DNA of 64,000 nucleotides from Zancudomyces culisetae HAW-14-8 (taxonomy: Eukaryota; Fungi; Kickxellomycota): assembly GCA_052426225.1 (NCBI GenBank), contig JBNJNM010000012.1:496001-560000 (forward strand). Reading direction: 5' to 3'. Positions 1 to 64,000 of this stretch are shown here, one piece after another. Each line of letters starts with the position of its first letter. The first letter of the stretch is position 1. Below the pieces are notes generated by a model. It saw only the letters and a list, made by a program, of their open reading frames with translations, was not told where the DNA came from and ran no database searches. The position numbers were made by a program, and so were the translations under genes.

Positions 1-137
1 GCTGTTATACTACATTACAATATCAAACTAAATAATAAAAAGTTATTCGTGTATATTTAAATTGCTACTATTGGTAGTAGTTGAAGTTAAGTAAAACTTA
101 ATTCGCTAAGAAATAGTAATTAAATAATAAAAAGTGT

Positions 138-151
138 AAAAAAATTAAAAA
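138..151 (-). terminator. Pol III oligo-T terminator of tRNA-Tyr
   Basis: T5 and T7 runs on the minus strand, starting 3 nt after the tRNA 3' end. Confidence 0.75.
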
Positions 152-154
152 GTT

Positions 155-235
155 TCCGAGAACCCGGATTTGAACCAGGGACCTAGAGATAAAAGTTAAC
201 TACAGTCTCCCGCTCTACCGCTGAGCTATTCTCGG
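155..235 (-). tRNA. tRNA-Tyr(GTA) with a 9-nt intron (191-199)
   Basis: Minus strand reads CCGAGAATAGCTCAGCGGTAGAGCGGGAGACTGTAG[TTAACTTTT]ATCTCTAGGTCCCTGGTTCAAATCCGGGTTCTCGGA. Acceptor stem CCGAGAA/TTCTCGG, GTA anticodon, intron at the canonical 37/38 position, A and B boxes, A73. Confidence 0.95.
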
Positions 236-242
236 TTATGAT

Positions 243-661
243 TGTTAACTTTCGACCCTTTTCTGCTAGTAGTCGTAGTTATTCGTATTTAGTTGGTTTA
301 AAATTTAATAGAAAAGTTAATTATCTACTTGTTTTGTTCGAAACTCTAACTAACTATTAAGACTTGCTTATTATTTTGGTTATTATTCTTTATTTTTTAT
401 TGCTAAAAAGTTGTTATCCTAAAAGTTATTCTTCCAAACTATAAATAAAATTTATATATAAACTATTTTTTTTCCATCTATTTTGTTATCTCAATTTTTT
501 TGTGTTATCAATTTTTGTTTTGTAATTTCTTGGCTCATTAAAAAAACCCAAATTGTTAGGGAAAAAAGAGTCCAATTTTTCCACTAATTTTAATATAGTA
601 ATTTATCAGAATTGACTTTGTCAATTCGTATTTTTTATAATATATAATTAATTATGCAACA
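243..661 (-). repeat. 3' LTR of E1
   Basis: Direct repeat of 5141-5559; preceded by the PPT on the minus strand. Confidence 0.95.
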
Positions 662-3600
662 GAACCCCCATCCCAAATTGGACGTACAGGGTTTTTAAAA
701 CGCTGCAACTTCGATCTAAGCTGTGTAGTAACTTCAGGAACCATTCGATTACTATGGAAAAAACTTTTCAGTGAATCGCCATTCACAATGTCACGATTTC
801 CATCCGAATCTGCGATCAGGTAAGCACCTAAATTTAGTTTTTTCAACACTCGGTATGGACCTTCCCATACCTCCTGAAACTTGTCGGTAACGTGTTCAAT
901 CAGTTTTAAGACCATTTCGTCAACTTTGAAATTTACTAATCTTACTCTTCGGTCATATATTAACTTCATATTTTGCTTTGCTTTGACACTTTTTTGATAG
1001 CCTATGCTTCGTAGTTCGGGTATACTGGTGTTTATGGCTGCAATTCTTTCCTGGATGGCGAGATCTAAATCGCTGATTTCGGCCGGCGGAGACCATAACG
1101 CAGGCGTACTTAACTTTACTCCGTATAGTAGTTCGGCCGGGCTCATGCCTGTGCTTCTGTTTCTCATTGTCCTGATAACCAGTAGCGACTTCCATAAGTA
1201 AGAGTCCCAATTGTTTTTGTCTGCTTTGCATTGTCTTGCTAACGTATTTTTTAGGGTTTGGTTCAGGCGCTCGACCTGACCATTTGACTGCGGGCGATAC
1301 GGTGTGGATGGTGTATGTTTAATTCCGAGGTACTTATAAACTGTGTCTGCTGCTTCGCTGATAAAACCCGAGCCTCTATCAGTGATTATTTGATCGGGGG
1401 TACCGTAGTACTGAACTATGTGAGTTATTATAAAGTTAATTATAGTATCCGATTTTATATTTTCTACGGCCTCAGCTACAGGCCAGCGCGTAAAATAGTC
1501 AATGCCCGTGAGAATGTAACGGTTTCCTTGAGCAGATACTGGACTAATAGGGCCAACTGCATCTAGTCCAAAGATGCCAAAAGGTTTGTGGACGTATATC
1601 GGCTGAAGCTCGTTGTTCCTATTGCGATTTCCAATATATCTCTGACATACTAGACATTCTTTTACTACTTTTTTAACAGTTTTAAATAAATCGTTTCCTG
1701 TATACTTCTCTGCGATTCTCCTCCACGTATTCTCGATTCCTTGATGAGACTCGTCATGAATCTCTTTAACCTTTTCAGTTATGTTATTTCTTAATAAAAC
1801 TTCCTTCCAAACTTCCTTACATAATTTGAATAATTTGTTGTTGATAAGCTTGAATTTTTTAGATAAATAATTAATCTTTTTCTTTGACACTTCGTCGCTT
1901 TGCTCTGGGTACCTATTATTTAGTAAATATTCTAAAATAGTTTCGTTAGATATTTTTGTTACAGAAAATACATCTATAACTTCCTCAACCGATGTAGTAG
2001 GTTCTAATCTTGATAGGGCATCAGCGGGGTTTGACTTTCCTTTGCAATGGACAATTGTATAGTCATAATTTCGAAGAATCATAGCCCACCTGGCTACTCT
2101 TCCGGCTATATCTTTTCCATTGAACAAATTCAGTAAAGCTTTATGGTCCGTACGTATAGTGAAATGGCGTCCCCACAGGTAATGTTTGAATTTTTTTACG
2201 CCCCAAATTACAGCTAAACCCTCGAGATGGGTAATAGAGTAATTTCTCTCATGCTTGTTTGTGGTTTTACTAGCAAAACAAATAGGTCTCTCGCCAAGTT
2301 CCGAAGATTGTGAAAGTATAGCACCAACGCCTTCAATTGAAGCGTCAGTGGTAAGTATAAACTCTGAATCCCAATTTGGATGAGCTAATGTGGGGTGCGG
2401 TACAAAGGCTTTGTTTTAATAAATTAACTGCATTTTCTTGTTCAATAGACCATTTCCAAGTGTTTTCTTTCCTAAGTAGTTTGACTAAAGGCGCGGAAAT
2501 CAATGCATAACGGTCCACGAATTTGCGATAATACCCGACTAGACCGAGAAAAAGATTGTAGTTCCTTGACGTTATTAGGTACCTTTGCTTCTGTAATTGC
2601 TTTTATTTTATCATTTGTAGTACCAATTCCCTCAGAAGACACGGTATGTCCCAAGTAACACAATTTATTCATTCCTAATAAACACTTATCACTATGCAGT
2701 TGAATTTTATGTTGTCTAAGTAGCTCAAATACCTTTTTTAAATCCTCCACATGCTGCTCAACTGACTGAGAGTAAATAATAATGTCGTCAATAAAAACGA
2801 CTGCGATCTTCCAAAGTACTGGCGAAAGGGCTTTCTCCATAAGTCGTTGAAAAGAGGCCGGGCTGTTTGTCAGCCCAAACGGCATGACATTGTAGCAGTA
2901 GCTACCGCCTCCAGGGATTGTTGCAAACGCGGTTTTTAATCTGTCTTTGGCTGCCATTCTTATTTGCCAAACCCAGATAGCGCGTCTAAGCTGGTAAATA
3001 TTTTGCTTCCGGCAAGCGACATAAATATATCATCTATAGTAGGTAACGGATAACAATCCTTTTTGGTTACCTGGTTCAGCTTCCTATAATCTGCACATAT
3101 CCTTAACCTGCCATTCTTTTATAAACTGTTACGACTGGCGAACACCACTCTGAATAACACGGTGAAATTATTCCTTTATTCTCCATTTCAATTAACTCAT
3201 TTCTAACCTTTTCTTGCATATGATAGGGAATTCTGTATGGGCGCTGCTTGATCGGTGTATGATCTGTTAGTTCAATACTATGCTCTGTGAGATTAGTTTG
3301 GGTAAGCTCCCCTATGTCTTCAACAAAGATATCAGCATATTGCTCTCGTAGTTTGATAAACCTTTCATTCTCGATTTGCTTGTTATCACTTTCAACACCA
3401 TTTTCACTCTTCACCATAAAATATAGCTCAGTTTCTTGTGGCCAGTAAGTCGTATCTTCTGCAAGTATTTTCATTGGTATAACTAATATTTCTGAATGTG
3501 TGTGTATCTTTAGTTCTCTGCTTCTTGGATCTATAATCCCGTGGTGCCTATACAACCAATCTGTGCCGAGAATTAAAGTACTTCCTTTGCGATTCATAAC

Positions 3601-5070
3601 TATGAGCTCTGCTTCTAGTAAGTGATTTCCTATAGTTATAGGTACTTTGTCATAACACCTTCAGTGAGATGTTTGTTCCATCAGCTGTTACCAACACTTG
3701 TCTGTGCCAACCCTCTGGTTCTATGCCCCACTGCTCAACCATGCTTGGTGTAGTTACAGAACAAGCGGCTCCAGAGTCAACAACAGCCCAATAGTTTTTG
3801 TTGAATACCGTGACCATGACCCGGCAGTTGCTGATTTTTTGTGGTAATATCCTGATTTCATTTACTTCTTGTTTTTTTATTTTTTAGAAAGACTATTAAA
3901 CTCTGTTGCTATGGTAGGAGAAACGGCTATTAACTGAGGTAGACTAATCTTTGGATAAAACTGGTTAAATTCAGATTGTAGATTGAATGGCTCGACGTTT
4001 TCGATAATGCGCTGGATGGTTTTCTGTTTTTTATTCACTATAGTGACTTCAGGTGTAACTTCCATATCCATGTCCACAACATTATCTGTTATAGTTGCCT
4101 CAGGTTTTATAATAACAGGTTTCATCTTTCTAACTGGTTTATTATCACTTATATATGGCTTACTGATATTTGATTTAGCTTTTTGCCTTTGCACTAAGTA
4201 AACATCATTATCTGGCGTGTCATCAGTGTCAATATCCGTGTCATCGACTGGTAGTAACTCAATAGTGCTGATTTCTTTTTTACTTTGTACCTCATCTGTT
4301 TTGGTAGTTCCAATCTTTGTACACTGACTCTTGTAGTGTCCTGTTGTTCTACAGATAGAACAGTACGGTGGCCTTTGATAACGCTGTTGCATACTTTTAC
4401 TTATAGCAATGTCAATTTTCTTTTCAACAACCTCTTCGACTTTTGAAAGTAAGTTTATACTCCATTCTTCCATCTTGGATATCATCTCATCATAACCAAT
4501 CTTTTGATCAGTCATTTCTTTTATTGGTTTGCCAGGTCCGGTTAGTCTGTAAGATTTTGATGTAGATGAATTTGTCTCTGCGATGTCTGTAGAATTGTAA
4601 CTAGGGGTATCTATATCCAGATTTATGGCATTTATGATAGTATCCCACTCTTGATAATTTGATTCTAGGACTCTTGCTTTATATTTTGGACTCAATGCAC
4701 TGATTAACCAATTGACCTTATGTTTGTCATCTGTTATACCAGATTTTTGTAGAGCTATTTCTAAAGCATACTCAAATTCGTCAACAGAATTGTAACCTGA
4801 CTGACAAATGCTTTTTAGTGTCTCGATTGACTGATGAGCTTTGATTTTATTTATGAACTTTTTATTGAATGAAGAAACGACAGAATTCCAATCGGTGAAT
4901 GTACTCTTTTGCCTAATATACCAAATCTTTTCACGGTTACCTAGATGTGCAGGTAAATATTTTATTAGATCTTCGTCAGACCAATTTCTGAGTCTGGCAC
5001 TCAAACTGTACGAATCAATCCAATCTTCTGGGTTGTCAATTTCTGAGTTAAACTTTTCAACTAGTGTCAT
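652..5070 (-). CDS. E1 Gag-Pol polyprotein, split here by about seven 1-nt homopolymer indels
   Basis: CCHC knuckle CSICRTTGHYKSQC, protease VDSGA, RT FIDDII, RNase H TTDAS, integrase HHCC with FGLDAVGP/TDRG/QSNGQVERLN, and GPY. Collinear with the intact 1494-aa ORF of E4. Confidence 0.85.
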
Positions 5071-5140
5071 GTTTGATTTAAAGGTGTTTATTTAATATTT
5101 TAGCTATAAAACGGACTCCAAGTCCTGGCTGGATCACCAC

Positions 5141-5559
5141 TGTTAACTTTCGACCCTTTTCTGCTAGTAGTCGTAGTTATTCGTATTTAGTTGGTTTAAA
5201 ATTTAATAGAAAAGTTAATTATCTACTTGTTTTGTTCGAAACTCTAACTAACTATTAAGACTTGCTTATTATTTTGGTTATTATTCTTTATTTTTTATTG
5301 CTAAAAAGTTGTTATCCTAAAAGTTATTCTTCCAAACTATAAATAAAATTTATATATAAACTATTTTTTTTCCATCTATTTTGTTATCTCAATTTTTTTG
5401 TGTTATCAATTTTTGTTTTGTAATTTCTTGGCTCATTAAAAAAACCCAAATTGTTAGGGAAAAAAGAGTCCAATTTTTCCACTAATTTTAATATAGTAAT
5501 TTATCAGAATTGACTTTGTCAATTCGTATTTTTTATAATATATAATTAATTATGCAACA
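5141..5559 (-). repeat. 5' LTR of E1
   Basis: Followed on the minus strand by the PBS. Confidence 0.95.
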
Positions 5560-5564
5560 TGATT

Positions 5565-5787
5565 TGTTGTATAATTACATGTTTAACTTCCTACTGAGTA
5601 ATATAATTACCCAGTATTATACAGGACGGGACTTTTATTATTATATATTAGGTCTATAATTATTGTGGGAGAAAAAGACAATTTATTAATTAATTCAAAA
5701 CTAGACTATTTAATGCATAAAATTTTACTATTTAAATTAACCAATATAATACAAGGAAAGACAGGTATATATTTCTACTATATAACA
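5565..5787. repeat. Probable solo LTR (family a)
   Basis: TGTTGTATA...TATATAACA inverted termini, packed between other LTRs. No clean TSD. Confidence 0.55.
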
Positions 5788-5789
5788 TT

Positions 5790-6164
5790 TGTCGTGAATT
5801 TTAATCACCACAATTTATAATTTTTTCCCACTGGGTTTTTAATAAATTGCTAAGATGGTTAGATTAAATTCACGATACATTCCCGTATATCCGCATGACA
5901 AAGCATTTAAGATGGATCGACAATTGAGAAAATCATCCCCAACACGTTTATAAATTTTAATGACTGGATTTACAATTTTAGCTTATGTTTCATTTACTTG
6001 TTTCAGATTATTATTATTTCACATGTTATCATAAAATTTCTATGATTAAAATATTTTATTAGGATTTTAATTTTTACAGAATTTATATATAAGGTTTAGT
6101 ATTTCTAAAATAAAACAACATCAGTTCTCAAATACAGATTTACTTATACTATATTTATACGACA
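5790..6164 (+). repeat. Solo LTR (family b)
   Basis: TGTCGT...ACGACA termini. Second copy at 28213-28586. Contains the TTTTTTCCCACTGGGTTTTT LTR motif. Confidence 0.8.
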
Positions 6165-6167
6165 TGT

Positions 6168-6855
6168 TGTTGTAATTTTAGATTGCAGAAAATTTCTCAG
6201 GAAATTTCCGCAACTAAACCTACAAAAAGTTCTGCTAATAGAGGGGGATTGTTACTTGAATAAGTTTTACTTTATTTAACCAGTCAACCCTACCTTTTTA
6301 GCTTATATTTAATTTAGTTTTATGTATTTATTACTTCAATAAATGCGATAAAACTGGGTAAAATTACGCCCAACTCCTAAAATTTGGTGTGCAAAACAAT
6401 TAATTTTGGTCCAAAAATTAGACTCTGATACCTTTCTGATACCCTTTGAAAATTGTGTTACGCTTCACTACCTATGTTTTTTTTTGGTTTTAGGTAGGTT
6501 TTTGCTCAAATCACAAATTTCAATTTTATAGAGTAAAATCAAGTATTTTAGAGCTAATTTGTATTTTATTTAATGAATAACTTTTAAAAATAAAAATGAT
6601 AAAACCACCAAACTTGTGGTGGGGTTACTAGTAATATACTAGTACCTGACTAGCTATTTTATTAGAACTTTATATAATAGAAATTAAAATAAAACAATTA
6701 AAACTGAATATTTCTCCAACATTTGGGTAATTTATTACCCAAGAAATCCCAGATTTCTTGCTCGAACACCCGAGATAACGGTGGTTATTCGGTGTTTGAG
6801 AAGCTGTATGCTGTTCATCCAATAGTTTAGCTTGGGTAGAACTAAGCATACAACA
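6168..6855. repeat. Probable solo LTR (family c)
   Basis: TGTTGTA...TACAACA perfect terminal inverted repeat. Could be two fused units. Confidence 0.55.
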
Positions 6856-7215
6856 TGTTGTGTCGTAGTATTCAAAACCCTGAGAGTTCTCAATACTAGT
6901 CTCTGCACGTGACATACCGGTTCGGGTATAATCACTGGATATCGATGCACTGCTACCCCGTAGCGTGATGTGCATCAAGGGAGGCTCAGTTGAGCTATTA
7001 TCCCTATACAATGTCGGTGAGATAGTACTCACGGACATTGACTCCGGGCTTCTACGGATTCGAAGTTGACGAACACTTTCCGTCAACTCCCCAAGTGTTC
7101 GGGGGCTTAACACCCCTGTCTCTTGGTCCATGCTACTGCCCCTGGTGCTGTTTGATGAGATGGAAGAATCTCTCCTAGATTCATTCGCACCTGTACCAAA
7201 AAGATAGTTGATCAT
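6670..7215 (-). CDS. Ser-rich small protein of unit A (unknown function); the ORF runs out of the unit at 6861
   Basis: Conserved core SSMDQETGVLSPRTLGELTESVRQLRIRRSP. Versus copy B: 15 synonymous and 2 non-synonymous codon differences over 38 codons. Confidence 0.7.
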   Translation of the reverse strand: MINYLFGTGANESRRDSSISSNSTRGSSMDQETGVLSPRTLGELTESVRQLRIRRSPESMSVSTISPTLYRDNSSTEPPLMHITLRGSSASISSDYTRTGMSRAETSIENSQGFEYYDTTCCMLSSTQAKLLDEQHTASQTPNNHRYLGCSSKKSGISWVINYPNVGEIFSFNCFILISII

Positions 7216-7632
7216 TTATTTTTTATTTTACTTTTGTTTTTGCTGTTTAAAAATCTTTATTTAGATAATCTTTATTACTAATCCGTATGGTAGGACATGG
7301 ATGATGGTTTCTTTTCCACCATGTATCCTTTAAATATAAACTATAAAATCATTTTGTTCTCTAAATAGACTATAAACATGATAAGGTATAACTAATAAAG
7401 TAATATTTAGGTTTGATAATATTGATGTAGTATGAACATGTATGTGAACATTTCTCATACTACATTCATCATTATTGAATGGACGCAGTATGAAGAATTA
7501 ATTTCATGCTGAGTCCATTAATTTTCATTTTCATAATTTTTTAAATTATGTCCAGTTTTAATTCAAACTATTAAAATATGGAAATGTATATCCATGCATT
7601 AGTAGTAGTTTAATAGTTTTACTCATTCGACA
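6861..7632 (-). mobile_element. Structured ORF-bearing TGTCG...CGACA unit, copy A
   Basis: Terminal inverted repeats TGTCG/CGACA. Perfect 4-bp TSD GTTG (6857-6860, 7633-7636). Homologous to five other copies. Confidence 0.85.
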
Positions 7633-7636
7633 GTTG

Positions 7637-8092
7637 TGTTAGCGAATTCCAGGTTCCACTTCGCTATTGTGTAAAAAATATATTTATTTGATAGAAAAAC
7701 TATACTATGTACTAATGTTGTTAAGTTTTCACTATAGTAACTATAACTTTAATAAATAGACCAAACTTGTATTTTACGTGTTTATTTGATGATGTTTAAA
7801 CTATTTGAATAACTATCATATTTATACTTTTTTAAAACAACTATTAAACTTAAAACCTAAATATATTTTAAACTTAAAACTATACAAATTAAAATAATAA
7901 TCTAGAATGTTGCTGTAGAAAAAATCCAGAAGGATAAAAAAAACTAGGCAACACATAATATACTAAATAACCTATAATAAATATTAACTTATATTAAGAG
8001 ATAAACCTAAATATTAATAAATAGAAATAAATATGTAATTGGTAAGTTATTATTATATAATGTCTAGAGGTAGCTCTAGCCACTATATAACA
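7637..8092 (-). repeat. Solo LTR of the E3 family
   Basis: 456-bp reverse complement of 15420-15875; flanked by GTTG on both sides. Confidence 0.92.
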
Positions 8093-8094
8093 GT

Positions 8095-8426
8095 TGTTAT
8101 AGAATTTCATAATTCTATGATTATTTAATATTCTTATTGTATTATATGTTTATTACTAAGTATATTATTTTAGTATTATTGTTCTTTTTAATACTATATA
8201 TGTTTAACTTAATATTTTGTTAAGATGTGTTTTTAATTAATTCAAAGTGGGCGGTTGCTTTAACCCCCAGATAATAATATAATTAATGAGGAAATATAAT
8301 GTAAATAACTAACTAAACTATTGGACAAAAACCACAGGGGGAAAAAAGGTCCAATCTCAAAACTATTAACTAAAAACCTAATGAATAAATAAAGCTAATT
8401 ATATAAAATCGTATCTTTATACGACA
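8095..8426 (-). repeat. Solo LTR (family x)
   Basis: TG...CA termini. Inverted copy at 15086-15417. Contains the ATTGGAC...GTCCAAT LTR motif. Confidence 0.85.
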
Positions 8427-8427
8427 A

Positions 8428-9193
8428 TGTCGCATTATTAACAATTTGTACAATACCACGTGGATGTGCCTGAAAATGGTACACTCAGTGCGAAAATGCA
8501 AATTCATTTTTTGTTTACTTTTTTAAATAAATTCAAATAATTTTGAGCTCATTATGCAATCAATTTTTCATACTGTGCTAGTTCAATAATGATGAATGTA
8601 AAACGTAAAATGATCCCATGCATTTTACATTTAACATTAATAACAAACAAATTATTAATAATATTATAACAATAGTCATATTTTGGTATATAGTTTATAT
8701 ATAGTGGTTTAAAATTTGAATAATATATTTAAGGAGACGTATGGATGACATATGAAAACATCATCCATGTCTCGATACGGAATACTATAATAAAATAATT
8801 AAATAAAATCAAATATAAACCAAAAGATAAATTAGCAATAATGTTTTTAAACAGTTGGATTGGAACCGAATGTGACTCCAGGAGGGAGTCACACACTTCT
8901 ACCAGCATGAGCAGGGGCAGCAGCATGGATCAGGATGCAGGGGTATTAAGTCCCCGCACCCTTGGTGAGTTGACAGAAAGTGTCCGTCAACTCCAGATCC
9001 GTAGGAGCCCGGAAGAAATGTCGGTGAGTACAATTTCACCGACACTGTACAGGGGTATTAGCTCACCCGAGCACCCCTCGATGCACATTGCATTACGCAA
9101 TAGAAGTGCATCAACCATCAGTGATCGTACCAGAACCGGTATAACACGTGATGGTAGCGCTAATGGAAGTAGTGATACTTCACATTATGCGAC
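8428..9193 (+). mobile_element. Structured ORF-bearing unit, copy B; terminal A displaced to 14313 by the E2 insertion
   Basis: Starts TGTCGC and ends GCGAC|[E2]|CGACA. Inverted near-identical copy at 14318-15084. Confidence 0.85.
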
Positions 9194-9230
9194 TGTGGTA
9201 GGAATTATTACTACCAACGTTTTTGCTTAA
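8841..9230 (+). CDS. Ser-rich small protein of unit B; reads into the E2 3' LTR
   Basis: Conserved core GSSMDQDAGVLSPRTLGELTESVRQLQIRRSP; A-rich ATG context. Confidence 0.7.
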   Translation: MFLNSWIGTECDSRRESHTSTSMSRGSSMDQDAGVLSPRTLGELTESVRQLQIRRSPEEMSVSTISPTLYRGISSPEHPSMHIALRNRSASTISDRTRTGITRDGSANGSSDTSHYATVVGIITTNVFA

Positions 9231-12200
9231 TTGTAGTTTTTAATATTCTTATACTTGTTATTGTATAAGGGTACTTTCAAAATATATACTAGTATCTATT
9301 ATGTTTAGATTTATTTATTGTAAAGGACAAAGAATTTTATAATACTGAATTAAACTATTTTAAATAAAACTAAAATAGATTAAGAAATAAATTGATAACG
9401 ATTAGAACTACAACCTATCATATTCCCAAAAAACCACAAGGGGAAAAAATGGATTAGTCGGATTGTAATATCCAATAATTCATACGACAGGTCCCCCCCC
9501 TTAGTTCTGAGTGCCCCATGAAGCAACTGACGGCTGTCGAAATTGTCTTAGTGTTGGTCTTAGTCTCGCTGTTTGTATTTCTGGTATCATATTTCTATGC
9601 TCATGATACTTTTTAAGTCTGTCCCCGTTTACAACATCTCTATTTCTTTGGTCGTCTGCTATTGTATAAGTACCATTTCCGTGTACTCGTATGATGGTGT
9701 ACGGACCCTCCCACTTGGGATCGAACTTTGAACTCGTTTGTTCCACATGCTTTAAAACTTTGTCCCCATTTCCGAAACTCGCCAGTCGCACCGTTTTATC
9801 ATAGACTCCTTTTTCGTAAATCTTGTTTTTTACCATTGATTCAAATCCTGTTAGGCGAATATCCGGAAGATCCACGCTGATATGTTCTATTCTTTCTTTT
9901 ACGGCCTCCTCAAAGTCATCGACTTCTGTAGCTGGTTTCCATGATATTGGTGTGTTCAACTCGACACCATAAAGTAATTCTGATGGACTAAAGCCTGTAT
10001 TACGATTTTTCATTGTTCTTAAAGTTAACAGCAACTTCCAAATATAGTTATCCCAGTTCGCTTTGTCATGTTGACAAAGTTTTGATAGTAGATTTTTTAT
10101 ATTTTGGTTAAACCGTTCTACCTGACCGTTAGTTTGCGGTCGGTATGCGGTAGTGGGTGTGTGGTGAATATTTAAAAATTTATAGAAGTCGGTTGAGATG
10201 TCGCTCAGAAAATTAAATCCACGGTCTGTTATCAGTTGTGTTTGTACACCATAATACTGAACTACATCATATATCAAAAAGTTAATAACCGTTTCAGTGT
10301 TTATATTACTTACTGCTCTACAGATAGGCCATTTAGTTAGGTAATCTACGGCTGACAATATGTATCGGTTTCCATTATTAGAAATAGGGCTTATTGGACC
10401 AACCGCGTCTAGTCCCAGTATTTCAAACGGTTTTCTTGCCAGTATTGGAATAAGATTTGTTTTCCTTGTAACACTTTTTTGTATCGTTGGCAAAGGTCAC
10501 AGCTCTCCACAATCCTTTTTACAACTTGCAATAAATTTGGTCCTGTATACAATCTTTTTTTTCTCTCAAATGTATTATTTATTCCTTCATGTCTCTCCAA
10601 GTGTATCGCTTTTACTTTTTCTTCAGCATTTACCTCGGTTAATACTTCCCGCATACCGAACTTAGCTGAGTTTCTATGTAGTCTATCTTCATGCAGTCTG
10701 TACTTTAATGCCTTGTTTCTGAGCTTTTTCCTAAAGTCATCGTCCGCTCCTGATGGATAATTACCTGTTTCCAAATAGTGTTTTATAGCTTGATAATATA
10801 GGTTATCCATTGTGAATATATCAACTTCAACTTCACCTTCTCTAATGCCTTCATTTGTTTTTTCAACATTTTCATCTCTAGAAAGATAGTCTGAAGGATT
10901 ACTTCTCCCTGGTCTATGTCTGATTATGTAGTCATACTCGGACAAAATAATACTCCATCTGGCCAACCTTCCATTTAAGTATTTTGAGTCAAAAATTCTT
11001 ACCAACGCAGAATGGTCGGTTACTATGTCGAATTGTCTACCCCATAAATAGTTTCTAAATTTAGTTACTCCCCAAACCACTCCTAGTCCTTCCAAGTGGG
11101 TTGATGAATAATTTTTCTCTGCTGGACTTAATGATCTGCTTGCAAATTCGATGGGATGGTCTTGACTATTGATTTTTTGAGAGAGGATGGCACCTATTCC
11201 ATTTTTTGAAGCGTCAGTTGTCAACACGAATCGCTCCTCCCAGTTTGGAAAAATCAATACTGGAGCTTTTATTATTGAGTTTTTTAAGTATTCGGCTGCT
11301 TCGCTACACTCAGGCGTCCAGTTATATCTGGTATCTTTTTTTAACAGTTGATGTAATGGCTTAGCTTGTTGCGCATAGTTCTGAACAAACTTCCTATAAT
11401 ACCCGGTTAGGCCTAAAAATGACTGAAGCTCCTTGATAGACTTTGGATGTTCCAAATTCCTAACTGCTTTTACCTTTGACTCGCTTGTTCTTAATCCTTC
11501 TACACTGATAATGTGTCCTAAATATTCTAATCTGGTTTTTCCAAATGAACACTTATCTCTATGAAGTTTTATATTATTGTCTCTAAGTAATCTGAACACC
11601 TCCTCTAAATCTTTTGTATGTTGTAATTTGGACTTTGAGTATATTATAATATCATCAATAAATACTAAAGCTGATTTCCATAGTACTGATGATAATACCC
11701 TTTCCATCAGTCTTTGAAAAGTTGCAGGACTATTACAAAGACCGAAGGGCATGACATTATAACAAAACATGCCCCCTCCTGGGATCGCAAAAGCTGTTTT
11801 TGGCTTATCTGAGTCCTTCATCCTCACCTGCCAGAAACCGCTTAATGCGTCCAGCGTACTAAATATCTTTGCTCCAGCAACCGCAGTAAATATCTCTTCG
11901 ATTACTGGTAGTGCATACTGATCCTTCTTAGTGACCGCATTCAACTTACGGTAGTCTGAGCATAGTCGAATCTTCCCATTCTTTTTCCAGACCGCCACTA
12001 CTGGCGCGCACCAATCAGAAACACAAGGAGTTATAATACCTTGTTCTTCCATTTTGTTTATCTCCTCTGTTAGTTTTTCTCTCATGTAGTGAGGTACTCG
12101 ATATGGCTTAGATTTAACAGGTTTTGCTTCGCCAGTATCTATTTCATGAAGTATCCTGTCTGTCTGTGTTAGCTCTGACAATTCTGTTGCCATAAGATCG

Positions 12201-14308
12201 CTGTGTGCATCTATAATCCTTTGTATTTCCTCATCTATCTCCTCATTCTGTGTCTCTTTTTCCTCTAACCCTTCTATTCCTACCCCATATAGCTCATACT
12301 CATTATCTTTTGACTCAATCGTTATGTCTTTGCGTGTTGAAATTGACAAGGATATTTCATACTCCTCGTTATTCAACACTAACTCATTACTGTTTAAGTT
12401 TATAACCGCCCCGTGTCTTTTAAACCAGTTTGTTCCAAGGATTAACACATGGGTTCTCTGATCCATAACTGTCATGTCAACCGGAAATCTTTGCCCAGCA
12501 ATTGTAAGCGGTACCTCTGAAATTATACCCTTTGTTCCGTGTTTTCTTCCATCTGCTGTCACAATTATTTGGTTAGATTCTTTGTCGATATCCAACCCTA
12601 GCACTTCAGCAAAAGTATTTGAAATTACAGAACAGGCAGCGCCTGTATCCAGTATGGCCCAATAATGTCTCCCAAATATGCTTATAATGACTTTGCAGTT
12701 TGAACTTACATTTTCAATGCTGTTCACTTCTTTAATTTCATACTCTTCACCTTTTCTTATATAAGTAATGAGTTCTTTTCGCACCTGTGGAGAAGCCTCC
12801 AATAATTGAGCTAGATTTATATTAGCTTGTATACCTTGTAGTTCCTTTTTGATAGAATATTCATCTTTATCCGTTGTGAATTTTATAGGTATTCCCTTCT
12901 TTCTCTGTATTTTGGTTTTATAATATCTCTGTTACTTTTGACTTCTATCGTTGACTCACCTTCTCTTCTTCTCTTCACATCTATTTCTTTTTGTAGTTCA
13001 TTTTTTCTCTTTTCTGCTGCATAAACCTCTGTTTCACCTGCTTCGCACTCCAAAACTTGACTAACAATTACCTCGTTTTCCACTTCCAAGAAATTTACCT
13101 CCCTTTTATTTGTATTCAAAGGGATTGCATTACTTCCTGTCGCTACACTTGTGTTGGTTCGTGGGTTAGTTTCCCTCCTAGGACATTGGTATGGCCAATG
13201 ACCCGGCTCCCTACACTCGAAACAGAAAGGATTCTTTGGTGGTGGTCTGCTGTTACCTGCCTTAATGCTATTGATAATGCTAATACTAAGCTCGTCAAAC
13301 TTTTTAACAATCTTTTCATACATTACTTCAGGATCATCTTTTAAGGATCTAGCCTCTTGTATCAACTTTTCCTTTGTGACGTTTTCAAACAGATTTCCTC
13401 CGCTGCCCGATGGTGATTCGTTGCAAATACTTTCAAGTTGCTCATATCTTACTAATTGGTTTATTGCTTCTTCCCATGATTCAGCACCTTTTTCAAAAAT
13501 AAGTTTTTTAAATGATGGTTTCAGACAAGCAGTCAAGTACCGTAACTTATCTTTCTCCTCGGTTATACTTGCGGCTTTGAACAGTACTTAAAGTTTAGAT
13601 GCAGTCTCTAGAATATCCATGCTCTCCTGTTTGAATCCTTGGAGCTCTTCCCATGAAGATAACTCTCATTCTTTGCTTTTAAACTGTTTCAAAAATGACT
13701 CCTTGCACTTTGCCCAATCCTTGAATTTATCTTGATAGATAATGTACCACTGTTTTGCTTTACCGCCTAAATATGACTCTACACAATCCACGTACTCTGC
13801 TTCTTCAAAATCGTTCTTTTTCATGTAAATCTCAAACTTTTTTAGTTTTGTTTACTGTTATTTTTTATATTTAATATACTTTTTGATAATTATATAATTT
13901 TAGGTTATGGGGATATTAAATTTATGTAGTTGTAATATATAAATGTAACTGGTTTGGTTAGATATATTTACTTTAACTTAATATTTGTTTCAGCCTAGCT
14001 GGGAGCGCCAAATGTGGTAGGAATTGTTACTACCAACGTTTTTGCTTAATTGTAGTTTTTACTATTCTTATACTTGTTATTGTATAAGGGTACTTTCAAA
14101 ATATATACTAGTATCTATTATGTTTAGATTTATTTATTGTAAAGGACAAAGAATTTTATAATACTGAATTAAACTTCTTTAAATAAAACTAAAATAGATT
14201 AAGAAATAAATTGATAACGATTAGAACTACAACCTATCATATTCCCAAAAAACCACAAGGGGAAAAAATGGATTAGTCGGATTGTAATATCCAATAATTC
14301 ATACGACA
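9194..14308 (-). mobile_element. Ty3/gypsy LTR retrotransposon E2
   Basis: 296-bp LTRs (9194-9489, 14013-14308) with ~4 mismatches. TSD CGAC (9190-9193, 14309-14312). PBS TGGCGCTCCCAGCTAGGC (14010-13993). G-run PPT. Confidence 0.95.
9501..13850 (-). pseudogene. E2 gag-pol, disrupted (ORF pieces 12883-13536, 10409-12802, 9501-10493)
   Basis: CFECREPGHWPYQC, LDTGA, FIDDII, TTDAS, integrase core and GPY are present. Frameshifts occur and there is no clear gag start. Confidence 0.85.
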
Positions 14309-14671
14309 CGACATAACTGTCGCATAATGTGAAGTATCACTACTTCCATTAGCGCTACCATCACGTGTTATACCGGTTCTGGTACGATCACTGATGGTTG
14401 ATGCACTTCTATTGCGTAATGCAATGTGCATCGAGGGGTGCTCGGGTGAGCTAATACCCCTGTACAGTGTCGGTGAAATTGTACTCACCGACATTTCTTC
14501 CGGGCTCCTACGGATCTGGAGTTGACGGACACTTTCTGTCAACTCACCAAGGGTGCGGGGACTTAATACCCCTGCATCCTGATCCATGCTGCTGCCCCTG
14601 CTCATGCTGGTAGAAGTGTGTGACTCCCTCCTGGAGTCACATTCGGTTCCAATCCAACTGTTTAAAAACAT
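14273..14671 (-). CDS. Ser-rich small protein of unit B'; reads into the E2 5' LTR
   Basis: Identical to the copy B protein up to the unit end. Confidence 0.7.
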   Translation of the reverse strand: MFLNSWIGTECDSRRESHTSTSMSRGSSMDQDAGVLSPRTLGELTESVRQLQIRRSPEEMSVSTISPTLYRGISSPEHPSMHIALRNRSASTISDRTRTGITRDGSANGSSDTSHYATVMSCRMNYWILQSD

Positions 14672-15084
14672 TATTGCTAATTTATCTTTTGGTTTATATT
14701 TGATTTTATTTAATTATTTTATTATAGTATTCCGTATCGAGACATGGATGAGGTTTTCATGTGTCATCCATACGTCTCCTTAAATATATTATTCAAATTT
14801 TAAACCACTATATATAAACTATATACCAAAATATGACTATTGTTATAATATTATTAATAATTTGTTTGTTATTAATGTTAAATGTAAAATGCATGGGATC
14901 ATTTTACGTTTTACATTCATCATTATTGAACTAGCACAGTATGAAAAATTGATTGCATAATGAGCTCAAAATTATTTGAATTTATTTAAAAAAGTAAACA
15001 AAAAATGAATTTGCATTTTCGCACTGAGTGTACCATTTTCAGGCACATCCACGTGGTATTGTACAAATTGTTAATAATGCGACA
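14318..15084 (-). mobile_element. Structured ORF-bearing unit, copy B'
   Basis: 767-bp reverse complement of copy B, about 2 differences. Confidence 0.85.
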
Positions 15085-15085
15085 T

Positions 15086-15417
15086 TGTCGTATAAAGATA
15101 CGATTTTATATAATTAGCTTTATTTATTCATTAGGTTTTTAGTTAATAGTTTTGAGATTGGACCTTTTTTCCCCCTGTGGTTTTTGTCCAATAGTTTAGT
15201 TAGTTATTTACATTATATTTCCTCATTAATTATATTATTATCTGGGGGTTAAAGCAACCGCCCACTTTGAATTAATTAAAAACACATCTTAACAAAATAT
15301 TAAGTTAAACATATATAGTATTAAAAAGAACAATAATACTAAAATAATATACTTAGTAATAAACATATAATACAATAAGAATATTAAATAATCATAGAAT
15401 TATGAAATTCTATAACA
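15086..15417 (+). repeat. Solo LTR (family x)
   Basis: Inverted copy of 8095-8426. Confidence 0.85.
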
Positions 15418-15929
15418 ACTGTTATATAGTGGCTAGAGCTACCTCTAGACATTATATAATAATAACTTACCAATTACATATTTATTTCTATTTATTAATA
15501 TTTAGGTTTATCTCTTAATATAAGTTAATATTTATTATAGGTTATTTAGTATATTATGTGTTGCCTAGTTTTTTTTATCCTTCTGGATTTTTTCTACAGC
15601 AACATTCTAGATTATTATTTTAATTTGTATAGTTTTAAGTTTAAAATATATTTAGGTTTTAAGTTTAATAGTTGTTTTAAAAAAGTATAAATATGATAGT
15701 TATTCAAATAGTTTAAACATCATCAAATAAACACGTAAAATACAAGTTTGGTCTATTTATTAAAGTTATAGTTACTATAGTGAAAACTTAACAACATTAG
15801 TACATAGTATAGTTTTTCTATCAAATAAATATATTTTTTACACAATAGCGAACTGGAACCTGGAATTCGCTAACAGTGGCGTCAGCGACAGGATATCGGA
15901 AGTATCCTGATATTTTAGTAACTGAATTA

Positions 15930-18900
15930 ATGTACAAAATGAATACTCCTACTGTATTTGTTGCAAGTAATGGTTTAGATCCAGATGAGTGGTTGGAAGA
16001 GTTCTGCCTTATGGCAAAGTTAAATATATGGGATTCAGAGGACTAGACCGATCTGGTCAAGCTATACTTGGGCAACAACGAAAAGATGTGGTATAAAAAG
16101 AATAAATCATCTTTTACAAGTTGGGAAAGTTTTGCTACATTATTTAAGAAGAAATTTAAACAAGTATAACCAAAATCGCAAATCTGGGAACGCCTCCGTT
16201 CAATTAAACAAATTGATTTCGATACTATTGAAGAATTCGAACTTGAATTAGTAGCTTTGTTTCAAAGTGCCGAGATATCGGATGAGAAGATCCGTACTGA
16301 CTGGCTTATTAGTACACTTAAACCAGAGCACAAGAAGATTGTAGAGGAAGAGCAACTGAGTGAGTGGGATAAAGTAATAACAAGGGTGATAACTGTCAAG
16401 GTCTGGACTTGGATAAAATAGATTTATTAGTAAACTAGACTATAAGTGAATAAACTAAACGAAACTAAACTCGTTGTAAAACTTATCGTTCCATCATGAT
16501 AATCGTATAGCTTATATACTTTTCATGATGGGACGATAATTTTAAAATTATACTAATTTAAAACATAACTAAAACATAACTAAAACATTTAAATTAATAA
16601 TGTGGAGGTCGGTAAATGTTATGGATATAATTGATAAATTATATGAAACATTGTCCTGTGGAGACAAAGGTTTCATATAATTTAAAACCATAACAATAAC
16701 AGAGGAACAATCGTTGCGCACAAACCAAAGGAGAAGCAAGCTATCAGAGGTGGACCCAAAGCTAAAGGAATACAATCGCAATGCAGCGAGCAAGTCTGGA
16801 AAAAACGTTAAAGACTTAGTAAAGGACCAGAAACCTTATGGTCAATTTTTGAAGATGTTTGATGAGATGAGTGTGAATTTGTTAAATAAAGTTGAGGAGT
16901 TGTAGACAACAAGTTAAAAGAAGCAGAAATAATCAAACAACGTAGTTTCGGACCAAGAAAATTGATATGTTATAACTGTCAACAGGAGGGGCATACAAGA
17001 AATGATTGTCCCCAGTTATTCAAAAAACCTAAACCATACGTTCAACCTGAAGATGTGGCTAAGACAATTAACTATATTCAAATATCAGATGATGTAGAAC
17101 CAATTCAACAAGATATATTTTCCGTCGAAAAGCGTAAATCCACCACTGAACAGGATAACGATGCACCTAGAAGAGTTGGAAGACCTCGATTACAAGAACT
17201 AGCACAAGTTCGCAATACCAGGGTTGAAAATCAACAAGGTAGTTTAGGGGCAGAAAATATTCAGGCAACGGTTGGTAGAACGGTAAAAGAGTACGCTAAA
17301 CCATTTTCGCTGATCGAGGAGCTAGAGAAGATGTCTCTTAAGGTGAATGTATTGCAGCTTTTGGACTGTTCGACTACAATGTCTAAAGAATTAATCGAGT
17401 ATATTAATAAACAAAAATTACCTGAGGTTAACGAACTAGATGTTGAAGAAAAAAGGTTATCAAACTGTAAAGCACTAGTTAAGGTGTTTGGGCAGAACCT
17501 CTGGGCAGTTGTGGATACTGGCGCAGCATGTTCTGTGGTTTCCTCAATTTTAATAGAGGAATGGGACCTAGAACTAGATACATATAATAAACAAACTATA
17601 GTTACTGCAGACGGAAAACGTCATACCACGTTGGGTAAGGTGACTGACATACCATTAAAAATATCATCTTTTGTATTTCCAGTAAACCTGTGGGTTATGG
17701 AGCGTAAGGAAGATATCTTGATTCTAGGCACAGACTGGTTGCTGGAACATAGAGTTTCGCTTAACCTGCGTATCCCAGAACTTCGTTTACCTATTGAAAA
17801 TGCGGAAATTACAACTAAGTTAGCAATGTTCACAAATAAAAGTGTGTTAAGAGAAGAACAAGAGATATATTTATTGTGTAAAGAAGAAACAGTTGGTAAA
17901 AATTATAATGAATCTATGGTGTTCAAAAAAGTTATGGAAGAATTCGCTGACATTTTTGTGGATGATATTTCTCAATTAACTCAAACAAATGTTATGGAAC
18001 ACAAGATTGATATAATTGAAGAAAAACCAATAAAGTTACGACCATATCGAATGCCGCAGAAAACTCAAGAAGCCGTTAGGCAAGAGTTAAAAGAGATGGA
18101 GAAGAGGGGAGTTATTTCACATTGCATTTCAGAGTGGTGTGCTCCGGTAGTCGTCGTGCACAAGAAAAACGGCCAGTTAAGGATCTGTGCCGACTATCGT
18201 AAACTGAACGCTGTAACCAAAAAAGATTCCTATCCCTTACCCTTAATTGACGATCTGTTTATGTCTTTATCTGGATCAACTGTGTTTACTTCGCTTGATG
18301 CCCTCAGTGGCTTCTGGCAAATTAAAATGTATGAAAACGACAAATGCAAAACTGCCTTTTCAATTCCAGGCGGAGGTAGCTATCAATATAATGTAATGCC
18401 TTTTGGGCTTACAAATAGTCCTGCTACATTTCAACGAGCAATGGAGATTGTTTTAAAGGATGTTTTATGGAAAAAGGCAGTGGTGTTCGTGGACGACATT
18501 ATAATTTATTCAAAAGATATCAAACAGCACATAACTGATTTAAGAGAAGTATTTTTATTGTTAAGAACAAATGGGATACAGTTACATAAACAAAAATGCG
18601 TAATAGGTCAAAGAGAGTTAGAGTATCTTGGACACACTATTTCTGAAAAGGAGTCGGTACTAGCCCTTCAAAGATTGAGACAATAAAAAAGATAAAGCCG
18701 CCAACTTGTGTCAAAGAATTACAATCTATATTAGGATTAACAGGATATTATAGAAGGTACATTGAAGGATATTCAAAAATTACATCACCTTTAAATAAAC
18801 TCTTACGCAAGGAGACCAAATGGTGTTGGGAATCGATTCATGACGATGCAATAAATATATTAAAGTAAAAATTGATAACTGCTCCGATACTAGGATTCCC

Positions 18901-20625
18901 TATTTGGACTGAAGAATTTGTGCTAACTACAGACGCCTCAGTGACTGGAGTAGGCGCTGTACTTTCACAAGTTGTTAACGGTGAAGAGAGAGTTATTGAA
19001 TTTGCTAGTCGTACTACCAACAAAGCAGAACAAAACTATTCTATATGTCATCTAGAAGCGTTAGCAGTTATTTGGAGTGTTAAAAAGTTTAAATATTATC
19101 TATGGGGACGAAGATTTAAAATACGCACTGATCATAAATCTTTGTTACAAATATTCAATGGATCCGAGCTTACAGGTAGAATTGCCCGTTGGGCAATGAT
19201 ACTTAGAAGCTATGACTACTATATTGAACGCTTACCCGGTAAACACAATCCTGCTGATGCCTTGTCTCGAAATATATTAAATGAAGATCATCCTAAAGCA
19301 AATATTGAATTGGATATTTATTCTATGGATATATTAGAATATGTGGATACAGTACAATATCTTACCTCTATGCAATATCCTACTGGTGCTAATGACAAAA
19401 TGAGAGAAAAAATTCGCAATAGAGCACGTCAATATTATTTAAAAGATGGGAAGTTATTTAAAAAGGTAAATAAGATATTTAAAGAGGTTTTGCACGAAAG
19501 GAATTTTAAAGAAATTATAACTAATATACACAACGAGGGACATGAAGGTATTGAAAATACGTGGCGTAGGGTAACCAGTAAATATACAGGAAAAAATTTG
19601 TATAAGGATGTTTTAGGGATTGTCAAATCATGTCACATTTGTCAAATGCATAAAGACGGCAAAACAAAGAAAAATTATTTGGTGCCTATTATTACTTCAA
19701 AACCATTTGAAATTTTTGGTATTGATGCAATTGTACCGATTTCACCAATAACGGGAAATGGAAATCGCTACATTTTAACAGCCGTTGACTATTTTACAAA
19801 ATGGCCAATCGCCGTGCCTGTTACAAATTTATTGAGTGAAACAATAATAAATTTTATAGTTAACGAAATTGTTGCAAATTATGGCGTTCCACAACAAATA
19901 ATAAGCGACCGCGGTTCAAGTTTTGTTTCAGATAGTACAACAAATGTTTTCGAGTGGTTGGGATTAAACCATAGACCTACAACTTCTTATAGGCCACAAA
20001 GTAACGGCCAGGTAGAACGATTTAACAGAACTTTAATTAATATACTTAATAAACAATGCAAATACGATAAAGAAAATTGGGATTCTTATATTTGGAAAAC
20101 ATTGTTAGTGGTAAGGTCATTAAAAAATAAATCGACAGGTTATACGCCTTCTGAGTTGTTATATGGAGTAAATATTTGTTTACCTTCTACTTGGACTTAT
20201 AATGGTGAGATTGAAGATGTAGAAGAAAATATTAGTAGTAGAATTAATAGCTTTAAAATAGATTTGCCTGAGTTAAGAAATCTTGCATTACGAAATTCGA
20301 TAAAAGCGAAGAATTTTATGGAAAAACGATACAACGAAGATGTTAGACATTATAAATTTCGAATTGGAGAAACAGTATTGAAGCGAGACGAAATGGAAAG
20401 AAGCAAATTCGAAAGTTATTGGGAAGGACCCTATACGGTTAAAGAGTATTCTCAAAAGGTGCTTATATTATTAACGATCATCAAGGTAACCGAGAATTAG
20501 TAAACGGTGACATGTTAAAAATGTACTTCACAAATAAGAACATGATACCCGAAGTAACAACTACGCTTAAATCAAAACTAAAAAGGTTTAAAAATAGAGA
20601 GCGGGATGAGGGCATCCACGCTTAA
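15930..20625 (+). pseudogene. E3 gag-pol with stops, frameshifts and a nested solo LTR
   Basis: CYNCQQEGHTRNDC, VDTGA, FVDDII, TTDAS and integrase core are present, with in-frame TAG/TAA codons. Confidence 0.88.
16394..16695. repeat. Nested solo LTR with a 5-bp TSD inside E3 gag
   Basis: TG...CA termini. TSD ATAAC (16389-16393, 16696-16700). Removing it restores the gag frame TRVITEEQSLRT. Confidence 0.85.
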
Positions 20626-21097
20626 GGGAGGAGGTTCTGTTATATAGTGGCTAGAGCTACCTCTAGACATTATATAATAATAACTTACCAATTACATATT
20701 TATTTCTATTTATTAATATTTAGGTTTATCTTTTAATATAAGTTAATATGTATTTTAGGTTATTTAGTATATTATGTGTTGCCTAGTTTTTTTTATCCTT
20801 CTGGATTTTTTCTACAGCAACATTCTAGATTATTATTTTAATTTGTATAGTTTTAAGTTTAAAATATATTTAGGTTTTAAGTTTAATAGTTGTTTTAAAA
20901 AAGTATAAATATGATAGTTATTCAGATAGTTTAAACATCATCAAATTAACACGTAAAATACAATTTTGGTCTATTTATTAAAGTTATAGTTACTATAATG
21001 AAAACTTAACAACATTTGTACATAGTATAGTTTTTCTATCAAATAAATATATTTTTTACACAATAGCGAACAGGAACCTGGAATTCGCTAACACAAC

Positions 21098-21506
21098 TGT
21101 CATATAATTAATGATAGTTCATACCTTCTAGCTTTGATTGGCAGTTTATTTATCATATTTAATTTATCATATTTATTATATCATATTTATTTCATTGGAG
21201 ATTGGACTTTTCTCCCTATGGAGGGTTTTATCCAATTTCTATCCTTTATAACAGGTTAGTCGTTATCAGAAAAAGTTTTATAATTAGTTTTAGAGATAAC
21301 AAAAGATATATATAATTTATACACAGTTTTGAAGAAGAAAAAAAAATAAAACAAAAATAAGATATCAAAAATTACGACTGTACTAACTTCAGAAAACGAA
21401 CTATTAGCAAGGGTGTAGGATAAAAACTATACAAGTGCGATAGAGTTCGGAGTTGAGTACAAAGCCCCTAAAAAGGCAAACATATTTAAAATAATATTAC
21501 ACAACA
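21098..21506 (+). repeat. Solo LTR (family y)
   Basis: TGTCATA...CAACA termini; contains ATTGGACTTTTCTCCC...GGGTTTTATCCAAT. Confidence 0.75.
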
Positions 21507-21510
21507 TAAC

Positions 21511-22355
21511 TGTCGCATGAGTGAGCAATTGTACACTTAAGTACAATTGTAGTACAAATTGAAGTACACTCATCGCAGAATGAAAATTAAATTTTTGTAT
21601 CTGCATGAAATTCAATTTGGAAAATGAGCGACACAGTATGAAATTAATTCTACATGCTGAGTCGACTCAATAATGATAGAATTTAGTATGAAAAATGTCT
21701 TCATACTAAATCCTAAATTAAATAATAATTATTAGGTGTTCCCAACACCTAATTCAACATTCACTACATAAGTAAAATATGTAGAGGAAGTCAGTATCAA
21801 GTCATAATAGTTCTTATAGTACATAAGTAATATTAATTTAAACGTTTTGAAGATAGTAGCAGTTTAATAGAAATTTATATTTAAGGAACAAGAAGAGGCA
21901 AATGGAAAAACTTCATCCATGTTCTACTCTACTGATTAAATAGTATATTAATTTAAACACAATAAAAAAAACTTCAGAATATTATTTATAATAACCAATA
22001 ACCAAAAATGAACTATTTCTTTTATAGTAAAAGCGAATCCAAGAGGGATTCAGAAACTAGCTCCAGTCTGAGTACGGCTAGTAGCATGGACCAAGAGACC
22101 GGGGTTCTAAGCCCTCGGACTCTTGGGGAGTTGACAGAAAGTGTCCGTCAACTCCAAATCCGTAGGAGCCCAGAACCAATGTCCGTGAGCAGCATCTCAC
22201 CGACATTGTACAGGGGAAATAGCTCACCCGAGCACCCCTATATGCACATCACACTACGGGGTAGTGGTGCATCCTCATCAAGTGGTCATACCCGAACTGG
22301 TATGACACGTGATGAACATAATAATCATGATCTCCCGAATTATGATTATTACGAC
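21511..22355 (+). mobile_element. Structured ORF-bearing unit, copy C; ends CGAC, abutted by copy D
   Basis: TGTCGC start; same motifs and hairpins as copies A and B. Confidence 0.82.
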
Positions 22356-22475
22356 TGTCGAGATACTAGATCCGGGTATCACGGCATAGCAACGTGTATT
22401 GGATCAGATTACACGTTGCTGAACAATTACATTGTTCATTCAAGAAACGTTGAGATATGTATGAATGATTGTTAA
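22008..22475 (+). CDS. Ser-rich small protein of unit C; reads into unit D
   Basis: SSMDQETGVLSPRTLGELTESVRQLQIRRSPEPMSVSSISPTLYR. Confidence 0.7.
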   Translation: MNYFFYSKSESKRDSETSSSLSTASSMDQETGVLSPRTLGELTESVRQLQIRRSPEPMSVSSISPTLYRGNSSPEHPYMHITLRGSGASSSSGHTRTGMTRDEHNNHDLPNYDYYDCRDTRSGYHGIATCIGSDYTLLNNYIVHSRNVEICMNDC

Positions 22476-22979
22476 CAACACATTCATACACCAACGTTTC
22501 AACGCAAACATTAATATAGTAATATTGTTTTTTTATGGATGATAGTTTAGTGATTATTTATAAAGAGTTAGATTATATAAATAAAAGACATAGGATGAAT
22601 TTGAAAGCGTCATCCATGTCTTAATATACGGACGTATAAATACAAATCTAGTTAATAATAAAAAAATTATATCAAAACTACGAAAATGTACTATTCAAAT
22701 GGGTATGAAGATGAGGAGATGGCAATAAGTACCACTTCATCATCTTCCGGAAGAAGTACTGGCAGCAGCATGGATCAGGATGCTGGGGTATTAAGCCCCC
22801 AGACCTTGAAAGATCTGACCACTAGCGTGCGTCAGATACAGATCCGTAGCAGCCTAGGGAGTCCGTCGGGGATCAGACTTTCCCCTACACCTCCAAAGGG
22901 GTGTGTGTCACCCCATTCTGCGCAAATGGGGATAAGGTTACAGAGCAATTGTGTAACCCCCAGATCCCATATTGCGACA
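22356..22979 (+). mobile_element. Structured ORF-bearing unit, copy D (divergent subfamily)
   Basis: TGTCG...GCGACA termini; TCATCCATGTC motif; inverted relative at 29355-29975. Confidence 0.82.
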
Positions 22980-22991
22980 GATATGTTTTGA
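22686..22991 (+). CDS. Ser-rich small protein of unit D
   Basis: GSSMDQDAGVLSPQTLKDLTTSVRQIQIRSS. Confidence 0.68.
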   Translation: MYYSNGYEDEEMAISTTSSSSGRSTGSSMDQDAGVLSPQTLKDLTTSVRQIQIRSSLGSPSGIRLSPTPPKGCVSPHSAQMGIRLQSNCVTPRSHIATDMF

Positions 22992-25900
22992 TAAATTAAA
23001 TTTCTTGTTTAATATATTATTTACTTATTTAATTAATTATCCCTGTATCTTTTATTTTATACTTATAATAACAGTATAATCTTTTATTGCTAGTGGATTA
23101 AATAATTGTAATTTACAGATTAAGAATCACTCAATCATTTCTGTTGGGAATTTCCTTTTACTCCCAATATTCCATACTAATATTTAATACTAATTTATAA
23201 TTAAAAGACTATTGGACAAAAACCACAAGAGGATAGAAAAAGTTCAATCTAAAAAACATAACAAAACTAAAACCTAATAACCAATAAATAAAAGCATGTT
23301 GCTTATAAGTTCTCGTCGTATCTCTACACGACAGAACCCCGACCCCAGATTGGACTCACTCTCTCACGGAATCGCTTCAACTTCGACTTAAGTGTGTTAG
23401 AAACCTCGGGGACCATGTACTGACTATGATGAAACTTTTTTAACATTTCCTCATGCACTAAGTCTCTATTACCTTCGTTGTCCGAAATGATATAAGTGCC
23501 ATATCTGAGTATCCGTTCGATCTTATACGGCCCTTCCCATGTGCGTTCAAGTTTGCTAAGTTGTTGTTCATTAGTCTTCATAACTAAGTCTCCCACGGCA
23601 AAAGTTGTTACCTTAATCGCTTTATCGTAGACTAACTTCTCCTTTGCTTTGGCGCGTACACTGTTCTCCAACCCGGTGTTTCTTAACTCATCTATCCCTG
23701 TGTCCATACTCGCTATTCTCTCTTGTATTGCCAAATCCCAATCATTAACTTCTGGTGGTGGGGTCCAAATGACTGGTGTTGCCAACTTAACACCGTACAA
23801 CAACTCGGCTGGGCTAAACTGCGTTGTTCGGTTTCTCATTGTTCTGACTGCTAGCAGGGATTTCCACAAATAGGAATCCCAGTTTTCTTTATCGTGCATA
23901 CATTGCTTAACGAGAACGTTCTTTAACGTCTGGTTGAGTCTCTCGACCTGTCCATTGGACTGAGGTCGGTAGGACGTCGTTGGTGTATACTTGATCTGTA
24001 AAAACTCGTATACCTTGGTCGCTACATCGCCTATGAATCCAGGTCCGCGATCCGTGATTATCTGTGACGGTACTCCGAAATCCTGTACTATTTTAGTTAT
24101 GATAAAGTTAACAATAGTCTCCGACTTTATATTACTTACAGCCTGGGCTACCGGCCATTTCGTTAGATAGTCGATCCCGGTTATAATGAACCTATTTCCT
24201 GACTTCGATATCGGGTTAATCGGTCCTACTGCGTCAAGGCCAAATATCTCAAATGGTTTACGTCCGATGATGGGATTAAGCTTGCTGCGTTTTACCCGGT
24301 TTCCTTTGTAGTACTGACAATACACACACTCGGTGACCACTTGTTTAACGACTTCATACAGTCCTTCTCCTGCATAAGATTCTGCCACTATCCTCCATGT
24401 GTTCTCAATGCCATGATGAGATTCTTCATGTATCTGGGTGATCGTTTCTCGTATATTTCTCTCGTGTAATACTTCACGTAATGCGCCTTTAGCTTTTCGA
24501 TACAGTAATTCATCCCTTAGTACATACTTCTTAGCCCTGTTCCTTAGTTTATTCCTGAAATTATCGTCTGCGCCAGAAGGGTAGCTATAATCTTTCAAGT
24601 AATTTCTTATCGCATTATAATATAAATAATCTAAGGTGAAAATATCAATTACTTCCTCGTTACTATTTTGATCCCCTTCGTCCAGTCTTGATAACGCGTC
24701 GGCCGGGTTCGCCTTTCCTAAAATGTGGACTATTGTATAGTCGTAGTTCCTGAGGATCATGGCCCACCTGGCCACTCTCCCTGTTATATCCTTACTGTTG
24801 AACAGTTGTACTAGTGATTTATGGTCCGTCCTCAAGGTGAAATGTTTCCCATACAAGTAATATTTGAATTTCCCGACTGACCAAACCACTGCTAGTCCTT
24901 CCAGATGCGACACTGAATAATTCTTTTCATGATGGTTGGTAATCCTGCTTACATATGAGATAGGCTTCTCTCCGTCATCAAACTGTTGCGACAGTATAGC
25001 GCCGACTCCGCTAACACTGGCGTCTGTAGTTACAATGAATTCCCTTTCCCAGTCAGGATGGGCTAGAGTCGGTGCCTCACATAGTTTTTCCTTCAGTTGA
25101 ACTACTGCCGTCTCACACTCGTTAGACCAATGCCATTTGCTATCCTTTTTAAGCAACTTCAGTATAGGTGCCACTATTTTTGCATATCCGTCCACAAATT
25201 TCCTATAATATCCTGTGAGACCCAAAAATGCTTGAACTTCCTTTACGCTAGTCGGGCTTTTTGTTCTCATTACCGCTTCAATTTTACTAGGACTAGTTCC
25301 TATGCCCTGGTCGGAGATTACATGCCCCAAATATTCTAACTTCCTCATCCCTAACTTGCACTTCTCGCGGTGCAACTGAATTTGACTTTCCTTTAGTAGG
25401 TCGAATACCTGTTGGAGGTCTTGCAAATGCTGATCCACGTTTTCAGAATAGATGATAATATCATCTATAAATACGACGGCTACTTTCCATAGCACTGGTG
25501 CCAATGCTTGTTCCATAAGTCGCTGAAACGATGCAGGGCTATTCGACAGCCCAAATGGCATCACGTTATAACTATAACTTCCGCTGCCTGGTATCGAGAA
25601 TGCTGTCTTGTCCTTATCTGGCTCGTGCATACGGATCTGCCAGAATCCGCTGCGTGCGTCGAGACTACTAAACACTTTGGACCCTGCCAACGCCATGAAT
25701 ATGTCCTCAATTGTTGGTAACGGATAACAGTCCTTCTTTGTAACGCTGTTCAGCTTGCGGTAATCCGCACAAATCCTTAGCTTCCCGTCCTTTTTCCACA
25801 CTGCCACCACGGGCGAGCACCATTCGGATACACATGGAGAGATTACTCCATTTTCTTCCATTTTCTGAAGCTCACTCCTCACTTGTTGATGTAAATGGTG

Positions 25901-28209
25901 GGGTATTCTATACGGCTTTTGTTTTATCGGCGTATCGTCGTTCAGTACTATTTTATGTTCAGTAAGGTGTGTCTGCGAGAGGTCTTCGATACTTTCTGCA
26001 AAAATCTCTGAATTCTGTTCCAATATTATCTTAATTCTAACATCCTCGTACTCATCTTTTGTCGATGCTTCCTCTGTGGATGCCTTTAACATATAATATA
26101 GTTCAGTCTCTTCCCGTTTGATTCTGTTATTACTGGTTGACGTTATCAATGGTATCTTCAGTTCCATCTTATCAATAGGTAACTTTAGTTCGGAAGTCTT
26201 GAGGTTTAACTGTGCCTTGTGATCCAGCAACCAATCGGTACCCAGTATCAAGGTGTTGTCATTTCTCTCCATGATGGTCATATCGGCTTCGAATCTGTAC
26301 CTTCCAATGTAAATTGGCACATTGGTAATCCTTCCTAGTGAATGATGTTTCTTACCATCGGCGGTAATTATTATCTGATCGCACTCCTCATCTGCAATTA
26401 AACCCCACATACCCATTAACTTAGGAGTTGCTACCGAACAGGCGGCTCCCGTATCAACCACTGCCCACAACTCCGTATCGAAGATGGTCACTCGAATCTT
26501 GCAGTTAGTAGTCCTAGGCGATTCAAACTGTATTTCATTCAATTCTGTGCTTTTTGTTCGTTTGCACAGGTTGTTCATCTCTGTAGTCAGACTTGGTGCT
26601 ATATCCATAAGTTGCGGGAAACTGATCTCTGGTTGCCATTTCTCAAGTTGTTCCTTCAGCGAAAAGGGTTTTATTCCTTCCACCATCTTAATAGTTCCTC
26701 TAGGTTTTCTTCCTTGACTCTGACTCTTAGCATGTTCTTCCAGCTGCTCCTTACTTGCACTACTTCCTGACTTCTTACCCATGTCTTCCTCAAATGCTAC
26801 TTTTTTTACTATGGCGGGTGGAACTACTATGTTAGTCTCTACTATCATGTCTTCTCCTTGTTCCTGCATTAATCGCTGCTTCCTTGGTTCCGGGGCTTCT
26901 CGGCTAATAGGTGTCGTTCTTCTGTACGGGGTACTCTTTCTGGGTGATGATTCTTGGCGTGCGACTGCCAATACGTCATTTTCCACTTCTGAATCCTGAT
27001 GGAATTCCAGGTAGTTTACGTCCCTTTTCTGCTTCACTGTTCTCATCTGCTCTCTGAACTTGTCACAATCATACTTCTTGTGACCCTCCTCGTGACAATA
27101 GTAACATTTTACTACTCTCGGCCTGTCACTGTTATATCTGCGGCTGCTACTTTCCTTGAGTCTTTTTTCTATCACTTGATCTACTTTATTAAGCAGATTC
27201 AAACTCCATTCATCCATTTTTTGTATCATCTGCTCGTAACCCAGATTCTCATTTGTCATTTGCTTAATAGACTTCCCTGTTGTTACCACTTTTGTCTTTT
27301 GCTTGTTTACCGTACTCTTCACCTCTGGTCTGGAACTTTGGGCTATATACATACTCTTCAGGTTCTGAATGATGTCATACCATGCAGTAATGCCACTTCC
27401 TTTTATAGCTACTCTAGCATCTTGATCAAGCGCACTAAGCAACCAATCCACTTTTGCGGCTTCTTCCGTAATTCCAGCTTTCTCAAGTATGTCTTCCAGC
27501 TGGTACTCAAACTCTTCTACAGTTTCAAATCCTGACTGTCTAATATCTTTATGTTTCTCAAAATGGTGAAATCTTTGCTCTTTCACTTGATAGTTCCGCT
27601 TGAACTTCTTTTTAAAATCATCCCAATCCTTAACTGTGGGTTTGTTCTTCCTGTACCATAGCTTTTCAATCTTTCCTAAATACAGCTGTACAAAATCCAC
27701 CCAGTCAACACCATCCCACTTGTTCAGCTTAGCTACCAGCTCAAAGCTTGCGATCCATTCCTCAGGATCCTCTCCTGTAGCTGCCTCGAATGTGTTTAAA
27801 TTTTCCATTTGAATCTGACCTCTTCCAATATATCTCCTTAATCCGGCCTAGCTGGGAGCGCCACTGATGTATTAAATTTCTTGTTTAAATATTATTTACT
27901 TTTTTAATTAATTATCCCTGTATCTTTTATTTTATACTTATAATAACAGTATAATCTTTTATTGCTAGTGGATTCAATATATTGTAATTTACAGATTAAG
28001 AATCACTCAATCATTTCTGTTGGGAATTTCCTTTTACTCCCAAAATACCATACTAATTTTTAATACTAATTTATAATTAAAAGACTATTGGACAAAAACC
28101 ACAAGAGGATAGAAAAAGTTCAATCTAAAAAACATAACAAAACTAAAACCTAATAACCAATAAATAAAAGCATGTTGCTTATAAGTTCTCGTCATATCTC
28201 TACATGACA
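22989..28209 (-). mobile_element. Full-length Ty3/gypsy LTR retrotransposon E4 with an intact ORF
   Basis: 345-bp LTRs (22989-23333, 27865-28209). PBS TGGCGCTCCCAGCTAGGC (27863-27846). PPT-like GGGGTCGGGGTTC. TSD not preserved. Confidence 0.95.
23324..27808 (-). CDS. E4 single-ORF Gag-Pol polyprotein, 1494 aa
   Basis: CYYCHEEGHKKYDC, VDTGA, FIDDII, TTDAS, HEESHHG..CVYC, DDE core and GPY; no chromodomain. Confidence 0.95.
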   Translation of the reverse strand: MENLNTFEAATGEDPEEWIASFELVAKLNKWDGVDWVDFVQLYLGKIEKLWYRKNKPTVKDWDDFKKKFKRNYQVKEQRFHHFEKHKDIRQSGFETVEEFEYQLEDILEKAGITEEAAKVDWLLSALDQDARVAIKGSGITAWYDIIQNLKSMYIAQSSRPEVKSTVNKQKTKVVTTGKSIKQMTNENLGYEQMIQKMDEWSLNLLNKVDQVIEKRLKESSSRRYNSDRPRVVKCYYCHEEGHKKYDCDKFREQMRTVKQKRDVNYLEFHQDSEVENDVLAVARQESSPRKSTPYRRTTPISREAPEPRKQRLMQEQGEDMIVETNIVVPPAIVKKVAFEEDMGKKSGSSASKEQLEEHAKSQSQGRKPRGTIKMVEGIKPFSLKEQLEKWQPEISFPQLMDIAPSLTTEMNNLCKRTKSTELNEIQFESPRTTNCKIRVTIFDTELWAVVDTGAACSVATPKLMGMWGLIADEECDQIIITADGKKHHSLGRITNVPIYIGRYRFEADMTIMERNDNTLILGTDWLLDHKAQLNLKTSELKLPIDKMELKIPLITSTSNNRIKREETELYYMLKASTEEASTKDEYEDVRIKIILEQNSEIFAESIEDLSQTHLTEHKIVLNDDTPIKQKPYRIPHHLHQQVRSELQKMEENGVISPCVSEWCSPVVAVWKKDGKLRICADYRKLNSVTKKDCYPLPTIEDIFMALAGSKVFSSLDARSGFWQIRMHEPDKDKTAFSIPGSGSYSYNVMPFGLSNSPASFQRLMEQALAPVLWKVAVVFIDDIIIYSENVDQHLQDLQQVFDLLKESQIQLHREKCKLGMRKLEYLGHVISDQGIGTSPSKIEAVMRTKSPTSVKEVQAFLGLTGYYRKFVDGYAKIVAPILKLLKKDSKWHWSNECETAVVQLKEKLCEAPTLAHPDWEREFIVTTDASVSGVGAILSQQFDDGEKPISYVSRITNHHEKNYSVSHLEGLAVVWSVGKFKYYLYGKHFTLRTDHKSLVQLFNSKDITGRVARWAMILRNYDYTIVHILGKANPADALSRLDEGDQNSNEEVIDIFTLDYLYYNAIRNYLKDYSYPSGADDNFRNKLRNRAKKYVLRDELLYRKAKGALREVLHERNIRETITQIHEESHHGIENTWRIVAESYAGEGLYEVVKQVVTECVYCQYYKGNRVKRSKLNPIIGRKPFEIFGLDAVGPINPISKSGNRFIITGIDYLTKWPVAQAVSNIKSETIVNFIITKIVQDFGVPSQIITDRGPGFIGDVATKVYEFLQIKYTPTTSYRPQSNGQVERLNQTLKNVLVKQCMHDKENWDSYLWKSLLAVRTMRNRTTQFSPAELLYGVKLATPVIWTPPPEVNDWDLAIQERIASMDTGIDELRNTGLENSVRAKAKEKLVYDKAIKVTTFAVGDLVMKTNEQQLSKLERTWEGPYKIERILRYGTYIISDNEGNRDLVHEEMLKKFHHSQYMVPEVSNTLKSKLKRFRERVSPIWGRGSVV

Positions 28210-28212
28210 TCA

Positions 28213-28586
28213 TGTCGTGAATTTTAATCACTGCAATTTATAATTTTTTCCCACTGGGTTTTTATTAAATTGCTAAGAGGGTTAGATTAAATTCACGTTA
28301 CATTCCCGTAAATCTGCATGACAAAGCATTTAAGATGGATCGACAATTGAGAAAATCATCCCCAACACGTTTATAAATTTTTAATGACTGGATTTACAAT
28401 TTTAGCTTATGTTACATTTACTTGTTTCAGAATATTTTTATTTCATATGTATCATAAAATTTATATGATTAAAGTATTTTAATAGGAAAATATTTTTTAC
28501 AGAATTATATAAAAGGTTTAGTATTTCTTAAATAAAACATCATCAGTTCTCAAATACAGTTTTACTTATACTATATTTATACGACA
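28213..28586 (+). repeat. Solo LTR (family b)
   Basis: Diverged direct repeat of 5790-6164. Confidence 0.8.
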
Positions 28587-28589
28587 GTC

Positions 28590-28960
28590 TGTTATATAAA
28601 TAGCTTTATATATATATATTAATGAAATAGCAATATAAACTATCTTCTATTACTTAGTATTATCTTATTCTAAATACTCTTTAAGCCTAGATGCCTTATT
28701 AGATATATTGTGTGTTAGAATCCATTATTACTAATAATTAAACTGAAAAAATCTGATAGTAAAACTCTCACAAAAACCTACCAAACCTATATAAACATAC
28801 TATGATATAATTCTAAGTAGATTCAATTTTGACTGTTTACAACTTACGTAATTTTATCCAATAAAAACTAAATATATTTTAAACCCAAAATTACTAGAAA
28901 AATTTCACTAAACAACTAAATAAAAATAAACATATTAGAAAATAAGGGTACTATATGACA
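28590..28960. repeat. Probable solo LTR (family d)
   Basis: TGTTATATA...TATATGACA termini. Confidence 0.6.
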
Positions 28961-28965
28961 TGTCG

Positions 28966-29354
28966 TGTCGGTATTTATTTTCGATTTGTCGGTCTTATCC
29001 GACTTTACTGCTTTATCTAGTATTTTTTTTATTTACTACTAGTAAGCGGTAGGATCTTAGTTCTTATGTTAATATTGTTATAATATAATAAGTATATACT
29101 AAATACAAATCCGAAAATAAGATTGCTAAAAACATAGAAGAGAAAAAGCAGTGCTTAAATGCATTTTCCTCGTATATACTAAATTATTAAAATACAATGA
29201 ATAATATAATAACCATACGAAATTAAATATTATTTGGGAAATGATGATTTACGAATAGTGTAAAACCTCATAGGTGAAAAGCACAAATTAATTCATCACA
29301 TCTCACTCGCTATAACCCGAGTGAGACGCCCATCTGTCGATCTTTGATGCGACA
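28966..29354. repeat. Solo LTR (family e) inserted in the terminus of unit E
   Basis: TGTCG...CGACA termini; TSD GTCG (28962-28965, 29355-29358). Confidence 0.75.
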
Positions 29355-29647
29355 GTCGCAATATGGGTACTGGGGGTTACACAATTGCTCTGTAACCTTA
29401 TCCCCATTTGCGCAGAATGGGGTGACACACACCCCTTTGGAGGTGTAGGGGAAAGTCTGATCCCCGACGGACTCCCTAGGCTGCTACGGATCTGTATCTG
29501 ACGCACGCTAGTGGTCAGATCTTTTAAGGTCTGGGGGCTTAATACCCCAGCATCCTGATCCATGCTGCTGCCAGTACTTCTTCCGGAAGATGACGAAGTG
29601 GTACTTATTGACATCTCCTCATCTTCATACCCATTTGAGTAGTACAT
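29303..29647 (-). CDS. Ser-rich small protein of unit E
   Basis: Nearly identical to the copy D protein up to the unit end. Confidence 0.68.
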   Translation of the reverse strand: MYYSNGYEDEEMSISTTSSSSGRSTGSSMDQDAGVLSPQTLKDLTTSVRQIQIRSSLGSPSGIRLSPTPPKGCVSPHSAQMGIRLQSNCVTPSTHIATVASKIDRWASHSGYSE

Positions 29648-29975
29648 TTTGTAGTTTCTTTGTATTTTTTTATTATTATTAACTGGATTTTTATTTAATA
29701 CGTCCGTATATTAAGACATGGATGACGCTTTCAAATTCATCCTATGTCTTTTATTTATATAATCTAACTCTTTATAAATAATCACTAAACTATCATCCAT
29801 AAAAAATAATATTACTATATTAATGTTTGCGTTGAAACGTTGGTGTATGAATGTGTTGTAAACAATCATTCATACATATCCCAACGTTACTAGGATGAAC
29901 AATTCCATTGTTCAGCAACGATAATATGATCCAATATTTGTAGCTATTTCGATATCAGCAGTTAGTTCTTCGACA
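29355..29975 (-). mobile_element. Structured ORF-bearing unit, copy E; terminal T at 28961
   Basis: Reverse-complement homologue of copy D; marks the distal end of the stack. Confidence 0.82.
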
Positions 29976-32074
29976 CATGAGTTGACATAATATTTAACAT
30001 TTTAGTATCATGATTAATAAGATCATCAATACCGGAATTGAGTTTATGTATAACTTTAATTTCTTATCTTGTTATTTCTATTTCTTTAAATTGAATAATA
30101 GAAATATTGTCGTCTTAGAAGGATAAAATATCTTTTGAATTTATATAATAATTGAACTAGTTATACTATCGTAAATATAGATACTATATAAAATTTATTG
30201 TAATATAGGACATACATCTTATAGTATAAACTGTTTCAACCTTTAACTATTTTTATGAAACTGTCATAAACTTATAAATAAAAATTTATTAATTATACAA
30301 GTATTAACTGATGTATGATTGTCATTAATGACACATCACTAGTAATCCAGTCAAGAAAGACCACTATATAAAAATGATTGCTGCCCCTAGCATGCTATCA
30401 TCTAGGAATGATTGGTGTTAGTATTTATGTCTTAATTATAAATTATTCTGGTTAAAATATTCAATATGAGCATATTATTAATAAGTTTCCAATCTATATT
30501 AGTAACAATATACAAATTTCTATAATGTAACATTTATAAATTAGCAAAAAGTAACAAGTGAAATAGATATAATTTAACTACGTATAATTCATAAAAATGA
30601 TTGAATAAACAATATTATTATATTTTAACCAAATTAAAATGTTAATTTCCAAATGAAATACCAGAATGTAAATATTCAGACATAATAGCAAATATATAAT
30701 TGAAAAAGATGCTGAAATAATATATATTGAATAGTAATAGCATATACAAGATGACGCAATCTTAAACATTAATCATGCGTAGTATTTCACATTAGTTTTT
30801 CTTAAGTTTTATAATATATATTATAGTTTGAATTATAAACCTATTATTCAAAATACATATTCTATTATTCTTAAAGATAATTATATAAGCCCTTTCGAAA
30901 TTTATCGAAAGAGAACTTATGAGAAAAATATCTTATTCAAACTGAATACTATGTTTTTCTAAATCATAAACAAAACTTTCAGGACTTGACACTAAGATCT
31001 ATATGTATTAACTATGACTAAGATTTATTTAGTAAAATAGTATTAGATGAAAAGTTATTTATTGCTAAAGTTCCCTAAGCAAAATAATCCTTGTGCTTAT
31101 ATAGTTTTACACGATATAATAATAATTGTAAAAATACTAAAACTATACTAAATACTATAACTTAAACTAAATAATATTCAACTCCACAGTTAACATTATT
31201 CATAATTTGGTATTACCCCAAATAATAAAATCATTTTTCTTACGCCATAATTAATATTTATTGGAGAAAGAATTAAGGCGGATAAAAATTAATAAATTTA
31301 ACATTTGCTATTTTTAATATGGTATAAAAAATAACAATAATGTCACGAAAGGATCATGACAAAAACTATAAGTTTAACACTCGGGTGAGCTATAATCCTA
31401 ATTGATTTGATTTTAAATGTTTTCACTTATTGTAAATTACACTTATAATTAGCGAATGTAAAATTTCTATTTAATAATCTCCTCAAATTTTATCAACATT
31501 AAATCCATTGAAAATAATGATTTATAACTTTTTTTATTAAATAGCGATTAATAGTTAAACGTGATATTGTTTGTAGATTATATTTAACATGTATTGTTTG
31601 TAGTTTTATTAATGTTATAAATCTCGTTCTATATATAATCAATATTCACTATAATTAATATTACAACATTTATTATATTCACACAATATATAAATTAAAA
31701 TGATGTGATAAATAATAATATAATTACATGTGAAATTATTTAACTCGTTTGTATATTACTCAACTTTGCATATTTTAACTATCTTGATAAGTATAAAACC
31801 TACACAATCATCTGAATGATCATTATGTTTTATAATCTTTCTAATTTTAAATAATGAAAATTATTAAAATATTACTAAAGGTGATTAAGATAATTATATG
31901 TTTATGTCTCATAAATTAAACTATTAAAGATTAACATTATACAATGGACTACCAAGTGCAGCCATCTGTAAATCAACAACAATCCAAGGGTAAATAAAAA
32001 AATGAAAAGGCAACTGCCTATTCAAAACACAATGAGAGTATGGAAGCAGTTCCATACAGAAGGCACAGTGTTAA

Positions 32075-32440
32075 AACTTGATTTATTTTATTAATATTAA
32101 CTTGATTAAAGAAAAATATTGACTTTATTAAACTAAAGTGAATATTTTTCACTGACGATTTCCACAACGAATTTCGTTGGGTTTATATACTTTTTTGTCA
32201 GCGAAATTTTCATGAAAAAAACCAAGGTCGCAAGACCTTGTTTATCGAAGAAAAAATATTTTCTTACTTCGATAAACATTCAAGGAGTTTGACCCTTGAT
32301 TAGTTTCATGATTTTCAATGTTGGGGTTTAGTTCAACATTGTGTTGTTTTGGTTTATATAAAATATAATCAGTTACTAAAAATCGAATTGGTAATAAATT
32401 AATTTCATGATTACCTAAATCAATTTATGTAACTTTACTG
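32075..32440. repeat. ~360-bp hairpin-rich dispersed repeat upstream of the YR pseudogene
   Basis: Diverged direct copy at ~42620-42980 (TTTTCACTGAC...CCACAACGAA..TCGTTGGG...TCAAGGAGTT.GACCCTTGA). Confidence 0.75.
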
Positions 32441-32499
32441 AAATGGAAATTCAACATACAAATTTAATTAAACTAAAATTGAAATAAAATTAACTAATG

Positions 32500-33379
32500 C
32501 AAAATTTATAGAACTACCTTCTATTCATAACACACAGGAGAAGGAATAGAAGTATTGGATATAATTTATTTTTATCAGAAATAAGCAATAAAAGTAAACT
32601 GAGACCATCATCCATCCTAACGTACAAGTCAGCCTTATTAGAAATGGTTGCCAATTTAGATGAGAATTCTGAACAATTCAACATTCTAAATAGATTCACG
32701 ATGGCTGTAAAAGAGAATCAGTCCAAATATTTTATAAATAACAATATTAATATAAAACCTATTATAGAAAAGATAATAGAATGGGGAACAACGAACGATC
32801 TCGAGACAACCAAATTAACATCGAAATTATGTTGGTTACTAGCAACAGCAGGATTCTTAAGACAATCAGACATAACGTGGAACGATGACAGGTAAAACGA
32901 TAATAGAAGTCGATAAAATCATTTTTACAATTATGGCACCGTAAGAGAAACGCGAAGGTCGCCCAATCGTCAGACAATCAGCAATTCGAAATCACAGAAT
33001 CCCTCTACTTTGTCCGGTAGAAACATACAAAATATATAAAGATAGGGTGGCATACCAAGATTGTATAGCACAACACGAACAATACCCAGAAATTAGTATA
33101 TTTAAGTTACTTAGGCACACTAACAACTAAAACAAATGCATGTTCAAGGTTTCGATTTCTAGGTACATCAGAAAACTAAACGACTTAATAGAAATACCTC
33201 CAGGACGCCCATCAGTAAAAGCGAGAGCAATCGGAACTACAACGGCGTTCAAAGCAGGCATACCGGAAAAAGAAATAGTAAATTCAGATGGATAGAGTAG
33301 CGTAGCCATGTTTAATAATTATTATCGTTTAGACTGGACTTCAAACATGTTTATTTCGGTTATAGTACTTAGGGTCTAA
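32500..33379 (+). pseudogene. Tyrosine recombinase relic (DIRS/Ngaro/Crypton type)
   Basis: KLCWLLATAGFLRQSDI, LLCPVETY, KARAIGTTTAFKAGI and SS..MFNNYYR motifs, interrupted by stops and a frameshift. Confidence 0.8.
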
Positions 33380-34482
33380 TAACGCATATGATTATTCTCA
33401 TAATTATTGTGAATAAATTTAATAGTATTATAATTTATTAAGTACGGCTATACCACCCTATATATATTTATAATTAAAATTATGAATCAAATATTGAGTA
33501 AAAATAAAATATTAACATTTATATTTTTGTTTTTGTTAAAATTGGTAGGTGATAAATTCGAGCATGGACAATTGTGTATACTAATTTAAAAAATTGTCGT
33601 CTGATATGGAATTTAAAATTTACAAAAAGGATAAGGTCTTTAAGCTTTACGAAAAATGTTAAAACTTGGCATTGACATTTATGTTTCATAGTTTGATTCC
33701 TAATCAAATCTAATAGATAATTACTTGAATATAATTAAAGTATTCATAAAATTTACATAATGTTTAAAGAAATTCCAGCAATGTTAATTACGTAGTTTAT
33801 AATTATATTTAATAATTTAATCTTATTATTAGAATGAGTAGTCACAATAGACTTGAATTATAAGAAATTATAATTTCAATATTTCTAAATTCTATATTGT
33901 AAAGGGTGTTAAATATCAATATGAATATAATAAACATTTTTTTATTTGAGAACAACTTGTATTTTTATTAGACAATTATCTGTTAGTTGATGTAAATTTT
34001 AGTCATAAAATTAAAGTAAATACATACAAATTTCTACCTTAATTAATTTCTTCAATAGGATTATACCTATCAATAAAATCAATAAATAAATTGTATAGTT
34101 CTATAAGGTTATTTGATTAATGTGTTGACAACATTTTACTTGTCCCCTAGATTAGCTTAATTATAAATAGAATTATTATATGATGATAATTAGGTAAAGG
34201 AATATATTGGTTTTAGTTTTGATATTATAATTCAATTTTATAAAAGTATTGTGTATCACCATTTGTGTCACCATAAAATTAATTATTTACAATTTGATAA
34301 TTTGGTAAAAGATATATAGGTGTTTATACAAGACACAAAAATGATATTCAAATATTTAACCTATAACTATATATATTCATAGTTATACTTTTACAATTAT
34401 TATACTGTTATAATAAATCGGATTGCTCTATTATCCTCTAATTGATTTCTTTGGATTTCGTAAACGAATAAAATACATTTAT

Positions 34483-34622
34483 TGTTATAGCCAATAATAT
34501 TACTTCTTATTACCCATAATTAATCTTAATATTTTATCTTCTATTTAATCATTTCGTCTATGCTTCGTTGTAATTCTCTAAGAATTACAACTTGTTTAAT
34601 CAATAAATCTCGTTCTGTGACA
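34483..34622 (+). repeat. 140-bp solo LTR of the TRIM family
   Basis: Reverse complement of the LTRs at 48136-48275 and 48774-48912. Flanks TTTAT/TTAAT. Confidence 0.85.
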
Positions 34623-37428
34623 TTAATATTCTAACACAATTATACTTATCGGTTTTTATCAATATTAATAAGAAATACTACATAAGTCTAATATATTTAT
34701 TATAGTATAATAATAATGTGGATTTTAACCAAATATTATATACAATTATTATATGTATTTGGAATCAAGTATATATTGTAATTTTATAGATTATTATTTT
34801 TTGTACACTAACATGTTATTAATTAATAATAAATATTAGACAACTAATTTGATAAATATCAACAATATATAAAATTCTCAAAAATCATCAATTAGTTAAT
34901 CGTTATATCTTCTGGCCATTAAAAAACCATTATAATAGCAATAATTAACATTTGTAAGAACCTATTCTGTTTCCAATCAATATTCAATATTATTGATTTT
35001 TGGTTTGATATCAAATTACAGCTATACTTTAACTTGATTGAGCATTGATTATATAGCATCATATGATGATGTTTTATTTAATTTTATTAAACTTTATTAT
35101 ACATTTATTTACTTTTTTATATATATTATTAATAATAGATATATTGTAATATAGATAGATAATAATAGTATATATTGATATACTTACTATTGATATGTTA
35201 GTGAATAGATAAAAATTATTATAAACTAATTTTTATATAACTATTTGATTCAAAATTAACATCAAATAACTTTATGACTTATTTAAAAATATTAAGAGGT
35301 TAACGAGCACAACAATAAAATTACTTTTATTTGAAACACCAATATACTCATAAGCTTATTTTAATACCATTCGTTAAAAATACCTTTGATTACTATCTTG
35401 AGAATAGAATAACACTAATTTTATAAAACCGCTTCTAGACATTCTTAAATCTAAAGTTTTTTAACTCACGTTCCAGATAAAAAATTTTTATTATGTATAT
35501 TTAAATATCAAACACATTATATAAATTGAATACTATAACTACATCATTCTTAAATACATATCGTAAAATTTTAGTTATGTATTAAATTATTATTTAAGTT
35601 ATGAACAATAATATAATTTAATGTATTTGTTATAGTTGGTTTTATCACTATCTATCACTGACATATACGTTAAATCTAATGTATTTTTAAAATGACTGCT
35701 ATATAAACCTATTTTATAAATACTAAACAACTAAAATATTTTAATGGCAAAAATTATCACCTGATTGGTCATGATCAATTATATTATGAGACTTTAGGTT
35801 ATAAATAGATTTATAATAATTAATATAATTTGTAATCTATATGACTATTTTATGTTAAATTGATAAATAATTGAAACATACTGTAAAACATGTTAATCAC
35901 GGTGATAAATAATATTTTGGTCATATAACAATTTATTCGATTTAAAATTAATTTATTGTTGACAGGGTAGATAATGCTTCAATAATATTGATTACCATTT
36001 GGTTGCCAAGGAAATAATATTTTGATTTATAAATTAATTTTAAAATATTAAGAAAAGGCAAAGCTAGAACTAGAAAAGGCAGAGCTAGAGCTAAAAAAAC
36101 ACCAATTACTCTACAACAGAATAACGAAACTAACTGAGGCTACAAGAAGTTTAGCTTAAATATGACAAGAAACTATCATTTATTAGCAAACATTTAAATT
36201 ATTCAATTATCTACCCTGGTACATACCAATTGATTGGACCTGGTACTGTTATCTTAATATTTACTTGGATTAATAATTCATAAATTCTATATAGGAATTA
36301 AATTATGCGGTAATCTATATTTCAAATTAATCTCGTGAATACTTAAATATTATAATATATAAAAAATAAATTTACTTTATTTTCTAATCAAACTTATAGA
36401 AAATCTAACAATAACAATTTATATTTGTAATAAATTAATATACAAATAGCAGTAGGTAAACATTCTATACTATATTAAATGATTCAATAGCGAATTTTAA
36501 TCATCCTAGTATTAATAAATTTGGGGTTAGACTTATAAATATTGTTATAATATGATTTATTAAATCATTTTTATTTAGGTTAAAACATAATTCCAATGCC
36601 AATGATGCTGAATCTAGTGTAAAGATTTTCTTATCGAAATTTCAAACATTAGAAGCCTATTTTATAATATCTGAAGATACATAGTATAAATTGATAACTT
36701 TATTAATTAATTATTAATTCTAAACAAAGTTATCTCTAAAATTTATATACATTAACTAAAAATCCGATATAATTATGATTTTTATCATATTTGTACCATT
36801 AATTTAAATAAAGTGTAAAAAACGATAATAACTACCGAATAATTCAAAGTTAAAAAATTAATTATAAAATCTATTATTAAACACAGTTAGTGACCGATAA
36901 ACTATCATTAAACGTAATTAGAGATAAATAAATATTTAACAGAAGCGAACTGAGATTTTGGTAGTTTTCGGATTAGAATATATTTTATAGTTGATATCAA
37001 GTCTATATAATAATATTAAACCTAATGACACACTAAATTACATTTATTCAAGTATTTACAAATTACCTATTAATGATTATTAATTATATGAAAAAATTTA
37101 AACATAAATACAAATGACGACCCAAAGCATAACTACAACCTATGCAGGTGTAGCCAAAACAAATCGTCAACCCATACTACTGAATTTCAACAGTAGAAGA
37201 GGGCTACTAAGGTAGTACAACCTACCTAAGAAAAAGTTTCGGTCATTCTTAGAATGACTGGGAAAATGCCCGAAAACCTCATCCTACGTTTAGGAGTAGG
37301 AGAGTGCAAAATAGGAATAAGCCTTGAGCACTTTGACTACAGAGTAGATGCCGCCTTAGAATGTATAGGGCGAGCCATCAACAACTGCGACGCGGACTAC
37401 GACATTGGTCCACAATCAAACATGCTGT

Positions 37429-37510
37429 TGTCACAGAACGAGTTTTATTAGTTAAACAGGTTGTAATTCTTAAGGAATTACAGCTAGGCAAATGTTATTA
37501 ATTAAATACT
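37429..37510 (-). repeat. Degenerate partial copy of the 140-bp LTR
   Basis: TGTCACAGAACGAG...TTGTAATTCTTAAGGAATTACA. Confidence 0.6.
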
Positions 37511-37600
37511 AAGTAAATATTAGAATAAATGTTATGGGAGGTTAGATGTCACCTGATTGGAGATGACATTATCCCCCTTTTAAAACCATTCAAAAGTAAT

Positions 37601-37850
37601 TGTGTTTGGCCTAATCGTAGGCTTCTCGCACTTTGCCCTAGTGGCCCGGTTCGAATCCCGTTGAGTACGATCCTCGGTGTAATTAATTATCGTAATTGGG
37701 AAGTGGTTTAGTCATCGGCAGGAATTTTATTGGTGTATGTGGGTTTCAGTGTCATAGTTACAATCTAGCTCCTCCAATAAATGACCGCTACGGTGATAAA
37801 ACCCAAATTGTGTTTCACATGGCCCAAGACGGTTCCTTATCGGTAATAGT
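37601..37850 (+). other. Possible tRNA-derived SINE or tRNA pseudogene
   Basis: A-box-like TGGCCTAATCG (37607-37617) and B box GGTTCGAATCC (37648-37658) at tRNA spacing. No proper anticodon arm; GC-richer tail. Confidence 0.4.
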
Positions 37851-38099
37851 ACTTTTATATTATTTTTATATATGTTATATAAATATATTGTTACTTTATA
37901 TCCCATTTTTGTTATTCAAGTTGATGTTATTTTTTGACTTTTTTATGAAATATATTTCAGTGTTCAATGTTTTTCATATTTTTTTGTTCTTAATTATATT
38001 TATTTTTTTTATTAATTTTATTAAAATTGATAGTTATGTTGGCTTTGAAATGAAATGAGAATGTAATTCTTTTATGAGTTGATTTGCTGATATATGTTA

Positions 38100-41000
38100 T
38101 TATATTTCCCAAGTTCGTTCATTTATATCGTATCCCTTCCAATGTATCAAGTAATATAGTTTATTTCTTATAAGTTTTGAATCGAGTATTTCCTCAATTT
38201 CATACTCTAATTCATTGTTGATAATAATGGGTTCCGGCGTGGCTGGTTGATCAGAAATCACTGGAGGTGAATATTTATCTAATAGTGAAACATGAAAGAC
38301 TGGATGTATTTTTATTGAGACGGGGAGGTCAAGTTTGTAGACTAAATCACTGAGCTTTTCTTTGATTCTGAATGGTCCAATTTTCTTATAATCCAGTTTT
38401 TTACTAGGCCTAGTAGTCTGAATATTCTTTGTTAGAAGCCAAACTTTTTCACCTATAGTATATTCAGGATTTTTTCTTCTTTTCTTGTCTGAAGAATTTT
38501 TGAATGTTGATGAAGCGAGAGTGATTTGCCTATTGGTTTCTTTCGAATATATGATGGATTTGATTGATTCTTTCTTCCACAGAAGGCATAACATGGCTAT
38601 TGATTAAGGGAGGATCAAAGCGTGGGTTAAATCCGTAGTTAATGAAGAACGGGGATGATCCAGTAGATTCGTGAGTAGAGTTGTTATAGGCAAATTCTGC
38701 CAATGGTAGAAGATCTGTCCAATTATCTTGTTGATATGACAAAAAACAACGGAGATACTGTTCCAGAGTCTGATTGACTCTTTCGGTCTGTCCATCAGTT
38801 TCAGGATGGAACGCTGTTGAGAGCTTAATTTTGACACCTAAAGTGTTGAAAAGAGCTTTCCAAAACTTTGATGCAAACTGAGAGCCTCGATCAGAGATGA
38901 TCTCTTCAGGTAAACCGTGGAGTCTGATGATGTTATTGAGGATGATTTCAGAAGTTTCCATAGATGAAGGCAGTTTCTTTAGTGGTATAAAATGGCTCAT
39001 TTTACTGAACCGATCTACAACCACTAAAATTGTAGTATTCCTTTTTGAAAGGGGCAAATCTGTGATGAAATCCATTGAAATAGATTTCCATGGCGAATCA
39101 GGAGCGGGTAGTGGCTGAAGAAGTCCTTGTTTTTTCTTCCTTGATGTCTTGGATCGGTTGCATCTGTCGCAACCTGCGATGAATTCCTTGACTGAACGGT
39201 GCATATGTGGGAACCAGAAGTCTCTTTTAGTAGTTCTACTGTCTTTTTGTATCCATAGTGGCCTGTCAACTTGCTATCATGCCTTGAACTGATCACTTTA
39301 AATACTGATGCTTTAGGTACCACTACTAAATCTCCCAGAGTAATGAGATTGTCTGGTGTTGATCCTACAGCAAAATGTTTTTTAGCTGCTTCTGTTTCTG
39401 CCCTTTTAGTTAGTTCTATTCGCTCGTTTTGTGTTTGTAGGACGAGATCATCTAGGAGAAACGGATTGGTGGTTATTAGACTATCGATAAAAACTGAGGC
39501 TGGGAGTATTGTTTTGTCTTGTAAGGCGCGGTCATGATCCAAGTAACGCGATAAAATGTCAGACTTTCCACCAAGCTTTCCAGGCCTATAGGTGATCACA
39601 AAGTCGTATCTGCTGAACTCCAATGACCATCTTGCATGTCGCCTATTGAGGACCTTTGAAGTCTTGAAGGTTTCAAGGTTTTTATGGTCTGTCAAAACGA
39701 TGAACTGGTGTTGAGCTCCTTCTAGGTAGTGTCTCCATTCCTTAAGAGCCTTCACTATTCCTAGTAATTCCTTGTCATAAACATTATAATTAAGCTCGGC
39801 TGCCTTGAGTTTGTAGGAATAATAAGCACAGGGGCGGAAGTCACCTTTCTCATCGGCTTGAGACAGAATTGCACCAATGGCATAGTCTGAGGCGTCAGTC
39901 TCAACTATGAATTGCTTTCCAGGATCAGGATACTGTAACACGGGTGAAGTCGTGAGCATGGTTTTCAGTGTGTCATATGACTTTTGCTGATCAGGACCCC
40001 AAATAAACCTGGTGTCTTTCTTCAGCAGATTGGTCATCGGCAACGTAATCTGGGCATATTCAGGAATGAATTTCCGGTAATAGTTGGCGAATCCCAGGAC
40101 AGATTGGATATCCTTGCAATCCTTTGGAACCTTCCATTTGTGGATTGACTGAATCTTGGCTGGATCTGTACTGATTCCATTTGAAGTCACGCGGTGTCCT
40201 AAGAAATCCACTTCCTGTTTATGGAATTCGCATTTTTCCAAGTTGCAGTACAATCCATTTGTTAACAATTTTGCTAAAACTTTGTTTACATGGCTGATGT
40301 GGTCCTGGAAATTGTCGGAAAAAATCAGAATGTCATCAAGGTAAGCGATGGCGTAACGATCAAGCACATCTCTTAGAACATCATTGATGAAATGTTGGAA
40401 GGTCGCGGGCGCATTTGTCAGGCCAAAAGGCATGACATTGTATTCAAAATGTCCATAGCGGCATCTGAACGCGGTCTTCCATTCGTCCCCCTTCCTGATC
40501 CTGACTAGATTATAAGCACCTTTCAAATCTAGTTTGGTGAAATATTTGGCAGATCTAAGCCTATCAAAGGCTTCATCGATCCTGGGCAAAGGGTATCTGT
40601 TTTTTATAGTCATATCGTTGAGCTTACGATAGTCTACACAAAGGCGGAGGTCACCAGATTTCTTCTTAACGAACATTATTGGCGCTCCAGCAGAGGATTT
40701 GGACTTTCTGATGAATCCATTTGCTAAATTTTCTTTTATGTAGTCACGAAGCGTCTGGAGTTCCCTTTCAGATAATGGGTAAATAGGGCCCCATGGTGGT
40801 TTAGATTCATTTTTGATGTCGATTTGGCAGTCATATGATCTGCGAGGAGGGAGTTTAGAGGCTAGGGATAGGTCAAATACCTTGGCTAGGGAGGCATGTT
40901 CAGGTGGGATTTGAGGAATGAGATTGTTATTTGCTGAATGTTTTTCCGTGATTGGCTGTAACTGTGGAATTTCAGAAATTACGCGACTGATTGGTTTAAA

Positions 41001-42194
41001 ATTTTTTGTCCTTAATGTTTTTTTGTTTATTGGTTTTTTTGTTGTCTTTTTTATATAATTATTTGGTTGAATCGGAATAGTAAGAAGTGGCATTCCTATG
41101 TCAAATGCGGAAGAAACAGGTTCAGGTGGTGTCAAATCTGGTTGGGCTGAAATATCGTGAGCTGGTGTACTGAGAATCTCAGGAGTAATAGGTGTACTTG
41201 GGTAAAAAGTTACTGGAGGTGGTAAATTTACCATTGGTGGGGGACGTCCCAGGCGAGGTGAAATACTCTCGCGAGTGTGGTAATAACGGATTTGAGGTGA
41301 GGTTACGGTGGAAGTCAATGAACGTTCGGAATCGAAATCTGAATGGTATGCGGATAAATGGCTGTCATCTGACTGGTAGGCTTCCAAATTATGGTTTGTC
41401 TGTTGGATTGGGACTTGTGGCTGCCTGAGTGATGCGGTTATTTCGGTAATTTGCTGTAATACGTTGCTTGGGTTCAAATTTTGCCAATGTATTGCTTCAG
41501 GTTGAGTATCATAGAATCTTCCGAGATCATCATCGGATTCGCTCTCTGAAGATGTATCATTTTCCGAATAGCCATCCGAATCATCTTGGCTTATATCTTC
41601 TGAGTCCATGCTGTAATCTGATCCTGATACGCTCATTCTGTCAACCTTATTTTCTTCATCTAATACTAATTTATCATCCATCAGCTGACTTAGTTTTTTG
41701 ATGTCGTTTTTTGAAATTCTGCGGTTCGGATCAATATTAAGATTGTTTACGGCTATAGGCTTAGTAGTGTGGGTTTTTGTATCCATTGTCAGCTTTTTCC
41801 AGTTGATATCAGGGTTATGTTTTTGTAACCATGGAAGGCCTAATACAATTTCGGCATGAGTGGCGGGTATCACGTATAGGTCCGAGGTGAAGTGGTATTT
41901 ATCCTTGGTACTGAGCTTGATGTTCCGGACTACTGCATTGATACCTGAATTTGTGAGTGGTTTCCCATCAATAGTTTCTACGGGAATCGGGGTTTTCAGA
42001 TTTTCTATGGGCAAGGCTAATTGCTTTACGAGGTTTAGACTAATAAAATTTTCAGAAGCACCAGAATCAATTAGTGCATTAACTGTTATTAAGTTATTTA
42101 AAATAAACTTTATTAAAAATTTATTAGCTTGGAATCCCTGTAAGGTGAGCCCCAGTAATACCTTGCCGGTTATTCCTGGGGTTCGACGTTTAAA
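38100..42194 (-). pseudogene. Chromovirus pol (PR-RT-RH-IN-chromodomain), frameshifted in IN
   Basis: ORF pieces 39024-42269, 38530-39204 and 38100-38594. Confidence 0.88.
42140..42194 (-). promoter_or_regulatory. -1 programmed ribosomal frameshift signal
   Basis: T TTA AAC in the gag frame, a 6-nt spacer, then a CCCCAG/CTGGGG stem. Pol is in the -1 frame. Confidence 0.75.
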
Positions 42195-42610
42195 TTTGGC
42201 TCTGATGGTCTTGGGACACGTAACTGACAATTTCTCAATATGTGGCCGGGTTGACCACAATAAATGCATAAACTGTTGAGGATCCGTTTCTGGCGTTCTT
42301 CAGTTGTCAACGGTCCTCTAGGCTTTGGGATTACGGCATCAATATCCATTGGTTCTGGGGTCTCAGGGCGGTACTGTCTTGGCTGGCGCTGGAAGTTCTG
42401 GTTCTGGTACGCGTGTTGCTGAAACTGATTTTGCTGGTAATTTGGGAACGGCTTGTTCATTGGCTGAAATGGTCTGGGCTGTCTTGGAAGCGGGTTTGCT
42501 GCTGGATATGGACTTCTGAACTCGGATCTGTTCATATAGCTGAGGTTGGAATTAATTGTGTTTTCCAACTCAACTACTAGAGTTATTACTTCATCCAACT
42601 TTTCTGGCAT
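42170..42610 (-). CDS. Chromovirus gag C-terminal part (5'-truncated)
   Basis: PMDID motif and CCHC zinc knuckle. Confidence 0.8.
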
Positions 42611-42619
42611 TTTTGTTAG

Positions 42620-42980
42620 AACTAGATATATTTTATTTAATGAACTTGATTTAAGAAAAAAATTAACTTTATTAAACTATAAGGAATGTTTTTCACTGAC
42701 AATTTCCACAACGAACTTCGTTGGGTTATATACTTTTTCATCATTAAAAATTTCATCAAAAATAACCAAGGTTGCGAAACCTAGTTTATTGAAGAGTATA
42801 ATTTCTTACTCGATAAACATTCAAGGAGTTCGACCCTTGATTAGTTTCATGATTATCAAATTGGTATTTAGCTTACTTTGAGTTGTATTAATTTATGTTT
42901 ACCATATCTGTTACTTGAAAATTGAATTGGTAATTTATTTATGTTGATTTCTTGTTAAATTTATGTAACTTTATTAATGT
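42620..42980. repeat. Second copy of the ~360-bp hairpin-rich repeat
   Basis: Homologous to 32075-32440; abuts the truncated gag. Confidence 0.75.
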
Positions 42981-43611
42981 ATAATCAACAAATTGATTAA
43001 TATCAACAAGTAGAAATAAACGTATCTATACAGTTATTATATAACTAAGTAGTTCTTAAACATTATTCAAATAGCTCATCTCAATGACTATAATCAACAT
43101 GTTTCAAAATTTCTTATTGATAGGCAATCCGGATAATTAAATCATATTGTTTCTAGTGAATTTGCTACGCAATTTTATAAGTATAAACTTGTGTATAAAA
43201 TACAAAAATTGATAATCATGGCTATATAATACTGATAGTTTAGATTGCTAAACTGACATATACATTTATTATAATCCATTAGAATCTAAACTGGTTATTC
43301 ATGATTGTATCTAAAATAATTATACTGTCGTTATACAATAATATTTATGGAAAAATATAAAATAATGACAATACATCGTATAATATATTTTACTATAGTT
43401 TAAATAGATTCCGTTTATATATGTATCGACATGATTCTTAGTTAAAAATTTTTGATATTAGATTATATTATAATTAATATATAATTATCATAAGACCATA
43501 TACTAAAATATATATAGGAATATTTTTAATTCTATAAGTTCTAGATTCAAATGTGTCGGCAAGACAATTATAAAATTGTCTTGATTTTGACAAACACTTA
43601 TGCTCCGTTTA

Positions 43612-45116
43612 TCATATTTTTTCGACTTTGTACGGCCCTTTCCAAATTAATTGAAATTTCGTTTTTTCGCCTTCGATGTACTTCAAAACAATGTCGTTTT
43701 TCCTAAATAATTTTTCCTTAACTTTTTTGTCGTAATATCCATTCTGTTTCAACTTCTTCACTTCCGAATTTTCCAAGCCTAGTTCTCGAATTTGCTTAAG
43801 CCCGGTGCTAAGGAATTCTATTCTGTGGTGCACTAACTCGTTCCTGGTGTCGATTAGATTCGTGGGAGTCCAGTTGTGTGCCATAGTTAGATCCTTTCCG
43901 TATAGTAGTTCCGCCGGTGTAAATCCAGTCGTCTTACTGCTCAGAGTCCTTAGTATTAGCAGTGTCTTCCAAAGGTAGGTATCCCAGTTAAGATATTCTT
44001 CATCTATTTGTTTAGCCATTATTGACTTTATAGATCGGTTTAATCTTTCAACCTGTCCGTTGCTCTGGGGTCGTTATCCTGAGGTAGGCGTATGCTTTAT
44101 GCTCAACCACTTGTATCTGCCTTGATTGCTTCAGACTTGAAACTTGAACATTGGTCTGTAATTAATTGGGTCGGGAATCCATAGTCCATAACTATTTTGT
44201 ATATAATGAAATTAATAATTGTACTACTAAGTAGGTTAGGAACCGGTAAAGCTACTGGCCATTTGGTGCAGTAGTCGATAGCAGTCAGAATATATCGGTT
44301 TCCATTTTTCGATACTGGGTTAATTGGACCCATAGCATCGATCCCCATATCTCGAAGGGTTTATTTCCTTCTACTGTATTCAGGTAATTTTTCTTGCTTT
44401 TTTTCCCTTTAAATAGTTGACAACTTCACAACTTTTAACTATATCTTTCGTTATTTTAAATAAATTCTATCCATAAAACAAGTGTTTAATTTGTTTGTAA
44501 GTATTCTCTACTCCTTCATGAGTCTCTAAATGAATCTTACTAACTTCTTCATTAGCATTATGAGTATTTAATACTATTTTTTCAGTATTCCCAATTCGTA
44601 TATATAATTTATCCTCTTTAAGTAAATATTATTTCATTGTGTGGGTACCTCCAGTTCGTATTTTCGCGGCATGGTTTCCTGGTATAGTAACTGAATATAA
44701 TATGTTATACACTATGTTCTAATATTCACTTAGCTCTAAGCAATTTAGCTCTATAAATTCTGCTATGCGATCGTTTTGTCTATACTATTTCGGTTGTTAA
44801 TCTGGATATCTGTCTGCAGGGTTTTTCTTTCCTGGTAGGTGCTGAATTTCTTAATCATAGTTCCGTAGTAGCATAGCCCATCTGCTACTCTTCCAGTAAG
44901 CTCTTTCCCGTTGAACAGATTTAACAAGCTTTTGTGATCTTTAATATTATAAATCTTGCCCCCATACAAAATATTTAAATTTACTACAGCCCAAACGACA
45001 GCTAGCCCTTCCAGGTGGCTAATTGAGTAATTTCTCTCGTGTTTGGTCGTTTTTTTGATGTATATCTTATAGGTCTCCTGATTCGTACCCATAGGACAGT
45101 ATGGCTTCAATCTCAT
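43612..45116 (-). pseudogene. Decayed RNase H-integrase relic of the E1-E4 lineage
   Basis: NYSISHLEGLAVVWAV, GIDAMGPINPVSKNGNRYILTAIDY and WKGPY, with many frameshifts. Confidence 0.85.
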
Positions 45117-47619
45117 TAATGGAAACGTATATCGATATGATAAATTTTAATTTAATTAGGGTGGGCAACACCGGTGCGACGAGAATGCTTGATTTATTTA
45201 ATCCAGTTACTTCGTAATGTTTTGAGACATGGAATTTTATTTTTATTTTATGTACGGTTAAAGGTATGCAAATCATGCAAAAATAATATTAAAATCCTAC
45301 TAAAGTCATATACTAAAATGACTGGACTACTATCACATTTTAGGTGACAATAGTTTTTTACTGCAGTTTGTATACTTAACATATACCGAATCCATCATTT
45401 ATTCCAGTAAGTACTAGTGTGTTATTTCATTCATTTCTATAACACAATAGTCTTTGTGTATTTGGTTAATATATTGTATGTCAGGAAACTAATATATTCT
45501 AGTTGCTTAACTTAATGTTCCCAAGTTTGGATTCAAGGTAATTACGTATATCTAAAAGTTAAAGTTAATACTCAAATATAATATTACATACTGCCAAGTA
45601 TTCCATATGTCAAAAGTCTGTATTTTAAATAAAAATTTCTATAAAAATAATGTATTCAAGTTTAAAATTTGTATAATTATAAACGAAACAAATAATTTTT
45701 TTAAAACTATGACGAATATTTAATCAATAAGATATAAGATACATAACTATTTTAATGTAAATAATTTTTAAAATATTTTTATCATTGAGAATAAAATTTA
45801 CAATTTAATACAAAACTTTTAATCATCATAAAATTCACTCAAAATTTATATAAATGTATAAAAATAATACGTTGACTCCATAATTATATAAAACATATTT
45901 TTGGTCTAGTAAAAATATTATTTATTTACATTCTAAATAATAATTTAGTATAAGAAACTTAGTGGAGTAATTGTTGATATAATTAACAGTAAGTATTTTT
46001 AAACATTGTAAATTGGAAAAATTGGCTAAAATGTGATGAACATTTTAGTCTACTTCCACAATTTAACCAGAATGAGGCCAGTAAAGGTTACCACCAGCAA
46101 CGATAAAAATCCCTGTGATCATTTAGGCTGACTGACCCACAAACTCCAAAGCTAATGAAAGTCGACGCCTTAGTTCCCTTGTCTAGAGGACCGTTGAATT
46201 CTGAAAAGACAATATCATATCATCAACAGCCTCAGTTTCTACTGTGTACAGCCGGGCCAATTTTAATAAATTTCCTACCATGTATATTAGGATGTCGCAA
46301 CGCCTATAAAAGTCGACCAGAAATAGCTGGCGAATTAATATTGGGATTAACTATAATATATTAAATTATTTATAAGTTAGTAAGCTACAGATATTTAATA
46401 TTTCGATTGTTTATCAAACAGTTGTTTTGATTGACTATATTTAATATTATAGTTACTATATAAACTAGATTAATAGATATAAAGTTTATAAAAAGCTTTG
46501 ATATCGGTTAAATAAAAACTAATAAACTGTTTAATGATTCCTATTTGTTTGTGCCATATTTTACCCACTCTTATGGGTTTTTTTAAGTGGAAAATAAAAT
46601 ATTAAAATTAAATTAGTACAATTGTATACAAATGTCCGATATCTTTAAATTTAATTTAAATAACTATAAAAATCGTTTATATATAATTTGTTTATAACAA
46701 AACAATATCGAGAAATTTTCGATACTAAAAATTATTTATACTGAAACAAGTTCTTAAGTTTTTTAAATTGTTGTAATTTACACTTAAGCTCAAGCTCATA
46801 ATAGAAACAGCTCTTGCTGTGTCGGAACGGTTAAGTGATAAAGGGGAGTTCAAACTGTGGGTGGTTTTAGGTTCCAATGGGAAGTAGAATATGGTGACAT
46901 TTCCTGGCGCCCCACTCAGTTAAAATCTCTGGATCTTTATATTATAACCATGTACGGTGCCTTATCGCTAGTTTTAAGTCTAGGATAACACGGGAGTTTT
47001 TAAAGAGGTTAGAAAACTTAAGGTTTCACAACTGAGGACATTCTATTGGATAAATTAAAGATTCAGAATAAAATTATATAATAGGTTTTGGGGCATAACA
47101 TTACCCTTCTTCCAATGAACTGTCTGAGAAAATTATTTGTGTTGTTTGTTGATTCAGATAAATTTTATTTTTATCTGAACTAAAATATTTTTGGAATAAT
47201 ATTTTCGTCGAAAAAAAAAAATATTTATACGAAATTTCTAAAAAATATATTGAGAAATTATAATTAGTGGTTTTTCTTGAAGTTTTTGTCAATTATTTAT
47301 TGCCAATTTGGTGATCCAAGCTAATTGTTTGTGGTTCACAAGTTGGAATTTTCCGGTACTCGGTGTGAGGCGTCGGCAGGTGAGCGATGCTAGGAAGAGG
47401 GAAGGTCAAGTTTGAGCCTATTGGTTCAAAGCACTTTATGTGCGGCACATCGGTGCATGGTCACAATCGAGCGTCTATTAGCTGGATCGTAACCCTTTTG
47501 GGCTTCTTAGCTAGCTAAGATCATGTTATCATGTGGTCTGTAACGGTATCTTATGGCAACCGAAAATTTTTTCTTTTTTTTATGGTTTTTACTAAACAGT
47601 GGGTAGTTATTATCCTTTG

Positions 47620-47900
47620 TTCAGTTCAGTTGTTCCTTAGTATATTTGATCTTGTGGATTCTTTGATTTTTCTTTCAGCATTAATGTGTTCTATTGGTAC
47701 CCATGATTGTTCGGATTGGTCGAATCCTATTCAGTCCACGAGATAGTATAATTTGTTCTATACCAGTTTCGAGTCCAGAATGTATTAGTACTTCCTGTTC
47801 TTCCTGGCCAATGACTATTATTGGTGGAGGTGGGACTGGAATACGGCCAGGGATAGTGTTTTGTTTGTACTTAGACAGGAGAGATACGTGGAAAGTTGGT
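47620..47900 (-). pseudogene. Chromovirus integrase C-terminus/chromodomain relic
   Basis: PTFHVSLLSKY...PPPPII..GQEEQEV. Confidence 0.7.
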
Positions 47901-48135
47901 GTATCAGAACGAGTTTTCTTGAATATACATGTAGTAATTCTTAGGGAATTAAAACAAAGCATTAACCAAATGATTGTGTAGAATTTAAATACTAAATATA
48001 ATCAGGTAATATGATGTAACATTATTGGCTGTTATAGTTTGCACCAGGCTGCGGATTTCTACAGCGTGTTCAAAGGCTAAACGTCTTCCTTGGCGGCCTG
48101 GTTTAGCTGCTGGAGCGCCCTTGTTGTTCTGCCTG

Positions 48136-48912
48136 TGTCACAGAACGAGATTTATTGAATATACAAGTTGTAATTCTTAGAGAATTACAACGAAGCATAG
48201 ACGAAATGATTAAATATAAGATAAAATATGAAGATTAATTATGGGTAATAAGAAGTAATATTATTGGCTATAACATTACTCCCCACCCAAAAAGTATTAA
48301 AAGTTTTCTTTTAAACTACCAGTCAAGTAGTGAAATTTTGTATTAAATTAGATATTTTTTTAATATATATATTGTGTTATATTTAATAATATATAACAAT
48401 CGAATAAAAGTTTATTCGACTTAAATTTATTAATCGAAGCTAACGTTGAGAGCCATACCATTCGGTAATTTGCGAATCAGTACCGGCTTCCTAAAGGAAA
48501 TTTAGAAGAGGTGGGAGGCTCTGGTGCTCGCTTGCGCTTGCGCACATTGGCCGCCTATAACCCCACATTCTTACCTGCTGATTCGTCTTCTCCCTGACAA
48601 TCTTACAGTTAACTCGCTTATATATTAAGCGAGTTCATTCGATTTTAATTTTTCATTTCAGGGGGAAGTTGGCTATTTATACTTTTTTTGAAAATTTAGA
48701 AAAAAAATTTTCAAATATTAATAATTTCCAACTAATCTAGACTGATTAACTAGGAGTTGGAAGAATTACAAAATGTCACAGAACGAGATTTATTCAATAA
48801 ACAAGTTGTAATTCTTAGAGAATACAACGAAACATAGACGAAATGATTAAATAGAAGATAAAATATTAAGATTAATTATGGGTAATCAGATGTAATATTA
48901 TTGGCTATAACA
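48136..48912 (-). mobile_element. Complete non-autonomous miniature LTR element (TRIM), 777 bp
   Basis: ~140-bp LTRs (48136-48275, 48774-48912). 5-bp TSD GCCTG. PPT GGGTGGGGAGTAA. Self-complementary PBS TTGTAATTCTT. No ORF. Confidence 0.9.
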
Positions 48913-48916
48913 GCCT

Positions 48917-49256
48917 GGGTCTGAGAAGAATTTCTTGAGCAGAACAAGAAATTTATCATACACCTTGGTTTCCCCTGATTCTTTTGCTATGAAGATGTCG
49001 AACCACTTGGAAGTTGTTCCTGAAAGGTAGAGCGTTTGAACCATATTTTTACATGGTCAGTTCCAAATATGTCGGATCTAGCCCAGAACTGGTTTTCTAT
49101 TGTGGAGAGGAAGTCATGGAATTTTCCTGGGTCTCCATTGAATTTCTCAATACCTGGCATCCTGATTTGATAAAAGTTAAATATTGTCTGGCTCGGAGTT
49201 TTGTGGGTTAGACTCTGTATTATTTGTAATGTCTCGGCGCTAGCTGGCAATTTCAT
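48917..49256 (-). pseudogene. Retrotransposon gag relic interrupted by the TRIM
   Basis: MPGIEKFNGDPGKFHDFLSTIENQF resembles a Ty3/gypsy gag N-terminus. Confidence 0.6.
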
Positions 49257-50238
49257 ATTGATTAAAACGTTAAGTCTAGGATTAACAAGATTTTACAACT
49301 GTTTGATATACATTTGGTACTATAATTAAATGGTTCTTAGTCAAATATAGTATTCTAATATTTACATTATTAATAAAGTATCGGGTATATCATAATATTA
49401 AAATATTTATTTATATACGAATGGTTAATTTTTTTGTTCAATACTTGTAAGAAAATTTATTGTATATTAATTTTCGTATTATTAACTAGTTGATTTAGTT
49501 TTTATAGTAAAATTAAATACTATAAACATGCTTATTTTAAGTATATAATCTTGTTTTCGCATTTTATACCAGTCAATTACAAATACTAATTGTTTAAAAT
49601 TTTAGTTATTTAATGTAAAAAATTTTATATTAATAGTTAATTAATATGAGTAGCACAAATTATATATCTAAATAGTGTTAATTGTTCAGTGTAATAATGT
49701 ATTGTATTTATTTTCATGTATTATACCCAAATAGGTTTAATCAATAAAAGTAAATTCAATACTACAATCTCAAAAATGCAGTTGCACTTTAGTTTATTCA
49801 TAAAACACTTTTGTTTGATATTTTGTTAAATTATTTCTAGTATATGAAATTATTACTAATATAAATTAGCTCCAATCTTATAAAAAAAATTTATAAGTCT
49901 AGATGATGTTATTATCACAAAATGACTTTATTTTATTACTTTATTATTTCCATTTTTTATTAATACATAATGAAATATAATTTAAATGTTAAATAGAAAG
50001 AGAAATTGAATTGAAAAATAATTTAGAGGTTCCAATTTTTTTTGATCAAGAATTTTTTTATAAATTTTTTTAGTAGATCAAAAAAAAATTTTTAACGTTT
50101 TAGTTGTCCAATCCTCTTTAACATTCAAAAAAAATTTTAGAACAAAATTTGTCAAGTCAAAAGAAAATAAATCAACTTCAAATTTTTGTTAACAAATTAA
50201 ACAATTTAACAAATCAGTCCCATTATACCTAACTCAAA

Positions 50239-52889
50239 ATGGCGGAATTCGAGTTTAAAGTGAATGAAAAGTATGCTGCAGAGTATGATGCAAAGAAAAG
50301 AAAAGAGGAGTTGACCAGACGTAAGTACTCATATGTTAATTAAACTAATGTGTCTATTCGAGTCGAATCTTAAGAATAAATATGCCATGAAATTAAATAG
50401 TTAGGGAAATGTACGAGGGGGCGGAAAATGTCGAGGAAATGAAATTGTTACGTGCAGTTGCGAGACAGAAGCGCTATGGAAAGGTCGGAAGTACTGTTTT
50501 AGAATATGTGTCTGATAGTGACGATGAGGATATGAGTAGCAGCTCAGAAGAGGATGAAGTAGGAGAGATTGCAACACCGCAAATAGATTTGCAGATACTC
50601 AAGACATTGGAAGCTATTAAAAAGAAGGACGATAGCATTTACGATCAAAAAACTAACTTTTTTTCTGGTAGGTTTCTTGAAAATTTTATACTTTTTATTA
50701 TTGTATGCAGTAATTGCAAAACTAAAATGTATGCTGTAATTAAATAGAGGAGGAAATAAAAGAAGCCGAGCGAAAATGGAAAGAAAAAAGAAAGCAATTA
50801 AAGGAAGAGTCATTGAAGAACAAGCCAATGTTTATGAAAGATTATCAAAACAAAATACTGTTGGAAGATGGAGGAATAGTTGATGAAGAAAAGGAGCTGG
50901 AGGGTGCTAAAAAACTAACTTTTGCTGAAGAGCAGGCTTTGCTAAAAAAATCCTTTAATGTAATCATTCAATTTATTTTTTTTATCGAAATTCAAGATTT
51001 CTTCGAATGGTGAGTCTTAGTTGAAGGACTGAATATATAGTGAATTAACGTTATTTGAAATAATTACTAATATAGGTAGATTTAGATGACGAAGACGACG
51101 ATCAGGAAGAAGGCGATCTTTTTAGCAAAAAAGTCAAGTCAGAGAATGAAATTCAGCAAGAGGAGGATGATTACAAACAATTTCTTATAGAGAATTTGGG
51201 CGTAAGTTGATGTACATACTGTTTTTTGCAAATACCTACCATGTATAAATTTTTTTAATTTTTAATCTAATATTTTATGTACTTAGGGGAAAAACTCGTC
51301 AGCCGCCCTCGAAGAATTAGACTTTTTTAAGGACAGCAAAACGGATCCAGACAAGGCTTTTCTTGTAGAGTAAGTTCATAATAACGGTTATTGTTTGGTT
51401 TATTATATATAAATACTTTTAAATTACAAATTGATATTTACAACCTACAAAATAGTTATATTCTAAATCGAGGCTGGGTAGAAAAGGAAAAAAGGAGACC
51501 AAACTATGAACAGATAGTCAATGACGAACTTGATGAGGTAGTTGAATATGAAGCCGAGACATTCGAGTCACAATTTGGGCATAGACACCAGGAGCCTGGC
51601 GGTACCTCTATCCAGACACATTCACGTACTATTGATGATTCGGTTAGACGCGAAGATAATAAACGCAAACTTGCTCGTAATAAAGTTGCTGAGCGTAAGA
51701 AGCAAGAAAAGGAGCAAAAGTTTGAGGAACTAAAGCGGTTGAAGAATTTGAAGAAAGCTGAAATTATGGAAAAGCTTGCCGTTATTAAGGAAATAACGGG
51801 TAACAAAAGTAAGTTTTGCACTTGTATCTTTTACTATTATGAAATATTTACACTTTTGATATCACAATCAACTATTATACTTGTAAATATAGATATCGGC
51901 TTTGGGGAGATTGACCTTGAAGGGGACTATGATCCTGATAAATATGACACCCAGATGAATTCCGTGTTCGGAAATGACTATTATTTACAGGTAACAATCC
52001 AGCTCGCTATAAACATGACTATTTTGTAGTTACTATAAACAACTCTTGACAGTCAAGCTCATTTTAATTCTTATACAAATTTTTATTCTATTTTTTTACG
52101 CTAACCCTATTTATAACTTATTTATTGTTTACTAGGATGATAAAAAGAAACCCCAGTGGGATGATGACATTGACATCGACGACATAGTTGCTCCTAAGAA
52201 AAAGTCTAAAAAATCAAAGGATAAGGGGAAATCAACCGAGCCTGATGTAGAGATGGATGCCGACTATCTTCCTGGAGGCGAAATGTACGATGAAAGTAAT
52301 GGGTTGAGTGAAAGCCATCAAGAAGTTAGCTTGGACGATGATCAACATAAAGAACAACTAAAAGCTGCACTTGATGAATATCATCAGTTGGATTATGAAG
52401 ATATAATTGGCGGAAACATCCCCACTAGGTTTAAATATCACAATTCCAAGTCCATTGATTATGGTCTCACTCCTGCAGAGATTCTTTTGGCAGATGAAAA
52501 AGACCTAAATGAGTACTACTCTTTGAAAAAGCTTGCACCGTAAGTATAATCAATAATTTTCGTTTGGATGCACATTTTTTTTAATGATCTCTGCGTATGT
52601 ATAACGAACAGTGATCCTACCCAAACAAAAAATACATTTCAATATAGAAAAGGTCTAATTTGGATGTCATAAATTCTATTTATATAGGTTCCGGCCTCAA
52701 CACAAGGCTTCCAGTGATTTGGCTAAGACCGAATCGAAGAAGAGAAAATATATGTTGAAGCTGCTCAAAAAGAATTTGTCTCAGAACTACAAAGCCTGGG
52801 AACAAGAGTTTTCAGCCTACAATAATGCCAATAGCAGTAATAACTCCCATCATGGTACCAATAAAAAAAAAAGAAAATCCGCAAACTAA
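50239..52889 (+). CDS. KRI1: KRI1-like 40S ribosome biogenesis protein (multi-exon)
   Basis: N-terminal FKVNEKYAAEYDAKKRKEEL, YILNRGW, SVRREDNKRK..., EELKRLKNLKK, DYEDIIGGNIPTRFKY, GLTPAEILLADEKDLNEYYSLKKLAPFR. GT-AG introns, the first at 50321-50400. Confidence 0.93.
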
Positions 52890-53430
52890 GTTTACATTAT
52901 GTTGACAAATTATTTTAATTCTTTTTTGTGGGTCACATTATTTGGCTGAACACTTTCCTCCTTTATTTTTTTTACGGCTAACTTACTATTTATCTACTCA
53001 AACTTATAATATAGTTTATTTTTTGTTTAAATGAACTTTAAATATATTTCTTGTTTATATTTAATTATTATCTTTTATTTAAATATTTCTAAATAATCTC
53101 AAATTCCAACTTAATCTAGAATGCTGACTATTATGCGTGGGTTCTGGCACTAGTATTGTTCGATGACACCTAGGTTAAGTTAGGAACTTCCCATAATACT
53201 TTTTTAAAACACAATATGATATTTTATTTGGCAAAATAGTTTTTATAGTCAATTTATTTAACTTTTACTAAATAATGTCATTAAATCCATATACCTTATT
53301 TAGTAAAGTTGGAAACAAAAAGTATGATATTTTTAGTTATAAAATTTCTACATATTTTTGAAAAAAAATAATAATAATTTAAATATTTACGAATACATTA
53401 CTGTTTACAAGCATGTAATTTATATACCCC

Positions 53431-54453
53431 CTAATTATAACATCCGCTCTCAATTGGGGTAGCGCTGGGGTCAAGTACAGGTAAAATCTTTTTGTAGTTT
53501 TCAAATCTCTTTTTAGCCTTTGCTTGATAGGCTCCACGGCACTCTAGTGCACCATTAATCATATTTGTCGAACTACCAAACTTTCCTGCCATTACACCGG
53601 GATCGGTTCTAACACGATCTCTCCAGAACCAAAAGCTTACATCCCATGCGGTTTTCTCATCGGTTCCGACGGTTTCTGGGTTCTTCAACAACCTGTCATC
53701 ACCATATAAAGCCTTTGATGCCGCTTGGTAGTTTGCAGCCCATGTTAGTTGGATATACCCACGACCATAGTAGATTTTCCCAGGAACATCCAATGGTGAC
53801 CCGTAAGCAGCCTTACAATCATTTGTCTTGCAGTAATATTCTTCCTTTGCTCTTAAGCCATCTGATTCCCACAGAATTTGTGTCAAAAACATGGCGGCTT
53901 CTCTCAAACTTGCTATTTTTCCGGTTGGCAAACCAGCCAAAAATGCTTTACATTGTGCTTCAGTTGGCTTGGGATAACCTGCAGCCTGAACCGCATTGTA
54001 AAATTTATTACAGTCAATGTTAAGTCCACCAGCTCCTTGAGCGGCTGAACTTGCTCCAGTTGATGATGATGATCCTATTGATGTACTTGGTCTAGGACGA
54101 CATGATGCTTGTTGTCTTCTGTATACGTTTCCTTGCATATTTTGGGGAGAGGCATAGCTTGGTTGTCTCTGGGCGACCGCAACCCTTCTATATACCATTT
54201 GCTGCATTTGGTTTGGTATTTCCTCTGCCCATTCATATCCTGGACCCTCATTCTGAATGTTGTTTTCAATATTGCTATTTTCTGATATGTCTTCTTGAAG
54301 ATTGCTGAACTTTTCGACGCGATCACGTCTCTGATATCCTAGTTTTCCACTAAGTGCAAATTTGTTGTAGTCTCCACCAAGTGGAGCAGGCATTCCGACA
54401 ATGGATGATGAAAATGCTAATGCAGATATACCGGCTACTATTCCTTTGTACAT
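53431..54453 (-). CDS. Secreted glycoside hydrolase family 19 chitinase, intronless
   Basis: Signal-peptide-like N-terminus and Ser-rich linker. GH19 motifs AAMFLTQILWES..., YYGRGYIQLTW..NY, SFWFW, INGALEC. Confidence 0.9.
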   Translation of the reverse strand: MYKGIVAGISALAFSSSIVGMPAPLGGDYNKFALSGKLGYQRRDRVEKFSNLQEDISENSNIENNIQNEGPGYEWAEEIPNQMQQMVYRRVAVAQRQPSYASPQNMQGNVYRRQQASCRPRPSTSIGSSSSTGASSAAQGAGGLNIDCNKFYNAVQAAGYPKPTEAQCKAFLAGLPTGKIASLREAAMFLTQILWESDGLRAKEEYYCKTNDCKAAYGSPLDVPGKIYYGRGYIQLTWAANYQAASKALYGDDRLLKNPETVGTDEKTAWDVSFWFWRDRVRTDPGVMAGKFGSSTNMINGALECRGAYQAKAKKRFENYKKILPVLDPSATPIESGCYN

Positions 54454-57400
54454 TTTTTACGTTCCTTTTATGTTATCTTTTTTTGAATTGGAGTCTGAGT
54501 GATGTTAGTATATTGTTCTAACGCTGGCTATGTAAGTGTAGTGAATACTTTGAGTTTTTTTATTTTAATGCCTTTTTGTTATTGCTTTATGAGGATCAAA
54601 ACCTTATAATAACTATTTATCCTTTGTTATCGGTATTTGTGCTAAGGGTATATGCAATGGTCAGCTTGAAGGTCTTTAGTTGTGAGGTTCATGGCTGGGT
54701 TTATATACATTTTCATGTCAGCTTTTTTGTAACATGTTATTGTTATTGCACTAGTTGTTACATACTTTGCTCTTAAGTGACGCTTCTAATAATTTCATAT
54801 TGAAATTAATAGTGAGTTGGAGTTACCAAATAGAGAGGAAGGTGGACTAGAAACCACTAATCTAGAGGGCTAGTATCGTTCAACTGCAATGACTATAGCT
54901 ATAGTTTAGCCACTATTTAAAAATCGGGATGTGTCATAAAAACATACAGCCTCCTCGCTCACTCCTCATGTTCTCGAAGCTTTTAAGTTCTGGTCTCTTT
55001 GTTTTTTTTTTGTTTTTTTTTTCCTAAGCCTCGCATTTGAGTCTGATCAATACTCTGCTGTCTATTATGGTATTTTGCCAAAATAGTTACTAAATTTGAA
55101 GGGTTAAAATATACTAGCAAGCCTTCTCCAATTTGCATTGACACCAAATATCAAACACCCTGCTAATAATGTTCTTTTTTCTCCATCATTTCTGGAATTG
55201 GATTAATTTTTCAAGGCAGCTAATTGATTAGCCGAGAATGATCGCGCTGAGGGATTTACAGCCTTAGCTTGATCTGAGATCCGCTAAATTAATAATGCTT
55301 CAAGTTTTATTGGAAGGAAAGTTGGGAAGAGCCATTGGATTTTGTGGACTGTTAAAGTAATTTATAAAATTGGAAATAATCTAGGTTTGCGCACAAACCG
55401 GGGATAAAGGTATTAAAAAGCTGAGCTGTAGCGCCTAGGATGGGGTTAAAGGTCTTAGCTACACTTCAACACTTTTAATAACGGAGAAACAGAATACTGG
55501 AAATAAATATAGCGGCTAAATCGCTTAGTAAAATAAATGGGATTGACTATCACTGTTTTTCTTTTGTTTTTAGAGTGGGGTTCTGTATAAAGTAGGTTTA
55601 CCGACTGTGATCCTTTGTATTTCTGGATTCGCTATGATAGAAAAAACCCATACTCTTGTCTCCAAATAAATGTGACAATGTTAACTAACATTGGTAAGAT
55701 AAAAAGGAGGTAAATAGCAATTTCAGTCAACAAGATGAAAAATGAACTAGCCAGACACTAGATATTCTACATTTTGTATTTTTAGTGGAAACCAAATCTT
55801 TTTTTACTCTGGAAATAAATAAATGTGAGAGAAATGAGGGGTTGAACTAGCTTTCATCGTCTGTGTATATCGATAGGTTTCTTGTCGCCATTATTGTGTT
55901 TTTTCTCTATTATCCTTTGTAATCGTCTAGAACCTATAATTACCTCGACTAGTAGCTACAAAGTATATTGGTAGGCTAACTGCAATAGTATTTTTGAAAG
56001 AATAGTAAATAAATTTCTAGTATTCAACTCTGTTGTTAATTATTAAAAAAATATGTCACAACTGAAGTTATGGCATACCGATTTATAGGAACGTTTTGGT
56101 ATGGTATTGGGGCTAGTGTAGGCTCTGATACCTACTTAACGTTAGGCACTGAGTAGCAAGCTATAATGCTTTAATTATAATTAACCAAAGTTATAAAAAC
56201 ATTTTGAGGTGAGACTGAGGGTTACTGGTATTGTTTATCTTACAGGCTCATTCATTCGTTTGAGAAAAAAAAAGGCATCAAAAGCAATTAGTATTTCAGG
56301 CTTACCCAATGAACTTCTGCTGATGCCTAAGTAATGTATTAAAATGATTCCTAACCTTAATGGTTGGTATCAAGCTACCTTTATTTTAAAACCTCGAAGC
56401 ACATATTTTGCTATAATTCTGGCACAAAATACTGGTATCGTCACACTGTGTTGAAAATGGTAGTAGTATTTACTTTACCAAAGCCTATAGATGTCATGAA
56501 AGCTAGTGGTATGATAAGCTAGTGGTATGATAAGCTAGCCCAAAGAGGGACATCTATAATAGTTGTACTAAATACAACACTTTAAGCCATACGTATATAA
56601 CTATGATTTTAAGAGCTACGCTAGCTATTTTATCGCACAAGTATGTCATGTGGTATACACTGTTTATTTTTTTTTAAAAAAATAAAAGCTTTAATAAAAC
56701 TGAAATGAGAGAAACTAATAAAACTACTCAGGAGGTGCTCATCAGGTTAATTATTTAAGCTTACTTGATGATGATAGTAAATATATTAATATGCTAAAAA
56801 AGGGGAAATAACTTTAATTTAATTTTTTTTCGTAAATAGGTTTCAAAAAGGGATAAAATGTTATAAAATTAAATTTTGTGTGTTGTTTTTCAAATTTAAT
56901 GGGTTTTTTTATATATAAAAACAAAACAGGCGAATAACCAGGTGTTTAAAATGCGATACTCGATCTGTTATAAAATGACATGTGTTTAAAGTTGGCGTTT
57001 ACGCAATTAAAGGATGAGTATCTGCTGATTGTCTCGAACTATTTTTTGTTGAGTTTTCTGAAGATATTAAACAAAACTAAGTATGAAATATTAGATGATG
57101 CAATACTGTATGTATTTCAATAAATAGTGTAAAGTTGATATCCAATCTCTAAATTATCTAACCGGTGGCCACCTGCAACTTTTTTTTTCTTCAAAGTAAT
57201 GGGGTACATGTATTTTTATAATTATGTTTTAAACCTTGCTAATGATATATAAGTGGTATACACTCATCACAAGGCATATATACATTCGCAATTTACTCAC
57301 GTTTTTCCATGTAAGTGTAGTATGAGCACAAGAAATGAAGGTTCACTAAATAATTTTTAAAAACCGAAAAATTAAAGTGGAAACCGGATTAAAAGTTATA

Positions 57401-58801
57401 ACATATCAAACACAAATTTGGTGTCACGTTTATCTCAACTCCAACTAAAAGGAACATCGAGGTAGCTGAAATTTGAGTTTTTTGACTCAGCAGCTAATTT
57501 GAACCAATAATAATCCTAAATCTCGCGAATTTTCTCTTTACAAAGTGTGATCAAGAAAAAAATTTAAAAAATTTAAAACATTTATAGCCTGCCATCAAAC
57601 CTTGCGGCTTTCAAAAAGAAGCATGTATTGATCACGGTACTAAACTCAAGCTGTACTTCAACACTTCCTCCATATAGCATAGGATTTCTATTATTAGCAG
57701 AATATCACTGCTTTTTGTATGATGCTGTATGTGTATATTTCGGTAACGCTAATGGTATGGAGCGTGGAAAACATTAGATTACAAGCATAAAGATGATCTA
57801 CTTTTTTGTTCGCACCAGCGCATAAAACAAAGCTATTTTTTATGAACACAGGATTTGCACTACTTTTTTAAAAAGATGAAAAAAAGTAAGAAATACCTGT
57901 GATTTTTAATGGGGTCAAGTCTCTAATTTTGCTACTATCAATTCAAATAATCTCAGGCTTCAAGTGCGTACTGGGTGTTGCCAATAAACGCATTTATTAT
58001 GTTGATTATTTATTGAGATTAGATAGTGTTTATTCATAAGAAGTATTTATACTTCATGTCTTGACAAGTTACTGTAATTCCTTTCAAAATTATAAATTAA
58101 CAGTTATTATTAAGTTTATTAAAAACAATATAGCAAAAAAATTAATACGAATATCATTAAAAAGTCAAATTTACTAATACTAAAATGGAAATGGACTGTG
58201 ATGAACATTGTGTCAACTTGACTGAAAGCGAAATAGATTTAGTCAACATTTATCGTAACTTTAATCAGTAAGTGCATATGTAAATATAATATAATACATT
58301 CGATACACTCTTCACCCCCCCCCAATAACGACTTTAGCCTATACTCAACAAAATAAATAATCAACTTTCGAATAAGGCAGTAATTTAATAATTTAAACTT
58401 TCGTGTTGTGAAATGTGTTTCAGATTATGGGTGGGCACCGTTTAGGAATAGATCTTTAGATAGCTTGAATCTACCGACTGAAACCATAACCAGGTTGATT
58501 TTATGATACCTCTATTGCTGATGTGTTTTAGTTTTTTTATACATTTGGCATCAATACTATATGTTGTGGTCGGTTTATTTAAATTTTATTGTGATGTAAG
58601 AACCGATTAATAACTCTCATTACACTTTGCAACCAGTAATGAAAGGCCCAGCAAGTAAAATTTTTTCCTAAATGTACGCAAAAAAAAAAAACAACAATGA
58701 AACAAAGCAAAATGCAAAATGCAACTATTATGGCTTTTCAGCTTTTTTATCCAGCTAAACTAGAAACATAATTAACATTAAATTTTCATACATCATTTGC
58801 A

Positions 58802-60579
58802 ATGAATTTTAGTTTCGCTAGAGGAAATTTCGAAAGAATTAAGAGTAGAGGCTCCGAGGGCCCTATGGACGTGGATTCGAAGGAGGGATCCAGCGATTGG
58901 CTGAAAATGGAGAGTAATGATGAGCCTTGTAGAAAGAGTAAGTTAGAATGTTTTAACAAAATTTAACACCATTTTTCTTTGGCGTTATATCTGCATGTTT
59001 ATATGAATATTTCCAAAACCAGCTTGGATTGAAACGAATAAATAGGACACTTTTCAGATAGAGTAGAGAAGACGAATGCAAAGGATAAAGATAATGCGAA
59101 GGACGAAAATGTAAATGAACACAAAACGATTTTCGGCATAGGAGGACCTTTTTTGTTTTCCGCCCCACAAGCTAAAACAAACGAATCGGAAAAATACGAA
59201 CAGGAGTATATTAAGCCGCGAGTTAGGAGTCAGGATCAAAAGCCTATATCCGCAAATGTGGCAAAAAAAGTTAGTAAAAGTCGATTAGAGGTTTTAAATC
59301 AATCTTCAAGTTTTGGGGAAACTAGAGCTCGTAATAAGACGAAAAAAAAGGGGATTTCGAAGGAAATGGAAAAGATGGACTTAAATTATACGAGCAGATC
59401 TAAAAGCGAAAGCGTAAAAGATATCGAAGAAGTCGAAAGCAGTACTACTGAAGACGAGCCCATTTTAAACAGAGTGGTACGTTCAGGTGATAAACGTAGT
59501 AGTAAAAGTGTGTCACGAGGGCTGGGGCTCAAGAATTTACAGATTCACAAGGATATCCCATTCGTTGTAGCTGGGTAAGCGTGAATTAGTTTACGTATCT
59601 ATTTCTAGCTATGTACTAATACGGAAAATAGTTGAGAATATTTATATTTTATTATAACCATATAGATACGTGCAGCTGTTTTTCAATATATTTATGGCAT
59701 TTGCTGTAGTTGTAATTGTATTATTGTTGGTAAAGGAGATTGGTGGTGATATAGAACGAAAAGTTCAGGAGTACTCAGTAGGTAAGTGTTCAAGATAACA
59801 CCTTGGAGATAAGTTATTGATAATTTTTTATAATGAAACTTAATAGAAATCGTTCAAGAGATCTCCAAGTGCACTAAAGATTACATAATGAATCAGTGCG
59901 ATCCCCTAACTAGGGTCCCAGCAATGGAGAATGAGTGCTTAAGATGGGAAGCCTGTATGAATCAGGACCCTAAAGTTGTTGCAAGGTGATTAACCCAATA
60001 TTTGTAATATCTTATCGATGTATTTTTTATCTTTGAAAGTTCCTTTTTTATATATTGCTATAATTTCTCTATTTCAAATTTAACGCTAAATGTATTTCTT
60101 CTTTTAATTATAGAGCACGGATATCTGCCGAGACAATAGCCGAAATCATTAACAGTTTTATTGAGCCTATTTCTATTAAAACAATGGTAAGATATTATTT
60201 TGGTTCCTGCGTCCATGAAACAATTATTTGCCCCTTTGACATTATTTTTTAATATACTTATATTATGGAAAGCATCTTTTAAACTAAACAAATAAAAATA
60301 TTATAGGTGTTCTTTTTGATGTTATTTTTTGGAACTCTTTACATATCAAACTCGGCATTCAGCACTTATCGTAGGAGAAGAGCTCAAAATCACCAATCGG
60401 ACGTACCATTTCCCAATGCTAGCCCTGGAGAATATTTTTTCTCCAAACCATCGGGCTCTTTTGCACATGACAGCCTTCATTCCAGCTATGCAAGAGCACT
60501 TTCCACTAATTGGCCCGATGAGCATCCCCCATCATTCGAACGGCAATTGAAGGAAAAAAATGCTTTCTTGGCCTACTAG
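58802..60579 (+). CDS. BRR6: Brr6/Brl1 nuclear envelope protein (multi-exon)
   Basis: PMDVD N-terminus. Two hydrophobic segments flank the four-Cys domain CTKDYIMNQCDPLTRVPAMENECLRWEACMNQDP...AETIAEIINSFIEPISIKT. Confidence 0.88.
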
Positions 60580-62336
60580 CACAATTGGCTCGTAGATAAC
60601 ATTGTATCGATAATCAAATAGTGTGCTTAGGTTTTTTCTTGATTAGCAGAACTGCAATGTTATTCTCTAGATGTTTATCTTTTGTACATTATCCTTTTAT
60701 CGCGCTGTAAAGGCATACTTTACTAGTTGTAAAATTTATTTTTTATGCTCTGGTGAATGTATTAAATTTATATATTTTAGCCGCCATAATCCATATAGAA
60801 ATGATATATGCACTCACATTTTAGCAAAATTGGTTCATTTTTAGTTGTATTTGTTTTGGCAAAGCGATATAGTATATCGTAGTAACATTTAATTAAGAAA
60901 CTTGAGCAATACGCAATTGCTGGAAGGGGATATGTATCTGCTATTGATATGCTTTTAGATTCCTAAAAATGGAGTAAACGATAATTAACATGGTCAATTT
61001 TCCCCTCCCCCTGATTAGTGATATCCATACCTTTACAAGAGCAAATAATTAATACTCGTTTTGTCAAAAATTCTGTTTGGTGGTTCCAACTTGACCCATA
61101 CACCAATACCCTGTTATGACCATTTCAAAAATGAGAAATCGATAAATCCCTCTTACGACCATTGGTTACTCTAAATTGCTTTTTCTTTGTGGTTCAATAA
61201 ACAACCCTAATTTAACCAATAAGGACGGTTAATGACCTATTCAGCAATTTTATATAATTGTCAGTATTATTGATGATGATAGATAGCATCGTATACCTAT
61301 TATTATTGTTGTTGGATTGATAGAATTAGCTTCTGTTTGGTTGGCACAAAACAAAAAACACAGTAGTGGATTAAAAGCAGGTATGGTATGTACAGAATTG
61401 TGGTACCATAAAAAAAGAATGAAGTGTAAATTGAGCAAATGTGTTAAACTGCAATAGTGTTCTGGTTGTAACTTCACGGGATCAAGGGGTTTGTTTTACA
61501 ATTGTCTTTGTGTAATCCTGGTGTAAAACCATCTCCTAAGCTCATAGTGTGAAGGTGGTATACCCAGTATATAGTTACATAATCCACGATGAAAATAGAC
61601 ATGAGTTTGTGAATAACATAAATCAAAGTTTGTAGACTATATCAAAAAATACATTGTTAAATTGAAAAGTACAAATAACAACTAATGAAATATAACAAAT
61701 TTAGTTAAAGTTAGACGAGGATATTATCGCTACTAACTGAGAATCAATCACAAGATACACAAGGTATCAAATAGTATCGCGAATAAACTGCGCAGGAAAT
61801 CAAGTTTAGTGTGTATTAACATTTTGCATGTATTAAGAGTGTGCAAGCAGCTTATTGTGATACTTTGATCTTCGGCCACGAATGAAGCTTCTTTGAGCAT
61901 TTTATTGAGGATATGTTATGTATTTTCACCTTACCACATACTCAGCTAATATTGTTACTTTCATTATCAGTAAGCTTCAAAATATACTAAATCTAAAGCT
62001 TTCGATTGTTATGAAAAATAACGCGACTTATTACAAACCAATGTTTGTTCTATGATTTTATAGCCAGTATTATCGATTCTCAATTATTGGCACATTTTAC
62101 TTTATAATGGGTAAAGGATAAAATTAAAAAAATGCCATTAAAATAAAAATTGTGCAATGGTTTGATGTCCTGATTCTAATATACAAATTTAATAATTGGT
62201 TCTTTACGCTTGGTTCATAAGGGTGTTTTTATTCTTTTAGTTTTTTGGTTTGTTGGAATTTTTAAAATCATCAAATAAAAGAAATAGAATCTGGGAATTG
62301 CAAAAAGAGATTTAGAGTAACTATTTAACGGCTTAC

Positions 62337-64000
62337 ATGAAAGTAAAAGAGATGCCAAACATGGAGTCCAAACTTCAAAACGATGAGGAGGGTAAAACCA
62401 TAAAAAAGGCTAAAATCGAAATTCTCAAGCGTAAAGAGAGTAAACCAAACCACATCGAAATTCTCGAATGTTATAAAAACAAAGAGTTTATTGAAAAATT
62501 TAGAAATGTATTCTGTGATAGTAACTTTTCAGAAAATCAAAAAGAGATTAGAGCGGGGGTCATAGAATTTCCGGAAAAAGACATAACAGTAGATGCAATA
62601 GGCACAGTAATTGGGTATCCATTTCATGTGGGAGTATTGAGCAATGTATTCGATCCAAAATTCTTGAGAAAGCTCAAAAAGGAGCTAAAGGAGATTCAAT
62701 GGCACCGCAGGCTAAACGATTTGTATGATTTTTACCAAACTGATGATTTGGGATACATGATCAGTGGTAAATATGAAAAAATAAAACAACTCTATCACGG
62801 ATTATGCTCAGAGGAGTGTATTACATTTATGGAACAGCTTACAGGGACAGAGCTGCAACGAGGAAGAATAGATCTTGCGGCACAGCAATATGAAGAGGGT
62901 GGCTTTCTCTTGTGTCATGATGACTTTGTCACGGGAGACAAGTATTCGAGGAAAATAGCATTTATACTATATTTGGTTGATGAAACTTGGTCCGAAAGAG
63001 ATGGAGGGGCACTAGGGCTTTTTTCAAAGTAAGAACAAAGATCACCATATAAAATAACCCGATATTAATTAACTCTATAATTGCGCTATTAATAGAGACA
63101 AAGATAACTGTCCAGTGAAGGTCGTGCGAAAAATATCACCAAAATTTAACACACTTGCGTTTTTCTTGACGGGAGAGAGCTCGTATCACGAGGTTCAAGA
63201 GGTTTTACGGAACGACGGAGTAGCCCGGTGGTCAGTTACAGGATGGTTTTATGGTATTAACAAAAAAAAGACTGAAAACGATCCAATGGCGTGTGACGAG
63301 TTTAACAAAAAATACCAAACACTGTCGATTCCTAGACCCATAGAGGCAACCGTTAGCAGCGAAAATGACGCACTGTACGCAGCAGAGAATTTTATAAATG
63401 AAAGATACCTTAAAAAGGACGTAATCGAAAAAGTTTTAGATAAATTTATCGAAAACAGCTGCATAGAGCTGCACAGTTTTTTGAAAGATGATGTATATGC
63501 CGATTTTATTTCGGTTATGGGAGGAACAGAGGGGGTATGGAGTGAAAACTATGTACTTCCGCCTAACCTGAGGCGCTACAATGCACTACTCGAACCAGAA
63601 TGCTATAGGAAAATAGCACAGAAATCCAAAAAAACTATGGAAACTATCGCATTTTTGAAATCCAAGCACTTTTCGAACTACCTATCCGCTATCACTGGGT
63701 TAGAATACTCCAAGGCTATCTATGAATTTAGAAAATTTGACACAGGAAGCTACACTCTACTACATGACCACTACTCAGAACCCAATGGTTTGGATGTAAT
63801 TTTCAGCTTTATGCCATTCAATAGCAAGGATGATTCGTCTGGACTTTCTGTAGCCACTAGTGTCTGGGATGATGATTCATGGGGAGGTCTCACTCACTAC
63901 ACTGATAGTGTTGATGAACTTAAGCGGTTTTCTCCTGGCGCAAATAAATTGGTGTTAGTTTATCGGGATACTGGAGTCAAAAAGTTTGTTAGATACACCA
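62337..64000 (+). CDS. TPA1: Tpa1/Ofd1/OGFOD1 prolyl hydroxylase (3' end outside the window; intron 63029-63095)
   Basis: DLYDFYQT, FLLCHDD, RKIAFILYLV..W...DGGALGLF, SYHEVQEV, RWSVTGWF, and second-domain YTLLHD. Confidence 0.9.

Follow-up and report, generated by a model that had tools for sequence, protein, structure and literature searches.

What are the short TGTCG...CGACA units that recur in this stretch of Zancudomyces culisetae DNA (the window, 64,000 nt in full)? The original prediction, made from the window, offered two answers. In model (i), the 0.6-0.85-kb unit is itself mobile, as a non-autonomous single-unit retro-satellite that is integrated by a gypsy integrase and encodes a small accessory peptide. 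In model (ii), the units are solo LTRs of an unseen lineage in which Gag begins some 350 nt into the LTR, and direct pairs of the units around gag-pol were named as the test that would decide for it. We found such pairs elsewhere in the genome. Solo LTRs left by LTR-LTR recombination of one Ty3/gypsy clade are thus very probably the explanation of the window units.

All six units lie where they had been placed. Copy A (6861-7632, minus strand) is a 772-nt solo LTR of the A type with the perfect 4-bp duplication that had been reported, GTTG at 6857-6860 and 7633-7636, and its insertion point is the extreme end of an inverted solo LTR of element X. Copy B (8428-9193, plus strand, 766 nt) is a solo LTR of the B type, with a TATA-like box at about 8723-8735, the invariant motif at 8761-8770 and an ATG at 8841, from which the frame is open through the LTR end. 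In its last bases sits 'gypsy 2' (9194-14308, minus strand), an unrelated element with 296-nt LTRs and a CGAC duplication at 9190-9193 and 14309-14312, which lies outside the clade and is given for context. Copy C (14318-15084, minus strand) duplicates copy B within the inverted arm 14316-15875. Copies B and C belong to one 1560-nt inverted duplication, the arms of which are reported to be 100% complementary, so the six coordinates are real but represent only five distinct copies. Copy D (21511-22355, plus strand, 845 nt, ATG at 22008) is a D1-type solo LTR, and adjoining it is copy E (22356-22979, plus strand, 624 nt, ATG at 22686), an E-type solo LTR. Copy F (29355-29975, minus strand) is another E-type solo LTR, inverted relative to copy E, and the longest matching arm of the two is 98% complementary. 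No matching target-site duplications were found at copies E and F. We rejected the idea that the two are the paired LTRs of a single inverted element, and also that they arose by recombination between inverted solo LTRs, because their flanks (CGAC/GATA and CATG/TGTC) agree with neither.

The window copies start with TGTCG and end with CGACA, with a terminal inverted repeat of about 8-11 nt; in copies B, D and F the final A is missing, as another LTR lies directly against each. As originally described, the motif TCATCCATGT is invariant across the five distinct copies, and every copy combines a TATA-like box and an A-rich stretch with an ATG whose frame is still open at the 3' end.

Next, we looked for paired copies in the same 27-Mb genome, where our copy counts are lower bounds. 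Direct LTR pairs were spaced 2900 nt apart for the B type, 5347-5348 nt for D1, 5376 nt for D2 and 5147-5149 nt for E. Copy B is 98% identical to the LTRs of the B-type pairs, which belong to 3.66-kb Gag-protease elements; copy D is 99% identical to the D1 pairs, which flank Gag-Pol ORFs; and copy E is 98% identical to the E pairs. At least 17 A-type LTRs with 91-99% identity were detected genome-wide, and those scored included no pair at element spacing; for internal regions of this type, only A-like Gag remnants turned up. The window copies belong to one clade with at least five LTR subfamilies, in which the LTRs are 622-846 nt long and carry TGTCG...CGACA ends. Reading across the junctions, we found the PBS, TGGCGTCAGCGACAGGAT, immediately 3' of the 5' LTR and a purine tract (PPT) ahead of the 3' LTR. 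The PBS is complementary to 18 nt at the 3' end of tRNA-Ser(UGA) and matches the tRNA-Ser(UGA) genes. The LTRs within a pair differ at 0-2 positions, and 4-bp duplications were found at five B elements or arrays, six solo B LTRs and three D or E elements as well as at copy A; several other solo copies have no target-site duplication.

The D-type element is 6222 nt long, and its intact copies contain a single 1629-aa Gag-PR-RT-RNaseH-IN ORF. Pfam domains in this ORF are zf-CCHC (500-515), protease (571-656), RVT_1 (804-966), RNase H (1029-1157) and the integrase zinc-binding domain (1245-1292) and core (1307-1407). The order PR-RT-RNase H-IN, together with the CCHC knuckle in Gag, is that of Ty3/gypsy elements (Metaviridae), whereas in Ty1/copia elements RT does not precede IN as it does here. 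The E-type element is 5771 nt long.

Model (i) had drawn on the facts that the six window copies have no PBS, PPT or internal region and that copy A has a clean 4-bp duplication. Indeed, none of the six, copy A included, is followed by a PBS, because all six are solo LTRs. A solo LTR with a duplication is an ordinary product of LTR-LTR recombination, and the stop-less ORF of the unit continues into Gag in complete elements. Since the same sequences occur as direct pairs with PBS, PPT, gag-pol and 4-bp duplications, model (i) is refuted and retains next to no probability, and model (ii) is established by the very test proposed for it. The lineage had gone unseen for the sole reason that full-length copies are absent from the window; it consists of ordinary Ty3/gypsy elements and a single Gag-protease-only derivative. 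With the 'unrecognised mobile units' identified as solo LTRs, a false lead is disposed of.

The paired elements also show where the ORF leads. Its first codon lies within the 5' LTR, 349-358 nt from the end, and the frame crosses the PBS into Gag, so that every LTR carries the first ~117 Gag codons. The last ~350 nt of every LTR are predicted to encode a Ser/Pro-rich N-terminal Gag extension. The first 25 codons are poorly conserved, and the invariant Met of the SSMDQ core, also inside the LTR, is an alternative candidate for the start of translation. Because the ORF normally continues through the PBS, solo copies do not have a stop of their own. The original statement that no copy contains a stop codon holds within the window but not genome-wide, where three of the 29 B-type LTRs scored are frameshifted by 1-nt deletions and have premature stops.

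To what extent is this peptide under selection, as had been claimed? Between the B, D and A types, dN/dS in the LTR-coded core was 0.12-0.13. For copies A and B, the 15 synonymous differences counted earlier over 38 core codons were recovered, and the number of amino-acid-changing differences was four rather than two. Among solo copies, however, pN/pS was ~1.7, which together with the frameshifts points to neutral evolution of the solo units and indicates that selection acts only within elements. The claim is thus correct for the comparison between subfamilies and incorrect for the solo units: purifying selection is a property of Gag in replicating elements.

The host is a Harpellales fungus. 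In a phmmer search against 1.84 billion representatives, the N-terminal peptide matched only three short proteins, all from Z. culisetae. Only the capsid-like part (residues ~240-410) matches other Gag proteins, for example one of Smittium culicis at 25-30% identity; one S. culicis copy, chosen to see whether Gag begins in the LTR there as well, is degenerate, and no LTRs were detectable in it. Gag residues 1-460 were modelled with AlphaFold2 on an 8-row alignment, at a mean pLDDT of 36, which is too low for a fold search and is evidence neither of disorder nor against a fold; residues 1-222 were below pLDDT 50, with one predicted helix at 38-49.

The coding part of the LTR is also predicted to fold far better than shuffled sequence (z-scores -4.5 to -7.3), whereas gag and PR controls scored ~0. 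RNAalifold detected compensatory changes in 17 of 66 pairs in this segment, which is predicted to be strongly structured. The transcription start would fall downstream of the TATA-like box and upstream of the ATG, close to the invariant TCATCCATGT, at about LTR position 330-400 in the B type. The LTR's coding part would be U5 and may double as a structured cis-acting RNA, by analogy with the 5' GAG region of Ty1. A solo LTR retains a promoter-like region, the ATG and the stop-less ORF.

Such structure could mean that the LTR frame is untranslated, its conservation being that of a structured cis-acting RNA or DNA (U5 hairpins), and that Gag starts at a Met 3' of the PBS. Consistent with this, synonymous divergence is lower in the LTR-coded segment (pS 0.43-0.54) than in downstream gag (~0.8), and D-type copies have a Met right at the PBS. 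In B and E types, however, there is no Met near the PBS. Moreover, the B and E types cross the PBS in a different frame from the D and A types, yet each joins the downstream Gag in frame. The frame has stayed open in all five subfamilies despite 25-45% nucleotide divergence, with indels in threes, and the low dN/dS goes with many synonymous changes. Taken together, these features make an untranslated frame very unlikely. Solo LTRs might have been co-opted as mini-genes, in which an N-terminal Gag fragment fused to flanking sequence would regulate or restrict the elements in trans, as do p22/p18 of Ty1. Solo LTRs keep the TATA-like box and the ATG, 20 of 23 solo B copies have an ORF of at least 118 codons, and the Z. 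culisetae annotation lists such ORFs as hypothetical proteins of 101-136 aa. Restriction of Ty1 by truncated Gag is established (PMC4551931). Set against this are the lack of purifying selection among solo copies, the frameshifted B-type LTRs and C-terminal tails that are arbitrary flank sequence, so we regard co-option as highly improbable and keep to solo LTRs as recombination remnants.

A wider proposal would combine several of these ideas. In it, the last ~350 nt of the LTR form a doubly constrained clade-specific module, serving both as a hairpin-rich U5 RNA in cis and as a conserved Ser/Pro-rich Gag N-terminus, and dozens of solo LTRs, each with a promoter, an ATG and an open frame, produce N-terminal pieces of Gag by which retrotransposition is modulated or restricted in trans, so that the LTRs would provide an analogue of Ty1 copy-number control. 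We consider this combination very unlikely as a whole. For annotation, the hypothetical proteins OMH83560.1, OMH80460.1 and OMH82249.1 of Z. culisetae are LTR open frames and should be repeat-masked.

The B type differs from its relatives in coding capacity. Pairs of B-type LTRs 2900 nt apart occur at no fewer than five loci, one of which is a three-LTR tandem. The element is 3662 nt long and contains an 826-aa Gag-protease ORF that begins in the LTR, carries a CCHC knuckle and an aspartic protease; of the six copies, five have it intact. The internal region has no RT, RNase H or IN. Over residues 1-691 the protein is 61% identical to that of the D type; the ~120 residues that follow have no similarity to D, and the last ~13 resemble the C-terminus of the polyprotein, a match that is short and not significant alone. 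The B, D and E types share near-identical DNA directly 5' of the 3' LTR. These results show that the B subfamily derives from an internal deletion, with Gag and protease retained. Since its Gag-PR is only ~61% identical to that of any autonomous relative found, its sequence marks it as a long-separated lineage rather than a fresh deletion. The PBS of the B type is the same as in the autonomous D and E types, its PPT is near-identical and its LTR tips are similar, and scored B-type LTR copies are at least as numerous as those of the autonomous relatives. We infer that D- or E-type enzymes act in trans to copy the B-type elements. Partnerships of autonomous and non-autonomous LTR families are described in wheat (PMC9744471).

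As for classification, TRIM and LARD elements are defined as non-coding, and the 826-aa ORF rules out both labels. The B type resembles the non-autonomous elements of plants that retain gag (TR-GAG): LTRs, PBS, PPT and the capsid gene are kept, and RT, RNase H and IN are absent. It additionally keeps a protease, which is not known to be part of the TR-GAG definition. The clade contains a young Gag-protease-only derivative, which occurs in tandem arrays.

How does the clade compare with known elements? In Ty1 RNA, the 5' UTR is 53 nt and the PBS is at nt 95-104, so that the GAG frame opens before the PBS and spans it; structured RNA formed by 327 nt of GAG coding sequence also has a cis-acting role in translation, packaging and reverse transcription (PMC5454406). 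The clade described here likewise has an ORF that begins before the PBS and overlaps a predicted structured RNA. However, only ~40 coding nt precede the PBS in Ty1, whereas the clade has 349-358 nt (116-119 codons), a stretch that contains a conserved peptide core. Ty1 also belongs to another superfamily (copia, IN-RT) and is primed by tRNA-iMet; the likeness is limited to the 5' layout, and the function of the clade RNA is a prediction. The clade is thus a Ty3/gypsy lineage with ~117 Gag codons in the LTR and read-through of the PBS, an exaggerated Ty1 layout in another superfamily, in which protein coding and predicted RNA structure overlap in one LTR segment. Literature searches found nothing specific on a gypsy Gag starting in the LTR or on Zancudomyces retrotransposons, and we therefore take this layout to be undescribed. 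The interest of the clade for transposon biologists is modest.

Closer relatives by organization are Ty3 of S. cerevisiae and Tj1, Ylt1, Tyl3, Tyl6, Tca8/beta and DGLT-A, which share with the clade the domain order Gag(CCHC)-PR-RT-RNaseH-IN, tRNA priming and integration just upstream of tRNA genes, at a distance of a few bp and in either orientation; their solo LTRs likewise cluster at tRNA genes. In Ty3, GAG3 starts downstream of the LTR. The clade differs from this set in that intact copies have a single ORF starting ~350 nt inside the 5' LTR and running through the PBS, in that the primer is tRNA-Ser(UGA), and in that the LTR is unusually rich in predicted hairpins.

The integration sites support the comparison with Ty3-like, Pol III-targeted elements. 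Twelve LTR ends (at 11 loci elsewhere in the genome and one in the window) face the 5' end of a tRNA gene at a distance of 2-14 nt, on its upstream side. The tRNA gene always points away from the element, and insertions occur in either orientation; by a rough estimate, the chance expectation is below 1 in 1000 per site. This pattern suggests that the starts of Pol III genes are the target of integration. Several insertions into one site would account for LTRs in this window that lie end to end or interrupt the last bases of a neighbour. ACACAAC-like flanks were rejected as a target motif and fit better with the terminal bases of other LTRs in such pile-ups. With insertion at 2-14 nt from tRNA genes, the hosts in which Pol III targeting is seen now include an early-diverging fungus (Kickxellomycotina).

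The window is eukaryotic DNA, AT-rich and dense in gypsy elements, and the six predicted units lie in it as copies A (6861-7632, minus strand), B (8428-9193, plus), C (14318-15084, minus), D (21511-22355, plus), E (22356-22979, plus) and F (29355-29975, minus). Alignment of the five distinct copies confirmed the features they had been said to share, namely a TGTCG start, a CGACA end, the invariant TCATCCATGT, an A-rich stretch, an ATG and a conserved coding-like 3' half, and the 4-bp duplication of copy A was found as GTTG on both flanks. The final A is missing from copies B, D and F because another LTR begins there. Although six copies are present as claimed, B and C are not independent, since both lie within a 1560-nt inverted duplication. 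Of the 38 core codons compared between A and B, 15 differ synonymously, as reported, and four, rather than two, change the amino acid.

The original prediction had presented the units as an unrecognised mobile family and offered two models: a single-unit retro-satellite mobile by itself, or solo LTRs with a Gag start ~350 nt inside the LTR. Using copy B as a query against the window's own 27-Mb assembly, we found more than 40 near-full copies (92-100% identity) among the matches listed. Several form direct pairs spaced 2900-2904 nt apart, and one locus holds three successive copies. The upstream copy is immediately followed by TGGCGTCAGCGACAGGAT, which is complementary over 18 nt to the 3' end of tRNA-Ser(UGA), including CCA, as read from the tRNA genes of the same genome; a purine tract immediately precedes the downstream copy. 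With a PBS and a PPT at their inner borders, the units are therefore LTRs. The PBS is common to all LTR types over at least 20 nt, and paired LTRs differ at 0-2 positions. Full elements, tandem arrays and many solo copies are all surrounded by 4-base duplications. A PBS does not directly follow any of the six copies in the window, and thus all six are solo LTRs. These results refute the retro-satellite model and establish the second one, as the LTR pairs enclose gag or gag-pol internal regions; the units are not a new kind of mobile DNA but solo LTRs of a Ty3/gypsy clade.

The other types are organized similarly. LTRs like copy D (type D1) pair at 5347-5348 nt. Those of its sister type D2, which is 80% identical to D1 in the LTR, pair at 5376 nt and flank 6222-nt elements with a single 1629-aa ORF, in which CCHC, protease, RT, RNase H and integrase follow each other in Ty3/gypsy order. 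LTRs like copies E and F (type E) pair at 5147-5149 nt around 5771-nt elements, and in the one copy examined the ORF is split into 931-aa and 636-aa pieces. There are at least 17 LTRs of the type of copy A in the genome; no pairs were found among those scored, and the only internal parts found were A-like Gag remnants. Tandem LTR-internal-LTR-internal-LTR arrays, at L031 (G000:C6:1371390-1378000) and L038 (G000:C6:1001075-1010400), were seen for both the Gag-protease element described below and the autonomous D2 type. In the B array, which sits 3 nt from a tRNA-Thr gene, the repeats are identical and the only 4-bp duplication, ACTG, lies at the outer borders. Element X, another gypsy family (15401-21111, 475-nt LTRs), has a near-same tRNA-Ser(UGA) PBS at 15876-15895, with one mismatch in the 16-nt search pattern.

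The element bounded by B-type LTRs (the type of copies B and C) is 3662 nt long. Its 826-aa ORF starts inside the upstream LTR, ends 12 nt short of the next one, and encodes a CCHC zinc knuckle together with an aspartic protease of retroviral type, while reverse transcriptase, RNase H and integrase are absent. Residues 1-691 are 61% identical to the D2 Gag-protease, the following ~120 match nothing, and the final ~13 resemble the polyprotein end, a protein match that is short and insignificant; at the DNA level, however, the types are near-identical directly upstream of the 3' LTR. The B type is an internally deleted lineage, long separate from the autonomous types found. The six internal regions share 99-100% identity and five of them are open, its scored LTRs are at least as numerous as those of any relative, and it has the same PBS and similar LTR tips and PPT as the autonomous types. 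From these features we infer that B-type elements may be reverse-transcribed and integrated in trans.

The polyprotein ORF of all subfamilies begins inside the 5' LTR, 349-358 nt short of its end, and continues across the PBS into conserved Gag, so that the LTR codes for the first 116-119 residues. The open frame exits the right end of solo LTRs because these have lost the sequence downstream. For a 73-codon core, comparison of the B, D1, D2 and A types gave a dN/dS of 0.12-0.13 (pS 0.43-0.54). Indels in the LTR-coded segment are multiples of three, and B and E cross the PBS in a different frame from D and A, each regaining the common Gag frame; together, these observations argue that the LTR stretch is truly coding. 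Its first ~25 codons are only weakly constrained, and translation of Gag may instead begin at the invariant SSMDQ-core Met, likewise inside the LTR. The proposed selection on the peptide thus holds between subfamilies but not for solo units: among 13 solo B-type copies pN/pS was ~1.7, and 1-nt deletions accompanied by early stops occur in three of 29 B-type LTRs, indicating that selection acts on the Gag of replicating elements. In each subfamily (B, A, D and E LTRs; for example, 8761-8790), TCATCCATGT also contains an ATG that begins an upstream ORF of 2-7 codons. Were transcription to start 5' of the motif, this short ORF would be a conserved uORF preceding Gag; with a start at the motif itself, TCATCCATGT may be an initiator.

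Outside Zancudomyces culisetae, no relatives of the LTR-coded peptide were found among 1.84 billion representative proteins. Within the species it occurs in three short 'hypothetical proteins' (OMH83560.1, OMH80460.1 and OMH82249.1; 101-136 aa), which match only this peptide and look like solo-LTR ORFs. A public 'Pro-Pol polyprotein' (P0001) corresponds to an A-type-like element without RT and RNase H; the gene model for it begins within the LTR-coded region. The predicted structure of the peptide was of too low a quality to be interpreted.

Structured RNA is predicted over the coding part of the LTR. In each of the four types tested, this part has a much more stable predicted fold than dinucleotide-shuffled sequence (z -4.5 to -7.3), compared with z of -0.3 to +1.3 for equal-length gag and protease controls, and RNAalifold on six sequences gave a hairpin chain in which 17 of 66 pairs are maintained through two-sided changes. 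A second constraint of this kind would fit the lower synonymous divergence of the segment relative to downstream gag, and the predicted structure may be functional. The non-coding U3 also folds far better than shuffles (z -5.1 to -5.7 in the B, D2 and E types; for example, 8428-8757; gag/protease controls ~0). The entire LTR is predicted to be hairpin-rich. Comparison of D1 (21511-22355; L039) with D2 (L040) revealed 85-96% identity at LTR positions 401-800, the coding part, against 49-59% in U3 and 54-78% internally, while synonymous divergence rises from 0.15 in the LTR core to 0.85 in gag downstream. Because this peak is so sharp, the U5 (coding) segment was likely exchanged between the two lineages, or else the mosaic reflects very strong constraint at the nucleotide level.

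The closest precedent is Ty1, in whose RNA GAG begins after 53 nt, ahead of the PBS (nt 95-104), and 327 nt of its coding sequence make up the cis-acting TIPIRT domain (PMC5454406). As in Ty1, Gag starts before the PBS and coding sequence doubles as RNA structure, here a predicted one, but the arrangement is exaggerated. What is unusual is the layout, with ~117 Gag codons and a conserved Ser/Pro-rich core in the LTR, upstream of the PBS and overlapping the predicted structured RNA. We found no description of a gypsy element with such a layout in the literature, although blanks of this kind are weak evidence of novelty.

The arms of the inverted duplication (7637-9196 and 14316-15875) are 100% complementary, and each comprises an element X LTR, a 334-nt spacer and a B-type LTR. 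When gypsy 2, an unrelated gypsy element (9194-14308, minus strand), is removed with its CGAC duplication, they form a palindrome with a 4-nt gap (TAAC). The duplication may be an assembly artefact; gene conversion between the arms is suggested by their similarity to each other, which exceeds that between the LTRs of the enclosed gypsy 2.

At twelve sites, one in the window and 11 elsewhere in the genome, the 5' end of a tRNA gene is 2-14 nt away from an LTR end. The tRNA is always directed away from the element, either LTR end may face it, and one 4-bp duplication contains the first base of tRNA-Thr. This arrangement parallels that of Ty3, Tj1 and Ylt1, which integrate at Pol III start sites (PMC5911963). 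At tRNA-Tyr(GTA) (155-235, minus strand), the LTR of a different gypsy family starts at 243, 7 nt from the tRNA 5' end, and several gypsy families of this genome appear to be Pol III-targeted. Repeated hits at one fixed point would explain the nesting of LTRs in the window, where gypsy 2 is inserted in the last four bases of copy B, copy E adjoins copy D one base before its end, and copy A sits at the tip of an element X LTR. At 29335-29354, a 20-nt piece that starts with TGTCGCAT and ends with CGACA adjoins the truncated 3' end of copy F, and may be what is left of a junction or of an LTR after extreme deletion. Directly after the 3' LTR of element X (21102-21125) there is an LTR-like start, TGTCATATAATTAATGATAG, which also adjoins a truncated B-type LTR on another contig (L003, G000:C13:1615095 onward) and probably represents a further LTR family using the same kind of site.

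What the first reader, a model, noticed from the sequence alone, without database searches (positions are those of the whole stretch)
8930..9160. Dual coding: the unit ORF overlies a chain of about seven hairpins with compensatory changes
Seen in copy B (sense), back to back: GGGG-TATTAAGT-CCCC; GAGTTGAC...GTCAACTC; TCCG...CGGA; TGTCGGTGA...TCACCGACA; AGGGGT..GCTC.GAGC.ACCCCT; GATGCAC..ATTGC/GCAAT..GTGCATC; ACCATCA.GTG...CAC.TGATGGT. Covariation: stem 2 AGTTGAC/GTCAACT (A, B, C) becomes ATCTGAC/GTCAGAT (D, E), two compensatory pairs that change the protein only conservatively (ELT to DLT, RQL to RQI). Stem 5 is AGGGA/TCCCT in A and AGGGG/CCCCT in B and C. The region is a GC island in very AT-rich DNA. 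Inference: a functional RNA (packaging or dimerisation signal, RT/Gag recruitment, or Dicer substrate) selected together with the peptide.
Basis: partly seen in the sequence, partly recalled or inferred. Interest (0 to 1): 0.82.

Follow-up and report, generated by a model that had tools for sequence, protein, structure and literature searches.

The report
Gag starts inside hairpin-rich retrotransposon LTR
This stretch is a leftover end-repeat (solo LTR) of a fungal jumping gene whose capsid protein starts about 115 codons inside that repeat, over a chain of conserved predicted hairpins that likely act as replication signals on the element's own RNA, an enlarged version of a layout known from yeast Ty1.

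Summary
The hairpins are real and the frame is under selection, but the 'unit' is not a stand-alone peptide or RNA gene. It is a solo LTR (8428-9193, TGTCG...CGACA) of a Ty3/gypsy family, in a pile of retrotransposons upstream of a tRNA-Tyr gene. Two Zancudomyces culisetae proteins carry this peptide fused, through the translated primer-binding site, to Gag (zinc knuckle), protease and integrase. So Gag starts 98-117 codons inside the 5' LTR. All seven stems are present. Folding beats synonymous shuffles (z -4.3 to -8.6, against -1.9 to +1.8 in 18 control tiles) and substitution-matched nulls (z -2.4 to -4.4). dN/dS is about 0.09. Covariation is thin: 6 double changes in 51 pairs over four independent copies, 5 of them in one lineage. 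Hairpins also fill the non-coding half of this LTR. Stem 2 encodes a conserved nuclear-export-signal-like motif (untested). Closest known: the Ty1 TIPIRT region, where Gag starts about 14 codons before the primer site. New variant of a known kind.

The parts
8428..9193 (+). Solo LTR, copy B (766 bp; begins TGTCG, ends CGAC; its last A was pushed to 14313 by the next insertion)
   Evidence: end motifs and junctions; alignment with the other copies
8724..8732 (+). TATA-like box, 34-37 nt before an invariant motif in 5 of 5 copies examined (inferred promoter)
8761..8770 (+). Invariant TCATCCATGT motif, 3' arm of a local hairpin; candidate transcription start (U3/R border), not shown
8841..9193 (+). 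LTR-encoded N-terminal part of Gag (117 codons, about 30% Ser/Thr, predicted disordered); no stop inside the LTR
8925..8927 (+). Second in-frame ATG (Met of SSMDQ), invariant in 8 of 8 aligned proteins
8871..9192 (+).
8961..8999 (+). Codons 41-53, LGELTESVRQLQI: five hydrophobic positions with class-1a nuclear-export-signal spacing, largely encoded by hairpin 2
9194..14308 (-). Unrelated full-length Ty3/gypsy element (E2) inserted 1 nt inside the end of LTR B; target duplication CGAC at 9190-9193 and 14309-14312
14318..15084 (-). Copy C, near-identical inverted duplicate of B
6861..7632 (-). Copy A, solo LTR with 4-bp target duplication CAAC; matches the N-terminus of Gag-Pol protein P0007 (96.6% over 59 aa)
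21511..22355 (+). Copy F, solo LTR; identical to residues 1-109 of Gag-protease protein P0006
22356..22979 (+). Copy D, divergent subfamily (98 codons)
29355..29975 (-). Copy E, 94% identical to D
15877..15894 (+). Primer-binding site of neighbouring element E3; it translates to the ASATG that follows the LTR-coded peptide in P0006 and P0007
155..235 (-). tRNA-Tyr gene; the pile of elements begins 8 bp upstream of it

Best explanation
The unit is a solo LTR of a Ty3/gypsy retrotransposon family whose Gag frame begins about 100-117 codons inside the LTR and reads through the primer-binding site, and its hairpin chain is likely the structured 5' leader of the element's genomic RNA, selected together with the Gag N-terminus. 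Shown: LTR-type ends, fusion of the peptide to Gag, protease and integrase in two database proteins, purifying selection on the frame, and folding beyond codon-aware nulls. Inferred: transcription starts about 35 nt after the TATA-like box, the ORF lies in a long R-U5 segment, and the stems serve steps that need the RNA 5' end (primer loading and minus-strand synthesis, dimer formation, packaging, the choice between translation and packaging), as the Ty1 TIPIRT region does. Also inferred: the Gag extension is a disordered, Ser/Thr-Pro-rich arm with a nuclear export signal. The copies in this window are recombination leftovers, so their open frames are likely relics of the active elements.
For: P0006 residues 1-109 are 100% identical to window 22029-22355 and continue YYDMASATG into a protein with zf-CCHC and aspartic protease. 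P0007 residues 1-59 match copy A at 96.6% and continue the same way into Gag, protease and integrase. ASATG is the translation of the primer-binding site that element E3 carries at 15877. All six copies start TGTCG and end CGAC(A), and the similarity stops there. The apparent C-termini differ in every copy because they are flanking DNA. dN/dS is 0.08-0.10 among B, A and F (Fisher p below 1e-7) and 0.32 for B-D; the other five frames have stops in all four copies counted. Synonymous-permutation z on the sense strand: B -8.6, A -6.5, F -6.4, D -4.3; 18 control tiles from gag-pol and a host gene give a mean of -0.3 and a minimum of -1.9. Pseudo-copies with the same protein and the same number of synonymous changes placed at random fold worse than the real copies in 6 of 6 comparisons (z -2.4 to -4.4 sense). 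91% of cells pair, and there are 6 double changes against 2.0 +/- 1.1 shuffled, 0 of 500. G-U on the sense strand outnumbers G-U on the antisense strand 9 to 3 in A/B/F stems.
Against: No DNA of a full-length element was obtained, so the paired LTRs, the polypurine tract and the junction are read from two gene-model proteins. P0007 has no RT or RNase H Pfam hit, so that model is probably spliced across a lesion. The fusion is shown for the A and F types only; B and D types end in another frame and would need a 1-nt spacer before the primer site, as E3 has (inference). Only 1 of 6 copies (A) has a clean 4-bp target duplication. The pair-retention test is weak: sense p 0.012-0.29 in 6 non-independent comparisons, with no excess of double changes within A/B/F. 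5 of the 6 double changes are in copy D, and the structure counted was derived from these same sequences. The antisense strand folds as well or better, and in D the G-U counts are 10 to 7. Hairpins are as strong in the non-coding upstream half (z -2.5 to -9.5), so they are not specific to the coding part.
Confidence: 0.8

Rival explanations
1. It is the same LTR with Gag inside it, but the hairpins are a mutational by-product: this family's reverse transcriptase would perfect short inverted repeats by fold-back template switching across the whole LTR, and protein selection only filters the result.
For: Hairpins cover the whole LTR, including upstream parts with little homology between subfamilies. 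They are family-specific: LTRs of the four full elements give z -2.2 to +0.5. 176 of 192 stem cells in A/B/F are Watson-Crick and both strands fold alike. D has rebuilt its 3' stems in another register.
Against: The same stems are kept in register across copies that differ at 43-59% of synonymous sites. G-U pairs lean to the sense strand, 9 to 3. A terminal hairpin sits at the LTR end in B, A and F with unrelated sequences.
Confidence: 0.1
2. The solo LTRs themselves are expressed and matter: each has a promoter and an open frame, so it would make a truncated Gag arm, or a structured RNA, that poisons assembly or titrates export and so limits copy number.
For: All six window copies keep an open frame, and the five aligned (B, A, F, D, E) keep the TATA-like box and invariant motif. 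At least five further such ORFs are annotated as genes in the relative's assembly.
Against: Open frames are expected in young insertions: neighbouring LTR pairs are 97-100% identical. C-termini are arbitrary flanking DNA with no shared stop.
Confidence: 0.06
3. It is an independent non-coding RNA or small-protein gene family (SINE, Pol III RNA, Dicer substrate), possibly read from the opposite strand, that attracts retrotransposon insertions.
For: Antisense folding is as strong. Elements insert right at its end.
Against: Fusion to Gag through a primer-binding site, TG...CA ends, no Rfam or tRNA match, and codon-position bias in the sense frame only.
Confidence: 0.04

Closest known systems
Ty1 TIPIRT domain, Saccharomyces cerevisiae (Ty1/copia); PMC5454406, passages read
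   Same: Gag starts before the primer-binding site: 53-nt 5' UTR, PBS at nt 95-104, so about 14 codons lie upstream of it. A structured region that overlaps 327 nt of GAG serves translation, packaging and RT initiation.
   Different: Here the family is gypsy-type and 98-117 codons lie inside the LTR, about eight times more. The structure is a chain of local hairpins wholly upstream of the PBS, whereas in Ty1 most of the structured coding part lies downstream of it and forms a long-range pseudoknot. Nothing has been probed here.
Ty3 of S. cerevisiae (Metaviridae); PMC5911963 and PMC11381356, passages read
   Same: Gypsy domain order, CCHC nucleocapsid, cis signals at the RNA 5' end reaching into GAG, and insertion at the start of Pol III genes (the pile here begins 8 bp upstream of tRNA-Tyr).
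   Different: In Ty3 the Gag start lies downstream of the LTR (recalled), and the primer is initiator Met tRNA with a bipartite site. Here the PBS is the one shared with neighbour E3 and lies inside the Gag frame.
Prototype foamy virus Gag N-terminal NES; PMC3033328, abstract read
   Same: A leucine-rich export signal in the Gag N-terminus.
   Different: Shown by experiment there; only a conserved pattern match here. Unrelated sequence, and encoded inside the LTR here.
Neighbouring tRNA-associated gypsy elements E1-E4 of this window
   Same: Integrase 41-43% identical to that of P0007; similar LTR ends; same PBS as E3.
   Different: Their LTRs are 296-456 bp, 21-25% GC, unstructured (z -2.2 to +0.5) and carry no ATG frame longer than 11 codons running off an end.

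Membership tests
Ty3/gypsy (Metaviridae) LTR retrotransposon | LTR with TG...CA inverted ends | tested here: met
   6 of 6 copies begin TGTCG and end CGAC(A)
Ty3/gypsy (Metaviridae) LTR retrotransposon | tRNA primer-binding site directly after the 5' LTR | tested here: met
   Read at protein level: P0006 and P0007 continue with the translation of the PBS found at 15877; DNA of the junction not seen
Ty3/gypsy (Metaviridae) LTR retrotransposon | Gag with CCHC knuckle, then protease, RT, RNase H and integrase last | tested here: met
   P0007: zf-CCHC 381-397, protease 451-537, integrase 770-932; residues 434-815 align to the protease-RT-start and RNase H-end parts of neighbouring pol genes. The RT core is absent from the gene model.
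Ty3/gypsy (Metaviridae) LTR retrotransposon | Two LTRs flanking the internal domain, with a polypurine tract | not testable with these tools
Ty3/gypsy (Metaviridae) LTR retrotransposon | 4-5 bp target-site duplication | tested here: inconclusive
   Clean CAAC duplication around copy A; 5 of 6 copies lack one, in a pile with later insertions and an inverted duplication
Ty1 TIPIRT-like cis domain | Gag start upstream of the PBS with structure over coding sequence | tested here: met
Ty1 TIPIRT-like cis domain | Long-range pairing of the RNA 5' end into gag, and a proven role in packaging or RT | tested here: inconclusive
   The invariant upstream motif is complementary to the second-ATG context; predicted pairing 0.7 in F, 0.2 in A, 0 in B, D and E. 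Function untested.
CRM1-type nuclear export signal, class 1a | Five hydrophobic residues at 0, 3, 7, 10, 12 in a disordered region | tested here: met
   Present in 10 of 11 sequences scanned; the eleventh, P0007, starts after it. Shuffle frequency 1.4-3.3%. Model low-confidence, pLDDT 54. Spacing taken from the PKI example in PMC6488578 and recall.
CRM1-type nuclear export signal, class 1a | CRM1 binding or leptomycin-sensitive export | not testable with these tools
   Needs experiment; PMC6488578 (passages) stresses high false-positive rates for the pattern
Known Rfam RNA families | Match at gathering score | tested here: not met
   Only the tRNA in the whole window; best E-value over the unit 6.8

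The most novel reading that the evidence does not exclude
The LTR is a self-contained export and packaging module, like Rev and its response element written on the same bases: the first 117 codons give Gag a nuclear export arm, the hairpin array beneath them is the RNA signal that Gag binds, and solo LTRs left in the genome make the arm alone as a copy-number brake.
Probability: 0.12. Interest if true: 0.78.

Novelty: new variant of a known kind. Interest (0 to 1): 0.45.

Why it matters
LTRs are normally treated as non-coding. Here nearly half of the LTR is conserved Gag coding sequence and structured RNA at once, so every solo LTR leaves an open, promoter-linked frame that gene finders annotate as an orphan gene (at least five such 'hypothetical proteins' in the relative's assembly). 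It gives a natural series of diverged copies for asking how protein and RNA-structure constraints are met on the same bases. It also points to a testable export signal in a gypsy Gag. The principle is known from Ty1, which caps the surprise.

Tried and rejected
Rfam: nothing over the unit. Pol III RNA on the opposite strand: my first idea, dropped. Metagenome scan: one locus, L001, a GC-rich coiled-coil gene sharing a short word by chance; rejected. Viral contigs: none. Profile search of 1.84 billion representatives: 5 hits, four already known and one (P0009) a repetitive protein, judged spurious. Search with the Gag region of P0007, lengths 635-2022 only: itself alone. ESM Atlas: no usable hit. 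Structure prediction: pLDDT 54, pTM 0.11, not used for a fold search. Sequencing runs: no RNA holder listed; three runs laid were contigs, which cannot show strand or start. One search used a mis-registered structure string for two helices and is superseded. Long-range pairing of the upstream motif with the second ATG: inconclusive. No palindromic loop is shared by all four copies (read). The integrase tree has no well-supported inner branch. Eight paper searches listed no description of this family or of a gypsy Gag with so long an LTR-coded part; these were judged from listings, and the library lacks most subscription papers.

Full report
Observation. Two more flank them, at 8871-8893 and about 9158-9192. 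The region folds far better than dinucleotide shuffles on both strands (z -7.3 and -7.9, 0 of 100). An nhmmer search finds six copies in the window, which I label A (6861-7632, -), B (8428-9193, +), C (14318-15084, -), F (21511-22355, +), D (22356-22979, +) and E (29355-29975, -). B and C sit in a 1560-bp inverted duplicate that is 99.7% identical, and D and E are 94% identical, so there are four independent copies. The quoted compensatory changes are real.

Setting. Positions 243 to about 30000 are a pile of four full-length Ty3/gypsy elements and many shorter blocks, starting 8 bp upstream of a tRNA-Tyr gene. The blocks meet end to end at ACA...TGT junctions with spacers of a few bases. Each unit copy is such a block, 620-845 bp long, starting TGTCG and ending CGAC(A). 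Element E2 went in one base inside the end of copy B and duplicated CGAC. Copy A is flanked by CAAC on both sides. The ORF fills the last 294-355 bp of each block and has no stop inside it; the C-termini differ in every copy because they are read from flanking DNA.

What the ORF is. A search at similar length returned five proteins, all hypothetical proteins of Zancudomyces culisetae. A search among longer proteins returned two more. P0006 is identical to copy F over residues 1-109 and P0007 matches copy A at 96.6% over residues 1-59. Both go on with MASATG and then into Gag with a CCHC knuckle and an aspartic protease; P0007 also has integrase. ASATG is what the primer-binding site of neighbouring element E3 encodes. 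The junction therefore reads as LTR end, primer site, Gag, in one frame with no residues missing. The unit is a solo LTR, and its ORF is the N-terminal 98-117 codons of Gag. The integrase is 41-43% identical to those of the four neighbours, so this is a separate family; no full copy lies in the window. Limits: the junction is read from gene-model proteins and not from DNA, P0007 has no RT hit, and the fusion is seen for A and F types only.

Selection on the protein. Over 61 gap-free codons, dN/dS is 0.09, 0.08 and 0.10 among B, A and F, and 0.32 for B against D; A-D and F-D are saturated at synonymous sites. Between B and A, 24 of 38 differences are at third positions. The other five frames have stops in all four copies counted. 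The peptide is about 30% Ser/Thr with several Ser/Thr-Pro sites, has no Pfam family and gives a low-confidence model. Its conserved core carries five hydrophobic residues with the spacing of a class-1a nuclear export signal in 10 of 11 sequences scanned; P0007 starts after it. Shuffles of the same composition give the pattern 1.4-3.3% of the time. I spotted the motif by eye, so this figure is after the fact, and PMC6488578 (passages) warns of many false positives.

Selection on the structure. Synonymous permutation gives sense-strand z of -8.6 (B), -6.5 (A), -6.4 (F) and -4.3 (D), with 0 of 100 as good in each; 18 control tiles give -1.9 to +1.8. Because the copies differ at 43-59% of synonymous sites, I asked whether the real changes spare the structure. 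Pseudo-copies with the same protein and the same number of synonymous changes placed at random fold worse in 6 of 6 comparisons (z -2.4 to -4.4 sense, -2.0 to -5.7 antisense). A stricter count of retained pairs is weaker: sense p 0.012-0.29, antisense 0.037-0.56, and no excess of double changes within A/B/F. On a 51-pair structure 91% of cells pair and 6 pairs change on both sides, against 2.0 +/- 1.1 shuffled; five are in D, and the structure came from these sequences. Strand evidence is slight: G-U sense 9, antisense 3 in A/B/F, and 10 to 7 in D. Hairpins are not confined to the ORF. The non-coding upstream half gives z -2.5, -5.3, -7.1 and -9.5, while the LTRs of the four full elements give -2.2 to +0.5; of six other blocks one reaches -6.9.

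How it likely works. A TATA-like box lies 34-37 nt before an invariant ten-base motif in 5 of 5 copies. I infer that transcription starts near that motif, which puts a short AT-rich leader, the ORF and the nine hairpins at the RNA 5' end, upstream of the primer site. That RNA must be translated, packaged and copied into minus-strand DNA, and the same bases must encode the Gag arm. In Ty1, a region of 53 nt of UTR plus 327 nt of GAG, with the PBS at nt 95-104, does these jobs (PMC5454406, passages). Ty1 and Ty3 Gag have been proposed to help export their RNA (PMC4974528, passages), and foamy virus Gag has an N-terminal export signal (PMC3033328, abstract). I give this reading 0.8. Which step the stems serve is not shown. 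The rivals are hairpins made by template switching (0.1), expressed solo LTRs acting as a brake (0.06) and an independent RNA or peptide gene (0.04).

Comparison and novelty. It works like the Ty1 5' domain and is filed as a Ty3/gypsy LTR on ends, primer site and domain order; paired LTRs could not be tested and the target duplication is clean in 1 of 6 copies. It differs from Ty1 in superfamily, in the length of the LTR-coded part (98-117 against about 14 codons) and in having its stems upstream of the primer site. Targeting of tRNA genes is known for Ty1-Ty4 (PMC7175516, PMC5911963, passages). Eight paper searches listed nothing on this family; no supplements were read. Verdict: a real feature, a new variant of a known kind, interest 0.45.

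Noticed in passing
window 243-28209: LTR-pair identity of the four full elements falls with distance from the tRNA-Tyr gene: 100, 98.6, 98.0, 96.8%, as if new insertions push older ones outward.
   Followed up: partly
window 9190-9193, 14309-14313, 28961-29358, 7629-7636, 6857-6860: New elements insert at or one base inside the ends of older LTRs (CGAC duplicated at E2 and at block 28966-29354; CAAC present three times around solo LTR3 and copy A). This suggests targeting of LTR ends or repeated use of one site.
   Followed up: partly
run X1, contig laid on window 8887-9193: A contig identical to copy B over 307 bases continues, after 12 letters (the first is the LTR's last A), into sequence matching the 5' half of a tRNA-Tyr gene on the opposite strand: an insertion in or beside a tRNA intron.
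   Followed up: no
window 6165-6856: Another LTR-like block with strong hairpins (z -6.9) and no clear similarity to this family; its minus strand stays open for about 60 codons from one end.
   Followed up: partly
window 7637-9196 and 14316-15875: 1560-bp inverted duplication covering copy B, a 330-bp block and an E3-type LTR on either side of element E2; D and E likewise flank E4 in inverted orientation.
   Followed up: partly
window 8588-8635 and equivalents in A, F, D: A hairpin in the non-coding upstream half is kept in all four copies with different arm sequences, including double changes between A, B and F (read by eye).
   Followed up: partly
P0006 residue 110, P0007 residue 60: In A and F types the last LTR base and the first two bases of the primer site form an in-frame ATG, which could give a short Gag without the arm.
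   Followed up: no
P0005 C-terminus: The tail of this D-type gene model looks like a translated tRNA gene (recalled pattern, not tested), which would place a D-type LTR beside a tRNA elsewhere.
   Followed up: no
window 53431-54453 (-): Glycoside hydrolase 19 chitinase with a long low-complexity N-terminus.
   Followed up: no
window 38100-42610 (-): A further gypsy element of a more distant lineage (integrase 26-30% identical to the others); the ORF at 38100-38594 ends in what looks like a chromodomain (recalled pattern).
   Followed up: no
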